Position numbers and translations under genes: made by a program | In this document: piece by piece, positions 1 through 36,011 of the stretch | Layout of the letters: each line of letters starts with the position of its first letter | Position numbering within the stretch: the first letter of the stretch is position 1 | The notes under the pieces: model-generated | What the model was told of the DNA's origin: nothing | What the model saw: only the letters and a program-made list of their open reading frames with translations | The model's database searches: none | NCBI GenBank assembly: GCA_937928235.1 | Contig: CALEZE010000008.1 | Span: 1 to 36,011 of the forward strand | Length of the DNA: 36,011 nucleotides | From: an uncultured bacterium | Lineage (GTDB): Bacteria; Patescibacteriota; Microgenomatia; UBA8517 | Reading direction: 5' to 3'

Positions 1-376
1 TATCGAGTGCATAAACAAATTCCAAATTCTCTTTTTTCGTCATATGTTTTACGAGCAGATACATCCCCCATATACCCAATATCCCAAATATGGCAGCGGG
101 GATGCGAACACCAAGAGGGCCGATACCCCAAATAGCAACAGTGGGCACTACTGAATACAAATAAAGTGGAGTCCTCCATTCTGCAAGCGATTGTAAATGG
201 AGAGGTAGGAAGTTGCCAGAGTAATCTCTCCCTGTATTCAGTAAAGAATATGCATGGTACCCAACATCCAGTTCGTCTCCAAAAAGACTTACTGGAATTC
301 CATTAAGATTCCAGAGTCTTATGAACGCGGCAACAATTAGAATTAATGTTAAGAGTTTTTTGTGCACTTTGTTCAT
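1..376 (-). CDS. GT-C fold membrane glycosyltransferase (GT39 / ArnT-PMT_2-like); N-terminal ~125 codons only, runs off the left edge
   Basis: Not in the ORF track. My reverse-strand translation from the ATG at 376..374 reads MNKVHKKLLTLILIVAAFIRLWNLNGIPVSLFGDELDVGYHAYSLLNTGRDYSGNFLPL... This is a TM1 helix followed by the acidic DE..GY first-loop motif typical of ArnT-like proteins. ATGA overlap with the stop of the upstream gene (373..375). Confidence 0.6.
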   Translation of the reverse strand, partial: MNKVHKKLLTLILIVAAFIRLWNLNGIPVSLFGDELDVGYHAYSLLNTGRDYSGNFLPLHLQSLAEWRTPLYLYSVVPTVAIWGIGPLGVRIPAAIFGILGIWGMYLLVKHMTKKENLEFVYALD

Positions 377-1350
377 TCTACAACAGCCTCGTCTATTGAG
401 AAGGTCAGATTGCCTGAATCCATGCTCGCCCTCGCCCCAATGGGCAAAATAAAGTTTTCCACATAGTGGCCAATCTCACCTACCTGCATAATGGGGAAAG
501 CATAACCTTCCGTGGCCTCTAGCACCAAATCCTTCAGTGACATCTCGTTCCCCTCTACTTCAGGAGTGTCGCCACCCACAGTATGCCCAATAATTAAACC
601 GTTTATTTCAGAAAAAAGTCCTTTCAAGTGAAGGTTTTTTAGGAATGCGTAAATTTGCTTTTTTGCGAATTTATAAAAGTCTAACACTAGAATCGAGCCT
701 TTAAACGAAGGGCAATACTCAGTATTAGCCAACAGTGAAACTGGCGTGCAAACTCCACCAACAATAACTCCTTCTGCACTACCTTCACGAATAGAAAATC
801 TTCCATCGTATCTTGTAGGATTATCTCGAAAATCTTTCCACTTTTCGTTAGATGGAACTTCACCATATTGTTTCTCAAAAAGAGTCTTCCTTAGACTTGA
901 AGAGGTGTATGTCATATCTAGATCGGCAAAATTTCCTAACTCAATTCCATGAAACACGACCAACCCCGTCTTTTTATTTATTGGTAGAGCTAGTGTAGTG
1001 AAGTCAGAAATACCTAAAAAAACTTTGGGGTTTTTCTTAATAAGTTCATAGTCAAGTTTATCTATCATTCCCATCGCAGCCGAACCACCGACCGTCCACA
1101 CGATAGCTTTAATTGAAGGGTCGATAAACATTTTGTGAAGCTCGTTTACCCTCTGGTCAAGTGGTGCAGAAGTAAAAAAATGCCTACCAAAAGTAGTATC
1201 ACCAATCACTGGTTCCAGGCCGAACTTACTACAGAAATTGTCGATTGCCTTCTCAAAATGAGGTTTCCTAGACAGGACAGAACCAGACGGGGAAATAATT
1301 CCTACCTTATCACCTCTTTTTAACCTTTGTGGTTTAACAGTTTTTGCCAT
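373..1350 (-). CDS. ldcA: LD-carboxypeptidase (peptidase S66, LdcA/MccF-like)
   Basis: N-terminal LKRGDKVGIISPSGSV motif, GISDFT nucleophile-type motif and a C-terminal GHxxxN-like region. Length of 325 aa is typical of the S66 family. Confidence 0.7.
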   Translation of the reverse strand: MAKTVKPQRLKRGDKVGIISPSGSVLSRKPHFEKAIDNFCSKFGLEPVIGDTTFGRHFFTSAPLDQRVNELHKMFIDPSIKAIVWTVGGSAAMGMIDKLDYELIKKNPKVFLGISDFTTLALPINKKTGLVVFHGIELGNFADLDMTYTSSSLRKTLFEKQYGEVPSNEKWKDFRDNPTRYDGRFSIREGSAEGVIVGGVCTPVSLLANTEYCPSFKGSILVLDFYKFAKKQIYAFLKNLHLKGLFSEINGLIIGHTVGGDTPEVEGNEMSLKDLVLEATEGYAFPIMQVGEIGHYVENFILPIGARASMDSGNLTFSIDEAVVE

Positions 1351-2141
1351 TTTTGTCCAAGCCAGAGAACTGCATTAATAACATAGTGTTTAACATATCC
1401 GTGATAAATTTTGCTCGAGGGAATTAGTTTCTTCCACCTATCTTTGGCCGTTGCCATTTTCTTAAAAGTGGCTCCGTGGTAGTGAGTAATTACTGATTCA
1501 GGTAGGTAGTAAACCTTTAGTCCTGCTTTCCATGTTTGCCTGCAATAATCTATATCTTCAAAGTAGGCAAAATAACGCTCATCAAGTAGGCCCACTTTTT
1601 TAACAGCCTTTGGTGTCATCAAAAAAGCAGCACCGACGACAGCATCCACGGTCGTTGGGTTCTTTCCTTTAGGAGCAAATTTTTCAAAAAGACCCTTTGA
1701 GCCAAACCAATATTCTTTTATCGCTCGCACTATTGTGGGGAAGTGATAACAGGAAGATTGCAAACTTCCGTCAATGTTTAAAAGCCTAGAGCCAATAACG
1801 CCTGCATCTGGAGTTTTTTCTGCAAACTCAACTAACGAGCCGAGTGCGTTCTTCTTAACCAAGGTGTCATTGTTAAGAAGAAGTATATATTTCCCTTTTG
1901 CCTTCTTCGCCCCTTGATTGTTTGCCTTTGCATATCCGTAATTTCCATCATTTTCAATTAGCGTAAAGTTTTTGTCCTTTTTCTTTAGTTTTCTTAAGGC
2001 CTCGACGGAGCCGTCCTTGGATCCATTGTCTACCACGATTATCTCTTTTTTTATTTTGGAGCCTTCTTTTTTAATTGAGTCTATACACTCAACGGTGAGT
2101 TTCTTGTTGTCGAGATTAACAATTACAATGCTTAGGTCCAT
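1320..2141 (-). CDS. Family 2 glycosyltransferase (COG1216 / rhamnosyltransferase-like)
   Basis: LSIVIVNLDN...VVDNGSKDGS...NYGYAKANNQG...LLLNNDT, the classic GT2 (GT-A) N-terminal motifs of the WbbL-like group. Confidence 0.75.
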   Translation of the reverse strand: MDLSIVIVNLDNKKLTVECIDSIKKEGSKIKKEIIVVDNGSKDGSVEALRKLKKKDKNFTLIENDGNYGYAKANNQGAKKAKGKYILLLNNDTLVKKNALGSLVEFAEKTPDAGVIGSRLLNIDGSLQSSCYHFPTIVRAIKEYWFGSKGLFEKFAPKGKNPTTVDAVVGAAFLMTPKAVKKVGLLDERYFAYFEDIDYCRQTWKAGLKVYYLPESVITHYHGATFKKMATAKDRWKKLIPSSKIYHGYVKHYVINAVLWLGQKWQKLLNHKG

Positions 2142-2143
2142 TT

Positions 2144-3031
2144 TTAGGAAAACCGTGCCAAAAGTGCCTCGTCAGAAATTTTGCTTTCTTTTCTCTCTTT
2201 GTTTCTAGCTTTGATTGCTGCAGAAAGTCTCATTAAAGCCATTAGTATTATTCGGGAATACCCAGGATGCCTAAAAGTTCGCGATGTGATACCTGCTATG
2301 TGCTTTCTAAATAATCCCGGACTCGTTATGTTTTTCCAGTTAAAAAGAAGCTGGTTTCGCTCTTTGATTCTAGCGACCATTGTTTTGTCAAACCTCCCAA
2401 TAGTTGTTTCGTGTTCATGGTCAACTACGGACTTTGGCTCCCAAACAAGCTTGTATCCTCTCTTAGCAGCTCTGTAAGAAAGATCCAAGTCTTCCCAGTA
2501 AAAAGGTGACAACAATTCATCGTCCATACCTCCCAGTTTCATCCAAATATCTCTTCTAAAAACCCCGCTACCACCATTTACCCAGAAAGTGTCATGGGCT
2601 TCTTTGCTCTCTTTCCCTGGCTCAAACAATATATATCCGCCTTCAAACTTCCCTCTTGCCCAACCATAACCTCTTTCGTGAAGTGACACTGCAAACACGC
2701 TTTTGTCTCTGAAGTGTTTGTGTGTCTCTTCTAAAAAGTTTTCTTCAGGAACCACATCATTGTTAATAAGACAAATGAGGTCCCCTTTTGAAGTTCTGGC
2801 ACCAGTATTTACAGAGGCGGAAAAACCACGATTTTTTGTGTGCTTGATTAGTTTTACATCCGGAAAGTTTTCTTTCATAAAAGAAACAGTGTCGTCAAAA
2901 GAGCCATCGTCAACAACAATTACTTCTAATATCTGATTTTTCTTGTTTTTTTGGGCCTTTATAACCTTAGGTAGATTCTTTTTGAGAAGATCACGCCCGT
3001 TGTAGTTTGGTATAACAATTGATACTTTCAT
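2144..3031 (-). CDS. Family 2 glycosyltransferase (COG1216-like)
   Basis: VSIVIPNYNGRDLL...VVDDGSFDDT...NRGFSASVNTG...LINNDV motifs. Only a 2-nt gap to the next gene. Confidence 0.75.
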   Translation of the reverse strand: MKVSIVIPNYNGRDLLKKNLPKVIKAQKNKKNQILEVIVVDDGSFDDTVSFMKENFPDVKLIKHTKNRGFSASVNTGARTSKGDLICLINNDVVPEENFLEETHKHFRDKSVFAVSLHERGYGWARGKFEGGYILFEPGKESKEAHDTFWVNGGSGVFRRDIWMKLGGMDDELLSPFYWEDLDLSYRAAKRGYKLVWEPKSVVDHEHETTIGRFDKTMVARIKERNQLLFNWKNITSPGLFRKHIAGITSRTFRHPGYSRIILMALMRLSAAIKARNKERKESKISDEALLARFS

Positions 3032-3072
3032 TTTATGGCTAAAGGTAGTTTATCAAAACACTCTCTAAATTA

Positions 3073-4101
3073 TTAGTTCAGAATTTCTTCGAACTCTTTT
3101 ACAAACCTTCTCTGTTCATAAACCAACGAAGACTTTTGTGATCTTTTGGACATTTCCGTTAACAAGCCCTTCTCTTCTACAAGCTTCTTTGTATAGTTAA
3201 TCAAACTTTTCTCCTCACTCCACAAAAACCCTGTCTCTCCCTTGGAAACAATTTCTTTATGTCCGCCCGCCCTAAAAACCACTGGAACGGCACCTGCCGC
3301 CATTGCTTCCACAACTGTTATTCCAAAATGCTCAACTGCTTCCGGGTTTTTTTCTTCATTCACTCCAAAACCAGCGGCTGACCAAAAAATTTTGGCTTTG
3401 CCGTAGAGTTGAAGCAATTTTTCAAAAGAAGCGCTTTCCACAATTTCGATAGGGTATCCCTTAGCTTCTTTTTTAAGCTCCTTAAGAAAGTTCCCGACAC
3501 CGACTTCTACACCACCCGCCAAAATAAGGCGCCATTCTTTAAACCCCTGGTCATATAGCGATTTAAATGAACGAACCAAAACATCTTGTCTTTTTGCTTG
3601 TTTTAATTGAGAAAACCTTCCGACAGACAATATTATATTTTGCTTTCGTTTGGGGGTTATTTTGTCTGTTGCAACAGGAGGGTAAACAACCACGCTCTCA
3701 ACACCATACTCTGAATCAATTACATTTTTTGTAAAGTACGAGTTGCATACTACTTTATTTACCCGCGCTAGCTTAAATTTATTCATAAGCGAAGTTCCTC
3801 CAACACCATGGAAGGGAACTTGAAAATGCAAAACATTCTTGCGCGCTTTTAGTGCGGGTATGCTACCGTCCGAAACCCAGAAACAAATATCATAAGACTC
3901 TCCTCTTTCAACATCTTTTACGATACTCAAACCCTTCAGGTCTAGACCAAACCTCTCCTCCAGTTTTTTAATTATTCCAGGATCCGACCATTCGATGTTT
4001 ACCTTATACCCAGACTCCAGAAGAGTTTTTGCAACCATAGCAGTATACCTCTCACCGCCGCCGAGAGTGTCCAAGTATGGATTTACTATTGCCGCTTTCA
4101 T
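3073..4101 (-). CDS. Family 4 glycosyltransferase (GT-B, group 1)
   Basis: C-terminal EHFGITVVEAMAAGAVPVV (E-x7-E region) plus N-terminal PYLDTLGGGERY. I place the start at the ATG at 4101..4099 (MKAAIVNPY...), which forms an ATGA overlap with the upstream stop. The track ORF extends to 4125. Confidence 0.75.
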   Translation of the reverse strand: MKAAIVNPYLDTLGGGERYTAMVAKTLLESGYKVNIEWSDPGIIKKLEERFGLDLKGLSIVKDVERGESYDICFWVSDGSIPALKARKNVLHFQVPFHGVGGTSLMNKFKLARVNKVVCNSYFTKNVIDSEYGVESVVVYPPVATDKITPKRKQNIILSVGRFSQLKQAKRQDVLVRSFKSLYDQGFKEWRLILAGGVEVGVGNFLKELKKEAKGYPIEIVESASFEKLLQLYGKAKIFWSAAGFGVNEEKNPEAVEHFGITVVEAMAAGAVPVVFRAGGHKEIVSKGETGFLWSEEKSLINYTKKLVEEKGLLTEMSKRSQKSSLVYEQRRFVKEFEEILN

Positions 4102-4805
4102 TTTTTCTTTTCTTGCATCTCCCAAAGTTTTGCGTAGGTAATCATACGACTAAACATTTGATAAACGATCTCAATCACGCCTACTCCTCCGTCGAGAAAT
4201 CCAAGCTTCCTCACACCACGGTACCAAAACTCCCTAAACGCTGCCGACATCATCCTCCACCAGGTGACAGGGGGGTGGCCTGACTTAAAAAGTAGTTCTG
4301 CCTCTATCTCTGACCATTTGTTGGTTTTTTCGACCATCTCTTCTAAGCTCCTGTGGGACCTATGAACAAAAGGTTCTTTTAGTTTTTCTACATTGCCTTT
4401 AAGTTTGGGTTGCTCATGGAGCTTGCCTTCCCATTTCACAAACTTATCTTTTCTTATTAGACGGACAACATAGTCTGGCCACCAGCCACCGTATCTCATC
4501 TCCTTTCCCAAGAGGATATTTTTCCTGGGAATCGCGTACGCAGCAGTGTCGCTTTCAGATGTTTTGATAGTGTGTTTGATTTCCTCTCGAAGCTTTGCTG
4601 TTACCTCTTCATCGCTATCTACATACAAAAGCCATTCATATTTTGCCTTTTTTGCTCCTTCGTTACGCCATTTTGAGAAATCCTGGTCTTTCCCGTCTGG
4701 TTTTATTTGAATTAGTTCATCACACCAGGTAAGTGACTTTAAGCATTTTTCGAGAAGTTCTTTGTTTGCTCCCTCGCCGGCTAACACAATTGCAGAAATC
4801 TTCAT
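4098..4805 (-). CDS. GT2-like glycosyltransferase, short WaaE/KdtX-like form with a degenerate N-terminal nucleotide-binding segment
   Basis: YVDSDEEV (DxD) and IPRKNILLGKEMRYGGWWPDYVVRLIRKD. Clear paralog of 5721..6638 (IPRKNIVFGKWLQHSRWWPDYNIRLFKKD), but it lacks that copy's VVDxxSxDxT block. Confidence 0.55.
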   Translation of the reverse strand: MKISAIVLAGEGANKELLEKCLKSLTWCDELIQIKPDGKDQDFSKWRNEGAKKAKYEWLLYVDSDEEVTAKLREEIKHTIKTSESDTAAYAIPRKNILLGKEMRYGGWWPDYVVRLIRKDKFVKWEGKLHEQPKLKGNVEKLKEPFVHRSHRSLEEMVEKTNKWSEIEAELLFKSGHPPVTWWRMMSAAFREFWYRGVRKLGFLDGGVGVIEIVYQMFSRMITYAKLWEMQEKKK

Positions 4806-5737
4806 TACTTTTTCCCCCAGGAGCCCTTACCAAATCTGCACAGGAAGAAATCGCGAACACCAGTTTTTTGCCACTCTCGCCCTTTGGTAAGTAGTCTCAA
4901 ACTTTCCCTAACAAGAGCGAGTTTGGTTCGAAGCCTGGCATATCTCATTCCAAAATCTAATCTGTTTCTTGTTAAAAAGTAGTCGTTAAGCTGGCTCCCA
5001 ATACCAGAGGCTTGTGACACCTTGTGCCAAAGGTGAGTTGCCGGAGTATAAACAACTTTCCAACCTGCACGCTTGGCGCGCTCAGAATACTCCGCATCTT
5101 CCCAGTACAAAAAGTATTTTTCTCTAAGATATCCAATATCTTTTACTAATTTGTTTCTTGTTAGCACACAAGCTCCGTTTGCTACATCGGTTTCTGCCTG
5201 TTCGTCGTACTGGCCTTCGTCAACCTCATCCACACCCCGATGTGTTGTGTAAATATTGTTTCGATCGATATCTCCACCCGCATACCAGAGAACTTTTCCC
5301 AATTCAGTCTTTTTATATCTGTCCTTGTGGTATTCGTAACCTTTAGCAAAATACATCTTTGGAGAAAGAAGTCCAATTTTTTTGTCCTCTTCTGCAATTT
5401 TTAGAAGCACTTTTAATAAATCTTTTTTCAGAATGAGGTCGTTATTCATTAGGAGCATATAGTCAAACCCTCTTTCCACAGCATCCCTCATTCCAATATT
5501 GTTGCCCCCAGCAAAACCCAAATTGGCGCCGGTGTTTATATACTTGAAGTCCATGTTTGGCAACTTAAAATCTTCAAAGTATTCGGGTGTTCCATCTGTG
5601 GAGCCGTTATCTACTAGCAAACACTCTGCGTTTAAACCACTTGTGTCCAGTTTTGCCACATCTTTCATTTGTTCCTGGGTCATCTCTTTTTGATTCCAGG
5701 TGAGAATTATTAACGCTACTTTAGGTTTTTTTGCCAT
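4805..5737 (-). CDS. Family 2 glycosyltransferase (COG1216 / rhamnosyltransferase-like)
   Basis: VALIILTWNQ...LVDNGSTDGT...NLGFAGGNNIG...LLMNNDL...YWEDAEYSERAKRAGW motifs. Confidence 0.75.
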   Translation of the reverse strand: MAKKPKVALIILTWNQKEMTQEQMKDVAKLDTSGLNAECLLVDNGSTDGTPEYFEDFKLPNMDFKYINTGANLGFAGGNNIGMRDAVERGFDYMLLMNNDLILKKDLLKVLLKIAEEDKKIGLLSPKMYFAKGYEYHKDRYKKTELGKVLWYAGGDIDRNNIYTTHRGVDEVDEGQYDEQAETDVANGACVLTRNKLVKDIGYLREKYFLYWEDAEYSERAKRAGWKVVYTPATHLWHKVSQASGIGSQLNDYFLTRNRLDFGMRYARLRTKLALVRESLRLLTKGREWQKTGVRDFFLCRFGKGSWGKK

Positions 5738-6638
5738 ACTTTAGTCTCCTTGCAACTTTTTTCGGGAAAGCTTTTATTGCACCCTTCTCCTTTGTGTATT
5801 TCTCAGTAATCCACCAATTAACTTCTGACTCTGCTTCCCCAAAAACACTAGCAACCTCGTCGAATGATGTGGCCTGCTCTAAAAACTTCTCTTTCTGCCA
5901 AATTTTTAGATAAACCATTGCTTCAGAAAATGCCTGCAGAATGGCAAGTGCCAGACCATGAAGGCCGTCCTTGTAGCCCTCTCCGGCGAAATATCTGCTC
6001 AAGAATTCTGACAAAGGCCTTTTGATAAGGTCTTTCCACAAAAATTTATGTTTCTTGGCAACTAGTTCGTCTGCCTGGACGGAAGTGTACCTGTTCATTC
6101 TTTCTATGTACTGCTCCAGAGTCTGGTAGTTGTGATGAATTATGGCAAATTCGTCCTTTGCCGGAAGGTCAATCCCTTTTCCTTGAGTAATGGGTACTGA
6201 ATGGATTTCGTCATCCCATTCAACATTGTCTTTTTTGAAAAGCCTGATGTTGTAATCTGGCCACCAACGGGAATGTTGCAGCCATTTTCCAAAAACTATA
6301 TTTTTTCTAGGAATCCTAACATAGTCTGCTTTGTCTTCCTTAATTATTTTTTTAATCTTTTTGGCAAGCGATTTACTGATTTCCTCATCTGGATCCAAGA
6401 CCAATACCCACTCCTTACTCGCCTTTGAGATAGCAAAGTTTCTGGCCGGCTCCACATAGCTCACCTTCTTAAACTCATATACCCTAGCACCAACCTTCTC
6501 GGCTATCTCGACAGTCTTGTCACTTGACTTCATGTCGACAACTACAATCTCGTCTGCCAAGTCTTTCACCGAAGCTAGGGCGCGAGGAAGCACATCTTCA
6601 ACATTGCTGGTATTTAAAACAACCGTTAATTCAGCCAT
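5721..6638 (-). CDS. Family 2 glycosyltransferase (WaaE/KdtX-like) with a C-terminal helical extension
   Basis: LTVVLNTSNVED...VVVDMKSSDKT...VLDPDEE...RWWPDYNIRLFKKD. Paralog of 4098..4805. Confidence 0.65.
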   Translation of the reverse strand: MAELTVVLNTSNVEDVLPRALASVKDLADEIVVVDMKSSDKTVEIAEKVGARVYEFKKVSYVEPARNFAISKASKEWVLVLDPDEEISKSLAKKIKKIIKEDKADYVRIPRKNIVFGKWLQHSRWWPDYNIRLFKKDNVEWDDEIHSVPITQGKGIDLPAKDEFAIIHHNYQTLEQYIERMNRYTSVQADELVAKKHKFLWKDLIKRPLSEFLSRYFAGEGYKDGLHGLALAILQAFSEAMVYLKIWQKEKFLEQATSFDEVASVFGEAESEVNWWITEKYTKEKGAIKAFPKKVARRLKYGKKT

Positions 6639-6659
6639 ATTTCGTATTTTACCTTCTTT

Positions 6660-8333
6660 TTAGTTTACTTTGTAAATTTTCACTTCAGCATTCTCAAATA
6701 TCTGCTCCAATCCGAGCTGGGTTTCTCCAAGGACTGCACGCTGACCGTTCAGCCAATAAACATAGGCAATTTTGTTTTCTTTCAAGAAACTTCTGGCATC
6801 GTCAGCGCTACTTGTTTCAAGAAATGCCTCCACTTCCTCTCTCCTTTTTGGCCATGGAAAGTTTGTAATATTCAAGTTAACCTCATCTTCCAGAAACACA
6901 GGGTGTTCACCAAACGCCGCTACATAGGCAGTCGATTCGTAGAGGTAAAGTGGTCGCGGTGGGTTGGACAAGGCCTCTTTTGCCTTTTCTTGATCGAATG
7001 GATATGTAAGAACAACACCCCTAGGTTGCTGAGAAAGAAAAGACAGGGCTTCAAGTTCATAGCTCGGAACCGTGGCGGGAGGCCGCCCTGGTAAATAGTG
7101 CCTTAGAGTTCCTATCGTGGTCGGTATCGTCAAAAGTACTACCAAAGCCACAAAGTATTTCGATTTTCTTGTCGCAAATTTTGCCAATGCCACTCCTGCT
7201 AGAATTCCCGTAAACATCAATGAATAGTACAAGAACTGAATGGTGTTCCAAGGTGTTCCCGATTGCAAAAAAAGTGTGGGGACCACAATGCCTGCAGCGA
7301 TGATGGTGTATATCGCTATCTCCATTGGCACATAACTTTTCGGTCTTAGTAGACTCCTCAGCGCAAAGGGCAAGGCCAAAATTCTCGTACCCAAGTTACC
7401 AAGTACAAAAATTACAAAGGCAACTAAATAGGCAGCAGTCGCTTTCACCCATAACCCGCCCAATCGATAGTTTGTCATCGCGCTATAAAACCTCTCCCAG
7501 CCAAGCCTGTCACTTAGCCCCATCATTGTCTCCAAAAACCAAAAAGGTTTAAAAACCACGATGCTACCGACTTCACCTTTTGTTGGCAAAAACACAAGAA
7601 GGTTGATTATGGCGACCGGTAGCAAGATTTTTAAAGTAATAACCTTTTTCTCCCAGAATAACTCCCACAGTGAAGCAGCCAAAAGCCCGGCTATTATGAG
7701 CAGGGCACCGTAAACTTTAATTTGCGACAAAATACCGAGAGTTAGAATTGTGCCGACAAATAGCTTTGCTGAGGATTTCCGTCGATATTTAAGATACAAG
7801 GTAAGACCAAGAAGCATTAGCACAAGAGAAGTGGCAAACGGGGGATTAACTAATGTAGAAATCGACTGCTGCGACCAGAAAGTGGATTCGCCACCAAGCT
7901 CTCCACCTTTAAGTAAAGATACGAGCCACCCCCAACCAGCACCAAAATAAACGAAAAATGTCGCCCAAAATGCTTCTTTCTTGTTTCTTCTCCATTCTTT
8001 AACAAACTTAAATGTTGCAAGACCAATAAGCGCAGCGAGGACTGGGGGAGCTATCTGGAAATACAGAGTTTGAGCAGAGACACCCGTTAATTTATGGAGA
8101 AATGCTAGCAATAAATCGTACCCCATGTGGTAATTTTTAATAACTTCTCCTGCAAAAACAGGCATTTCCAATGACCCGTTCGCAAAACTATTAATAAGGG
8201 CGATATGCCAAACCCCGTCGTGACCATTTGGTCCCCAAAAACCCATACCATAGTCATAAACCAAACCGCTCTTAATCATAGTAAGGCTCCACACAGCAGT
8301 ACCTAGAAAAATCAGTGCAAAAATCTTTTTCAT
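6660..8333 (-). CDS. Polytopic membrane protein with a C-terminal soluble domain; candidate GT-C transferase or polymerase/ligase-type enzyme (function unknown)
   Basis: More than 10 predicted hydrophobic helices and an N-terminal GFWGPNGHDGVWHIAL segment. The ~150-aa hydrophilic tail ends ...AEVKIYKVN, like the tails of the ArnT-like ORFs here. ATGA overlap with the upstream Wzx-like gene. No named family recognised. Confidence 0.35.
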   Translation of the reverse strand: MKKIFALIFLGTAVWSLTMIKSGLVYDYGMGFWGPNGHDGVWHIALINSFANGSLEMPVFAGEVIKNYHMGYDLLLAFLHKLTGVSAQTLYFQIAPPVLAALIGLATFKFVKEWRRNKKEAFWATFFVYFGAGWGWLVSLLKGGELGGESTFWSQQSISTLVNPPFATSLVLMLLGLTLYLKYRRKSSAKLFVGTILTLGILSQIKVYGALLIIAGLLAASLWELFWEKKVITLKILLPVAIINLLVFLPTKGEVGSIVVFKPFWFLETMMGLSDRLGWERFYSAMTNYRLGGLWVKATAAYLVAFVIFVLGNLGTRILALPFALRSLLRPKSYVPMEIAIYTIIAAGIVVPTLFLQSGTPWNTIQFLYYSLMFTGILAGVALAKFATRKSKYFVALVVLLTIPTTIGTLRHYLPGRPPATVPSYELEALSFLSQQPRGVVLTYPFDQEKAKEALSNPPRPLYLYESTAYVAAFGEHPVFLEDEVNLNITNFPWPKRREEVEAFLETSSADDARSFLKENKIAYVYWLNGQRAVLGETQLGLEQIFENAEVKIYKVN

Positions 8334-9829
8334 TTCTTCGACACAAACGCCTTGAAGCTTTTTTTAATATCTTGTGTCAACGAGGCTCCTTGTAAAAGAT
8401 ATATTGTCGTTAAGTATGTGGCGGCGCCGACCCCCACAATCACCCAAACGGATGTCAAGCTAACTGGTAGCCTTGCACGCAATATGAGTGCCACCACCGA
8501 CAACAAAAGTGCCGCCAATGCCGGCCTGGCAACAGAATCTATAAGAGAAAACTTCACATACTTTCTGGCTATAATTATTGCCACTACCGAACTTGTACCC
8601 ACCAAAGCATAGCCTGAAGCAGCACCAACCACCGAATAGTTTAGAGCCAAAAATGGAACAAAAAGCCAGGTAAGGACTGTCCACATGACCATAAGTTTAA
8701 ATGTCGTTTTTATCCTTCCGATGGCGTTAAGCAAGTTTGTTAGTTGAGTTGTTACAGCAGCAAAAAGCGTATTGATTCCAATGAGACCAAGTGGCAAGAG
8801 TGCAGGCGCCCATTTTTCATATCTTGGAATAATATCTACCAGAAGAGGTGCCAAAACTAAAAGCCCGGCAAGTGTTGGAAAAACCAAAAAGCAAATAAAG
8901 AAGATACTTCTTGTAACAGATCTTTCAAGATGGTCCTTCTCGTCTTGCATTCTGGAAAATGCAGGGAAGGTTACTTTTATAACATGATCCATAAAAAATC
9001 TTAGTGGCGCCTGTCCCCATTTTTGCGCCCAACCAAGTAAACCAACTCCTGCAGGCCCTAGTATTCCTCCCAGCACAGCAGTCATTCCATCATCCTTGAG
9101 AGTGGCAAGAAGCGTGTTTGCTTGATAAGGAACACCGTAGTTAAGAAGCTTCTTGAGTGGTTTCCTGGAAAAGGCAAACCCTGGCTTCCATGGACGAAGA
9201 AGATATATTGCCACTAGCCCAACTACGCCTCTGGCAAGTACCGCATAGGTAAAACTCCTGACACCAAAGCCTTGCCACGCCAAGTAGACAGCAACCACAT
9301 TGTAGACTAGATTTTCAAGAACCTGTGGCAAGACCAATTTCTCAAAGGATAATTCCCTTTCTAGAAGTACGGAGGGGATTGTCTTTAGGGAAGACATAAA
9401 AAGCGAAGCACCCAATGCGTACAAGAGAAAGGTGCCCTCGGCACTAAGTGAATAGATTCTTGTTAGAACCGGGGTCGCGAAAAAAAGTGCTGCCAGAAGT
9501 ATCAATACGAGGACCTGTTGAATAGTAAAAGTGGTCCTGAGGTCGGCCTCGTCAACTTCTTCTTTTTTTTGAATAAGGGCAGCTGCCAAGCCTACATCGC
9601 TAAAGTAGGCAAGAAAGTTAACAACTGCTGAAACCACCCAAAATACCCCAAACTCACTGGGCTCAAGAAAAACGGTTAAAAAGCCGGTGGCAACCAAAGA
9701 AAGTAAGCTCAAGAGGAAGGTGCGCCCAGTTAAAACAACCACACCCCTGATCGCTCTTTCTTTAATGCTTTCAAGCGTAATCTCGGAGGTTGGGTCCAGA
9801 TGCTCTTCTGTCGCCTCTACTTTAGCCAC
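8330..9829 (-). CDS. wzx: MOP-superfamily oligosaccharide flippase (Wzx / polysaccharide biosynthesis protein)
   Basis: About 14 hydrophobic segments in 499 aa. N-terminal RGVVVLTGRTFLLSLLSLV...FLAYFSDVGLAAALIQ is typical of the Wzx/RfbX family. Confidence 0.65.
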   Translation of the reverse strand: MAKVEATEEHLDPTSEITLESIKERAIRGVVVLTGRTFLLSLLSLVATGFLTVFLEPSEFGVFWVVSAVVNFLAYFSDVGLAAALIQKKEEVDEADLRTTFTIQQVLVLILLAALFFATPVLTRIYSLSAEGTFLLYALGASLFMSSLKTIPSVLLERELSFEKLVLPQVLENLVYNVVAVYLAWQGFGVRSFTYAVLARGVVGLVAIYLLRPWKPGFAFSRKPLKKLLNYGVPYQANTLLATLKDDGMTAVLGGILGPAGVGLLGWAQKWGQAPLRFFMDHVIKVTFPAFSRMQDEKDHLERSVTRSIFFICFLVFPTLAGLLVLAPLLVDIIPRYEKWAPALLPLGLIGINTLFAAVTTQLTNLLNAIGRIKTTFKLMVMWTVLTWLFVPFLALNYSVVGAASGYALVGTSSVVAIIIARKYVKFSLIDSVARPALAALLLSVVALILRARLPVSLTSVWVIVGVGAATYLTTIYLLQGASLTQDIKKSFKAFVSKK

Positions 9830-11606
9830 GCTTTGATTTTACCACCCGCTTTTTCTTTGGGGAACTTTTTGGGAGTTTGCCTTTCCACAACGGGTAGCTT
9901 AGTAAACCAATCCAAGTTGCAAGTGATATGAGATCGCTCACTTTCCTCACCGGAGTGTCTTCAAGCCGGACTTCAATATCGTGTTCTCCCTTGGTTACAA
10001 CAAACCACATCCTTCCCCACTTTTCTTCTTCTGGAACAAAAGTTTCCGTTTCTTTTCCGTCTACATACACTGTCCAGCCTGGAAACTTAAATATACCAAG
10101 CCTCACCATATCAATATATCCACGCGCATTAAGTTTCACCCTTGCCCAATTTGTTCCCTGTTCTGTGCTCATTATTTCTCCTTCCCCGGACATAAATTCT
10201 GCTAAGTTTTTCATTGGTTCCTTTGGCGCAGTTTCGGCCCAAACAGGAAGGTAATCATAAATTCCGGCGGTTTGCTGTAAATCCCATGCAGCATTTGAAA
10301 ACTTTTCCTCATCTGTTAGTTTTCCCATCCTGCCGTTTTCTGGGACAAAGTAGTTCCAGTTAAGAATCACCAAACCAAGCGCAAGCACAATAGCCACCTT
10401 TTTCCCAAGCCTGTTTTTTTGCCAAAGATAAACAAGCGACCCAGCTATAAATGAGAATGAGAAAATAATTATCGTCAAAAACCTCCAAGAAAACTGAAGA
10501 TAGCCAAGTGGCGGAATTAGTTGCCAGATAAAAGTTGATCTGCTATGCGCAAGAAATGTAGATACCCAACCAACGGCAAACAGCAACAAGAGCATTCCGT
10601 AAATTGCTTTCTCCTCTTTCTTTTTTGCCAAACGAAGTTTAAAGGCACTCCAGGCACCAATGACCAAAGAGAGAATCCAGTGAATGTGTCCAACCTGGAA
10701 GGACATCCCGTCGTCTTTGACATCCCACACAGAAGGGCCATACCCCCAAAATCTCGAAACAAGAAGCTGCTTTAGGCTCACAAAGTGTGCGGTGTAATCG
10801 TAGTATCCAATAAGTTGACCCCTAATTTGTGTATACTTATTCTCCACCACTGCCGGAAATGTAAAAAATGCTGCCAAACCAAGTGCAAGCAAACCTGCTT
10901 TAATTAAATAGGGGAGAGACTTCCATGATTTTTCTCTCCACATCCAGAAAAGTGCCCAGATTACGGTCAATGGGCCAAAAATAAGAACCATGAGATTGTG
11001 CGACGTAAGGAGTGCAAAGGTGCTTAAAGCAAGACCGCCAATCCATTTGGTTAAGTTTTTCTTTTCTGTGACTATTTTGTAAGTAGTCCAAAAAATAAAT
11101 GGGAAGATTGCAAGAGCCCACGCCTCATTCATCGCCCCCCTGACATAAACATCCACAGCATGATATGGCGCCCAAATATAGAAAATTGCAGAGACTACCC
11201 CACCAAGTCGTTTAAAAAATTCCTGTGCCAACAAATACATCCCAACCCCGCTGACCAGGAATGACAAAGCAAACAACAGCTTTGCCGTGCTAATAAAGGA
11301 AAGCCCTAACACTCTTATCCCCTGCCCTATCAGATAGGGGAGAGGTGGATAGAAATTAAATAGTGGAAAACCAAACCCGTACCCCATATCCGGCACCCAT
11401 CGACAAGGAATCTGGCCATCTGCAAAACACTTCTCCATTTGAAGTTGCCTCATCATCTGCAAATCATCGTGCATATTGAAGTATCCCTGCTGGAAAAGGA
11501 GTGTCCGACTCGCCAAAATTGCAAAAAAGAGAACGATGACAACCGGCCAAAAATGAGGATTAGAATAAATTTTTCGAAGCCATTTCATCACAACTGATAA
11601 TATCAC
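9822..11606 (-). CDS. GT-C-like membrane protein of the YfhO / 'PTPS-related' (COG5617-like) type
   Basis: N-terminal MHDDLQMMRQLQMEKCFADGQIPCRWVPDMGYGFGFPLFNFYPPLPY, many TM helices, and a C-terminal FKFPGWTVYVDGKE beta-rich domain. The track start at 11606 is GTG (GTGA overlap with the upstream stop). An alternative ATG lies at 11588. Confidence 0.5.
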   Translation of the reverse strand: MILSVVMKWLRKIYSNPHFWPVVIVLFFAILASRTLLFQQGYFNMHDDLQMMRQLQMEKCFADGQIPCRWVPDMGYGFGFPLFNFYPPLPYLIGQGIRVLGLSFISTAKLLFALSFLVSGVGMYLLAQEFFKRLGGVVSAIFYIWAPYHAVDVYVRGAMNEAWALAIFPFIFWTTYKIVTEKKNLTKWIGGLALSTFALLTSHNLMVLIFGPLTVIWALFWMWREKSWKSLPYLIKAGLLALGLAAFFTFPAVVENKYTQIRGQLIGYYDYTAHFVSLKQLLVSRFWGYGPSVWDVKDDGMSFQVGHIHWILSLVIGAWSAFKLRLAKKKEEKAIYGMLLLLFAVGWVSTFLAHSRSTFIWQLIPPLGYLQFSWRFLTIIIFSFSFIAGSLVYLWQKNRLGKKVAIVLALGLVILNWNYFVPENGRMGKLTDEEKFSNAAWDLQQTAGIYDYLPVWAETAPKEPMKNLAEFMSGEGEIMSTEQGTNWARVKLNARGYIDMVRLGIFKFPGWTVYVDGKETETFVPEEEKWGRMWFVVTKGEHDIEVRLEDTPVRKVSDLISLATWIGLLSYPLWKGKLPKSSPKKKRVVKSKRG

Positions 11607-13159
11607 AACTTAAAAAGATAAAGTGTTTCTTGAGGGCCGTGGTGAACAAAGGACTCAACACCCTCCGGCCTGATGGCCTTTGGGAAAGCAGCAACAAGTT
11701 CTAGACCAAGCTCTTCTGGTGAAGCTTTAAGTCTTGTGCTGTTTATAACAAGATAGGTTTTATTTCCTGCCTCCTTACTCTCCAAAAGGCTTGATGGTAC
11801 TTCATTCAGGTTTAGCCCAACCCCTATGACGGTAATTTCTGGACGGTGATTCAAATACATTTGTAACCCATCTGGTAGGGTGCCAAAATACCCTTCTGTC
11901 CCTACAACGATCTTTTCGTCCGGGTTTGAAACAAGCTCGCTTTCCAAAATTTCTGCAGTTTCTCTTATCCCAGTTCCAGAGGTCCACTCTTCTAGGTATC
12001 CGGACCTCATGACTCTCGGCAAATTTGCCTTTTCCGCATCGTTTAGTAAAACATAATTAAACCACAATGCGTGAGCAACAAAACCCGCAATCAATATCTC
12101 TAATAGCACTTTTCTCTTTTTATAAAATGCGTTTTCTTTCGCGAACAAACTCGCGGCCAAAATTATCCCTGGTGCAAGAGTAAAAAGGACATACCTCGTT
12201 GTGAACGCTTTCGCATACATTGACTGCACCATAATGGGAATAAAAACCCATAGACCCAAGACAAAAGTTTCTTTATTTCTCTTCAACAAACCTGAAACAA
12301 GAGCCAAAAAGAAAGCAATTACTAGAAACGAAGGTCCTAGTGCCCAAAACCATTCGAGAACCCTGTCCATGTGGAAAATAAATGGATCCCTTGGGTTTGT
12401 CCACAAGTGAGAAATGGGCAAAACATAGTCCTTGTTTCTTGTGCCGATTAAATGGAAATTGGTCCCAAGTCTTAGAATGTTGTACATACCATAACCAATC
12501 ACCAATGTTGGTAGCAATAAGCCAAAGGACTTCACAAATCGACTAAAAATCCCACTCAGTTTTTTAGGCCATTTCGCCAAGAGCCAGACAGACGGAAGTA
12601 GTATTACAAAAAATACTGCAGGCGACTTAGTTAATAGTGCACCGCCTAAAGCAAACCCTGAGATCATTGCATAATCAAGCCGTAAAGATCTTGTGGTTAG
12701 TGTCGCAAAAAACAGTAACCACACCCCAAACATAGCAAGCATGGAATCAACCAAACCGATCCTGTCAAAAAATACAGCAAAGGGTGAGATTGCATAAATC
12801 AGCGACGCGACAAGGGCCGCTTTTTTAGATTTAAAAAGCAGAAGAGTTAATGCAAAGACCCCAACAAGTGTACCAAGCCCTGTAAGAACAGAGACAATTC
12901 TCCCTGCAACAAGTGGGTCCGAAAAAAGTTTAAACATGGGAATAACGGCCCACATAAAAAGTGGTTGCTTGCCGTCAGACAAGGGTAAAAACCTCAAAGA
13001 AGGTTCAGCTCTCATTACCTGGGCCCAGCGTATATATATAGCCTCGTCGGCGAAAACAGGCAATGAAGTTATGTTGTATGTCCGCAAAAAAAGCGCTAAA
13101 AGAATAATTCCGAATCCTAGAAAAATTGTACTCCTCCACTCTTCAACAAGCTTTTTCAT
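11603..13159 (-). CDS. ArnT/PMT_2-like GT-C membrane glycosyltransferase (GT39/GT83-like)
   Basis: LRTYNITSLPVFADEAIYIRWAQ (first-loop acidic motif), more than 10 TM helices and a C-terminal soluble domain ending ...ETLYLFKL. The start abuts the stop of the upstream DPM1-like GT2 with zero spacer. Confidence 0.7.
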   Translation of the reverse strand: MKKLVEEWRSTIFLGFGIILLALFLRTYNITSLPVFADEAIYIRWAQVMRAEPSLRFLPLSDGKQPLFMWAVIPMFKLFSDPLVAGRIVSVLTGLGTLVGVFALTLLLFKSKKAALVASLIYAISPFAVFFDRIGLVDSMLAMFGVWLLFFATLTTRSLRLDYAMISGFALGGALLTKSPAVFFVILLPSVWLLAKWPKKLSGIFSRFVKSFGLLLPTLVIGYGMYNILRLGTNFHLIGTRNKDYVLPISHLWTNPRDPFIFHMDRVLEWFWALGPSFLVIAFFLALVSGLLKRNKETFVLGLWVFIPIMVQSMYAKAFTTRYVLFTLAPGIILAASLFAKENAFYKKRKVLLEILIAGFVAHALWFNYVLLNDAEKANLPRVMRSGYLEEWTSGTGIRETAEILESELVSNPDEKIVVGTEGYFGTLPDGLQMYLNHRPEITVIGVGLNLNEVPSSLLESKEAGNKTYLVINSTRLKASPEELGLELVAAFPKAIRPEGVESFVHHGPQETLYLFKL

Positions 13160-13897
13160 CTATTTATATTTTCCAAGAAATGCATTCAATCTTACTCGCA
13201 AAAGATCTCGCAAACCCTCCCAGGAATCTTTTATGGGGTTAACCTTTGTCCCCTCTTGGTGTCTCCACTCAACAGGGACTTCTGCTACTTTAAATCCTAG
13301 TTTCCTGGCAATATATAAAACTTCCAAATCAAACCCCGCAGAAACTGAGGCTCCCATTGCACTTGCCTCCTCACCAAAAACTTGCATCTTTTTAAATATT
13401 TTTCTTGCAGCGTCTTTCTTGAATGCTTTGAACCCACACTGGGTGTCTTTAAACGGCAAACGCAAAACTATGGTTCTTAATAAAGAAAACCCAAAGGCCA
13501 TTGTCTTTCTAATGAGTGGGGCTGCGGCCCTGCCCTGTCTTGAGCCAATTGCTATGTCGTACCCCTCCCCTACTTTTTCTAATAGTTTTTCGACTTGATT
13601 TATTGGAGTTGCCTGGTCCATATCCGAAAACAAGATTATTTCACCCTTTGCAGCAAGCATGCCTGTGATAACTGTTGGTCCCTTACCTCTATGTGGTTCT
13701 GCCATAACACTAAACCCTTCATGCTTTTTTGCAAACTTTTCTGCCAACGCCAGTGTCTTGTCACCCGACCCGTCATCTACAATTAATACCTCCCATGTGT
13801 ATTTTTGCTTTTTTAGGTACCCATAAACCCAATCCAACACTCCCCTTTTGAGATTGCCCTCTTCATTGTATGCAGGAATCACTACTGATAATTTCAT
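13160..13897 (-). CDS. Polyprenyl-phosphate sugar synthase (DPM1 / ArnC / Alg5-like GT2, soluble form)
   Basis: LSVVIPAYNEEGNL...VLIVDDGSGDKT...FSDMDQAT...DIAIGSR...KDTQCGFKAF...DLEVLYIARKLGFKVAEVPVEW, the signature set of dolichyl/undecaprenyl-phosphate glycosyltransferases. Confidence 0.75.
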   Translation of the reverse strand: MKLSVVIPAYNEEGNLKRGVLDWVYGYLKKQKYTWEVLIVDDGSGDKTLALAEKFAKKHEGFSVMAEPHRGKGPTVITGMLAAKGEIILFSDMDQATPINQVEKLLEKVGEGYDIAIGSRQGRAAAPLIRKTMAFGFSLLRTIVLRLPFKDTQCGFKAFKKDAARKIFKKMQVFGEEASAMGASVSAGFDLEVLYIARKLGFKVAEVPVEWRHQEGTKVNPIKDSWEGLRDLLRVRLNAFLGKYK

Positions 13898-14028
13898 TCA
13901 AACCTTTCCCTTCTTTGGACGGTTATTCCGCCGAACTCTACCTCCTCGATGACCTCCCCTATTCCCTCGTGCCTTACGAGCCAGGCCTCGAGCCGTTCGG
14001 TGTGAGTCGGATCAGTCTCATAGAGAGT
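13894..14028 (-). other. 44 open codons plus TGA that continue the frame of the 14029..15462 gene past its TAA; likely the severed (or read-through) C-terminus of that GT-C gene
   Basis: Hand translation after the TAA (14031..14029) reads TLYETDPTHTERLEAWLVRHEGIGEVIEEVEFGGITVQRRERFE*. The terminal TGA (13896..13894) overlaps the ATG (13897..13895) of the next gene, as at other junctions here. VIEEVEFGGITVQR resembles IDEEWEVAGITLFK at the C-terminus of the paralog 16425..18014. There is no in-frame ATG/GTG/TTG. Confidence 0.45.
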
Positions 14029-15462
14029 TTACAAACTTTTCACCATTGCTTCCTCAACTAGGCCGCACAATCCCCCTCCACACCTCTCAGTACCCTGCCA
14101 CAAAAACAGATAGTCGTATGCGTGAGGGATAACGGGTGGAACATAAACATCTACATTAAATTTATCAAATTCCTTATCCCTGGCGTCTTCAAAAACCCAA
14201 TCAACAGCGGCCATCTGATTTTTAAAGTATATATCTGTTTCCCCGTTTACCGGATTAACTAAGTAATCTTTTACAAGTTTTCCGTTTGGAATAAAAAATA
14301 AAAACATAAAAACCACTACCAATACCATGCCTTTCCTCTGCCTCCAGAGTTCTCCCAGTAATAGTGCTGTTAACAATATAAACGGGAGAAAGTACCCAGA
14401 AATATAATATGTGTAAACTGCACCATGATTTCCGTGGAAAAAGAGGTATCCCAAGACTGGGGTTAGGAGAAAAATGGCAAAAAGAGGGGTCAACCCTTTT
14501 TTGAATTTCTTTCCGTTTGCTATGTAGAAAAGAGTCAAAAACCCAAAAACAAACTTAGCAACTTGTGGACTATTGATAAATACAAGATTACTAAAACCAC
14601 TCCAAAAAAACTCGAGTCTCGTTTCAAGCAGGTATTTTGTTATACCACTAAACGCCCTCTCTTCTAAGAAAAGTTCTGAGAAGTTATTAAAAAGTATATG
14701 GCCATGTCTAAAATCAAACAGGATTTGCGGAAGAAGAGTCGCAAAGAAGACTGCAGCGGAAAGTAAGGCAGTTTTAATACCAGGAGCATTTCCATTTTTA
14801 CCGCCTGAGGTCTTGTAAATTGCAACCTGCCAAATGGTAAATATGGCGAAAAGTGGAATATAAAAGACCGCACTTGCTGCCTCAAAATGCAAAGAGATCC
14901 CTACAATTAAGGCCGCCAACACCCACCAACGCCCCCCTTTTCTCTGGACTATCTTCCACAGAGCCCAAAGTAGAACAACGCTACTCAAGAGTATCGGGTT
15001 GGGATTAGAAAGCCATCTACTTGTAAGAAAAATGTGATACGAAAAGGCCCCTATTATTGCGGCCAATATGCCAGCTTCTTTGCTGTGCATTGTTTTGCCC
15101 AGGTAGTAGAGCATAAAAACTGCAAATGTCGAAAGTGCTGCTAAAAACACCGCTGGATAAACGGGATTCCCTTGGCCTAAGAAATAAAAAGGCGCCAAGA
15201 GATAATAAAAAAATGGGCCCAAAAAAATACCAGGCAGGCCTGTAACGGGGCCGATTAGAAATAGTCTGCCGTTCTTGATTAAATCCCAAATAACTAAGGC
15301 GTCGCGCCCTTGGTCAAAATAAAAACCCAGCAACTCATCAACCCTGTAAACTCTCACAAAAAAGGCCGCAATTAAAATAAAAAGTACACCTATATACTCG
15401 CTTTTGTCTTTTTTGAAATTTTTCCCGAAGGCTTTCTTCCAAGAAGAAATTTTATTTAGCAT
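14029..15462 (-). CDS. ArnT/PMT_2-like GT-C membrane glycosyltransferase, as annotated ending at an in-frame TAA
   Basis: RVYRVDELLGFYFDQGRDALVIWDLI parallels RLFRIDEYLTFLGDEGRDVIVVRRLL of 16425..18014. More than 10 TM helices, and the C-terminal domain contains VYVPPVIPHAYDYLFLW. Confidence 0.65.
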   Translation of the reverse strand: MLNKISSWKKAFGKNFKKDKSEYIGVLFILIAAFFVRVYRVDELLGFYFDQGRDALVIWDLIKNGRLFLIGPVTGLPGIFLGPFFYYLLAPFYFLGQGNPVYPAVFLAALSTFAVFMLYYLGKTMHSKEAGILAAIIGAFSYHIFLTSRWLSNPNPILLSSVVLLWALWKIVQRKGGRWWVLAALIVGISLHFEAASAVFYIPLFAIFTIWQVAIYKTSGGKNGNAPGIKTALLSAAVFFATLLPQILFDFRHGHILFNNFSELFLEERAFSGITKYLLETRLEFFWSGFSNLVFINSPQVAKFVFGFLTLFYIANGKKFKKGLTPLFAIFLLTPVLGYLFFHGNHGAVYTYYISGYFLPFILLTALLLGELWRQRKGMVLVVVFMFLFFIPNGKLVKDYLVNPVNGETDIYFKNQMAAVDWVFEDARDKEFDKFNVDVYVPPVIPHAYDYLFLWQGTERCGGGLCGLVEEAMVKSL

Positions 15463-16435
15463 ATTTCCTGCAAGTCTCTAGCACTTTTTCCACAGCTTCC
15501 TCGTAAGGAGTGTTCTCAATCCTCGCCCCGGAAGCAGCAGCGTGCCCTCCTCCTCCTAACTCAATTGCAATTTTTGAAACATCGAAATTAGTACGCGATC
15601 TAAATGACACTGAAAGATTCTTTTCTTCCGTCTCAACCATTACTACCCCGAAATTTGTCCCCTCCACACTCTGAAAAAATTCACTGGCAAGTCTTTCTTT
15701 TGCATCAACGGGTTTACCAAATTTTTTGTAAAGTTCAAATGGTGCAGCCACCCAAACAAAAGAGTGTTCGTTTTCTATTTTTATTCTAGATAACATTTCA
15801 GCCCAAAACGCAACCAGTTTTTCTGAAACCGTAAAGTTGATATTTAAGTTTATCTTGTCTTTATCAGCTCCCTTCTCAAGCAAGTTTGCGGCAAGCCTTA
15901 GCGTTTCAGGTGTTGTGCCTGAATAACGAAAAGAGCCCGTGTCTCCAATTATGCCGGTCAACAGACTTGTCGCCACAGCTTCATCAATAGTCACCTCCCA
16001 GTCTTCGAAAACTCTGTAAAGAACCTCAGCTGCTGAGTTAACTTCCCAATCAACAAGGTTTGCGCTTCCATATTTCGTATTAGTTTTGTGGTGGTCTATA
16101 ACAACAATATCTATGTTCGGTTTCTTAATATCTTCTGAGGCGGCAACCATTCCCCAACTGGCAGAATCTATACAGATAAATAAGTCATGTTGAGAAAAAT
16201 CGTATTTTTCAAAATCTACAGTCTCTATGGCTTCGAAGTTTTTCAAAAAACTCAAATTCTCACTCGCCCCTGTCGGGCAGATAACTGCCACATCTTTCCC
16301 CATTGTCCGCAACACCGAATACATGGCAAGGGCCGACCCTACAGAGTCCGGGTCAGGATTCCTGTGACAATTCACAAGAATTCTGTCGGCGCTTTGGACT
16401 TTGCTAAGAATTTCCTCGGACTCTTTATAATTCAT
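15452..16435 (-). CDS. nrnA: DHH/DHHA1 family phosphoesterase (NrnA-like oligoribonuclease / pAp phosphatase)
   Basis: HRNPDPDSVGSALA (DxD), VVIDHHKTN (DHH) and GGGGHAAASGA (DHHA1 GGGH) motifs. 11-nt overlaps with both flanking GT-C genes. Confidence 0.75.
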   Translation of the reverse strand: MNYKESEEILSKVQSADRILVNCHRNPDPDSVGSALAMYSVLRTMGKDVAVICPTGASENLSFLKNFEAIETVDFEKYDFSQHDLFICIDSASWGMVAASEDIKKPNIDIVVIDHHKTNTKYGSANLVDWEVNSAAEVLYRVFEDWEVTIDEAVATSLLTGIIGDTGSFRYSGTTPETLRLAANLLEKGADKDKINLNINFTVSEKLVAFWAEMLSRIKIENEHSFVWVAAPFELYKKFGKPVDAKERLASEFFQSVEGTNFGVVMVETEEKNLSVSFRSRTNFDVSKIAIELGGGGHAAASGARIENTPYEEAVEKVLETCRKYAK

Positions 16436-18014
16436 CGTTGTGTACTAATTTAAACAGGGTAATACCTGCAACTTCCCACTCCTCATCAATCTTACTCCAT
16501 CCAAAGTTGGCTATTTCGGCTTTGGGGTTACTTGTCGGCTGACACTTGTCTTTCGGGAGTTCGCAAATCACAAAAAGCTGCTCTGTTATTGTCTCGTCTG
16601 CCCTTTGTGCATCAATACCCACAATCGGGGCTCCATCCTTTTCCAAAAAGTACCAATATGCACCTTCATAATTTCTTTCCGCAATAACTGCAATATTAAA
16701 AGGTTCGCCGCCCGCCTCTTTGGTAATTTTTTCTGCCACCTCAATACTTCTTTGCATTTGTCTGTTTGGCGGCTCAAGTAGCGGGTTTTGTTTCAAGTTA
16801 AAAATGAAAAGCGCTGCCAAAACCAACCACACCACCATCTTTCCGGACTTACGCAAATTTTGCATTGCTCCATCAGCAAAACCTCCAATTAGCAAAAAAG
16901 GTGCAGCAAACATAAATCCATAATAGTGGTCGTATACTTGTTGTTTATATAACCCCAAACCAACAAGGCCTGTGGCAATCCAAAGCAATATTATCGTGTA
17001 ACCTGACACCTCGTTTTCTTTCAGCCTGTACCTGTTTAAAAGAAAGAAAAGTGAGGGTATTGATAAAACTGCCAGAACCCAACCTCCAACCTTTTCATCC
17101 CTTGCTCCAACCAACCTGGTTGACACCTCCTCGGCTATCTCTGGAAGTTTGGGTAAAGCATTCCAGGGTCTAGCTGAAACAGTTGTCTGCCTTTTTACAA
17201 AGAAATCGCGCATTGCAGAGAAGTTTCTCCAACCATGACGGGCATCAAAGATCACCAGCGGAGACATCATTAGGGCAAATAGACCAGCTGAAACCAGCGT
17301 GTACTTTATGAACCGAGGTCTAAAAGTTTCTGATTTCTTGTTTTTTATGTAAGTTATGAGCCAGTAAAACCCAAGGAGCGGTGCGAGAAGAAGCCCTAAG
17401 TAATGCGACTGCAGTGTCGCGGCAAAAGAGATTACTGCAACGATAAGCCATTTTAGTTCATTCTTGTGCCACATTCTCCAAATAGCATACACACTCAAAA
17501 GTGCAAAAAAGGGCATGATGTTGGGGTTCCAAGAAGACCGGGAATAAACAATAACTGTGGGAGAGACAGCAAAAAGTGCCGAAGCCACAACGGCTGCCAC
17601 TTTCCCAAACCATTCTCTAGCAACGAACCAAACAAAAAACACAGTTGCGACACCCAAAAGGGCAATAAAAATTGCAGGGCCCGCCGGTGAATAGTTCGCG
17701 AAATACAAGGCAGGAGCTATTAAATAGTAGTACAAAGGCCCAAGATACATGTTTCCAATGGAAGTCCCTGGACCAACCAGTATTGGGTCAAAATTAACAA
17801 GGAGTCTCCTTACGACAATAACATCCCTTCCCTCATCTCCAAGAAATGTCAAATACTCATCAATCCTGAATAACCTTAAAAATGCTGCCAAAAGCAAGAT
17901 GGCGACAAGAATTAAAAACTCCCGAGGGTTTGCCTTAACCCAAACTACAATTTTGTTAGCCCAAAAACGCTCTTTTAAGGTTTCCTTATAATTTTTTAGT
18001 TTCTTTTTGCTCAT
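16425..18014 (-). CDS. ArnT/PMT_2-like GT-C membrane glycosyltransferase
   Basis: RLFRIDEYLTFLGDEGRDVIVVRRLL first-loop motif, more than 10 TM helices and a soluble C-terminal domain ending ...EEWEVAGITLFKLVHNDEL. ATGA overlap with the upstream DPM1-like GT2. Confidence 0.7.
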   Translation of the reverse strand: MSKKKLKNYKETLKERFWANKIVVWVKANPREFLILVAILLLAAFLRLFRIDEYLTFLGDEGRDVIVVRRLLVNFDPILVGPGTSIGNMYLGPLYYYLIAPALYFANYSPAGPAIFIALLGVATVFFVWFVAREWFGKVAAVVASALFAVSPTVIVYSRSSWNPNIMPFFALLSVYAIWRMWHKNELKWLIVAVISFAATLQSHYLGLLLAPLLGFYWLITYIKNKKSETFRPRFIKYTLVSAGLFALMMSPLVIFDARHGWRNFSAMRDFFVKRQTTVSARPWNALPKLPEIAEEVSTRLVGARDEKVGGWVLAVLSIPSLFFLLNRYRLKENEVSGYTIILLWIATGLVGLGLYKQQVYDHYYGFMFAAPFLLIGGFADGAMQNLRKSGKMVVWLVLAALFIFNLKQNPLLEPPNRQMQRSIEVAEKITKEAGGEPFNIAVIAERNYEGAYWYFLEKDGAPIVGIDAQRADETITEQLFVICELPKDKCQPTSNPKAEIANFGWSKIDEEWEVAGITLFKLVHNDEL

Positions 18015-18736
18015 TTCAAATTATTCCAAGGTCTTGTGTTCAAAAGTCTGAAAAGCCCCTCTATATCGCCCCATGCTGTCTTTGCTACCTTTACAGTAGA
18101 TGCAGGGTCGTCTCGCCACACAATTGGCACCTCTTCAATTTTAAACCCAGCTTTGTCTGCGATAATCAAAAGTTCCGAATCAAAAAACCAACCATCGTCT
18201 TTTACTTCTGGCAAGAGTTTGTCGGCAGCCTTTTTTGTTATCGCTTTAAAACCACACTGCGCATCTCGAAAACTTGTCCAGAAAAGTGACCTAAAAAGAA
18301 AACTGTAGCCCCTAGACATTATCTCTCTTAGAATGGTCCTTCCGTAAACCTTCGCACCAGGTGCCAACCTTGAACCAATTGCAATGTCTGACCCATTCTC
18401 TAACTCCTCAATAAGTTTTGGGAAATATTTCAAATCGCTCGACAAATCAACATCCATGTAGGCCAGGTATTTCGCTTTTGCCTTCTTCCAGGCACGCTTT
18501 AGCGCCCTGCCTCGCCCTTTTTTGGCTAATCTAATATAACTAATATTTTTACTGCGAGACAATTTTTTCCCAATTGAAGGAGTTTTGTCTGTCGAGGCAT
18601 TGTCCAAAATCACTATCTCCCAATCATAGTTTGACATGTTTTTTTTCAAAAATTCCCTTACTTTTGGAACATTTACGGGTAGGTCCGCTTCTTCGTTGTA
18701 AACGGGTATTACAACGGCCAATCCTGCTTTTGTCAT
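18011..18736 (-). CDS. Polyprenyl-phosphate sugar synthase (DPM1 / ArnC-like GT2, soluble form)
   Basis: LAVVIPVYNEEADL...IVILDNASTDKT...YMDVDLSSD...DIAIGSR...RDAQCGFKAI...DSELLIIADKAGFKIEEVPIVW. I prefer the ATG at 18736..18734 (MTKAG...). The track starts at the TTG at 18742. Confidence 0.75.
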   Translation of the reverse strand: MTKAGLAVVIPVYNEEADLPVNVPKVREFLKKNMSNYDWEIVILDNASTDKTPSIGKKLSRSKNISYIRLAKKGRGRALKRAWKKAKAKYLAYMDVDLSSDLKYFPKLIEELENGSDIAIGSRLAPGAKVYGRTILREIMSRGYSFLFRSLFWTSFRDAQCGFKAITKKAADKLLPEVKDDGWFFDSELLIIADKAGFKIEEVPIVWRDDPASTVKVAKTAWGDIEGLFRLLNTRPWNNLK

Positions 18737-18742
18737 GCCCAA

Positions 18743-18776
18743 AGTCTAGCACAAATCGGCTGAGCCATGGTAATAT
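18743..18776. promoter_or_regulatory. Divergent pair of TGn-extended -10 boxes serving 18011..18736 (-) and 18784..19944 (+)
   Basis: Plus strand: TG-G-TAATAT (18768..18776), then TTGGGCA, then the ATG at 18784. Minus strand: TG-C-TAGACT (18751..18743), then TTGGGC, then the ATG at 18736. The -35 matches are poor, and no Shine-Dalgarno can fit. Confidence 0.35.
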
Positions 18777-18783
18777 TTGGGCA

Positions 18784-19944
18784 ATGTCAAAAAGGTTTAG
18801 CGGGCTCGTGCCGATAATTCTACTGTCTTTGGTGCCGACACTTCTTATTTGGTTGCCATTTTTGTTGAGACTCGAGTCTTTTTGGACTATACCTCTGCCA
18901 ACAGCCGGAATGGCCACAATCGTTGCAAACTACGACGGACCGCTTTATTTGGTTGTTGCAAAAACTCTCTACAAGGCAGACCTTATTAAAAGCATGTTTC
19001 AGTTCACCCTACCAACCGAATACTACGCTGCACATTTCCCACTTTTTCCACTATTGATAAAACTATTCGCACCACTTTTCGGACATATATATTCCATGCT
19101 CCTTGTAAGCATCTCCTCTTCCGTTTTGGCGCTTTATTTCTTTTTCAAACTCGCTGCAGACACCGTCAACAAGAAAAGCGCACTGTGGCTCACAACCATC
19201 TTTGCTCTTCTTCCGGCTCGTTGGTTGATTGTTCGCTCAGTGGGTTCTGCCGAGCCTTTGTTTATCGCGAGCATTATTGCATCCATATACTTTTTTAGAA
19301 AAAAGCAATATGTTTTTGCTGGAATCTGGGGTGCACTAGCACAACTCACAAAATCCCCCGGTATTCTTTTGTTTGTTGCTTATGCAGCTGCCATAGTCTT
19401 TCCACATCTTAGGTACCTTGCAACCCATTCGTTTTCGGGGTGGGTTGAAAAACTGCAACTGAAAAAAGTTTACCCACTACTTCTTATACCCTTGGCGTTA
19501 ATACTGCTTTTTGCCTTTTATGGTTACGCCATGGGTGACTTCTTTGCTTACTTTAATTCGGGAGACAACAGGCATATTTTCTTCCCCCCATTTACAATAT
19601 TTAATTACTCAGCACCTTGGGTGGGTACTTTTTGGCTGGAGGAAATCCTTTTCGTTTACCTGATAGGCGCCCTGGGCATTGCAAAACTATTTGAGCAGAA
19701 AAAAGAAATAATGGCATGGTTTGCTGGAATATTTTTTGCTTCCATTCTTTTTGTCGCACACCGAGACATCTTGCGATATGCACTACCTGTGGTTCCCTTT
19801 TTGATTATCGCCTTCGCAGACACATTAAACAAAAAGGCATTCAAATATGTTTTTGCTCTCATCGTTATTCCGAGCTATCTTTTTGCTCTCACTTACATTT
19901 CTCAAAATGTGATGCCAATTTCTAATTGGACTCCATTCCTCTGA
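18784..19944 (+). CDS. Polytopic membrane protein, PIG-V/GT-C-like mannosyltransferase family candidate
   Basis: Start moved to the internal ATG at 18784 (MSKRFSGLVPIILLSL...), because the first 70 track codons are antisense to the GT2 gene. ANYDGPLYLVVAKTLY resembles the YDG..Y..IA..GY motif of PIG-V-like/DUF2029-type GT-C proteins. About 10 TM helices. Confidence 0.45.
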   Translation: MSKRFSGLVPIILLSLVPTLLIWLPFLLRLESFWTIPLPTAGMATIVANYDGPLYLVVAKTLYKADLIKSMFQFTLPTEYYAAHFPLFPLLIKLFAPLFGHIYSMLLVSISSSVLALYFFFKLAADTVNKKSALWLTTIFALLPARWLIVRSVGSAEPLFIASIIASIYFFRKKQYVFAGIWGALAQLTKSPGILLFVAYAAAIVFPHLRYLATHSFSGWVEKLQLKKVYPLLLIPLALILLFAFYGYAMGDFFAYFNSGDNRHIFFPPFTIFNYSAPWVGTFWLEEILFVYLIGALGIAKLFEQKKEIMAWFAGIFFASILFVAHRDILRYALPVVPFLIIAFADTLNKKAFKYVFALIVIPSYLFALTYISQNVMPISNWTPFL

Positions 19945-19961
19945 GTAAAAATTGAGAGTGT

Positions 19962-20420
19962 TTGAGAGATTATTCTTCTTACAATAGCCTTGTGTCAGCA
20001 GAACAAGATATTCCCAGAAACTGGAGGCTGAAAGCACAAAGATACAGAATGGTCGGTACGGCCTGTGAGGAAGGGCATAGACACTTTCCCCCGGTTGCTG
20101 TCTGTCGACATTGCAGCGGAGAAGCAAAAGCTCCCTACCAATTTAGTGGCAAGGGGGAAATTTACTCGTTTGCTACTGTTTTTGAGGGTCCAGCTGGTTT
20201 TAACGGAAAAACTCCATACCACCTCGCCACAATTAGGCTCGAAGAAGGTCCTTTAATCACTGCGCAGCTAACTGACTTTGGAAATAAGGAGCCTGAGATA
20301 GGCGCAGCTGTCGAAATGGTAACGAGAATGATAAAGGAAGTTGCTGGCGAGAGAAGTCTCTTTGTTTATGGATATAAATTTAGACCGCAGCTTCAGGCCG
20401 AGCCTGAGCAGCCAAAATAG
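19962..20420 (+). CDS. DUF35-type Zn-ribbon + OB-fold protein
   Basis: ...YRMVGTACEEGHRHFPPVAVCRHCSG... (Zn-ribbon with an fPP motif) followed by FSGKGEIYSFATVF...YHLATIRLEEGPLITAQL (OB fold). The track start is a TTG, so the start is uncertain (GTG 19992 or ATG 20049 are possible). Confidence 0.55.
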   Translation: MRDYSSYNSLVSAEQDIPRNWRLKAQRYRMVGTACEEGHRHFPPVAVCRHCSGEAKAPYQFSGKGEIYSFATVFEGPAGFNGKTPYHLATIRLEEGPLITAQLTDFGNKEPEIGAAVEMVTRMIKEVAGERSLFVYGYKFRPQLQAEPEQPK

Positions 20421-21306
20421 CTTCCTCAAGCTTACGGTTTATCCAAGACCTTCTGATGTGAATTTGATACCCTCTGTCTTCCTGTTTGGCATGCACCAAA
20501 TCTTGGTAGGTCTCAAACATCTCTTTCAGCCCGGCCCTGAAATTATGATTTGCACTAAACTTGCTGGCCTCATTTACTGGTAAAAACCTGTGCTTCTTTA
20601 ATCTGTGGCTTGTGAAATTCTTTAAATCTGAAAGGTGGCTTGGCAGACTAAGCACATACACGGCTACCCGGACATCAACAACATCGACATACATAAAGGG
20701 TTCGGGGTTCATTGGAATGACATTGTCTGGAAACTTTCTCTCTACGGTCTTCTCCATAAACACCTCTTGCTGAAGAAGCCGCCTTATTGAATCTTGCGGG
20801 TTTTCGTTTCTTTTTGAAAATCCCATTGGAACCGAAACCGCACCATATGGTTTGCCAAGCTCAACTCTGGGTGAAGTATCCAAGCCGATCATTATCTCGT
20901 TGGGATTGCCTTCAGAATAAATCATGACAGCAGTTCCCACTCGTCTCAAGTCTCTTTCTTCAAGTGCTTCTTTGGCATTCTTTTTGATATCTTTGTAAGT
21001 TCGGTGCAAGCTTGCAACTGCGTGGGTAAAACTGCTTGGCATCTTTTTGTATAAAGTCTCAAGCGGAACTTGTTTTTCTGCCAAACTCACAAAGAATCCT
21101 ATTAGTTCTGATAAAGGCTTGTTTGGACCTGCGGCTTTAACAATACCCCACTCGTCAATAAGCCTGTGAATACTCGCCTGAGACATTGGTATATCGTAGT
21201 TGTTTGCTTTAAGAAGTTCGTCTACGGAGCCATACTTAAGATATTCTGAAACCACACTTTTGCAAATCTCTAATTCGTATTCTGGTAGATTAGCCATTTC
21301 TTTCAT
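20380..21306 (-). CDS. Hypothetical protein: N-terminal helix-turn-helix-like region plus a C-terminal Nudix-fold domain with a degenerate Nudix box
   Basis: The N-terminal MSQASIHRLIDEWGIVK looks like an HTH recognition helix. GFSKRNENPQDSIRRLLQQEVFM fits Gx5Ex7REUxEExGU in spacing, but RE is RL, the first E of the EE pair is Q, and the final G is F. The 3' end overlaps the convergent DUF35 gene by 41 nt. Confidence 0.35.
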   Translation of the reverse strand: MKEMANLPEYELEICKSVVSEYLKYGSVDELLKANNYDIPMSQASIHRLIDEWGIVKAAGPNKPLSELIGFFVSLAEKQVPLETLYKKMPSSFTHAVASLHRTYKDIKKNAKEALEERDLRRVGTAVMIYSEGNPNEIMIGLDTSPRVELGKPYGAVSVPMGFSKRNENPQDSIRRLLQQEVFMEKTVERKFPDNVIPMNPEPFMYVDVVDVRVAVYVLSLPSHLSDLKNFTSHRLKKHRFLPVNEASKFSANHNFRAGLKEMFETYQDLVHAKQEDRGYQIHIRRSWINRKLEEAILAAQARPEAAV

Positions 21307-21348
21307 CGGACTAAATGTTGCACCTTCATAAACTACAATTTTAGTCCG
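21307..21348 (-). promoter_or_regulatory. Perfect 9-bp inverted repeat (CGGACTAAA / TTTAGTCCG, 24-nt spacer) abutting the ATG of 20380..21306
   Basis: Arms at 21307..21315 and 21340..21348, read directly from the sequence. The spacer contains a GAAGGTG purine tract and an 8-codon uORF (MKVQHLVR*) whose TGA overlaps the main ATG. Confidence 0.35.
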
Positions 21349-21385
21349 TAAAAACTCTCAAAAACTTTCAAATCTCATCCTGGAT

Positions 21386-22540
21386 TTATTTTTTTCTACT
21401 GAAGATTTTGGGTAACTTCCAGGTCTTCCAGATTACAACATTAGCCATGATGTAGTTGTATGGAAAAACTATGAAGAGCACTATAACTGCCAAAACCAAA
21501 TAATCGTACTCCGCCCCGAAAATCCTAACACCAAGTGGTCCAAGAATAGACTGTATTATCAAGGCTCCGGCAGAAGTTAAGTTGAACTGGAAGAACTTAT
21601 TTATATGCGCTTTGACACCCGAGATTTTCTCGGCCTTAAAAGTCCAAATATTGTTGAAAATGTAGTTGTTGGCAATTGCAAGCTCAGTTGCAAAGAGCCA
21701 AGTTAAAACCTCGGCAAGCCCGATCCCTCTAAAAATTCTAATAAAGGCAAAGTTAACCAAAAAACCAGCAAAGCCAACTATTCCGAACTTAATTATCTTA
21801 ATCTTGTCCATAATTCCTAAATATGTTGCCACTTTGTAACTTGCAATCATTTCCTTGAAGTTAAACTTACTTTTTTCCTCTGTTCGGGGACGAAACTCAA
21901 GAGGAACTTCTACCGTTTTTTTTGAAAGCTTTAGTGTTCTGTAAAAAAGATCCATCTTGTAAGCAAAGCGTTTAAGTTCCATCAAACTTTCAAGTTTTAT
22001 CTTTTCAAGTACTCCCTTTACTCTAGTTAGTCTGAAACCCGTAGTAACATCGTGAATCTTAAAATTAAGCCAAACAAGACGGATATATAAGTTGCCAAAA
22101 TAGCTTACAAATTTGCGAGTGAATGCCCATTCTTCGGGAACTGATCCTCCATCAACATACCTGCTTCCAACAACATAATCCGCTCCGTCCAGGTACGCCT
22201 CTATCATCGGTTTAACAAATCTAGGGGGGTGTTGTCCATCCGCATCCATTTCCATAACGGCATCAGCGTTTAGTTTTTTGATTGCGTGGTTAATACCTGC
22301 GACATACGCCCAACCAAGACCAGACTTGCTGCCCTGTTGAATTATGTGCACTTTGGAGTTGGTTTTTGCCGCTTTTTCGACAATTTCGGTTGTGCCATCT
22401 GTGGAATTATTGTCCACCACAAGAAGTTCGACATCGACACCTTTTATGTCAGGGAAGACTTCCTTCGTCAAAGTCCCGACCATCTTTTCGATGTTTTTTG
22501 CCTCATTCCAAGCAGGCATTACTATTACGACTTTGTCCAT
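21386..22540 (-). CDS. Polyprenyl-phosphate sugar synthase (DPM1/GtrB-like GT2) fused to a C-terminal GtrA-like 4-TM domain
   Basis: VVIVMPAWNEAKNI...LLVVDNNSTDGT...MDADGQHPP...YVVGSRY for the GT2 part. The C-terminal FGIVGFAGFLVNFAFIRIF...NNYIFNNIWTF... is typical of the GtrA family. Confidence 0.7.
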   Translation of the reverse strand: MDKVVIVMPAWNEAKNIEKMVGTLTKEVFPDIKGVDVELLVVDNNSTDGTTEIVEKAAKTNSKVHIIQQGSKSGLGWAYVAGINHAIKKLNADAVMEMDADGQHPPRFVKPMIEAYLDGADYVVGSRYVDGGSVPEEWAFTRKFVSYFGNLYIRLVWLNFKIHDVTTGFRLTRVKGVLEKIKLESLMELKRFAYKMDLFYRTLKLSKKTVEVPLEFRPRTEEKSKFNFKEMIASYKVATYLGIMDKIKIIKFGIVGFAGFLVNFAFIRIFRGIGLAEVLTWLFATELAIANNYIFNNIWTFKAEKISGVKAHINKFFQFNLTSAGALIIQSILGPLGVRIFGAEYDYLVLAVIVLFIVFPYNYIMANVVIWKTWKLPKIFSRKK

Positions 22541-22607
22541 CTTTTTAAAGAAAAGGTGTTTCTACGCCTTTAGATTATCGTATCAGAGTAAATGCCAAAA
22601 ACCTAGC

Positions 22608-23315
22608 CTAAATCGAGGTTTTCACTTTTTTGTTTCGAAGTTTTCTGTGTTCTAGAAAAAAAGTTACAAGAATCCATAAAAAAATAAATACCAACAAAAA
22701 AGTGGGCTCTTCGAGGCCTGCTCTGGCTGGCTCTGCAAATTCATACAAAAGTCGGCCAAAAACATACCCATACAGCGTCATAAATAGGGGGACATAAATA
22801 AGTTTTTTGAGATTACCGTTTTCAAGTCCTTCGTTAAAAAAGTAGAAAGCCAGTAAGTTTGGGTGGAGCATGGAAACAAACAATCCTCTTGAAAACATTT
22901 CGGATTCTTTTAAAATTTCTTCTTTTTCCGGAAAATTCTTCGAAGCTATGTAACGCCCCAGGAAAAAGTTGATGATCGCAGTCACGGTCAGTGTCAAGGC
23001 GACCACAAAACTAATTGTGATTAGAGAGGAAAAACCGCCGTCAGAAAAAAACACTGCCAAAGCGATAATTAATGAGCCTTGAAAATAAAGACCTAGATAG
23101 GCTATGCGCTCTAGGGCAGTTGCAATGGCCAGACCTAAATAACCATAGTTGTTGTACAAACCCTCCAGAAAATTGAGTATTTCGCGGGGTTCAGGAATAA
23201 TTTCGTACTTCCAAAGAAATATTGTCACCAGATAAAAACCAAGCGCTGAGAGTGGGAGAACTGGTATGGGCTCTAGCAACTCAAGCTTCTTTTTTAGTTT
23301 TTTAGAAAGAATCAT
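22608..23315 (-). CDS. Polytopic membrane protein, divergent DedA/VTT-like candidate
   Basis: YGYLGLAIATALERIAYLGLYFQGSLIIALAVFFSDGG...FFLGRYIAS...MLHPNLLAF loosely follows the DedA pattern (yGy.g.f...flE...P....aG...iGry.G...RF.P..R). Weak assignment made by eye. Confidence 0.35.
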   Translation of the reverse strand: MILSKKLKKKLELLEPIPVLPLSALGFYLVTIFLWKYEIIPEPREILNFLEGLYNNYGYLGLAIATALERIAYLGLYFQGSLIIALAVFFSDGGFSSLITISFVVALTLTVTAIINFFLGRYIASKNFPEKEEILKESEMFSRGLFVSMLHPNLLAFYFFNEGLENGNLKKLIYVPLFMTLYGYVFGRLLYEFAEPARAGLEEPTFLLVFIFLWILVTFFLEHRKLRNKKVKTSI

Positions 23316-23331
23316 CCTGAACCAGTATAAT
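23303..23331. promoter_or_regulatory. Overlapping divergent -10 boxes for trmD (+) and the DedA-like gene (-)
   Basis: Plus strand: TAGAAA (23303..23308), 17 nt, TATAAT (23326..23331), 6 nt, ATG at 23338. Minus strand: TATACT (23329..23324), 8 nt, ATG at 23315. The intergenic gap is only 22 bp. Confidence 0.4.
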
Positions 23332-23337
23332 ACAGCT

Positions 23338-23988
23338 ATGCGGATTGATATACTTACCCTTTTTCCAGAAATGTTTCAGGGTCCATTTGAAGAGTCCATT
23401 GTAAAACGCGCTCAGGAAAAAGATCTTGTGCAAATTAATTTACACAACATACGCAAATGGGCAGCAGACAAACACGGTACGGTTGATAACAAACCTTATG
23501 GTGGTGGACCTGGCATGGTGTTGAGAGTAGATGTCATAGACAGTGCGTTAAAAGAAATTAAATCCGAAAAGGCCAAAACCGTACTTCTTACACCCCAAGG
23601 TAAAACCTATTCACAAAAAGTTGCTCAAAACTACTCAACACTCAAACACTTAATACTGATTGCAGGCCACTACGAAGGGTTTGATGAAAGAATCAGGGAA
23701 CATTTGGTGGACGGGGAAGTTTCCATCGGAGACTTTGTTTTAACGGGCGGAGAGCTCCCCGCCATGATGGTCGTTGATTCTGTTGTCCGTCTTTTGCCAG
23801 GAGTTTTAGGAGACAAAGATTCTCTCAAAGACGAAACTCACTCCAAACCCGGATTAAAAAAATACCCAGTCTACACAAGGCCTGAAAGTTATAATGACTG
23901 GGAAGTACCAGAAGTTTTACTTTCTGGAGATCATAAAAAAATCTTAGCTTGGCAGCAGGCAAAGCTTAAGAAATCTAGTAAAATATAA
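23338..23988 (+). CDS. trmD: tRNA (guanine37-N1)-methyltransferase
   Basis: MRIDILTLFPEMFQGPF...YGGGPGMVL...LLTPQG...LIAGHYEGFDERI...IGDFVLTGGELPAMMVVDSVVRLLPGVLG, the canonical TrmD. Start moved to the ATG at 23338, since the track ORF begins 72 nt upstream inside the divergent gene. Confidence 0.9.
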   Translation: MRIDILTLFPEMFQGPFEESIVKRAQEKDLVQINLHNIRKWAADKHGTVDNKPYGGGPGMVLRVDVIDSALKEIKSEKAKTVLLTPQGKTYSQKVAQNYSTLKHLILIAGHYEGFDERIREHLVDGEVSIGDFVLTGGELPAMMVVDSVVRLLPGVLGDKDSLKDETHSKPGLKKYPVYTRPESYNDWEVPEVLLSGDHKKILAWQQAKLKKSSKI

Positions 23989-24013
23989 TTGCAAGGAAAG
24001 GGGGTGAGATATT

Positions 24014-24142
24014 TTGCAGAATTTAAGCGCCTTTAACTCTTTAGTTTTTGGAATATTGATACTCTTGTTTCCTAAATCCCTAAACTACCTAATAGCTATA
24101 TACCTAATTCTAGCCGGCCTTTTCGGATTGGGGATTATTTAA
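24014..24142 (+). CDS. Small (42 aa) two-helix membrane protein, DUF3096-like
   Basis: Below the track cutoff. TTG start preceded by AAGGAAAGGGGGTGAG. Translation is (M)QNLSAFNSLVFGILILLFPKSLNYLIAIYLILAGLFGLGII*, matching the ...GILILIFPK.LNY..AIYLI..G... pattern I associate with DUF3096. Its 3' end overlaps the rmlD stop by 8 nt. Confidence 0.45.
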   Translation: MQNLSAFNSLVFGILILLFPKSLNYLIAIYLILAGLFGLGII

Positions 24143-25028
24143 GAGAGGATACAAAATCGTTAACAGCTTCTTGCCAGCTTCTGAATTTTGCGTCTAATTT
24201 TTCCTCCGTTATGGTTGTATCAAGACCGCCAAGACGAGGTCTGGGTGTCCGACCAGGGGCCATTAGAAATTCCTCCATAGACCCTTTCTCCACTTCAACC
24301 TCATTTCCTGTATACTTTTGCAAAAGATAGCTCGCAAATGCATGTGGAGTGGTAACTCCCGGGTTAACTACATGGTAAACCCCTGGCTGAGCAAGTTCTG
24401 CCATTTTAATTAACATATCAATCTGATCCTCTAGGTAGGTAACAGTTAACTTTTGATCCGTAAACATGGGGTACAGTTTCCCTTCCTCATACAACGAAAT
24501 AATCCCGTGTGCGTAGTCTTTCTTTGCCTCAAAATCTTTTGATCTAAAAGGATAGGCGGTTCTCACAATTGCAAATTCCCCATCAATCTCATGTAAAGCA
24601 ACCTCTGCGCGATTTTTGGTCCACCCGTACCAACCTAAGCCATCTGGGTTTTCTGGCAGGATAGCGTCCTCTACATATGGCCCAGGCTCTGATTCCGTTC
24701 CCTTAAAAACAAAGTCTGTGGATATATGAATCAAAAATTTGCCGTATTTTTTGCTGGCCTCTGCCAAATTTCTTGGACCCTCAACATTAACTCTCCAAAC
24801 TAAACCTTCTTCGTCCCCTCTTTCTTTTTCTGCTGCATCGACATTCGTAAAAGCTGCGTAGTTGAGAACAGTATCGAAACTGTCTCCTTTTTCTTCAAAA
24901 AACCTCAATACTCGTTCTCTATTTGTTATATCTAAGGCTTTCTCATCTACTCCTAGTGAATTTGGGACTGCGTCCATAAAAGTCGTTCCCATCAACCCAC
25001 TTGCGCCAACTACTAAAAACTTTTTCAT
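24135..25028 (-). CDS. rmlD: dTDP-4-dehydrorhamnose reductase-like SDR
   Basis: VVGASGLMGTTF Rossmann start, STDFVF and YGWTKNRAE (YxxxK). ATGA overlap with the upstream rmlC. Confidence 0.7.
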   Translation of the reverse strand: MKKFLVVGASGLMGTTFMDAVPNSLGVDEKALDITNRERVLRFFEEKGDSFDTVLNYAAFTNVDAAEKERGDEEGLVWRVNVEGPRNLAEASKKYGKFLIHISTDFVFKGTESEPGPYVEDAILPENPDGLGWYGWTKNRAEVALHEIDGEFAIVRTAYPFRSKDFEAKKDYAHGIISLYEEGKLYPMFTDQKLTVTYLEDQIDMLIKMAELAQPGVYHVVNPGVTTPHAFASYLLQKYTGNEVEVEKGSMEEFLMAPGRTPRPRLGGLDTTITEEKLDAKFRSWQEAVNDFVSSLK

Positions 25029-25597
25029 TTGTCTTTGAAGTGTTCTGGATAAAGGTCTCTCATTGAAGGATTGTTTCTGTCTCTCTCAGAAATTATTGGT
25101 TTATCAACTGGCCAATCTATTGCCAAATCTGGGTCATCCCAAGCGATACCTTGCGCCTTTGCATCATCCCAGTACTCATCTACCAGATATAGATAATGGA
25201 GGTCGTTTTCACCCAAAGCGCAAATGGAATTGCCCATTCCAGCGGGGAGAAAAATTGCTTGATGTGGAGAATCTGGAGCATCAGCGTCCAAAGTAAATGT
25301 TTCAATTTTCCCAAAAGTCTCACTTCCTGGGCGTACATCTACAATGGGTGCAAAAAGCTTTCCAGTAACAGGGTAGATCAACTTATTCCAATTCTCCGTG
25401 TGAACCGCTCTAATAACACCAGGATGACTCATTGAGTGGCTCCACTGAACAGGTTTAAAATCTATCCCAGAAGCTTCCTTCAGTTCATTCAAACGAAATA
25501 CTTCGTGGAAAAAGCCACGGTTGTCCGGGTAGGTGGGGCGCTCAATAATTAGAACTCCGGGAATTGAAGTTTCGCGAATTACCGTATCTGACGCCAT
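25025..25597 (-). CDS. rmlC: dTDP-4-dehydrorhamnose 3,5-epimerase (cupin)
   Basis: IPGVLIIERPTYPDNRGFFHEVFR...GVIRAVHTE...QAIFLPAGMGNS...YLVDEYWD are RmlC hallmarks. Confidence 0.8.
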   Translation of the reverse strand: MASDTVIRETSIPGVLIIERPTYPDNRGFFHEVFRLNELKEASGIDFKPVQWSHSMSHPGVIRAVHTENWNKLIYPVTGKLFAPIVDVRPGSETFGKIETFTLDADAPDSPHQAIFLPAGMGNSICALGENDLHYLYLVDEYWDDAKAQGIAWDDPDLAIDWPVDKPIISERDRNNPSMRDLYPEHFKDK

Positions 25598-25615
25598 ACG
25601 CAGATTGTAACAGAT

Positions 25616-27508
25616 TTAAAGTTTGATATCAGTTATACCGCCAAGCGTAAGTCTGGTTAATGCTGAAAGGAAATAAGCATCGTCCATCCTATTAATAATT
25701 TCGCCCAATCTGTCAACAGGCCATAAAACAATCCCCTCTGGAGTTTCATAGTCTTCCCCAACATTAAGAGGTGGGAAAATTTTGTCCGCAACATCAACTA
25801 CGATTGCATAGAGGAATGGGTGGTTATTAGTCATACCAGGGTCTGGCATTACTCTCCCCAGTCCAATTATTTCTCCAACCTTCATAGATTCGTTACCCTC
25901 ATGAATACCAAGTTCTTCCTCCAACTTTCTTGTAATAAGTTCGAATATCGATTCGTTTAGCTTTGGGAAACCTCCAACAATGTCGTACACCTTGGCGCCA
26001 ACCGGGAACTTATCGTTCTTAATTAAAGCCAAGTGTGTAATTTCTCCTTTGTGTCTGAGAAGAACCAAGAGCTTGGCACCAGATTTTGGCCCCATACCCC
26101 AAGAGTAAAACCCTTCAACCCATTTCTTCTTGTCTTTTTCTACCAGAAACCAGGATGCAACTCCGTAAATCCGATACTTCTTGGGAGCATGTTCTAGTTT
26201 TGCCAACTTCAACTGTTTAACACCGCCTATCTCATCTGGCCTGTTGGCAATGTCCTCAACGAATCCGTGAGTTCGGGGGTTTTCCGCCATTTCCTGCAAC
26301 TTTTCACGAATAGCTTTGCTGGAATTTTTGAACCACTTTCTTGTTTTTAGTTTTTCTCTAACAGACTTAAGTTTCCCAGTTTCCTCAATCATTTTTTCTT
26401 CTAACGGCCCTGTGTCTTTTTCACCCTCTTTTTCAGCATTTTTATAAGAAATCTTCACCTTGCCTGTTTCTCGATCTAAAGACATAAATGCGTAAACCTT
26501 TTTCCCGCCATTCGAAAGTGGAGCGCGCCGGGTGAGTAGAGGTCTCCACCAGTCCTCATGTTTTCTATACCAATCAATGGTGTCTTCCAGTCCTTCGTCA
26601 AAGTTTTCTCTCGAGACTTGGGGTTTCCAACCTAATTCTTTGACTATTTTTGTGGAGTCAATAGCGTACCGCCTGTCATTACTGTGTCTGTCCGGAACAT
26701 ACTTTATCCAGCTTTCGTCTTTACCGTAAAGCTCAACCACCTTTTCGGCAATCACCCTATTTGGAACATCGTTGTCGGAACCAACCAGGTATGTCTCGCC
26801 TTTTACACCTTTTTCCAGAATAAGATCAACTGCCCTCGCGTGATCTTCCGTGTGAATCCAGTCTCGCACATGTTGTCCGTCTCCATGAACCGGAACTTTG
26901 TAACCATCAATTAAGTTTGTGACAACAATCGGCACAAATTTTTCTGGGAACTGATAGGGGCCATAGTTGTTTGAACAGTTAGAGATGGTTATATGCATCT
27001 CGGGATTTTTTTCGGCAAATTCTCTAACAAACCTATCTGCTTCAGCCTTTGAAATGGCGTACAAATTGTCAGGGCGGGGGGCATATGGGGTTCTTTCGCT
27101 AAACCTTTCTTTTGAGTCCAGTGTCAGCTCACCATAAACCTCGTCTGTTGAAACATGATGGAACCTAGGGACCTTGGCTTTCTTGGCTTCCTCAAGAAGA
27201 ACCTTTGTGCCCTTAACATTAGTGCTCCAAAAGGTTGCGGGGTCAAAAATACTTCTGTCCACATGGCTCTCGGCTGCGAAGTGAACCACAATGTCGATAC
27301 CCTTCATGGCGTTTTTGACATCTTCTCTGTTTCTGATGTCTCCCTCTACAAACTCTATCTTTTTCATCACATCTTTGAGGTTGTCCAGGTTCCCAGCAAA
27401 AGTGAGGGCATCTAAAACTCTTATCTTGTCTTTAGGATGATTTTTGAGCCAGTAATAAACGAAGTTAGAACCAATAAAGCCGGCTCCACCTGTAATTAAA
27501 ATCTTCAT
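25616..27508 (-). CDS. rmlB: dTDP-glucose 4,6-dehydratase (residues ~1-325) fused to a ~300-aa extension ending in a Nudix hydrolase domain
   Basis: N-terminal half: ILITGGAGFIGSNF, HVSTDEVYG and YAISKAEAD (RmlB signatures). C-terminal half: residues 513-535, GFPKLNESIFELITRKLEEELGI (nt 25904..25972), fit the Nudix box Gx5Ex7REUxEExGU with only RE replaced by RK. PDPGMTNNHPFLYA follows, as in ADP-ribose/NDP-sugar pyrophosphatases. Lys/Glu-rich linker; single uninterrupted 630-codon frame. Confidence 0.75.
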   Translation of the reverse strand: MKILITGGAGFIGSNFVYYWLKNHPKDKIRVLDALTFAGNLDNLKDVMKKIEFVEGDIRNREDVKNAMKGIDIVVHFAAESHVDRSIFDPATFWSTNVKGTKVLLEEAKKAKVPRFHHVSTDEVYGELTLDSKERFSERTPYAPRPDNLYAISKAEADRFVREFAEKNPEMHITISNCSNNYGPYQFPEKFVPIVVTNLIDGYKVPVHGDGQHVRDWIHTEDHARAVDLILEKGVKGETYLVGSDNDVPNRVIAEKVVELYGKDESWIKYVPDRHSNDRRYAIDSTKIVKELGWKPQVSRENFDEGLEDTIDWYRKHEDWWRPLLTRRAPLSNGGKKVYAFMSLDRETGKVKISYKNAEKEGEKDTGPLEEKMIEETGKLKSVREKLKTRKWFKNSSKAIREKLQEMAENPRTHGFVEDIANRPDEIGGVKQLKLAKLEHAPKKYRIYGVASWFLVEKDKKKWVEGFYSWGMGPKSGAKLLVLLRHKGEITHLALIKNDKFPVGAKVYDIVGGFPKLNESIFELITRKLEEELGIHEGNESMKVGEIIGLGRVMPDPGMTNNHPFLYAIVVDVADKIFPPLNVGEDYETPEGIVLWPVDRLGEIINRMDDAYFLSALTRLTLGGITDIKL

Positions 27509-27570
27509 AATGTAGCTTTAACCGCTTCGCGCAAGAAGCCTGCTCCACCTGTAACTAGAATTTTACTCAT
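27505..27570 (-). pseudogene. 21-codon relic of an SDR/RmlB 5' end ([21 protein letters not shown]), whose stop overlaps the rmlB ATG
   Basis: The reverse strand reads ATGAGTAAAATTCTAGTTACAGGTGGAGCAGGCTTC... TTACAGGTGGAGCAGGCTTC matches the rmlB 5' segment TTACAGGTGGAGCCGGCTTT at 18/20 positions. The frame ends in a TGA sharing bases with the rmlB ATG (27508..27506). Confidence 0.5.
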
Positions 27571-27590
27571 GATTTGTTTCGGAGGTTTTA

Positions 27591-27619
27591 ATTATACTAC
27601 AACCTATCCAATATTCCAA
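27591..27619 (-). promoter_or_regulatory. Sigma70-like promoter upstream of the relic ORF / rmlB operon
   Basis: On the minus strand: TTGGAA (27619..27614), 17 nt, TATAAT (27596..27591), about 20 nt upstream of the relic ATG. Confidence 0.45.
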
Positions 27620-27632
27620 TATTATAAGATAT

Positions 27633-28151
27633 TTAGGCATGTTTGTCGGCTACTGAGGATGCTCCCCAGCTTTCAGGCTTTGTTTTCGCAGTATAGCCAT
27701 TTCCGTTGACCATTCCAACAACCTCTTTAATCATCTCTCTTGTTGGGCCAAGGGCACCCACATCAATATGGATTTCAAGATCATATTTAGCAGCACTCAC
27801 AGCCCGTCTTAGTTGTGGAACAATTTGCTCAGCTAGCGCCAAAGACATCTGTGTTTCTGTGTATATTTTATCTCTCAAGATTGGTTTCTTGATGGTTCTA
27901 ATTTTTCTCCAAAAATACTTTGCTCCATAACCTTTTCTGTGAACAATGACGGCGGTTACAAAATCAATCTCCGCCTTTCCGTTTAGGCCTCTAGTTTGCG
28001 AATCAGTGCCAATGACAAGCCTGTAAAAACTGCTTGGCTCTTTCTCTACAAAAGCAGAAATCCCGGCTATCATTTCCGGGATTGTAACTTTTCCCTTAGT
28101 GGGACTTATAAATGTATCTTGTGTCTTCACCGGCTGGATTATATCACGCAA
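27633..28151 (-). CDS. YkuK/DUF458-family RNase H-fold protein (function unknown)
   Basis: FISPTKGKVTIPEMIAGISAFV...YRLVIGTDSQ...DFVTAVIVHRKGYGAKYFW follows the YkuK pattern (..iGtDSq...fvtaiv.hr.gkGa.yf). TTG start at 28151 with GAGGG 9 nt upstream. Confidence 0.55.
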   Translation of the reverse strand: MRDIIQPVKTQDTFISPTKGKVTIPEMIAGISAFVEKEPSSFYRLVIGTDSQTRGLNGKAEIDFVTAVIVHRKGYGAKYFWRKIRTIKKPILRDKIYTETQMSLALAEQIVPQLRRAVSAAKYDLEIHIDVGALGPTREMIKEVVGMVNGNGYTAKTKPESWGASSVADKHA

Positions 28152-28182
28152 GAAGAAGTGCCCTCAAACAAAAATAGCGGAA

Positions 28183-29088
28183 TTAGTTTTCCTCTTGAGC
28201 TGCCAGAAGTTCTGTGAGGTACTTTCTAAATTCACCATTAACTCCTTTGTGTTTTAGTGCAAATTCTACAACCGTCTTTAGATATTCCAGCTTGTTTCCG
28301 GTGTCATAATACTTGCCTCCCTTGACCTCTATTGCTTTTATCTCTTTCCCGTCTTCCAACATCAGTTTTAATGCATCGTTGTAATAAAGCTCATCACCCT
28401 CCTCAAGTTTTTCGTAAGCCGTATCTATGTATTTAAAAATATCGGGAGTAAAGAGGGATGCTGAAACCGTCGCTAAATCAGAAGGTGCGTTCTCTTTCCC
28501 TGGTTTTTCTATAATCGTGTCAACATCAATAACTCCTTCCTCAACTTCTTTCCCACTTGCAAAACCGTATCTATCATAATCCTCATCCGCTCGGGCCCTA
28601 ACTCCACCCAAACAAGTTACGCCATACTTTTCGTATGCGTCGACCAGCTGCTTAAAGCGGCTGGGTTGTGCAACAATGAAGTCGTCGCTAAAAGTGTAAA
28701 TGAAAGGCTCGTCTCCAACCAAGTGTTTTACATTAAGCATTGGGGTGCCATTGCCGTACGGGCCTTTTTGCCTAACATAGACAAAGTTCGCCATATTGGA
28801 AATTTTTTCTACTTCTTCAAGAAGGGGTTTTTTCTTCTCTCCACCCATTTTCAGATTTTCAATGAGGTCGAGGTTGGGAGCATCGAAGTGGTCTTCTATG
28901 GTTCTCTTGTGATAGCCCGTAACCATAATAATTTCCTCAATTCCGGCACCCACTAGTTCCTCGACAATGTATTGGATAATCGGCTTATCAACAATGGGGA
29001 GCATCTCTTTAGGCATAGCTTTGGTTTGGGGAAGAAACCTTGTACCAAAACCAGCTGCTGGAACTACTGCTTTTCTTACTTTAGCCAT
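28183..29088 (-). CDS. galU: UTP--glucose-1-phosphate uridylyltransferase
   Basis: KAVVPAAGFGTRFLPQTKAMPKEMLPIVDKPIIQYIVEE, the canonical GalU N-terminus. 301 aa. Confidence 0.85.
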   Translation of the reverse strand: MAKVRKAVVPAAGFGTRFLPQTKAMPKEMLPIVDKPIIQYIVEELVGAGIEEIIMVTGYHKRTIEDHFDAPNLDLIENLKMGGEKKKPLLEEVEKISNMANFVYVRQKGPYGNGTPMLNVKHLVGDEPFIYTFSDDFIVAQPSRFKQLVDAYEKYGVTCLGGVRARADEDYDRYGFASGKEVEEGVIDVDTIIEKPGKENAPSDLATVSASLFTPDIFKYIDTAYEKLEEGDELYYNDALKLMLEDGKEIKAIEVKGGKYYDTGNKLEYLKTVVEFALKHKGVNGEFRKYLTELLAAQEEN

Positions 29089-29117
29089 ATAAAAAACCGG
29101 CCGAAACCGTGTAAAAA

Positions 29118-29146
29118 AGTATACTTTTGTGAAATTCCAAAATCAA
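29118..29146 (-). promoter_or_regulatory. Sigma70-like promoter upstream of galU
   Basis: On the minus strand: TTGATT (29146..29141), 17 nt, TATACT (29123..29118). Confidence 0.4.
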
Positions 29147-29158
29147 GTTATTTGGTGA

Positions 29159-29419
29159 TTAAGTCCTAAAAATCAAAGAAAGCGCTACAAGTAAACCAAG
29201 TGCTGCAATTAATACATATTCGATAACAACCGCAGTTTCTAAGTCCCCATGAATTTTGTGGTGAACTATGCCCCACACAACATAGGAAACAGCAACCCCT
29301 ATCGCTATCGCGGCCTGGAAAAGTCTGTCATAGGAAAAAAGCCAAAATCCGACAAACCCAAAGATCAGAATTCCCATAAGACTAAAATAGTGAGGAAAAT
29401 GTCTTGAAATGTGTTTCAT
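29159..29419 (-). CDS. Small 3-TM membrane protein (hypothetical)
   Basis: 86 aa with three hydrophobic helices and a His-rich loop (VHHKIHGD). Its start shares one nt with the stop of the CAP-domain gene. Confidence 0.4.
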   Translation of the reverse strand: MKHISRHFPHYFSLMGILIFGFVGFWLFSYDRLFQAAIAIGVAVSYVVWGIVHHKIHGDLETAVVIEYVLIAALGLLVALSLIFRT

Positions 29420-30354
29420 TAAAGTATTTGTCCTGCCTTTAAAATTATCGCCAAAGTTATAATCATCCCCAAAAATGATAGGTGGGCAAAGGTCCTTCCT
29501 CCAATTCTTCTTATGCGGCGTCTAGAAACAAGTGCTGCATCAACTATCATTATTACAAAAAGTAAACCAACCACTGCAAGAGACACGCCTTTTGTTGTTG
29601 TGAACGGTGAAACCAAGACTTGCCCTTCAACAGTACCTATGGCGGTAACTGGCGAGGGCTCTGCCTGTGCAACTTCGGGTGCTTCCACAGGCTGTGGTGT
29701 AGGTTCTAATGTTGGTTGTGGAATTTCCGGAACTACTTCTTCAATGGGTGGCACCTGAGCAACTGCTTGTGGGATGGTATCTGCATATCTCGTTCCAAAG
29801 AACTGAACTATTATTGTTGTGTCTACCCCCGCCAGATTTCCTTCAACCACTCCGATACCTATCTCGTCATATTTGTCGGAAAGCATGTTGTCACGGTGTG
29901 TGGGAGACGCCATCCAAGCTTCAACCGCCGCAGAAGGGTTGGAAAAGTCGCGTGCCAAGTTTTCTCCTGCATAGTGATAACGGTACCCCGCGTTTAAGAA
30001 AAAGGCCCAGGGCTGGGTTCCGTCCGGTGCTACATGTGCCCAGTACCCTTTTGTTAACATGTCAGCCCCTTTGGCTTGGGCTGCTTGAGAAAGGGTAGAA
30101 TTTTCCTCCAACGGATTAAGACCAGCGTCTATTCTTTTCTGATTAGTTAGCGCAACCACCTCTGTCGGAGAAATGTTCGCCGCATATCCAAGCACGCGCC
30201 CCATTGGTGTCGTAGTCACGACATACAAACCAACCTGGACCGCGACCAAAAGAATCTTTAGAGCAACAAGAGATGTTGGATGAAGAATCTTTGCCCGGTG
30301 ATTATTGCTCTCATGGGGAATAAAAAAATGTCTAATTGTGGCAAGCAGGCTCAT
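29419..30354 (-). CDS. Membrane-anchored CAP/SCP/PR-1 (YkwD-like) domain protein with a Pro-rich linker and C-terminal TM helices
   Basis: NQKRIDAGLNPL...LSQAAQAKGADML...GYWAH...AGENLA...AVEAWMASPTHRDNML...IGIGV are CAP-domain motifs. N-terminal TM helix and a PQPTLEPTPQPVEAPEVAQAEP linker. Confidence 0.65.
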   Translation of the reverse strand: MSLLATIRHFFIPHESNNHRAKILHPTSLVALKILLVAVQVGLYVVTTTPMGRVLGYAANISPTEVVALTNQKRIDAGLNPLEENSTLSQAAQAKGADMLTKGYWAHVAPDGTQPWAFFLNAGYRYHYAGENLARDFSNPSAAVEAWMASPTHRDNMLSDKYDEIGIGVVEGNLAGVDTTIIVQFFGTRYADTIPQAVAQVPPIEEVVPEIPQPTLEPTPQPVEAPEVAQAEPSPVTAIGTVEGQVLVSPFTTTKGVSLAVVGLLFVIMIVDAALVSRRRIRRIGGRTFAHLSFLGMIITLAIILKAGQIL

Positions 30355-30411
30355 TACCCAATATTACTCGCTATGAGTAGTTTCACGCAAGAAACTGGCT
30401 TTGAAGTCAAC

Positions 30412-32772
30412 TTATTTATTTCTTCGGCCTTTCAGTAAAACCAAGAAAATAGTCGTTCCAGCTAGTAAAACAGTGACCCATACCCAACTTTTCGATCGAG
30501 AGCCGTCTGAATCCACAGACATCTCAACGCCTTCATTTTCGTCTTCAGCTTGAGTCTCTTCTCCCAAGACTTCACCGCCACCTTCGTCTTCACTAGCCTC
30601 CACTAGCGTAGGTGATAGAAAAGTTAACAGCGGCTCCAAAAACAAATCCACAGAAGTGGAAATCCCAGCAACAGCACCACCTCCTGTTGACGAAGGTGCT
30701 CCGGCATAGGTCAGTGTCTTAAAAGTTTTCTCAAAACCAACGGCTATGGGTGAACCTTCAGAGATCGTTCTGAAATAATAAAGTGTTCCATCAGAAAGAC
30801 CAGTAATAATCACTGTATGGTTAGTTGTCTTTACTAAGGAGTCAAAGGTAGATGTGGAAAAAGCATATCCGTAGTTCGGTGCCGAACCCAACGCTGATTG
30901 TGAAACTGTGTCGTAAACAACACGACTTGAAGTTGGCTTGTCCGTTGTCCAAGTTATCACAGCAGTTGTTTGGCTAGGCGTTGCCGAAAGCTCTCCTGAA
31001 ACAACCGCTGCCAAGTCAACACTTACCTCTGTAGATGTAAATTCGTTCCCCGCACCATCAGTTACAATAATCCGTAAAATGTATGTGTCCAGGTCTAGAC
31101 TCGAAGTGTCCCAATTTGCAGAAAACGGACTCGTCAACGAAGTTTCTATGTCGTGGAATGTGTCAACACCGTCGTCTCTTTTATATTGAAAAAGAACGGA
31201 GGAAACACCGCTTAGGCTGTCACTTGCATCAGCAGTGACTACAACAAAACCAGAGACTGTTTCGCCACCAGAATGAGAGGTTATCGAGCCGGTTGGAGCT
31301 GTTGTATCCACAACGAAAGGCCCAGAATGAACAGTGGATGTCCAGTTGCCAGCATTGTCTACAGTCCTTAGGTGGAAATACCATGTGCCATCCGTTAAAG
31401 AAGTACTGGTGATACCTGTTGCAGTCTCCTCCAAATCTTTTGTGTTATCAGGAACATCAGTCGCACCATTCGAAAATTCGTATGAGTACCCGTCAACACC
31501 AGAAGTTGCATCAGTTGCTCCGGGGATTGAACCTGCCACTGTCCATACCATATCTATCGTTGTGTCGTTTTTGGGGGCCGTATGGCTTGTAGTGCTCACA
31601 TCTGTTGGGTCGGTGGGAAAAGTTTCATCAAGAACAATAGTATCGCTAATAATTCCCTCGCTTTGATTCCCTGCCCCATCGGTAAATCGTACACTTACTG
31701 TATATTCACCATCACCATTTTCTGGAAGCGTGTAGGCATATGGGGTTACATAGGTTATTGGGGACTGAAAACTTCCGACCATTCCGTTTCTCAACTCCAT
31801 AGTCACAACATCGCTTGATGTACCAGGGAAACTTAAAGATACGCTTCTTGAGTTTGTATAGGTCGCCCCTGAGTCGATAGAAATTGAACCTACCGGTTTT
31901 TCTGTATCTCCCACCGAAACCACCAAACTTCCGTTTCCAGACTGAGCACTAGACCCTGACTGACAGCCGCTGGGTGTTGCAGTGACCGTAAAATTAGATG
32001 ACCCTGTGGGCGTTGTACTACTCGTGCTTAAAGTTAGAGTTGAAGAGACATTTCCACCCGTGCTAACTAGCGAGGCCGGAGAAAAAGATACGACACCAAC
32101 ACCTGTTGGCAGCCCGCTTGCACTTAAGTTGGCAGTACAAGAGTTGCTATTACCATTGAAATTAACGGTCACATTAAAAGTTACATTTTGACCTTTCTCA
32201 ACAGGATTGGGGTTTTGAGTATTTACGGTAACAGTATTTGGTTTTGAATCTAGAAAGGTAGTCGTGGCAACTAAACTGCCGCTTTGGTCAAATAGTTGAA
32301 CTAAATAATTAGGCCTGTATGTGCCATCCAGTTGGTACGCGTAAACAAACCCACCCAGGTTATCTGTTTGTATACTAATGGAACTAGTAACCGCAGGTTC
32401 GTCAGCCGAACTAATAACTAATAAGTATTGGTAATTAGGGCTAAGGTTTTTAGAAGAAATAATTACAATCTCTGTTGGGTAATAGTCTTCTTTGTCGGTG
32501 GTTAGACTAACGACTTCCTGCGTGTCCTCGGCTATATTTTCGGTGACTGGAGAGGTTGTGGAAGCAAGAGCAAGATCGGGTTCTGTTACAACAAATACTA
32601 AAACTTTTTCCTCTGCCACCAGGGGCAATGTTTCTTCATCAACTGTTTCGTGAACTTCCTCCTCGTTTTCGGAGGTAAGCTCTACTTCTTGAGCAAGAAC
32701 TAGGACCGGAAAAACATTCGTCTGGATTAGGAGAAGAATTACAGAAAGAACGCTAAGGGCCTTCCTGAACAT
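30412..32772 (-). CDS. Large secreted Ser/Thr-rich surface protein with Ig-like/FN3-like repeats and a C-terminal TM anchor
   Basis: Signal peptide MFRKALSVLSVILLLIQTNVFPVLVLAQE. Repeated beta-rich modules (e.g. GVDGYSYEFS...WYFHLRTVDNAGNW; TAVITWTTDKPTSSRVVY...TLYYFRTIS). The C-terminal WVWVTVLLAGTTIFLVLLKGRRNK is a TM helix plus basic tail with no LPXTG. Confidence 0.6.
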   Translation of the reverse strand: MFRKALSVLSVILLLIQTNVFPVLVLAQEVELTSENEEEVHETVDEETLPLVAEEKVLVFVVTEPDLALASTTSPVTENIAEDTQEVVSLTTDKEDYYPTEIVIISSKNLSPNYQYLLVISSADEPAVTSSISIQTDNLGGFVYAYQLDGTYRPNYLVQLFDQSGSLVATTTFLDSKPNTVTVNTQNPNPVEKGQNVTFNVTVNFNGNSNSCTANLSASGLPTGVGVVSFSPASLVSTGGNVSSTLTLSTSSTTPTGSSNFTVTATPSGCQSGSSAQSGNGSLVVSVGDTEKPVGSISIDSGATYTNSRSVSLSFPGTSSDVVTMELRNGMVGSFQSPITYVTPYAYTLPENGDGEYTVSVRFTDGAGNQSEGIISDTIVLDETFPTDPTDVSTTSHTAPKNDTTIDMVWTVAGSIPGATDATSGVDGYSYEFSNGATDVPDNTKDLEETATGITSTSLTDGTWYFHLRTVDNAGNWTSTVHSGPFVVDTTAPTGSITSHSGGETVSGFVVVTADASDSLSGVSSVLFQYKRDDGVDTFHDIETSLTSPFSANWDTSSLDLDTYILRIIVTDGAGNEFTSTEVSVDLAAVVSGELSATPSQTTAVITWTTDKPTSSRVVYDTVSQSALGSAPNYGYAFSTSTFDSLVKTTNHTVIITGLSDGTLYYFRTISEGSPIAVGFEKTFKTLTYAGAPSSTGGGAVAGISTSVDLFLEPLLTFLSPTLVEASEDEGGGEVLGEETQAEDENEGVEMSVDSDGSRSKSWVWVTVLLAGTTIFLVLLKGRRNK

Positions 32773-32789
32773 ATGTGTATTTGATTCGA

Positions 32790-32817
32790 AGTATAAGGTT
32801 TATTTAATTGAAGTCAA
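32790..32817 (-). promoter_or_regulatory. Sigma70-like promoter of the surface-protein gene
   Basis: On the minus strand: TTGACT (32817..32812), 16 nt, TATACT (32795..32790), then 17 nt without a Shine-Dalgarno before the ATG at 32772. Confidence 0.45.
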
Positions 32818-32833
32818 TATGGCAAAATGCAAA

Positions 32834-32873
32834 GAAAAACCCTCCGGTGACATTGGCTTAGTCGGCCGGAGGG
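32834..32873 (-). terminator. Rho-independent terminator after the lipoprotein gene
   Basis: On the minus strand, CCCTCCGG (32873..32866) pairs with CCGGAGGG (32847..32840), with an inner GAC/GTC pair, followed by TTTTTCTTTG. The plus strand also has a T-run after the stem, so it may act in both directions. Confidence 0.55.
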
Positions 32874-32901
32874 CTCCTCTTTTTAGTTTCGAAAGCTTAG
32901 C

Positions 32902-33924
32902 TTAGTCTAGGGGTGGTATTTCCACCATAAACACCTCGCGCTCAACGGTACCGTCTGGCATCTCAACTTTCACATTACCAACCCAGTAAATTGGAGTTTC
33001 GATAGTTACAAGGTACCAGGGAAAGGGCGTATAGTAACTCTTGGTGATTCTTGGGCCGACAACCTCGTTGTCGAATACCATCTCCCAATCCCAGATGTCG
33101 CGCTGGTCAAACAGCATAAAATCATAGGCGTATACCTGAGATTCCACTGAGACGTCAAACGGGTAGCCTTCACTCAGGTTGGTGACCTCCAAGACAAACT
33201 GGCCTTCCCGTATGTCCAAGCTAAGTTCGGCCACCTCGCCAAGCTCAAATCTTTCACCTAGTACATATGCCAACTCTCTAGGAAAAGCAGGGGGCAGCGA
33301 TTGCTCGACCGGTAAAACTTCTATCGTCCGCGTTACTTCTGTACTTCTTTCGTAGCCGATAGCGTAAGAGTAGGTCAGAGTTATCTGGTCTGGCGACGCA
33401 TTTTCAGCAACTTGAAATACTGCGTAACCAAAACCCCTCGCAGAACCCTCATCCCCATAACCAATGTAGCTAACTATTCCCCCAGGCGGGATCATGCTTG
33501 CAGATCTTATGCCACAAAAGAAGTCACGGGAATTGTAAAAGTCAACATACGCATCGTGCACAAAACCCGCGTCTGTTGTGACAACTGGCCTACCCCTACC
33601 CCAAAAACACTGACCGTCAGCAACAGTGTCGAGTGACACCCACGCAAAATCACTGCTAGTGTTATAGGGAACAAGGTAAATCTCAATCCACTTCAAGTTG
33701 TTGCCAGTAGGATCATCTCCATCTGGAAGATAGTAAGCCAGAATCTCCACTGTTCCAGATTCCTCGTTGGTATCTTGATTGTCTGTAACCACGGTTTCTT
33801 GCTCAGCCTCCACCTCCCCTGCCGGTACTCGAGCATCCTGGTTGTTCACCTGAACCTCTTGACTGCCACCACAGGCGGCGGTGAATAGCGAAACAAGCAC
33901 TGCTACCAGAAACAGCTTTTTCAT
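32902..33924 (-). CDS. Probable lipoprotein (hypothetical; no family recognised)
   Basis: MKKLFLVAVLVSLFTAAC-GGSQE is a signal peptide with a relaxed lipobox. An acidic low-complexity linker is followed by a ~270-aa globular part. Strong AAGGAGG 5 nt upstream of the ATG. Visibly higher GC than its neighbours. Confidence 0.5.
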   Translation of the reverse strand: MKKLFLVAVLVSLFTAACGGSQEVQVNNQDARVPAGEVEAEQETVVTDNQDTNEESGTVEILAYYLPDGDDPTGNNLKWIEIYLVPYNTSSDFAWVSLDTVADGQCFWGRGRPVVTTDAGFVHDAYVDFYNSRDFFCGIRSASMIPPGGIVSYIGYGDEGSARGFGYAVFQVAENASPDQITLTYSYAIGYERSTEVTRTIEVLPVEQSLPPAFPRELAYVLGERFELGEVAELSLDIREGQFVLEVTNLSEGYPFDVSVESQVYAYDFMLFDQRDIWDWEMVFDNEVVGPRITKSYYTPFPWYLVTIETPIYWVGNVKVEMPDGTVEREVFMVEIPPLD

Positions 33925-34021
33925 TTCGACCTCCTTTAGGTCATTTGATTTTTTTAGTTTTTAGCTTTCGAAATTTAAAAGAGCGATTTTAATAAAAAAG
34001 TCCGGACACCAAGCGCTTTCG

Positions 34022-34336
34022 CTATTTGTCCGAATCGTATTTTATTTTTGTTACAAAATTCTGAGAAATTTTCTTACCATTAACAGGAATTTGCAAACTC
34101 CATCCCAGGGCATTTGCCACAGAAACCCCGACACGCAAACCCGTATAAGAACCAGGACCTGTGTTTACTTCTATTTCTGTTAGATCTTTAAGAGTTTTAC
34201 CCTTGTCCGAAAGGAGTTTATCTATAAAAGGAAGGAGTTTTTGAGATTTCTCTTTTCTTGCGTCCGCTTCGAAGCGCTCACCATCCAGTGCCACAACAAC
34301 TTTTTCAGAATCCGATGTGTCAATAAAGAGTTTCAT
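34022..34336 (-). CDS. tsaB: Minimal TsaB (YeaZ) homolog, N-terminal ASKHA subdomain only (104 aa)
   Basis: [17 protein letters not shown]...LLPFIDKLL...LTEIEVNTGPGSYTGLRVGVSVANALGWSLQIPV matches the first ~100 residues of TsaB. Start moved to the ATG at 34336, giving an ATGA overlap with the galE stop; the track ORF starts at 34369. Confidence 0.6.
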   Translation of the reverse strand: MKLFIDTSDSEKVVVALDGERFEADARKEKSQKLLPFIDKLLSDKGKTLKDLTEIEVNTGPGSYTGLRVGVSVANALGWSLQIPVNGKKISQNFVTKIKYDSDK

Positions 34337-35316
34337 TTGTCGTACCCATTGGGGTGGCTTTGGTGCCACTTGTAGGCAGACTCAATAATTTCCTTTAATC
34401 CGTATTTTGGTTCCCAACCAAGGGCGCTTTTAATTTTATCTATTGAAGCATATAGGGCATCGGCATCTCCTTCTCTCCTGGGGCCATATTTTACTTTAAA
34501 ATCACTCCCTGTAACTTCTTTTATCATATCTATCACTTCCTTGTTGGAATAACCCCTACCTATACCAACATTGTAATAATCGCTATCTCCTCCACTAATA
34601 AGTTTATCGAGCGCTAGAGTGTGTGTTTCTGCCAAATCTAGTACATGGAAATAGTCTCTTACATTAGTGCCATCCGGGGTGCCATAGTCTTCCCCAAAAA
34701 CTTCGAATTCTTTGCCAGTCAGTGCCGCCTCCATAGCATTGGGAATAAGGTGGCTCTCTTCTGGGTGTGCTTCACCAATCGAACCATCAAGGGCCGCTCC
34801 CGCTGCATTAAAGTAGCGAATGGCCGTGAACTTTATTCCATGACTCTTGTCGAACCAATCAAGCATTCTTTCCCCCATATATTTGGTTTCCCCGTATGGG
34901 TTTAAGGGGTTTCTTGGCATATCTTCTGTTATTGGTAGATTTTCGGGATTGCCGTAAACTCCAGCTGAAGATGAGAACACGATATTGTTAACACCTTTTT
35001 CGACCATTACTTCTAACAGGTTGATTGTTGAAGCTAAGTTGTTCTTGAAGTACTTCAGAGGATTCTTAAAACTCTCACCCATTTGAATGAACGCTGCCAT
35101 GTGGATAACACCATCGAACTTTTCATTTTCAAAAAGTTCAGAGAGCTTCTCTTTTTCCAAAAGGTCAAAAACACGAAGATCAAATCCCTCAATGGCTTCT
35201 TTGTGTCCTTGCGAAAGATTGTCCACTATTACAACTTCGTGCCCTTTGTCTTTTAAATTTCTGACAATAAAGCTCCCAATATATCCCGCACCTCCGGTTA
35301 CAAGTATTTTGCTCAT
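34333..35316 (-). CDS. galE: UDP-glucose 4-epimerase
   Basis: [16 protein letters not shown]...[11 protein letters not shown]...FSSSAGVYG...YGETKYMGE...IRYFNAAGA are GalE signatures. Confidence 0.85.
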
Positions 35317-35540
35317 TTGTCTATTTCCTCCATCAGTTTAAATCTGGGGACACTTTTACCGTCAACCTCAACTTCCTCTGTAAACATACTAACAGGTCTC
35401 ACCCACAAGTCTTCATCTCCATACAAAGCTTGATAGACCACAAGTTCTTCTTGAGTTTCACTGTGACTTGCTACTCCAATTACTTTGTAATCTTTCCCTT
35501 TAAAGTGCTTATAAATTCCAGGCTTAACTTCATTACTCAT
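35313..35540 (-). CDS. DUF1653 family protein
   Basis: [46 protein letters not shown] matches the DUF1653 pattern. ATGA overlap with galE. Confidence 0.6.
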
Positions 35541-35964
35541 CGAACTTTATCTTCCTTCCATCCCCATCTACCTCAAAATAAATCCAGTATGTGTCTTTTG
35601 GCATGATATCAGCAGCCTTATCCGCCCACTCAACCGCTACTATATTATTTTTTCTATCCCAAATATCTGTCAAGCCAATGTTCTCCATCTCATCTTCAAT
35701 GTTGTTCTCAAGCCTGTATAAATCAACATGGAAAAAGTTTCTCTCGCCAGCTTCATATTCACGCATTAATACAAAAGTGGGAGAAGCGGTATTCTGTTTT
35801 ACCCCCAGCCCTTCTGCAAATCCTTGGATAAAGGTGGTTTTCCCGCTCCCTAAGTTACCCACAAGACCGAGTGTCATGTGGTTTCTTTTTCCTTCTTTTA
35901 AAGAAGCTGCCAGTTTTCTGCCCACTTCCTTAGTTTCTTCGGCGCTTTTGGTAAATATTTCCAT
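35533..35964 (-). CDS. tsaE: tRNA t6A37 biosynthesis ATPase TsaE (YjeE)
   Basis: [21 protein letters not shown] (Walker A), [10 protein letters not shown] and HVDLYRL are TsaE hallmarks. Confidence 0.8.
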
Positions 35965-35970
35965 ACTATA

Positions 35971-35979
35971 TATATTGCA
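35971..35979 (-). promoter_or_regulatory. Candidate TGn-extended -10 box 6 nt upstream of the tsaE ATG
   Basis: On the minus strand: TG-C-AATATA (35979..35971), TATAGT, then the ATG at 35964. Same geometry as the boxes at 18743..18776 and 23324..23331. It is near the window edge, so the upstream context is unseen. Confidence 0.25.
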
Positions 35980-36011
35980 AGGCTAGCCCCAATTGTATCA
36001 AAGATAACATC

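Follow-up and report, generated by a model that had tools for sequence, protein, structure and literature searches.

We describe here a real, uncharacterised gene array that is ordered and conserved in Microgenomates. Its most likely role is to assemble a cell-surface glycan, for the greater part outside the membrane, by means of seven GT-C glycosyltransferases. The window analysed is a whole contig of 36,011 bp from a Woesebacteria-like member of the Patescibacteria/Microgenomates. Besides the seven GT-C enzymes, the array contains three GT2 proteins resembling polyprenyl-phosphate-sugar synthases, one Wzx/MOP flippase and six cytoplasmic GT2/GT4 glycosyltransferases (Table 1). We put at about even the chance that it is the core polyprenyl-phosphate assembly line for a cell-surface glycan of Microgenomates, a single integrated pathway with much of its chemistry extracytoplasmic. 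All genes listed in a preliminary description of this DNA were found at their positions. Its picture of co-directional genes joined by overlaps of 0-31 nt held for the tight packing on one strand (nearly all array genes, G386 and the DUF35-type gene being on the other), but junctions range from -31 to +41 nt, with a single gap of 131 nt besides.

Table 1. Genes of the array and linked sugar-nucleotide genes (nucleotide positions in the window)
Feature	Position	Strand	Support
N-terminal 125 aa of PMT/PMT_2-type GT-C, cut by contig end	1..376	-	
LD-carboxypeptidase (Peptidase_S66)	373..1350	-	Pfam E=8.5e-31
Cytoplasmic GT2 (GT2a), no TM helix	1320..2141	-	Glycos_transf_2 E=3.7e-30
Cytoplasmic GT2 (GT2b)	2144..3031	-	Glycos_transf_2 E=2.8e-24
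Cytoplasmic GT4, GT-B fold	3073..4101	-	Glycos_transf_1 E=1.7e-22
Divergent GT2-like protein (GT2w)	4098..4805	-	Glycos_transf_2 23.9 bits vs cut-off 23.3
Cytoplasmic GT2 (GT2c)	4805..5737	-	Glycos_transf_2 E=5e-18
Cytoplasmic GT2 (GT2d)	5721..6638	-	Glycos_transf_2 E=3.6e-20
U557, OST-like GT-C	6660..8333	-	AF2 model + Foldseek
Wzx/MOP-family flippase	8330..9829	-	Polysacc_synt_3 E=2e-56
PTPS_related/YfhO-like GT-C	9822..11606	-	PF10131 40.4 bits vs 26.4
PMT518, PMT_2/PMT GT-C	11603..13159	-	PMT_2 51 bits, PMT 36 bits
PPS245, DPMS/ArnC/GtrB-like GT2, candidate polyprenyl-phosphate sugar synthase	13160..13897	-	
PMT477, PMT_2 GT-C	14029..15462	-	PMT_2 36 bits
DHH/DHHA1 phosphoesterase, NrnA-like	15452..16435	-	Pfam
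PMT529, PMT_2/PMT GT-C	16425..18014	-	PMT_2 49 bits
PPS243, second DPMS/AglJ-like GT2	18011..18736	-	Glycos_transf_2 E=1.4e-27
G386, membrane-only GT-C, divergently transcribed	18784..19944	+	AF2 model + Foldseek
DUF35-type zinc-ribbon/OB protein	19962..20420	+	Pfam
308-aa soluble protein, no family	20380..21306	-	
Type-III DPMS-like synthase, GT2 fused to GtrA/DPMS 4-TM domain	21386..22540	-	
RmlD, RmlC, RmlB (dTDP-rhamnose supply)	24135..27508	-	
GalU-like UDP-glucose pyrophosphorylase	28183..29088	-	TIGR01099
GalE UDP-glucose 4-epimerase	34333..35316	-	TIGR01179

The preliminary description spoke of up to eight GT-C-like proteins, its own list holding four clear and three weak cases; seven were confirmed and an eighth was not found. 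Each of the seven has a GT-C family or fold, and in every one an Asp motif follows the first TM helix at a distance of 10-30 residues (GDELD at residue 33 of the truncated protein, HDD at residue 46 of the PTPS_related protein, ADE in PMT518, GDEGRD in PMT529). Three of the clear cases, PMT518, PMT477 and PMT529, exceed the PMT_2 gathering score of 26.1 bits, PMT477 and PMT529 being paralogous (24% identity, E=5e-31). The fourth, the truncated 125-aa product, has no Pfam match; it aligns with the N-terminus of PMT518 (BLASTP E=5e-5), and it has syntenic orthologues of 60-72% identity at the same site after GT2a, the one checked (L004) being a PMT/PMT_2 protein of 577 aa. Among the weak calls, the YfhO-like protein passes the PTPS_related threshold and matches PMT529 (BLASTP E=1.3e-5), while G386 and U557 were settled by structure models and fold searches. 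G386 scores 21 bits against PMT_2, below threshold, but its AF2 model (pLDDT 81, pTM 0.85) indicates a GT-C fold: the top 30 of 30 Foldseek matches are GT-C or GT-C-like, including STT3, ArnT, AglB, ALG9, ALG6, AftA and PIG-U. It has more than 1,900 homologues, the best 120 of which are 61-71% identical, and bears the JGI label Gpi18/PIG-V-like.

The three GT2 proteins proposed as DPM1/ArnC-like were borne out by their best PDB and NCBIfam matches. The GtrA fusion aligns over its full length with Pyrococcus furiosus DPMS (5mlz, E=1e-41) and has a GtrA_DPMS_TM domain (E=2e-14) and a DADGQ motif. The best PDB matches of PPS245 are DPMS (5mlz, E=9e-16), ArnC and GtrB. In NCBIfam, PPS245 and PPS243 (35% identical to each other) have among their best matches PgfS, ArnC and the haloarchaeal primers AglJ (E=3e-16 for PPS243) and dolichyl-phosphate hexose transferase, with scores all far under the curated cut-offs. 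Neither protein has a TM helix and, where DPMS has DxDxQ, they have DMDQA and DVDLS, respectively; on these three grounds a lipid-phosphate acceptor is for both a best guess. No separate small GtrA-type flippase accompanies them. PMT518 begins directly where PPS245 ends (0 nt between them) and PMT529 overlaps PPS243 by 4 nt; these are two translationally coupled GT2-to-GT-C pairs.

The Wzx-like flippase, which also matches the MOP flippase PRK10459 (E=1.9e-41), and the six cytoplasmic glycosyltransferases were as described, and a Wzx-linked oligosaccharide branch is present. GT2a matches the rhamnosyltransferase TIGR01556 weakly, and GT2c gives weak matches to rhamnosyltransferase and GlfT1. 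The Pfam match of GT2w is marginal, and this protein is a paralogue of GT2d (34% identity, E=1e-32); GT2w is present in 67 of 80 species and GT2d in 78, mostly directly after U557. For GT4, a start at the ATG at 4101 is likelier than at the TTG at 4125, and a near-identical locus (L001) is annotated with a 342-aa product.

About 80 sampled species of Microgenomates (CPR) share these genes in an unchanged order, with orthologues 45-70% identical. The recurrent order is PPS243-PMT529-DHH-PMT477-PPS245-PMT518-PTPS-Wzx-U557, followed by GT2d-GT2c-GT2w-GT4-GT2b-GT2a-GT-C. The conserved block continues to the rhamnose genes, with RmlD/C/B downstream of the locus also in L086 and L087, and L086 keeps the order of the GtrA-fused DPMS, dTDP-rhamnose genes, GalU and CAP protein; the functional unit reaches past 22540 to these genes. 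RmlB carries a 300-aa C-terminal extension, the GalU-like protein falls under its cut-off (E=1.5e-79, 267 bits vs 327) and GalE is over its own (408 bits). The term glycosylation island did not survive this comparison: gene order is kept, GC content is even along the window (0.39-0.46), no tRNA genes were found in it and none of its products matched integrase or transposase families. No description of this locus was found in the literature, and the named homologues of the two families searched are all hypothetical or generically labelled.

Orthologues across species are far closer (45-70%) than paralogues within the window, which are mostly at or below 25% identical apart from the GT2w/GT2d and PPS243/PPS245 pairs. 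Every paralogue is matched by an orthologue of its own in other species, in a fixed order, which argues for one integrated pathway with one conserved product, and against the several parallel modules first suggested. The family assignments, the coupling and the Wzx branch of the earlier interpretation stand, the island and the count of eight do not, and the parallel modules are disfavoured. We think it rather improbable that independent three-component systems are merely co-located, each GT2/GT-C pair with a separate target, be it a protein, a wall polymer or a lipid, and the Wzx branch unrelated. Two distinct coupled pairs plus a GtrA-fused synthase would suit such an arrangement, as would the gain and loss of single GT-Cs with the rest undisturbed: related loci carry extra YfhO (37/80), additional PMT_2 (13/80) or GT87 (9/80) genes, and L086 has kept the whole array except U557 and the PTPS_related gene, which are missing at this site. 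However, about 80 species keep the whole array collinear, with stop and start codons that overlap, and this, like the linkage of sugar-nucleotide genes, speaks against independence; seven GT-Cs served by three donor synthases must moreover share donors.

U557 has no sequence match in Pfam, NCBIfam or PDB. Judging from its AlphaFold (AF2) model (pLDDT 86, pTM 0.88), which has about 11 TM helices and, at the C-terminus, an extracytoplasmic domain of some 140 aa, it is confidently placed as a GT-C from a family without an existing Pfam or NCBIfam model. Foldseek retrieved GT-C enzymes only (E 2e-8 to 3e-3, TM about 0.5), headed by DPY19 and the oligosaccharyltransferases STT3, AglB and PglB (E 2e-8 to 9e-7), with AftA and AftB next. 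Invariant motifs are NGHDGxWH, GES.FW.QQ, DR, W-N-T-I-Q-F and EDxVNL; the WWDYG motif that marks true oligosaccharyltransferases is missing. Relatives occur in 428 reference species genomes, and Wzx lies directly upstream in 60 of 73 species, overlapping by 4 nt in the window; one natural protein (P0283) is a fusion of Wzx, an extra domain and U557. We propose that U557 is an en bloc transferase or polymerase, although DPY19 and AftA match it about as well as oligosaccharyltransferases do, so that its donor could be a monosaccharide.

As in the preliminary description, the window has no priming phosphoglycosyl transferase, Wzz or O-antigen ligase. Wzy-like and LCP genes are also missing from it, and primer, Wzz, Wzy-like and LCP genes are absent from the ten commonest extra families within 10 kb of the 80 related loci. 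Primers often lie outside such clusters, and one may sit elsewhere in the genome, as wecA does for many O-antigens. This leaves some room, in our view a minor share of the probability, for a conventional Wzx-dependent undecaprenyl-diphosphate pathway in which the repeat unit is started by a primer of WecA/TagO or WbaP type whose gene lies elsewhere, U557 replaces Wzy or the ligase, an LCP protein from elsewhere attaches the polymer to peptidoglycan and the PMT-like GT-Cs add side-chain sugars only. A Wzx with six cytoplasmic glycosyltransferases is the standard repeat-unit layout, and a link to the wall is hinted at by the rhamnose genes and by the LD-carboxypeptidase within the array. Many U557 homologues are moreover fused to an extracytoplasmic DUF3863-like domain, a family which we take to have a glycoside-hydrolase/deacetylase-like fold. 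Against this pathway count the missing genes listed above and the fold matches of U557, which are OST, DPY19 and Aft-type GT-Cs: the lone SEDS entry in its Foldseek list is 8p1u (FtsWIQLB; E=1.0, TM 0.16) and WaaL does not appear. Further, conservation of every gene throughout a class-level lineage is not normal for variable-polymer loci.

In the integrated pathway that we favour, UDP-Glc, UDP-Gal and dTDP-Rha would be supplied by GalU, GalE and RmlB/C/D, and a DPMS/AglJ/WpsA-like GT2 would load the first sugar onto polyprenyl monophosphate, which could explain the absence of a WecA- or WbaP-type primer. The six cytoplasmic enzymes would extend the lipid-linked oligosaccharide, the Wzx flippase would move it outward, and the adjacent U557 would transfer it en bloc to the acceptor or polymerise it. 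Monosaccharide donors would also come from the three lipid-phospho-sugar synthases, two coupled to PMT_2 enzymes and the third with its own GtrA/DPMS membrane domain, and the six remaining GT-Cs would use them to add outer-face residues. There are described cases in which a DPMS-like GT2 primes on polyprenyl monophosphate, namely AglJ (PMC3871713) and WpsA/GacI (PMC10821137). The proposed logic resembles that of the Haloferax Agl pathway (AglJ/G/I/E, AglR, AglB, AglD, AglS; PMC3871713) and of the Lactococcus PSP pathway on C55-P (WpsA/B, WpsC-F, WpsG, WpsH, WpsJ; PMC10821137), in both of which monophosphate priming precedes extension in the cytoplasm, flipping by a Wzx-like protein and transfer by GT-C enzymes.

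As acceptor, we give about the same likelihood to a Ser/Thr- or Pro/Thr-rich surface protein as to a wall-associated glycopolymer, and less to a lipid. An ArnT-like modification of lipids or lipoglycans (host-acquired or PIM/LM-like), for example in cationic-peptide resistance, seems very improbable: the ArnT equivalog reaches only 15 bits where its cut-off is 567, the Ara4N biosynthesis genes (ArnA/B/D) were not found in the window, and Arn-type systems lack six cytoplasmic glycosyltransferases and a Wzx. What it has in its favour is that ArnT too belongs to PMT_2, that ArnC is among the GT2 matches, that the GT87 genes of related loci are PimE-like and that PIM-type genes have been proposed for a Saccharibacteria genome (PMC6031116).

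Two genes embedded in the array, absent from the preliminary description, do not encode glycosyltransferases. That for the LD-carboxypeptidase is no glycosylation gene, and its position is not shared by related loci, where GT2a is directly followed by the GT-C. The DHH/NrnA-like gene, whose product scores 120 bits against NCBIfam NrnA, below cut-off, is kept at the same site in L018, L029, L033, L048, L052, L086 and L087. The 308-aa protein has as its counterpart in L086 a 293-aa gene, likewise without a Pfam family, and the DUF35-type gene, which adjoins G386, lies at the same site in L086.

ORF calling combined with Pfam and NCBIfam scans of all 34 genes of the window reproduced the gene map of the preliminary description; the main features are collected in the table. 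Read from 18736 down to 1, the minus strand carries an array that begins with PPS243, PMT529, a DHH/NrnA-like gene, PMT477, PPS245, PMT518, PTPS_related, Wzx and U557, and continues with GT2d, GT2c, GT2w, GT4, GT2b, GT2a, an LD-carboxypeptidase and the first 125 residues of a further membrane protein. Its junctions range from -31 to +41 nt, with the single exception of a 131-nt gap. G386, on the plus strand, is divergent from this array. The minus strand resumes farther upstream with a GT2 that is joined to a GtrA/DPMS membrane domain. Promoter and terminator scans of 13000..24200 gave counts at chance level, and therefore operon boundaries cannot be placed from them.

Features of the window, with the number of species (of 80) in which the gene was found within 10 kb of U557
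Feature	Coordinates	Strand	Description	Species of 80
Truncated GT-C	1..376	-	candidate PMT/PMT_2-type GT-C
LD-carboxypeptidase	373..1350	-	peptidoglycan peptide trimming
GT2a	1320..2141	-	cytoplasmic GT
GT2b	2144..3031	-	cytoplasmic GT	55
GT4	3073..4101	-	cytoplasmic GT	69
GT2w	4098..4805	-	cytoplasmic GT	67
GT2c	4805..5737	-	cytoplasmic GT	68
GT2d	5721..6638	-	cytoplasmic GT	78
U557	6660..8333	-	OST-like GT-C fold
Wzx	8330..9829	-	Wzx-type flippase	74
PTPS_related	9822..11606	-	GT-C	47
PMT518	11603..13159	-	GT-C	55
PPS245	13160..13897	-	putative polyprenyl-phosphate sugar synthase	43
PMT477	14029..15462	-	GT-C
DHH/NrnA-like	15452..16435	-	DHH/DHHA1 phosphoesterase
PMT529	16425..18014	-	GT-C
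PPS243	18011..18736	-	putative polyprenyl-phosphate sugar synthase
G386	18784..19944	+	GT-C fold
DUF35-type	19962..20420	+	zinc-ribbon/OB protein
308-aa protein	20380..21306		no family
DPMS/GtrA fusion	21386..22540	-	GT2 with GtrA/DPMS membrane domain
235-aa protein	22608..23315		no family
RmlB	25616..27508	-	dTDP-glucose 4,6-dehydratase
CAP protein	29419..30354	-	membrane CAP/YkwD-domain protein
786-aa protein	30412..32772	-	secreted, Ig-like domains
115-aa ORF	34022..34369	-	partial TsaD/TsaB match

Up to eight GT-C proteins had been proposed; we found seven, and no eighth. All seven qualify as GT-Cs, taken here as polytopic membrane proteins (8-13 TM helices) that match a GT-C family or fold: four lie above the threshold of a Pfam GT-C family, one was assigned via orthologues and two via AF2 models and Foldseek. 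PMT518, PMT477 and PMT529 score at or above the gathering score of PF13231/PF02366, G386 remains below that of PMT_2 (21.1 bits vs 26.1) and U557 has no match. The truncated protein has orthologues, 60-72% identical, in the same place after GT2a; the one checked, in the related locus L004, is a 577-aa PMT/PMT_2 protein, and by this syntenic assignment the fragment is taken as a GT-C of that type. The weaker calls gained from structure prediction, since U557 and G386 both match GT-C folds, with TM ~0.5 to GT-C enzymes and ~0.1 to unrelated transporters in Foldseek. STT3, ArnT, AglB, ALG9, ALG6, AftA, Pmt1/2 and PIG-U make up the 30 best matches of the G386 model (pLDDT 81). An Asp-containing motif 10-30 residues past the first TM helix is present in each of the seven proteins (GDELD, ADEAI, GDEGRD, FDQGRD, HDDLQ, NGHDG and NYDGP), its Asp being invariant in G386 (D51, across 38 homologues) and in U557 (D39, across 40); it answers to the acidic residue that GT-C enzymes conserve in their first extracytoplasmic loop. 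A profile-profile comparison of U557 and G386 detected no sequence relationship (probability 2%), with HDG aligned opposite YDG. Two further products were rejected as GT-Cs: the 235-aa protein, with ~5 TM helices and no family, whose position is not kept in the related loci L086 and L087 and for which, on sequence alone, a DedA-like identity was considered; and the 308-aa protein, which is soluble, with no TM helix and no family.

By sequence, U557 has no match in Pfam, NCBIfam or the PDB, where a profile search returned noise only (E=0.06). It has >1,400 homologues, the best 120 of which are 53-61% identical to it save for one 99% copy, and a cut-off of E <= 0.001 gives 1,579 cluster representatives at 50% identity, one of E <= 1e-30 giving 780. 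The predicted structure (pLDDT 86, pTM 0.88) has only GT-Cs as its top Foldseek matches in the PDB, namely DPY19, yeast and human STT3, AglB and PglB (E 2e-8 to 9e-7, TMq 0.49-0.55; for STT3, AglB and PglB alone, E 3e-8 to 9e-7 and the same TMq), followed by AftA and AftB. The isolated C-terminal domain of AglB (3vu0) also matches the model, with probability 0.98-1.0, so that U557 shares the overall OST fold, C-terminal extracytoplasmic domain included. The alignment of 40 homologues shows invariant NGHDGxWH (after TM1), GES.FW.QQ, D275-R276 and W-N-T-I-Q-F motifs, in loops that the helices of the model predict to face outward. The WWDYG motif is absent, no WWD being found in the U557 consensus or invariant columns; therefore U557 is OST-like in fold, yet not a member of the STT3 family, and lacking both the WWD motif and sequence-family membership it should not be classed as an OST.

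Many homologues of U557 (P0244, P0248, P0262 and about 20 others) are 1,000-1,170 aa long and carry an N-terminal signal anchor plus a ~450-aa extracytoplasmic domain remotely related to DUF3863 / PDB 3lm3 (E=6e-8), which is not encoded in the window. One homologue, P0283 (1,639 aa), joins Wzx, the DUF3863-like domain and U557 in one protein. No function could be derived for this domain, as 3lm3 is an uncharacterised protein and the kinship is remote.

The closest characterised relatives of the three synthase-like GT2s are polyprenyl-phosphate GTs, the relationship being that of the GT-A GT2 domain. The DPMS/GtrA fusion aligns to Pyrococcus furiosus DPMS over its full length (residues 3-372, E=1e-41) and contains a DADGQ motif and a GtrA_DPMS_TM domain. 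PPS245 has DPMS, ArnC and GtrB as best PDB matches, and both PPS245 and PPS243 find PgfS, AglJ, the haloarchaeal Dol-P hexose transferase and ArnC as best NCBIfam matches. Both lack TM helices, and in place of the metal/nucleotide motif DxDxQ they have DMDQA (PPS245) and DVDLS (PPS243); the assignment of both as polyprenyl-phosphate sugar synthases is therefore the best available, short of proof. WpsA and GacI are TM-less yet active polyprenyl-phosphate GlcNAc transferases, with a partner (PMC10821137). No small activator like WpsB or GacJ was found beside PPS245 or PPS243, where the only gap, the 131 nt, contains no minus-strand ORF of at least 20 aa. Wzx (Polysacc_synt_3, E=2e-56; ~14 hydrophobic segments) matches Wzx-type families and no MurJ family; it overlaps U557 by 4 nt and adjoins it in 60 of 73 species.

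In a scan of one genome per species, relatives of U557 were present in 428 genomes, all the informatively named ones being Microgenomates-type, and the named homologues belong to the Patescibacteria / Microgenomates group (Woesebacteria, Blackburnbacteria, Amesbacteria). Dozens of locus-bearing genomes (L008, L010, L013 and others) are titled 'uncultured Gammaproteobacteria bacterium' and one 'Clostridia bacterium', titles that look like placeholder or wrong taxonomic labels. We called ORFs in the 80 best loci, assigned each to its best window protein and counted the genes within 10 kb of U557, more distant genes falling beyond this flank (table). Genes farther from U557 keep the same order where the locus extends so far, as in L033, L048 and L070. 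Such a collinear array in ~80 species bears out synteny across related genomes and does not agree with the term 'island' used in the preliminary description; nor do the GC content, which is 0.39-0.46 along the window with no step, the tRNA scan, which found no tRNA gene in the window, or the Pfam and NCBIfam scans, in which no window product matched an integrase family. No Rfam match was found in the window. The unit is also larger than the 22.5 kb first delimited, since the outward order G386-DUF35-unknown-DPMS/GtrA-TrmD-RmlD-...-RmlB-NTP transferase-RNaseH_like-CAP is kept in L086 and largely in L087. Orthologues are 45-70% identical across species and paralogues within the window at most 25%; therefore the duplications are old and each copy has retained its own role.

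Other species have genes inserted into the array: a methyltransferase (46/80), a YfhO-family GT-C (37/80), an extra PMT_2 (13/80) or a GT87 GT-C (9/80). Among the ten commonest extra families within 10 kb, in the 80 related loci, there is no phosphoglycosyl transferase, Wzy or Wzz. In L086 (1..4240; related Patescibacteria), Wzx directly adjoins PMT518 on one side and GT2d on the other, and U557 and PTPS_related are missing at the site, while the array from PPS243 to the cytoplasmic GTs and the G386-DPMS-Rml side are kept; these two genes may be encoded in another part of the genome, or else the pathway has an alternative ending. PTPS_related, intact (594 aa) in the window and L004, is split into ORFs of 350 and 188 aa in the 99%-identical contig L001 (4529..6119), probably by a frameshift or an assembly error.

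The preliminary description envisaged several modules working in parallel. Tight translational coupling, a fixed gene order and the service of seven GT-Cs by three synthases point rather to one pathway. Its observation that a primer and Wzz are missing holds, family scans having found no phosphoglycosyl transferase, Wzy polymerase or Wzz among the window products, unlike in Wzx/Wzy-dependent O-antigen and capsule loci with their initiating phosphoglycosyl transferase. The simplest account of the absent primer would be that a DPMS-like GT2 puts the first sugar on polyprenyl monophosphate. In the proposed pathway one of the three synthases would prime, GT2d, GT2c, GT2w, GT4, GT2b and GT2a would extend, Wzx would flip the product and U557 would transfer or polymerise it, while PMT518, PMT477, PMT529, PTPS_related, G386 and the truncated GT-C would add sugars at the outer face from polyprenyl-P-sugars. 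GalU, GalE and RmlB/C/D would supply precursors; no separate RmlA-type gene was found in the window.

The acceptor of this glycan could, with about equal likelihood, be a surface protein or a wall polymer. For a protein speak the likeness of the U557 fold to OST and DPY19, the enzymes of PMT type in the locus and the presence of two candidates nearby. These possible acceptors are the 786-aa protein, which is anchored by a C-terminal TM segment and has a Ser+Thr content of 27%, and the CAP protein, which has a Pro/Thr/Glu-rich linker and whose position is kept in L086. A wall polymer is suggested by the presence of rhamnose genes, by the YfhO and GT87 relatives that other species have in their loci and by the many U557 homologues that are fused to the extracytoplasmic DUF3863-like domain. 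N-x-S/T sequons in the neighbouring surface proteins are not above composition-matched shuffles (11 observed vs 9.4 +/- 2.5 expected in the 786-aa protein), and their counts do not separate the two acceptors. In the ER, ALG3/9/12/6/8/10 extend the lipid-linked oligosaccharide on the far membrane face. We consider it unlikely that Microgenomates perform a protein glycosylation in this ER/archaeal style, in which the six cytoplasmic GTs would build a lipid-linked oligosaccharide on polyprenyl phosphate, Wzx would flip it, several GT-Cs would extend it at the outer face from three polyprenyl-P-sugars, like the ALG enzymes of the ER, and U557 would transfer it en bloc to surface proteins.

In Haloferax volcanii, AglJ starts and AglG/I/E extend the glycan on dolichol phosphate, AglB transfers it, and AglD, AglR and AglS add the last mannose from Dol-P-Man (PMC3871713). 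The likeness to the pathway proposed for our locus, which is one of gene logic only, includes priming of polyprenol monophosphate by a DPMS-like GT2 and extension by cytoplasmic GTs (PMC3871713), a Wzx/MOP-like protein in flipping, delivery by an OST-fold GT-C, and a second DPMS-like GT2 making a lipid-P-monosaccharide that a PMT_2-like GT-C adds outside; the second Agl pathway also has linked rhamnose genes, and the best NCBIfam matches of the locus include AglJ, the Dol-P hexose transferase and Agl23, although all these scores are far under the equivalog cut-offs. In contrast to Haloferax, the locus belongs to a peptidoglycan-containing bacterium, the acceptor is only putatively protein, there are seven GT-Cs instead of two, and U557 is outside the STT3/AglB family, without WWDYG or a Pfam match.

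The polysaccharide (PSP) of Lactococcus starts with GlcNAc-P-C55 made by WpsA/B, which WpsC-F extend, the Wzx-like WpsG flips and the GT-Cs WpsH and WpsJ polymerise and transfer, a side glucose being added by a three-component system (PMC10821137). Again in gene logic only, the pathway proposed for our locus resembles this system and the streptococcal GAC side-chain system (GacI/J/K/L) in a TM-less DPMS-like GT2 making sugar-P-C55 (PMC10821137), in the succession of cytoplasmic extension, Wzx-type flipping and GT-C polymerisation and transfer, in further three-component systems for side sugars, in linked rmlABCD genes and in a branch that needs no phosphoglycosyl transferase. The locus differs in that no WpsB/GacJ-like small membrane activator accompanies PPS245 and PPS243 and that the window has no rhamnan ABC-transporter branch; and, unlike PSP loci, which vary between strains, it is conserved over a whole class-level lineage.

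The classical three-component systems are GtrA/GtrB/GtrC, CsbB/GtcA/YfhO, ArnC/ArnT and Ppm1/Pmt (see also PMC11127046). The locus shares with them GT2 polyprenyl-phosphate sugar synthases, here putative ones, directly upstream of GT-Cs and a GtrA-type membrane domain, here fused to a DPMS-like enzyme. Unlike them, it has three synthases for seven GT-Cs and no free-standing GtrA/GtcA flippase in the window, and a single conserved operon combines its modules with an oligosaccharide branch that depends on Wzx. In the assembly of mycobacterial arabinogalactan/LAM and of ER lipid-linked oligosaccharides, a cytoplasmic phase is followed by flipping and by many GT-Cs extending beyond the membrane from polyprenyl-P-sugars. 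The same logic is proposed for the locus, and there is likeness in fold (G386 with ALG9, ALG6 and AftA; U557 with STT3, AftA and AftB), but not sequence-level membership in GT22, GT57, GT58, GT53 or GT85-type families, and here all the genes stand in one operon of a genome <1 Mb.

CPR/Patescibacteria have genomes <1 Mb and a presumed host-attached way of life, and to our knowledge next to nothing has been established on the composition of their surface. The locus, of ~22-29 kb, would take up ~3% of a Woesebacteria genome of 0.9 Mb (901,682 and 916,571 bp in the complete ones). In view of its gene-for-gene conservation across the lineage it probably makes a defining envelope component, and it supplies concrete genes for heterologous reconstitution. 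None of its parts is of a new kind; the novelty lies in the way the module types are combined, in how many distinct GT-Cs of ancient divergence stand in one operon, in the conservation of this operon in the sampled Microgenomates species, and in the U557 family itself, a large GT-C family without a family model, missed by current family libraries and with a fold nearest to that of oligosaccharyltransferases. Should monophosphate priming and extension outside the membrane prove true, archaeal/eukaryotic-style glycan assembly would reach a deep bacterial lineage. The literature searched contains no published description of this locus; one paper just mentions '29 genes of glycosyl transferases' in a Microgenomates genome (PMC7143001).

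Several accessory genes accompany the array. The cytoplasmic DHH/NrnA-like protein, whose gene overlaps each PMT_2 neighbour by 11 nt and keeps its position in L018, L029, L033, L048, L052, L086 and L087, has no known role in glycosylation and may have a nucleotide by-product as its substrate. The LD-carboxypeptidase gene, between GT2a and the last GT-C with overlaps of 31 and 4 nt, appears to have been inserted into the operon in this contig alone, because GT2a directly precedes that GT-C in the other species. RmlB, above the NCBIfam cut-off, has a ~300-aa C-terminal extension (~25619..26520) with no Pfam match that holds, by eye, a Nudix-like box (GGFPKLNESIFELITRKLEEELGI); a comparable long form (659 aa) is found in L087, and the 308-aa protein contains a weaker Nudix-like stretch. 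The 115-aa ORF, which overlaps galE by 37 nt and aligns to the TsaD/TsaB Pfam profile (264 positions) at positions 25-85 only, is perhaps a TsaB of minimal or truncated form. The DUF35-type gene follows G386, a pairing kept in L086, and overlaps the convergent gene of the 308-aa protein by 41 nt; its product is presumably of the kind that in archaea serves as a scaffold for thiolase and HMG-CoA synthase, and a link to isoprenoid supply is a speculation.

Follow-up and report, generated by a model that had tools for sequence, protein, structure and literature searches.

The minus-strand GT-C glycosyltransferase gene at 14029..15462 of the window (the whole 36,011-nucleotide stretch analysed here) ends on paper at an in-frame TAA, which most probably reflects an error of sequencing or assembly at low coverage, rather than a real allele. 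We consider an error the most likely cause because the TAA sits in a short patch of base errors of the sequencer type and a near-identical contig from a second assembly carries the gene intact. Read in this way, the gene would be an ordinary, intact GT-C glycosyltransferase of 522 aa whose last 44 codons were lost through a base-call or consensus error. The features concerned are as follows.

14032..15462, minus strand: first 477 codons of the GT-C gene, a PMT_2 / GT39-like, ArnT-fold membrane glycosyltransferase (Pfam PMT_2, E 9.5e-9; orthologues; AF2 model)
14029..14031, minus strand: in-frame TAA (Tyr in 34/35 and Phe in 1/35 aligned orthologues; TAC in the sister assembly)
13969..14048, minus strand: patch of 9 substitutions relative to the sister contig NODE_1918, 80 bp long and containing the TAA
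13897..14028, minus strand: tail of 44 codons encoding the conserved family C-terminus (orthologue alignment, dicodon score, AF2 model)
13894..13897, minus strand: ATGA junction between the family's natural TGA and the overlapping ATG start of the GT2 gene downstream (sequence)
13160..13897, minus strand: downstream GT2 (DPM1/ArnC-like) gene (Pfam Glycos_transf_2, E 2e-26; identical in both assemblies)

The interrupted reading frame

The open reading frame is terminated by the TAA at 14031..14029, past which the same frame stays open for 44 codons, TLYETDPTHTERLEAWLVRHEGIGEVIEEVEFGGITVQRRERFE, up to a TGA (13896..13894) overlapping the ATG (13897..13895) of the GT2 gene. This arrangement is as the preliminary description gave it, including the absence of any in-frame ATG, GTG or TTG within the tail. 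The apparent gap of 131 bp, which had been called anomalous, is indeed the sole outlier among the 12 junctions of the gene string, the others ranging from -28 to +21 bp. Its GC content, put at about 55% by hand count, is 54.5% as compared with 42.2% for the window, placing the tail in the top 0.5% of 132-nt windows; amino-acid composition accounts for roughly half of the excess (46.8% expected vs 40.6% in the rest of the gene). Foreign or non-coding DNA was rejected as the reason for the GC-richness, as the intact allele on NODE_1918 is equally GC-rich across the same stretch (55.3%). With an in-frame dicodon score of 0.59, the tail is typical of real gene ends in the same genome (0.49 +/- 0.40). 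The GC-rich 'gap' is coding sequence.

Homologues and predicted structure

Searches with the fused 522-aa query returned more than 1000 homologues, the best of which are 500-530 aa long and cover 97-100% of the query, bearing out the proposal that the tail is the C-terminus of the family. Orthologues are 48-61% identical to the GT-C protein. Tyr occupies the column of the TAA in 34 of the 35 aligned orthologues and Phe in the remaining one; a stop was found there neither in these 35 nor in 4 shorter hits, which are shortened at the N-terminus only. The tail retains the family-invariant residues E482, D484, R490, W494, R518 and R520. In BLASTP against the paralogue at 16425..18014 (E 7e-36), the alignment continues across the stop and sets it opposite Phe, in agreement with the earlier alignment by eye. 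The similarity of the tail to the family C-terminus is, at the sequence level, far beyond chance.

The PMT_2 profile matches residues 83-212 with 36.1 bits, above the Pfam gathering score of 26.1. The AF2 model of the intact allele (pLDDT 90.3, pTM 0.90) has the multi-helix membrane core of a GT-C fold, like that of ArnT or STT3. When it was searched with Foldseek, the best TM-score was obtained for ArnT (5EZM; 0.57, probability 1.00), with further matches to ArnT 5F15, to STT3, including OST STT3 chains (likewise at probability 1.00), and to AglB and PglB. As in the PMT_2 / GT39 / ArnT GT-C enzymes annotated in Woesebacteria and other Patescibacteria, a PMT_2 domain is present, about a dozen or more membrane-spanning helices are predicted, and an acidic DQGRD sequence (D50, Q51, G52, R53 and D54, invariant across 36 sequences) occurs where the acidic motif of the first extracytoplasmic loop sits, and is a putative counterpart of it. 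In contrast to those enzymes, the protein has a family-specific C-terminal alpha/beta domain of about 110 residues with two invariant Cys, and its sequence identity to solved structures is just 9-15%. Its modelled C-terminus consists of a strand (476-482), a helix (488-499) and two further strands (502-510 and 513-520), such that the tail is predicted to contribute most of a beta-strand, the helix and a beta-hairpin to this domain.

Comparison with a second assembly

In the second assembly, ERZ869936, contig NODE_1918 (k-mer coverage 3.35) reads TAC in place of the TAA and encodes an intact protein of 522 aa (cluster mate P0125; ...VPSLYTLYETDPPHPERLEAWLARQ... at the stop region). The Tyr codon suspected behind the TAA was the correct guess. 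On NODE_1918, too, the intact gene (505-2073) and the GT2 gene (2070-2807) share 4 bp at their junction, and the GT2 product is identical to that of the window (exact protein look-up). A third assembly was sought by exact look-up of the GT2 protein and by scanning metagenome contigs for exact 27-mer matches, both of which returned NODE_1918 only; the TAA is private to the assembly of the window.

The two contigs are 99.38% identical over 12,099 aligned columns (12.1 kb) and are separated by 49 substitutions, nine of which fall within 14048..13969, with none in the 1.3 kb downstream and none in the 736 bp upstream. For a single 80-bp window, such a density has a Poisson probability of about 8e-11, and in none of 20,000 permutations did any 80-bp window exceed 6 substitutions. 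The patch extends to both sides of the stop: positions 14048, 14040 and 14039 lie upstream of it, 14029 falls within the stop codon, 14007, 14001, 13995, 13976 and 13969 lie in the tail, and the last 72 bp of the tail are unchanged. Eight of the nine substitutions are A<->C transversions, in both directions, and eight of nine are nonsynonymous (E->A, P->K, Y->stop, P->T twice, A->V, Q->H), two of them replacing near-invariant prolines. The window alleles T486, T488 and H498 contradict columns conserved at 89-97%, the conserved states contradicted in the patch being Tyr (97%), Pro (94%), Pro (97%) and Gln (89%); where the window differs, NODE_1918 keeps the consensus Pro, Pro, Ala and Gln. Isolated differences outside the patch are mostly synonymous transitions at third positions. 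Among all transversions between the contigs, 22 of 26 belong to the A<->C / G<->T class (binomial p = 5e-4). A G precedes only 4/9 patch sites, a weak showing for an 'error after G' bias.

The same kind of A/C patch occurs elsewhere in the other assembly, at conserved residues of a flippase. Three A/C differences at 9013..8986 give K, I and N on NODE_1918 and Q, L and H in the window, the latter being the states of 19, 24 and 23 of 24 orthologues, respectively. In addition, the GT-C protein of NODE_1918 has a W where the other sequences share an invariant Leu, and a 26-bp deletion splits its PTPS-related gene.

Further interruptions and the genetic code

In-frame stops were also sought across the 211 contigs of the metagenome-assembled genome (MAG), inside matches to a single HMM. 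At least five further conserved genes are interrupted, namely the essential pheT (TAG), Nramp (TGA), transketolase (TGA), UvrD (TGA) and a GDP-mannose-dehydratase-like gene (TAG). The stops beyond the GT-C gene lie, in no particular order, at C63:10757, C160:5021, C156:775, C2:1334 and C24:3377. The preliminary description had proposed a check for TAA at conserved positions in other genes; of the candidates examined in the ab initio screens, the GT-C gene alone is interrupted by a TAA, all others by TAG or TGA. Exact look-ups of pheS and of an Nramp neighbour returned no sister contigs, and the best pheT homologue is just 63% identical, so that the pheT and Nramp stops are not polarised. Several candidates were discarded: a TAA seemingly inside prfA is the stop of rpmE, upstream in the same frame; the extensions after C153:553, C120:20705 and C50:1966 look non-coding by eye; and NrdR at C95:2022 has its normal end before its stop.

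TAA terminates 323 of the 610 ORFs of at least 150 codons (53%) and is the commonest terminator in the genome. An RF1-like ORF with PAT and GGQ motifs is present on C198, and an RF2-like ORF on C1. ARAGORN detected 25 tRNAs, an incomplete set with none for Tyr, and among them none with the anticodon UUA. The context of the GT-C stop is UAA-A.

Origin of the stop codon

Among Illumina substitution errors, A>C, C>A and G>T are some of the commonest, the A/C and G/T pairs each sharing a laser; error rates climb toward read ends, and about 20x coverage is needed for errors to be outvoted (Dohm et al. 2008, PMC2532726). The patch resembles such low-coverage base-call errors in MAGs in being clustered, private to one assembly and dominated by A<->C, the near-identical independent assembly carrying the consensus state; its channel-pair transversions are blind to codon position and strike invariant residues, and the other assembly, at its low k-mer coverage, has patches of its own. 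A true TAC (Tyr) would have been read as TAA, as one among nine substitutions within 80 bp that would together be the signature of Illumina confusion between the A and C (equivalently G and T) channels where coverage is poor. For nine errors to persist in a consensus is a lot, unless a single read or a handful underlies the stretch. Many assemblers drop k-mers seen only once, so a patch of this kind needs either bridging by a single read or recurrent systematic miscalls. Also against an error, the natural-looking synonymous differences mark the contigs as different strains or consensus paths, which makes a private mutation possible.

Of the four options listed in the preliminary description, which chose none, that of a population variant or assembly error is favoured by the TAC of the sister contig and by an A<->C cluster that destroys conserved prolines; a recent nonsense mutation fares less well, and stop-codon readthrough and local recoding are contradicted. 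A real, strain-specific nonsense allele (TAC->TAA) that cuts the protein after residue 477 and leaves the tail as a young pseudogenic remnant is unlikely. It would remove most of one strand, the helix and the terminal hairpin of the C-terminal domain, and would uncouple translation of the GT2 gene. The stop does stand in the deposited assembly, the synonymous transitions elsewhere point to distinct strains or haplotypes, a tail that still looks coding would suit a very recent event, and with 13 PMT_2 matches on 12 open frames in the MAG the loss of one paralogue could be tolerated. As in bacterial pseudogenes with a single nonsense mutation, the stop replaces a conserved Tyr codon and is followed by an open, coding-like remnant; unlike in these, linked transversions flank it on both sides and reciprocal patches at invariant residues occur in the sister assembly. 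Relaxed selection after the stop leaves unexplained the three changes upstream of it, the lack of any in the last 72 bp, and the prevalence of A<->C changes in both directions unaccompanied by synonymous transitions. Stops in the essential pheT likewise speak against such an allele.

Programmed readthrough or tRNA suppression, yielding isoforms of 477 and 522 aa, is very unlikely, and still less probable is the specific case of a real TAA partly read through, plausibly as Tyr, with restored coupling to GT2. The tail is open and coding-like up to the native ATGA junction, and the incomplete tRNA set leaves a suppressor tRNA formally possible. A conserved stop with a conserved extension is, however, absent from the orthologues, a sense codon stands at this place in the 99.4% identical contig, no UUA-anticodon tRNA was detected by ARAGORN among the 25 of the incomplete set, and TAA ends more than half of the long ORFs; UAA is generally the least leaky stop codon in bacteria. 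Reassignment of TAA to Tyr, genome-wide or local, is effectively refuted. The column is Tyr in orthologues, and certain codes outside bacteria read TAA as Tyr (NCBI tables 14 and 29); against this, TAA is here the majority terminator and not frequent in frame, the GT-C gene is its sole interruption among the candidates checked, and release factors of both types are retained. Scarcely credible, too, is that a diversity-generating retroelement hypermutated the C-terminal domain in a targeted way, or that a second copy acted as donor in gene conversion: the domain is surface-exposed, with the cluster close to its 3' end, and one allele has A at 8/9 sites, but neither a donor nor anything like a template repeat for the patch was found in the MAG (best non-self hits are chance matches of 12-17 nt), the non-A base is non-randomly C at all eight A-containing sites, and invariant residues were struck and a stop created.

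Implications for annotation

The significance of a sequencing or assembly error at this site is mainly one of quality control. The MAG should be flagged for localized error patches and for six or more in-frame stops within conserved genes, pheT among them, and other odd single-base features in the same genome deserve equal suspicion. A real stop would amount merely to the strain-level loss of one among the PMT_2 matches. We advise that the gene be annotated as a GT-C enzyme of full length (522 aa), coupled to the GT2 gene beside it; the labels of truncated protein, pseudogene and recoding case should be avoided. The full-length protein is most likely what the organism produces, and the native TGA of the gene would be translationally coupled to the downstream GT2 gene via the ATGA overlap.

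Open frame behind the in-frame stop

The GT-C membrane glycosyltransferase gene carries an in-frame TAA, behind which its frame stays open as far as the next gene of the string:

15462..14032 (-), GT-C ORF of 477 codons, ending at TAA 14031..14029
beyond the TAA, up to TGA 13896..13894 (-), 44-codon in-frame continuation (tail), TLYETDPTHTERLEAWLVRHEGIGEVIEEVEFGGITVQRRERFE
13160..13897 (-), next gene, GT2 glycosyltransferase, with ATG 13897..13895

The last two bases of this ATG are the TG of the TGA that closes the tail, and no in-frame ATG, GTG or TTG from which an independent ORF could start occurs within the 44 codons. Across the gene string's 12 junctions, only the 131-bp 'gap' is sizeable; the remaining junctions measure -28 to +21 bp. 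The GC content of the tail, about 55% by hand count in the preliminary description, was computed as 54.5%, in the top 0.5% of the window's 132-nt windows; the intact allele of the sister contig (see below) has 55.3% over this stretch, and roughly half of the excess is explained by amino-acid composition. The GC-richness is a property of the coding sequence. With an in-frame dicodon score of 0.59, the tail is typical of real gene ends of the genome (0.49 ± 0.40). As its statements on stop, tail, gap, GC content and start codons all hold, the preliminary description of the locus was accurate.

The tail as C-terminus of the family

The GT-C protein was assigned to PMT_2 by Pfam. The tail had been likened by eye to the end of the paralogue 16425..18014, with the stop opposite Phe; BLASTP gives the same picture, with an alignment that passes through the stop (E = 7e-36). 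For the fused 522-aa product, more than 1000 homologues were found, the best of which, from Woesebacteria and other Patescibacteria, measure 500-530 aa at 97-100% query coverage. Alignment with orthologues, proposed earlier as a check, showed that they run through the position and carry Tyr (34/35) or Phe (1/35) at the stop column, within the motif LL-Y-TLYExDPPHPERLEAWLxRQxGIGxVEEExxFGGITVQRRxR. The window's tail retains all of the invariant residues E482, D484, R490, W494, R518 and R520, and four shorter homologues, shortened at the N-terminus only, all keep the tail. By these alignments, the 44 codons encode the C-terminus of the family. Modelled with AlphaFold2, the intact allele (pLDDT 90.3, pTM 0.90) has a GT-C fold, for which Foldseek returned a top TM-score of 0.57 to ArnT (5EZM), with STT3-type oligosaccharyltransferase chains among the matches. 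Within the C-terminal alpha/beta domain of the model, the tail provides most of strand 476-482, helix 488-499 and the hairpin 502-510/513-520.

Comparison with the sister contig

A sister sequence came from clustering at 90% identity, which places the called 477-aa protein with a single other member, P0125, an intact GT-C protein of 522 aa encoded on ENA ERZ869936 NODE_1918 (sister contig, L001; 13,397 bp, k-mer coverage 3.35). This contig and the window share 99.38% identity over 12,099 aligned columns; no third copy was found in the sequence collections searched. At the window's TAA the sister contig has TAC, bearing out the earlier suggestion of a Tyr codon behind the stop, and its GT-C and GT2 genes overlap by 4 bp, as at the window's TGA. 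On this comparison, the TAA is private to the window's assembly.

The contigs differ by 49 substitutions in total. Isolated differences, for example at 12650, 10701, 9512, 9503, 9452, 9410, 9218, 9215, 7890 and 4308, are mostly synonymous third-position transitions, the pattern to be expected where purifying selection acts on genuine strain polymorphism. Three adjacent differences at 14785..14787 (GCT, Ala, versus ATC, Ile, in the sister contig) fall within an insertion of the GT-C protein that is lineage-specific, and are unpolarised. Nine of the 49 are packed around the stop within 80 bp (14048..13969), with none in the 1.3 kb downstream and none in the 736 bp upstream; the Poisson probability of this cluster is ~8e-11 for a single 80-bp window, and none of 20,000 uniform permutations placed more than 6 substitutions in 80 bp. 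On the sense strand, 8/9 are A<->C transversions (five C->A, three A->C), and 8/9 are nonsynonymous, giving E->A, P->K (through two neighbouring substitutions), Y->stop, P->T twice, A->V and Q->H. The window's alleles conflict with columns that are 89-97% conserved, at which the sister contig has the family consensus. Among all contig-to-contig transversions, 22/26 are A<->C or G<->T (p = 5e-4). Bidirectional A<->C changes are unexpected from a natural mutational process. The stop thus belongs to a patch that, by its substitution pattern, looks like base-call error. Among Illumina substitution errors, A>C, C>A and G>T are some of the commonest, because the bases of each pair share one laser; the error rate climbs toward read ends, and ~20x coverage is required to outvote errors (Dohm et al., 2008; PMC2532726).

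Elsewhere the sister contig is the deviant one. Three A/C differences in the flippase gene (9013, 9004, 8986) give K, I and N in the sister contig versus Q, L and H in the window, where Q is found in 19 of 24 orthologues, L in all 24 and H in 23; in the GT-C alignment, the sister contig has Trp at a Leu invariant in the remaining 36 sequences. At L001 5456..5508 (window 10433..10511), a 26-bp deletion set among clustered G<->T and T->C changes breaks the sister's PTPS-related membrane protein in two (350 aa and 188 aa); the gene of the window (9822..11606, 594 aa) is intact. The two contigs correct each other at different places, as would be expected of noise in two low-coverage assemblies and not of lineage-specific evolution.

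Stop codons across the MAG

In the MAG (848 kb, 211 contigs, completeness 93.5%, contamination 4.1%), TAA is the stop codon of 323 among the 610 ORFs that reach 150 codons. The MAG has an RF2-like gene as well as an RF1-like gene in which the PAT and GGQ motifs occur. The RF1-like gene (contig C198, minus strand, ~1480..2180) directly follows rpmE (L31) in the same frame and begins at about profile position 100, seemingly without N-terminal domain 1. ARAGORN found no suppressor tRNA among 25 tRNAs, an incomplete set without Tyr; several other amino acids also have no tRNA despite the estimated completeness. There is one tmRNA (tag ADYNSLSLK).

The preliminary description had proposed to look for in-frame TAA at conserved positions of other genes; interrupted genes were sought by an ab initio search for coding-like sequence past stops, followed by HMM scans. 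Five more were found, each with one profile match running across the in-frame stop, which is TAG or TGA in every case:

C63, 9773..11725 (-), pheT, TAG 10757..10759; TIGR00472 covers residues 44-648 of the fused product
C160, TGA 5021 (-), Nramp transporter, one HMM match spans the stop; unpolarised
C156, TGA 775 (-), transketolase, one HMM match spans the stop; unpolarised
C2, TGA 1334 (-), UvrD-type helicase, one HMM match spans the stop; unpolarised
C24, TAG 3377 (-), GDP-mannose-dehydratase-like gene, one HMM match spans the stop; unpolarised

The 13 aligned pheT orthologues are uninterrupted (~650 aa) and have Tyr, Phe, Met, Ile or Leu at the TAG column; an A10 run adjoins the stop. A second deviant stretch of 16 residues, ADHFMLFVFFYIYESQ (~C63:10304..10378), departs from a strongly conserved motif and adjoins a T9 run. 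Together with the TAA of the GT-C gene, all three stop codons are involved, and one of the genes (pheT) is essential; the pattern argues for a noisy draft rather than recoding or a particular regulatory device. On C50 (minus strand), a 497-aa membrane protein, by eye a GT2-like glycosyltransferase, ends in ...EYKVTEKV* at stop 1966, and the same frame repeats ...EYKVTEKV* 33 codons later, which suggests that the 3' end of the gene underwent a short duplication.

Origin of the stop

We consider it probable that the TAA stems from a local error of sequencing or assembly in the draft MAG. This option of the preliminary description is favoured by a stop that is private, sits in an A<->C-dominated patch and faces TAC in the sister contig. 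A real nonsense allele specific to the strain is unlikely: relaxed selection after the stop would not give three changes upstream of it, nor does it fit the unchanged final 72 bp of the tail. The readthrough and recoding also put forward there are contradicted by the orthologues, the sister contig's TAC and the genome-wide use of TAA as terminator. Programmed readthrough or suppression of the TAA is very improbable, with Tyr or Phe in the orthologues, a private stop, and TAG or TGA at the other interruptions; reassignment of TAA to sense, in a genome with RF1-like and RF2-like genes and a family without a stop at this column among 35 aligned orthologues, is hardly credible. A diversity-generating retroelement or gene conversion was rejected because the genome holds no second copy of the patch.

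The TAA is of low biological interest and a useful quality flag for the MAG. According to the structural model, a protein that stops at residue 477 would lack part of its C-terminal alpha/beta domain.

Follow-up and report, generated by a model that had tools for sequence, protein, structure and literature searches.

An RmlB-type dTDP-glucose 4,6-dehydratase joined to a Nudix-fold module is encoded in the 36,011-nucleotide window analysed here (GCA_937928235.1 CALEZE010000008.1:1-36011), which derives from an ultra-small (Woesebacteria-type) bacterium. Judged from its sequence, the ORF is the working RmlB of this lineage with an added C-terminal module of about 300 amino acids. The original prediction of an in-frame RmlB–Nudix fusion is genuine, as the RmlB profile match, the Nudix-fold model match and many independent carriers attest. 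It offered three roles for the module: proofreading or drainage of a keto-sugar intermediate, flux control, or nucleotide-sugar sensing by a repurposed Nudix domain. The third fits the evidence best, and the module is here read, tentatively, as a unit of impaired catalysis that binds nucleotide-sugars or has a regulatory role.

The dehydratase half, its operon and its distribution

The single 630-codon ORF first proposed for this locus was recovered in full, on the minus strand, which the proposal had left unstated (Table 1). Its N-terminal half scored 400.2 bits against TIGR01181 (RmlB/RfbB), above the equivalog cutoff of 365.1, with residues 2-324 covering model positions 1-321, and it matched the Pfam profiles GDP_Man_Dehyd at E=6e-66 and Epimerase at E=1.5e-61. 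The expected signatures GGAGFIGS (residues 7-14), STDEVYG (120-126) and YAISK (150-154) were all found, and the residues of the underlying GxxGxxG (G7, G10 and G13), TDE (T121, D122 and E123) and YxxxK (Y150 and K154) motifs were invariant across 64 homologues. In the full-length model, pLDDT was mostly above 90 in this domain.

RmlB produces dTDP-4-keto-6-deoxyglucose, and characterised RmlB proteins stop at about 330-360 aa; the present protein carries 305 extra residues. As with RmlB/RfbB, rmlC and rmlD lie directly downstream, having as their top NCBIfam models TIGR01221 (122.5 bits, under the 155.75 cutoff) and TIGR01214 (154.7 bits, under the 224.05 cutoff), respectively; rmlC was syntenic in 19 of 22 genomes, and rmlD was syntenic in other genomes as well. 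Unlike the RmlB/RfbB setting, the operon contains a GalU-like nucleotidyltransferase rather than RmlA. This gene, syntenic in 21 of 22 genomes, fell under the galU cutoff of 326.8 bits with its 267 bits and reached only 39-95 bits with rmlA models. The order galU-like – rmlB::Nudix – rmlC – rmlD is the constant setting of the fusion. Glycosyltransferases crowd the window around the rml operon.

Table 1. Features of the fusion gene and neighbouring operon genes, with nucleotide positions counted from the first letter of the window.
Feature	Residues	Position	Strand	Basis or remark
Whole ORF, RmlB plus predicted Nudix-type C-terminal module	1-630	25616..27508	minus	630 aa plus stop, ATG-to-stop
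RmlB domain, extended SDR	1-325	26534..27508	minus	TIGR01181, PF16363, PF01370
Fusion-specific beta-meander, conserved LDRxxGK	326-356	26441..26533	minus	predicted strands 329-332, 338-345, 350-355
Disordered Lys/Glu-rich linker	357-377	26378..26440	minus	pLDDT<50 in both models
Conserved helical segment of the predicted Nudix-type module	378-425	26234..26377	minus	helices 379-422, pLDDT up to 94
Predicted ADPRase-like N-terminal beta subdomain, including start of GxGPKSGAK loop	426-477	26078..26233	minus	strands 430-440, 449-458, 461-470
GMGPKSGAK loop	471-479	26072..26098	minus	near-invariant
Predicted Nudix-fold core	478-630	25619..26077	minus	sub-threshold Pfam NUDIX 483-580, Foldseek, profile match to NUDT5
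Degenerate Nudix box by sequence, GFPKLNESIFELITRKLEEELGI	513-535	25904..25972	minus	translation
PDPGMTNNHP loop	555-564	25817..25846	minus	counterpart of NUDT5 'DPGLSN' and NudF 'SPGGTSE'
rmlC		25025..25597	minus	18 nt downstream of fusion ORF; PF00908 E=5e-42
rmlD		24135..25028	minus	overlaps rmlC stop; PF04321
GalU-like sugar-1-phosphate nucleotidyltransferase, in rmlA's place		28183..29088	minus	upstream; TIGR01099 galU 267 bits

The fusion is carried by at least 119 clusters of full-length homologues (628-684 aa, 57-72% identity) and by 22 species-level genomes, including the complete chromosomes CP066686.1 and CP011214.1, and all carriers belong to Woesebacteria/Microgenomates. It forms a single uninterrupted ORF of 629-644 aa in 20 of the 22 species genomes; the ORF of genome L013, still single, reaches 993 aa because of an intein, and genome L010 gave two contiguous tblastn matches. 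Database entries label the protein 'dTDP-glucose 4,6-dehydratase' or 'hypothetical protein'. The architecture had been taken for one not yet described, and no paper describing an RmlB–Nudix fusion was found in the literature; it is not rare, however, being the standard RmlB of a whole Woesebacteria lineage. The module has evolved under purifying selection equal to that on the RmlB half (dN/dS 0.04-0.09).

Fold, ancestry and Nudix box of the C-terminal module

No family in Pfam or NCBIfam names the C-terminal module. The Pfam NUDIX profile (PF00293), proposed from the start as a check, gave a real match at residues 483-580 that stayed below the gathering score of 21.1 bits, reaching 15.8 bits (E=0.014) with the full protein and 17.8 bits (E=0.0035) with the C-terminal part. 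The same profile matched only 7 of 21 family members at E<=0.1, and precomputed NUDIX annotation was absent from all 119 homologues. Structure prediction, also proposed as a check, was more informative: an AF2 model of residues 326-630 (pLDDT 73) matched more than 140 PDB Nudix chains at Foldseek E<=1e-3. The best match was NUDT5 (E=1e-8, probability 1.0), and NudE, NudF-type ADPRases, NudK and a Bdellovibrio NDP-sugar hydrolase were also retrieved, in alignments of 199-224 columns that span nearly all of the 167-206-aa targets (target-normalised TM 0.53-0.71). A profile of the wider family (A3) matched NUDT5 at E=3.3e-5, with DxGMTNN opposite DPGLSN, and the narrower fused-family profile gave only weak matches. 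Together, profiles and models identify the predicted fold as Nudix of the ADP-sugar-pyrophosphatase (NUDT5/NudF-like) type, in agreement with the NDP-sugar/ADP-ribose pyrophosphatase type claimed originally. Cytochrome f, returned by a single-sequence PDB search with the C-terminal part (E=0.02-0.18), was a spurious match.

The Lys/Glu-rich linker said to follow the RmlB domain is confined to about residues 357-377, where Lys and Glu make up 48% of residues (19% protein-wide) and conservation is poor. On one side of it, residues 326-356 form a conserved beta-meander in which R346 and G349 are invariant in 64 sequences; free-standing relatives of the module lack this element, and their matches begin at profile position ~55-60. 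On the other side, the conserved helices of residues 378-425, with W392 and G415 invariant in the same number of sequences, belong to the Nudix-type module and recur in the free-standing relatives.

Two loops of the module are 95-100% conserved in their GPKSGAK and PDxGMTNNHP motifs. In the first, G473 and G477 are present in all 120 fused sequences, S476 in 119, K475 in 117 and K479 in 116, the last being invariant in free-standing relatives too; pLDDT below 50 at residues 471-475 is consistent with a flexible loop. The second, which had been pointed out as a mark of this pyrophosphatase type, has D556, G558, T560, N562 and P564 in 120 of 120 sequences, with pLDDT below 50 at 555-561, and was aligned to MDPGLSNC of NUDT5 by profile comparison and to SPGGTSE of NudF by hhalign.

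The free-standing relatives are Nudix proteins of ~250 aa that lack annotation and carry a canonical ExxEE. Queried by itself, the C-terminal part returned only 12 proteins in a word-index search, and an exhaustive search of representatives revealed the wider family: ~120 of the 143 representatives found are free-standing, and in these, two of the three box positions are Glu in at least 90% and the third is Glu without exception. By sequence, the fused module descends from such proteins. The gene neighbourhoods of six of them (P0148, P0138, P0146, P0139, P0141 and P0133) are heterogeneous, one adjoining an FdtA-like gene and another lying ~4 kb from an epimerase, and give no guide to the ligand.

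The Nudix box claimed at residues 513-535 does have the canonical spacing and, in this protein, the EE pair, but it reads RK instead of RE, and the EE pair is not conserved in the family. Compared with the canonical GX5EX7REUXEEXGU, the box here is GX5EX7RKLEEELGI, with Lys for the Glu after Arg and with E531-E532 kept. Across 120 fused sequences, G513, E519 and R527 are invariant, whereas position 528 is Ser in 81, Lys in 26, Gln in 11, Asn in one and Leu in one, and never Glu. Position 531 is Lys or Arg in 83 (about 70%; residues listed: Lys 81, Glu 19, Asp 14, Arg 2), and position 532 is acidic throughout (Asp 101, Glu 19). Two sister clades share the operon context, one with RSLKKD and the other, clade A, which includes the present RKLEEE protein, with R[KQ]Lx[ED][ED]; more sporadic losses at 531 within clade A indicate that this Glu is not needed for the shared function. 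The box of the fused lineage is, on this alignment, degenerate, with its Mg2+-binding glutamates eroded.

Candidate functions of the module

Nudix enzymes of the NDP-sugar/ADP-ribose subgroup hydrolyse nucleoside-diphosphate-X compounds, NDP-sugars included. The proofreading or drainage suggested by the original prediction needs an intact hydrolase site and is not supported as put forward: the Glu of RE is missing from every fused sequence, and most of them have Lys or Arg at the first Glu of EE. As part of the usual catalytic site has been lost, sensing or holding a sugar nucleotide is likelier than destroying it, and near-invariant substrate loops combined with eroded Mg2+ glutamates make binding without efficient canonical hydrolysis the most likely activity. 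Comparable box substitutions abolish activity elsewhere: NUDT9 mutants with RILGEE and REFGKK boxes are inactive, and the human TRPM2 NUDT9-H domain (RILRQE) is inactive and still binds ADP-ribose (PMC6461439).

On the binding reading, a free-standing Nudix protein with canonical ExxEE was joined to RmlB, the fused lineage retaining ADPRase-type substrate-contact loops and losing Mg2+-binding glutamates. The resulting domain would bind a ligand of nucleoside-diphosphate-sugar type, efficient canonical pyrophosphate hydrolysis being gone. Candidate ligands are a dTDP- or UDP-sugar of the pathway (dTDP-L-rhamnose, its end product, for instance) or a molecule resembling ADP-ribose, and the module may serve as a built-in ligand-sensing, regulatory or substrate-retaining unit on the first committed step of rhamnose synthesis. 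Feedback in rhamnose synthesis normally acts on RmlA, and an operon with a GalU-like nucleotidyltransferase would lack this usual feedback point. It is possible, though doubtful, that the module is a Nudix pseudoenzyme sensor through which a pathway nucleotide-sugar exerts allosteric feedback at the dehydratase, replacing feedback at RmlA; the dehydratase is proposed as the control point because the operon uses the GalU-like transferase.

Rather unlikely, but the most substantial alternative, is that the module is catalytically active through a non-canonical site, either as a single-metal glycosyl hydrolase of Gmm type (splitting NDP-sugar into NDP and sugar) or as a pyrophosphatase with alternative residues. 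It would correspond to the drainage or flux control first proposed, trimming the dTDP/UDP-sugar pool, destroying stray keto-sugar and recovering scarce nucleotides in a CPR cell; fusion to an enzyme that consumes the same substrate would, however, set up a futile cycle unless regulated. Gmm/NudD, whose gene adjoins gmd (GDP-mannose 4,6-dehydratase), lacks the same two box glutamates yet is active, by a different mechanism, which counts against the binding reading, but sequence kinship of the module to Gmm is not detectable (hhalign probability 0.12, E=0.49, box region only). Also counter to binding, the RKLEEE protein and its clade keep the acidic pair at 531-532, although the Lys that two thirds of family members have at 531 places a positively charged residue at a metal site. 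The conserved residues D/E532, D556 (invariant) and E588 (94% acidic) could serve catalysis, the last two as candidate substitutes for the catalytic-loop Glu of NudF, opposite which hhalign places Asn561 in a weak match (E=0.09). H563 is also conserved (88%), but its replacement by Lys or Arg in 14 of 120 sequences (12%) is easier to reconcile with a cation contacting phosphate than with a general base. The structural neighbours nearest to the module, every one an NDP-sugar or ADP-ribose hydrolase, favour an active enzyme; against it, in a structure survey the pyrophosphohydrolases of known structure with listed variant boxes retain Glu after R/K, as the fused family does not. Low pLDDT in highly conserved loops would suit mobile catalytic loops, and an active site, too, would give near-invariant polar loop residues.

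The module could alternatively be architectural, supporting higher-order assembly or offering a docking platform for RmlC, RmlD or glycosyltransferases, and would then bind no small molecule itself. RmlB forms dimers, as do ADPRase-type Nudix proteins, the latter by domain swapping. The constant operon synteny, the pTM of 0.75 for the full-length model, which suggests a defined inter-domain arrangement, and the adaptor-like, fusion-specific beta-meander with its invariant R346 and G349 are in keeping with this role. It is nonetheless improbable, as near-invariance sits in the ligand-contact loops (GPKSGAK, GGFPxLNES and PDxGMTNNHP) and not on surfaces, and the same motifs occur in free-standing relatives with a catalytic box.

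A different reaction on the RmlB product is very improbable. The example considered, that of EvaA-type NDP-hexose 2,3-dehydratases, belongs to the Nudix superfamily and acts on that product (PMC8987622), but the Pfam search returned only NUDIX, even at E<=10, and no Hexose_dehydrat, the best 50 Foldseek matches were all ADPRase-type with no EvaA chain among them, EvaA has two Nudix domains, an arrangement absent here, and the rmlC and rmlD genes that directly follow point to ordinary rhamnose synthesis.

The chance of an assembly chimera or a sequencing-error read-through of two genes, the join originally raised against the fusion, is negligible given the independent full-length clusters, the species genomes with two complete chromosomes among them and the low dN/dS; two entries in which the C-terminal part is a separate ORF (P0127 and P0122) are not true split genes, both being frameshifted fusions in which the RmlB end (…WYKxNxDWWRPLL) runs on in frame with the downstream ORF.

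For these tiny host-dependent bacteria, envelope glycans containing rhamnose are a major product, and a conserved module under strong selection, attached to the first committed enzyme, is a candidate control of nucleotide-sugar flux in minimally regulated, nucleotide-poor cells. If the sensor form of the binding reading is correct, this would be the first demonstrated case of a Nudix pseudoenzyme in control of a nucleotide-sugar enzyme, and a bacterial counterpart of TRPM2 NUDT9-H. Should the module prove to be an active hydrolase of non-canonical type, it would add to the few Gmm-like Nudix enzymes that operate with a depleted metal site. The family itself is a Nudix subfamily of ~250 aa that lacks annotation, with the signature SWxxGxxSGxKG … DxGMTNN, missed by current profile libraries, and it offers a natural series for the passage from Nudix enzyme to ligand-binding pseudoenzyme, from canonical free-standing proteins through RKLx[ED][ED] to RSLKKD.

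Comparison with known Nudix systems

The closest structural counterparts are ADP-sugar and ADP-ribose pyrophosphatases (human NUDT5; E. coli NudF/AspP, NudE and NudK/YffH; the Bdellovibrio NDP-sugar hydrolase), which match in both the N-terminal beta subdomain and the core. The module shares with the NUDT5/NudF group the G-x5-E-x7-R spacing and the D-x-G-[ML]-[TS]-N loop after the box. It differs in the loss of the Glu after Arg (all fused sequences) and of the first Glu of EE (most), in Asn for the NudF loop Glu, in an extra helical segment and in being fused to an enzyme.

Gmm/NudD/WcaH of the E. coli colanic-acid cluster, encoded beside gmd and fcl, is likewise a Nudix protein with a genetic link to an NDP-sugar 4,6-dehydratase pathway. 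The family consensus RSLKKDLxL follows the same positional pattern as the Gmm box GX5EX7RLX2AEXGU, but the RKLEEE protein keeps E531. Unlike the module, Gmm is a separate 159-aa protein with a GDP-sugar substrate and without the ADPRase-type N-terminal subdomain. EvaA-type 2,3-dehydratases, for their part, share with it the superfamily and a link to dTDP-4-keto-6-deoxyglucose, but have their Nudix-like domains in tandem and operate in dideoxysugar pathways.

Bacteroides AraR and NadM-Nudix gave weak, marginal profile matches (E=0.005-0.03 for AraR; E=0.004 for NadM-Nudix) and, together with NrtR, are precedents for Nudix folds that act as effector-binding domains or are fused to nucleotide-metabolism enzymes, although their partners are a winged-helix DNA-binding domain or NMN adenylyltransferase, unlike RmlB here. 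TRPM2 NUDT9-H is eukaryotic, has an ion channel as partner and ADP-ribose as ligand, and is homologous at the superfamily level only. Like the present module, it is an ADPRase-type Nudix domain at the C-terminus of a protein of other function and has the same pattern of glutamate loss: some lineages have a canonical, enzymatically active form, others a 'vestigial' one (RILRQE) that still binds its ligand.

The RmlB-Nudix fusion and its operon

The single 630-codon frame of the original prediction was borne out by the ORF list, running from ATG to stop at 25616..27508 on the minus strand; the plus-strand translation of this interval contains many stops. The RmlB assignment of residues 1-325 also held, with GGAGFIGS, STDEVYG and YAISK all present, an end-to-end match to the NCBIfam dTDP-glucose 4,6-dehydratase model (TIGR01181; 400.2 bits, curated cutoff 365.1 bits) and Pfam matches to GDP_Man_Dehyd (E=6e-66) and Epimerase (E=1.5e-61). 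This half is intact and is the predicted dehydratase of the rml operon.

Among 5.8 billion clustered proteins searched, at least 119 were full-length fusion proteins of 628-684 aa, originating from NCBI, JGI, ENA and Logan assemblies, with 57-72% identity and 99-100% query cover (90% for one homologue, P0070). Where named at all, these are 'dTDP-glucose 4,6-dehydratase' or 'hypothetical protein' of Woesebacteria or Microgenomates, and none of the 119 carries a precomputed NUDIX domain. Scanning a single genome for each GTDB species with exact peptide patterns, which gives a lower bound, revealed at least 22 loci, two of them complete chromosomes, labelled Woesebacteria, Microgenomates or Patescibacteria, except for one 'bacterium' and some TPA 'uncultured Gammaproteobacteria' records with the same operon as the Woesebacteria loci. 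Six such TPA MAGs (L012, L013, L021, L024, L025 and L029) have the Woesebacteria-type operon, with 45-55% identity in the Nudix module and 67-79% in the RmlB part, and their labels look wrong. In L013 (CAZIPM010000001.1, 1940-4921) the fusion is a 993-aa ORF broken by an intein-like insert of ~360 aa with LAGLIDADG-type motifs (LLGIFIGDGF, LMDSDGS), placed precisely after HHVS and before the catalytic TDEVYG, beginning with Cys and ending ...CGN before Thr.

At every one of the 22 loci RmlB continues directly into Nudix in one frame. Two database ORFs resembling free C-terminal modules beside rmlB were rejected as frameshifted fusion copies, because the RmlB C-terminal sequence carries on in the frame of the downstream ORF. 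The chimeric join considered in the original prediction is thus excluded, and an artefactual fusion is exceedingly improbable. In two public metagenome contigs (L001, 4800-5130; L002, 1600-1960) frameshifts, that of L002 within a T-rich tract, cut the fusion into two called genes, from which databases acquire deceptive 'stand-alone' C-terminal entries; sequencing errors or pseudogenes probably account for both. The dN/dS of close pairs (Nei-Gojobori) is 0.04-0.09 in the C-terminal half and 0.016-0.08 in the RmlB half, values that indicate strong purifying selection on the module.

The conserved gene order is CAP-domain protein, GalU-like nucleotidyltransferase, an optional RNaseH-like gene (PF04308), rmlB::Nudix, rmlC and rmlD, followed by oppositely oriented trmD and by GT2/GtrA. 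Nearly every related genome keeps the CAP gene in synteny with the rml operon, and the PF04308 gene occupies its place in only ~6 of 22, an insertion that varies while the rest of the operon stays fixed. The GalU-like gene accompanies rmlB::Nudix in 21 of 22 genomes and no RmlA is encoded within the 36-kb window, so that the pathway substrate may be either dTDP- or UDP-glucose. The second SDR of the window is not a second RmlB; related loci have, at the corresponding place upstream of the CAP gene, an RmlB-like SDR of ~22-25% identity. The minus strand from 373 to 23315 is densely packed with envelope-glycan genes, among them at least nine glycosyltransferases of GT2 and GT1.

Features of the window, in nucleotides, and divisions of the fusion protein, in residues
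Feature	Position	Strand	Remarks
LD-carboxypeptidase	373-1350	-	
Wzx-type flippase	8330-9829	-	
Three PMT_2/ArnT-like membrane glycosyltransferase paralogues	11603-13159, 14029-15462, 16425-18014	-	
Candidate ORF, 456 aa	18574-19944	+	TTG start; no Pfam match; overlaps start of GT2 gene 18011-18742
GT2-GtrA fusion	21386-22540	-	
RNaseH-like (PF04308), 172 aa	27633-28151	-	between galU-like gene and rmlB
GalU-like nucleotidyltransferase of rhamnose operon	28183-29088	-	TIGR01099 267 bits, below cutoff; RmlA models 39-95 bits
CAP-domain protein	29419-30354	-	hydrophobic C-terminal tail
786-aa protein	30412-32772	-	Ig-like (Big_13) and purple-acid-phosphatase N-terminal domains; adjoins CAP-domain gene
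Second extended-SDR epimerase/dehydratase, 327 aa	34333-35316	-	upstream
Beta-meander	residues 326-356		invariant R346, G349
Disordered K/E-rich linker	residues 357-377		sole true linker
Conserved helices	residues 378-425		
Three-stranded beta subdomain	after helices 378-425, before Nudix core		
Nudix core	C-terminal to beta subdomain, within residues 326-630		

Fold and ancestry of the C-terminal module

The predicted Nudix box coordinates are exact (residues 513-535, GFPKLNESIFELITRKLEEELGI), and PDPGMTNNHP occupies residues 555-564. The Pfam NUDIX match is present, but at 15.8 bits for the whole protein and 17.8 bits for residues 326-630 it falls below the gathering score of 21.1 bits, and NCBIfam profiles gave no match to the module. 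Residues 326-630 were modelled with AlphaFold2 from 21 family sequences (mean pLDDT 73, pTM 0.62), and the model matched 142 PDB chains at E<=1e-3, the best 50 of which are all Nudix proteins, nearly all of ADP-ribose/ADP-sugar/NDP-sugar pyrophosphatase type. These matches, aligned over 199-224 columns and covering the targets almost entirely, include human NUDT5 (E=1e-8, probability 1.0), E. coli NudE, Klebsiella ADP-ribose diphosphatase, Bdellovibrio NDP-sugar hydrolase, E. coli GDP-mannose hydrolase YffH/NudK and a Bacillus methanolicus Nudix hydrolase. With fused members only, a sequence profile gave weak Nudix matches (NadM-Nudix, E=0.004; AraR Nudix-like regulator, E=0.03), and with free-standing relatives included it matched NUDT5 at E=3.3e-5, aligning the DxGMTNN loop to DPGLSN; in a weak hhalign match to E. 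coli NudF (E=0.09) the same loop lies opposite SPGGTSE. The PDB, profile and loop matches therefore support both the Nudix fold and the proposed likeness of the downstream motif to NDP-sugar/ADP-ribose pyrophosphatases. A full-length model (64 sequences; pLDDT 81, pTM 0.75), together with the conservation profile, gives the divisions of residues 326-630 in the table; the predicted Lys/Glu-rich linker exists but is confined to residues 357-377.

An exhaustive HMM search with the module profile over 1.84 billion representatives found 143 proteins, about 100 at E<=1e-10, most of them free-standing, 240-300 aa long and covering profile positions ~55-305, which is the whole module minus beta-meander and linker. 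They derive from Paceibacteria, Dadabacteria and others, are mostly 'hypothetical' with Pfam NUDIX absent or borderline, have heterogeneous gene neighbourhoods and share SWxxGxxSGxKG, GGF and LGxxxDxGMTNNxPxLFA with the fused module. Across 50 of them aligned with the window's module, Glu fills columns 528, 531 and 532 in >=90%, >=90% and 100%, and the ancestor of the module was a canonical Nudix enzyme. From such canonical enzymes the module has its Nudix fold of ADP-sugar-pyrophosphatase type. The unannotated, free-standing ~250-aa Nudix family P0134-P0230 of the representative library (e.g. L006, 5001-5780; SWxxGxxSGxKG ... GGF ... RExxEE ... DxGMTNN) carries ~4 extra residues in the box helix and is mostly missed by Pfam NUDIX. 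For one member, the next gene downstream is FdtA-like (dTDP-keto-sugar isomerase).

Erosion of the catalytic box

G513, E519 and R527 never vary among the 120 fused sequences. Position 528 (Glu of the canonical 'RE') is Ser in 81, Lys in 26, Gln in 11, Asn in one and Leu in one, and Glu in none; the putative Mg-binding Glu after Arg is absent throughout the fused lineage. Position 531 (Lys 81, Glu 19, Asp 14, Arg 2, plus others) and position 532 (Asp 101, Glu 19) correspond to the canonical 'EE', and position 534 is Gly, Asn or Asp. A neighbour-joining tree rooted with free-standing relatives resolves two sister clades, RSLKKD (81-82 sequences) and R[KQ]Lx[ED][ED] (~38, including the window protein), in the latter of which the first acidic residue was lost again in five members. 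The catalytic EE pair is therefore present in the window protein as predicted, yet it is no conserved feature of the family. Residues 95-100% conserved are K475, S476, G477, K479, G512-G513, E519-S520, G551-R552, D556, G558, T560, N561-N562, P564, Y567 and W596-P597, so that predicted ligand-contact motifs were kept while the presumed metal-binding glutamates eroded. Loops 471-475 and 555-561 combine the highest conservation with the lowest model confidence, as would be expected of ligand-ordered loops.

Possible functions and known systems

The sister clades share context and constraint and differ at position 531, which suggests a shared function independent of the canonical two-/three-metal site. 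In our leading, though tentative, reading the module would bind a ligand of NDP-sugar type but hydrolyse it poorly by the canonical route, and would either sense or regulate at RmlB or retain substrate or product. Feedback by dTDP-rhamnose usually operates at RmlA; with a GalU-like neighbour in its place, such feedback may be absent, which would make control at RmlB plausible.

The main rival, a non-canonical, Gmm-like hydrolase using a single metal, is rather unlikely. It has a precedent: among 78 surveyed Nudix structures, only non-pyrophosphatases (IDI, NUDT21, NudD/Gmm) lack Glu after Arg, and NudD/Gmm, with box GX5EX7RLX2AEXGU, are GDP-sugar glycosyl hydrolases that yield GDP and sugar by a different mechanism (PMC5389931). 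The retained D/E532, D556, E588 and H563 also speak for it. Against it, most fused members have Lys at 531, H563 is Lys or Arg in 12%, Asn lies opposite the NudF loop Glu (alignment E=0.09), the module has no homology to Gmm, and hydrolysis would pose a futile-cycle problem. A purely architectural role is improbable. EvaA-like chemistry is very improbable: EvaA NDP-hexose 2,3-dehydratases belong to the Nudix superfamily and use RmlB's product (PMC8987622), but neither Pfam nor the best 50 of 142 PDB matches link the module to EvaA.

The fusion is genuine and conserved, its inferred function could be tested cheaply, and it is no categorical surprise; both halves belong to known superfamilies. 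New are the architecture, conserved across a Woesebacteria lineage and unseen by Pfam and NCBIfam, the unannotated Nudix subfamily from which the module came and the loss of the catalytic box by degrees. No description of the fusion was found in the literature searched, whose incomplete coverage leaves absence unproven. Its two features have known parallels. In NUDT9 (ADPRase) the Glu after Arg coordinates catalytic Mg2+ and the mutants RILGEE and REFGKK are inactive; the human TRPM2 C-terminal NUDT9-H (RILRQE) binds ADP-ribose without activity, and invertebrate TRPM2 domains whose boxes are canonical have activity (PMC6461439). TRPM2, like the fusion, carries a degenerate Nudix domain joined to another protein, and Gmm (box GGRVQKDETLEAAFERLTMAELGL), whose gene adjoins gmd and fcl in the E. 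coli K-12 record, is, like the fusion, a Nudix protein coupled to an NDP-sugar dehydratase pathway (gmd-fcl-gmm).
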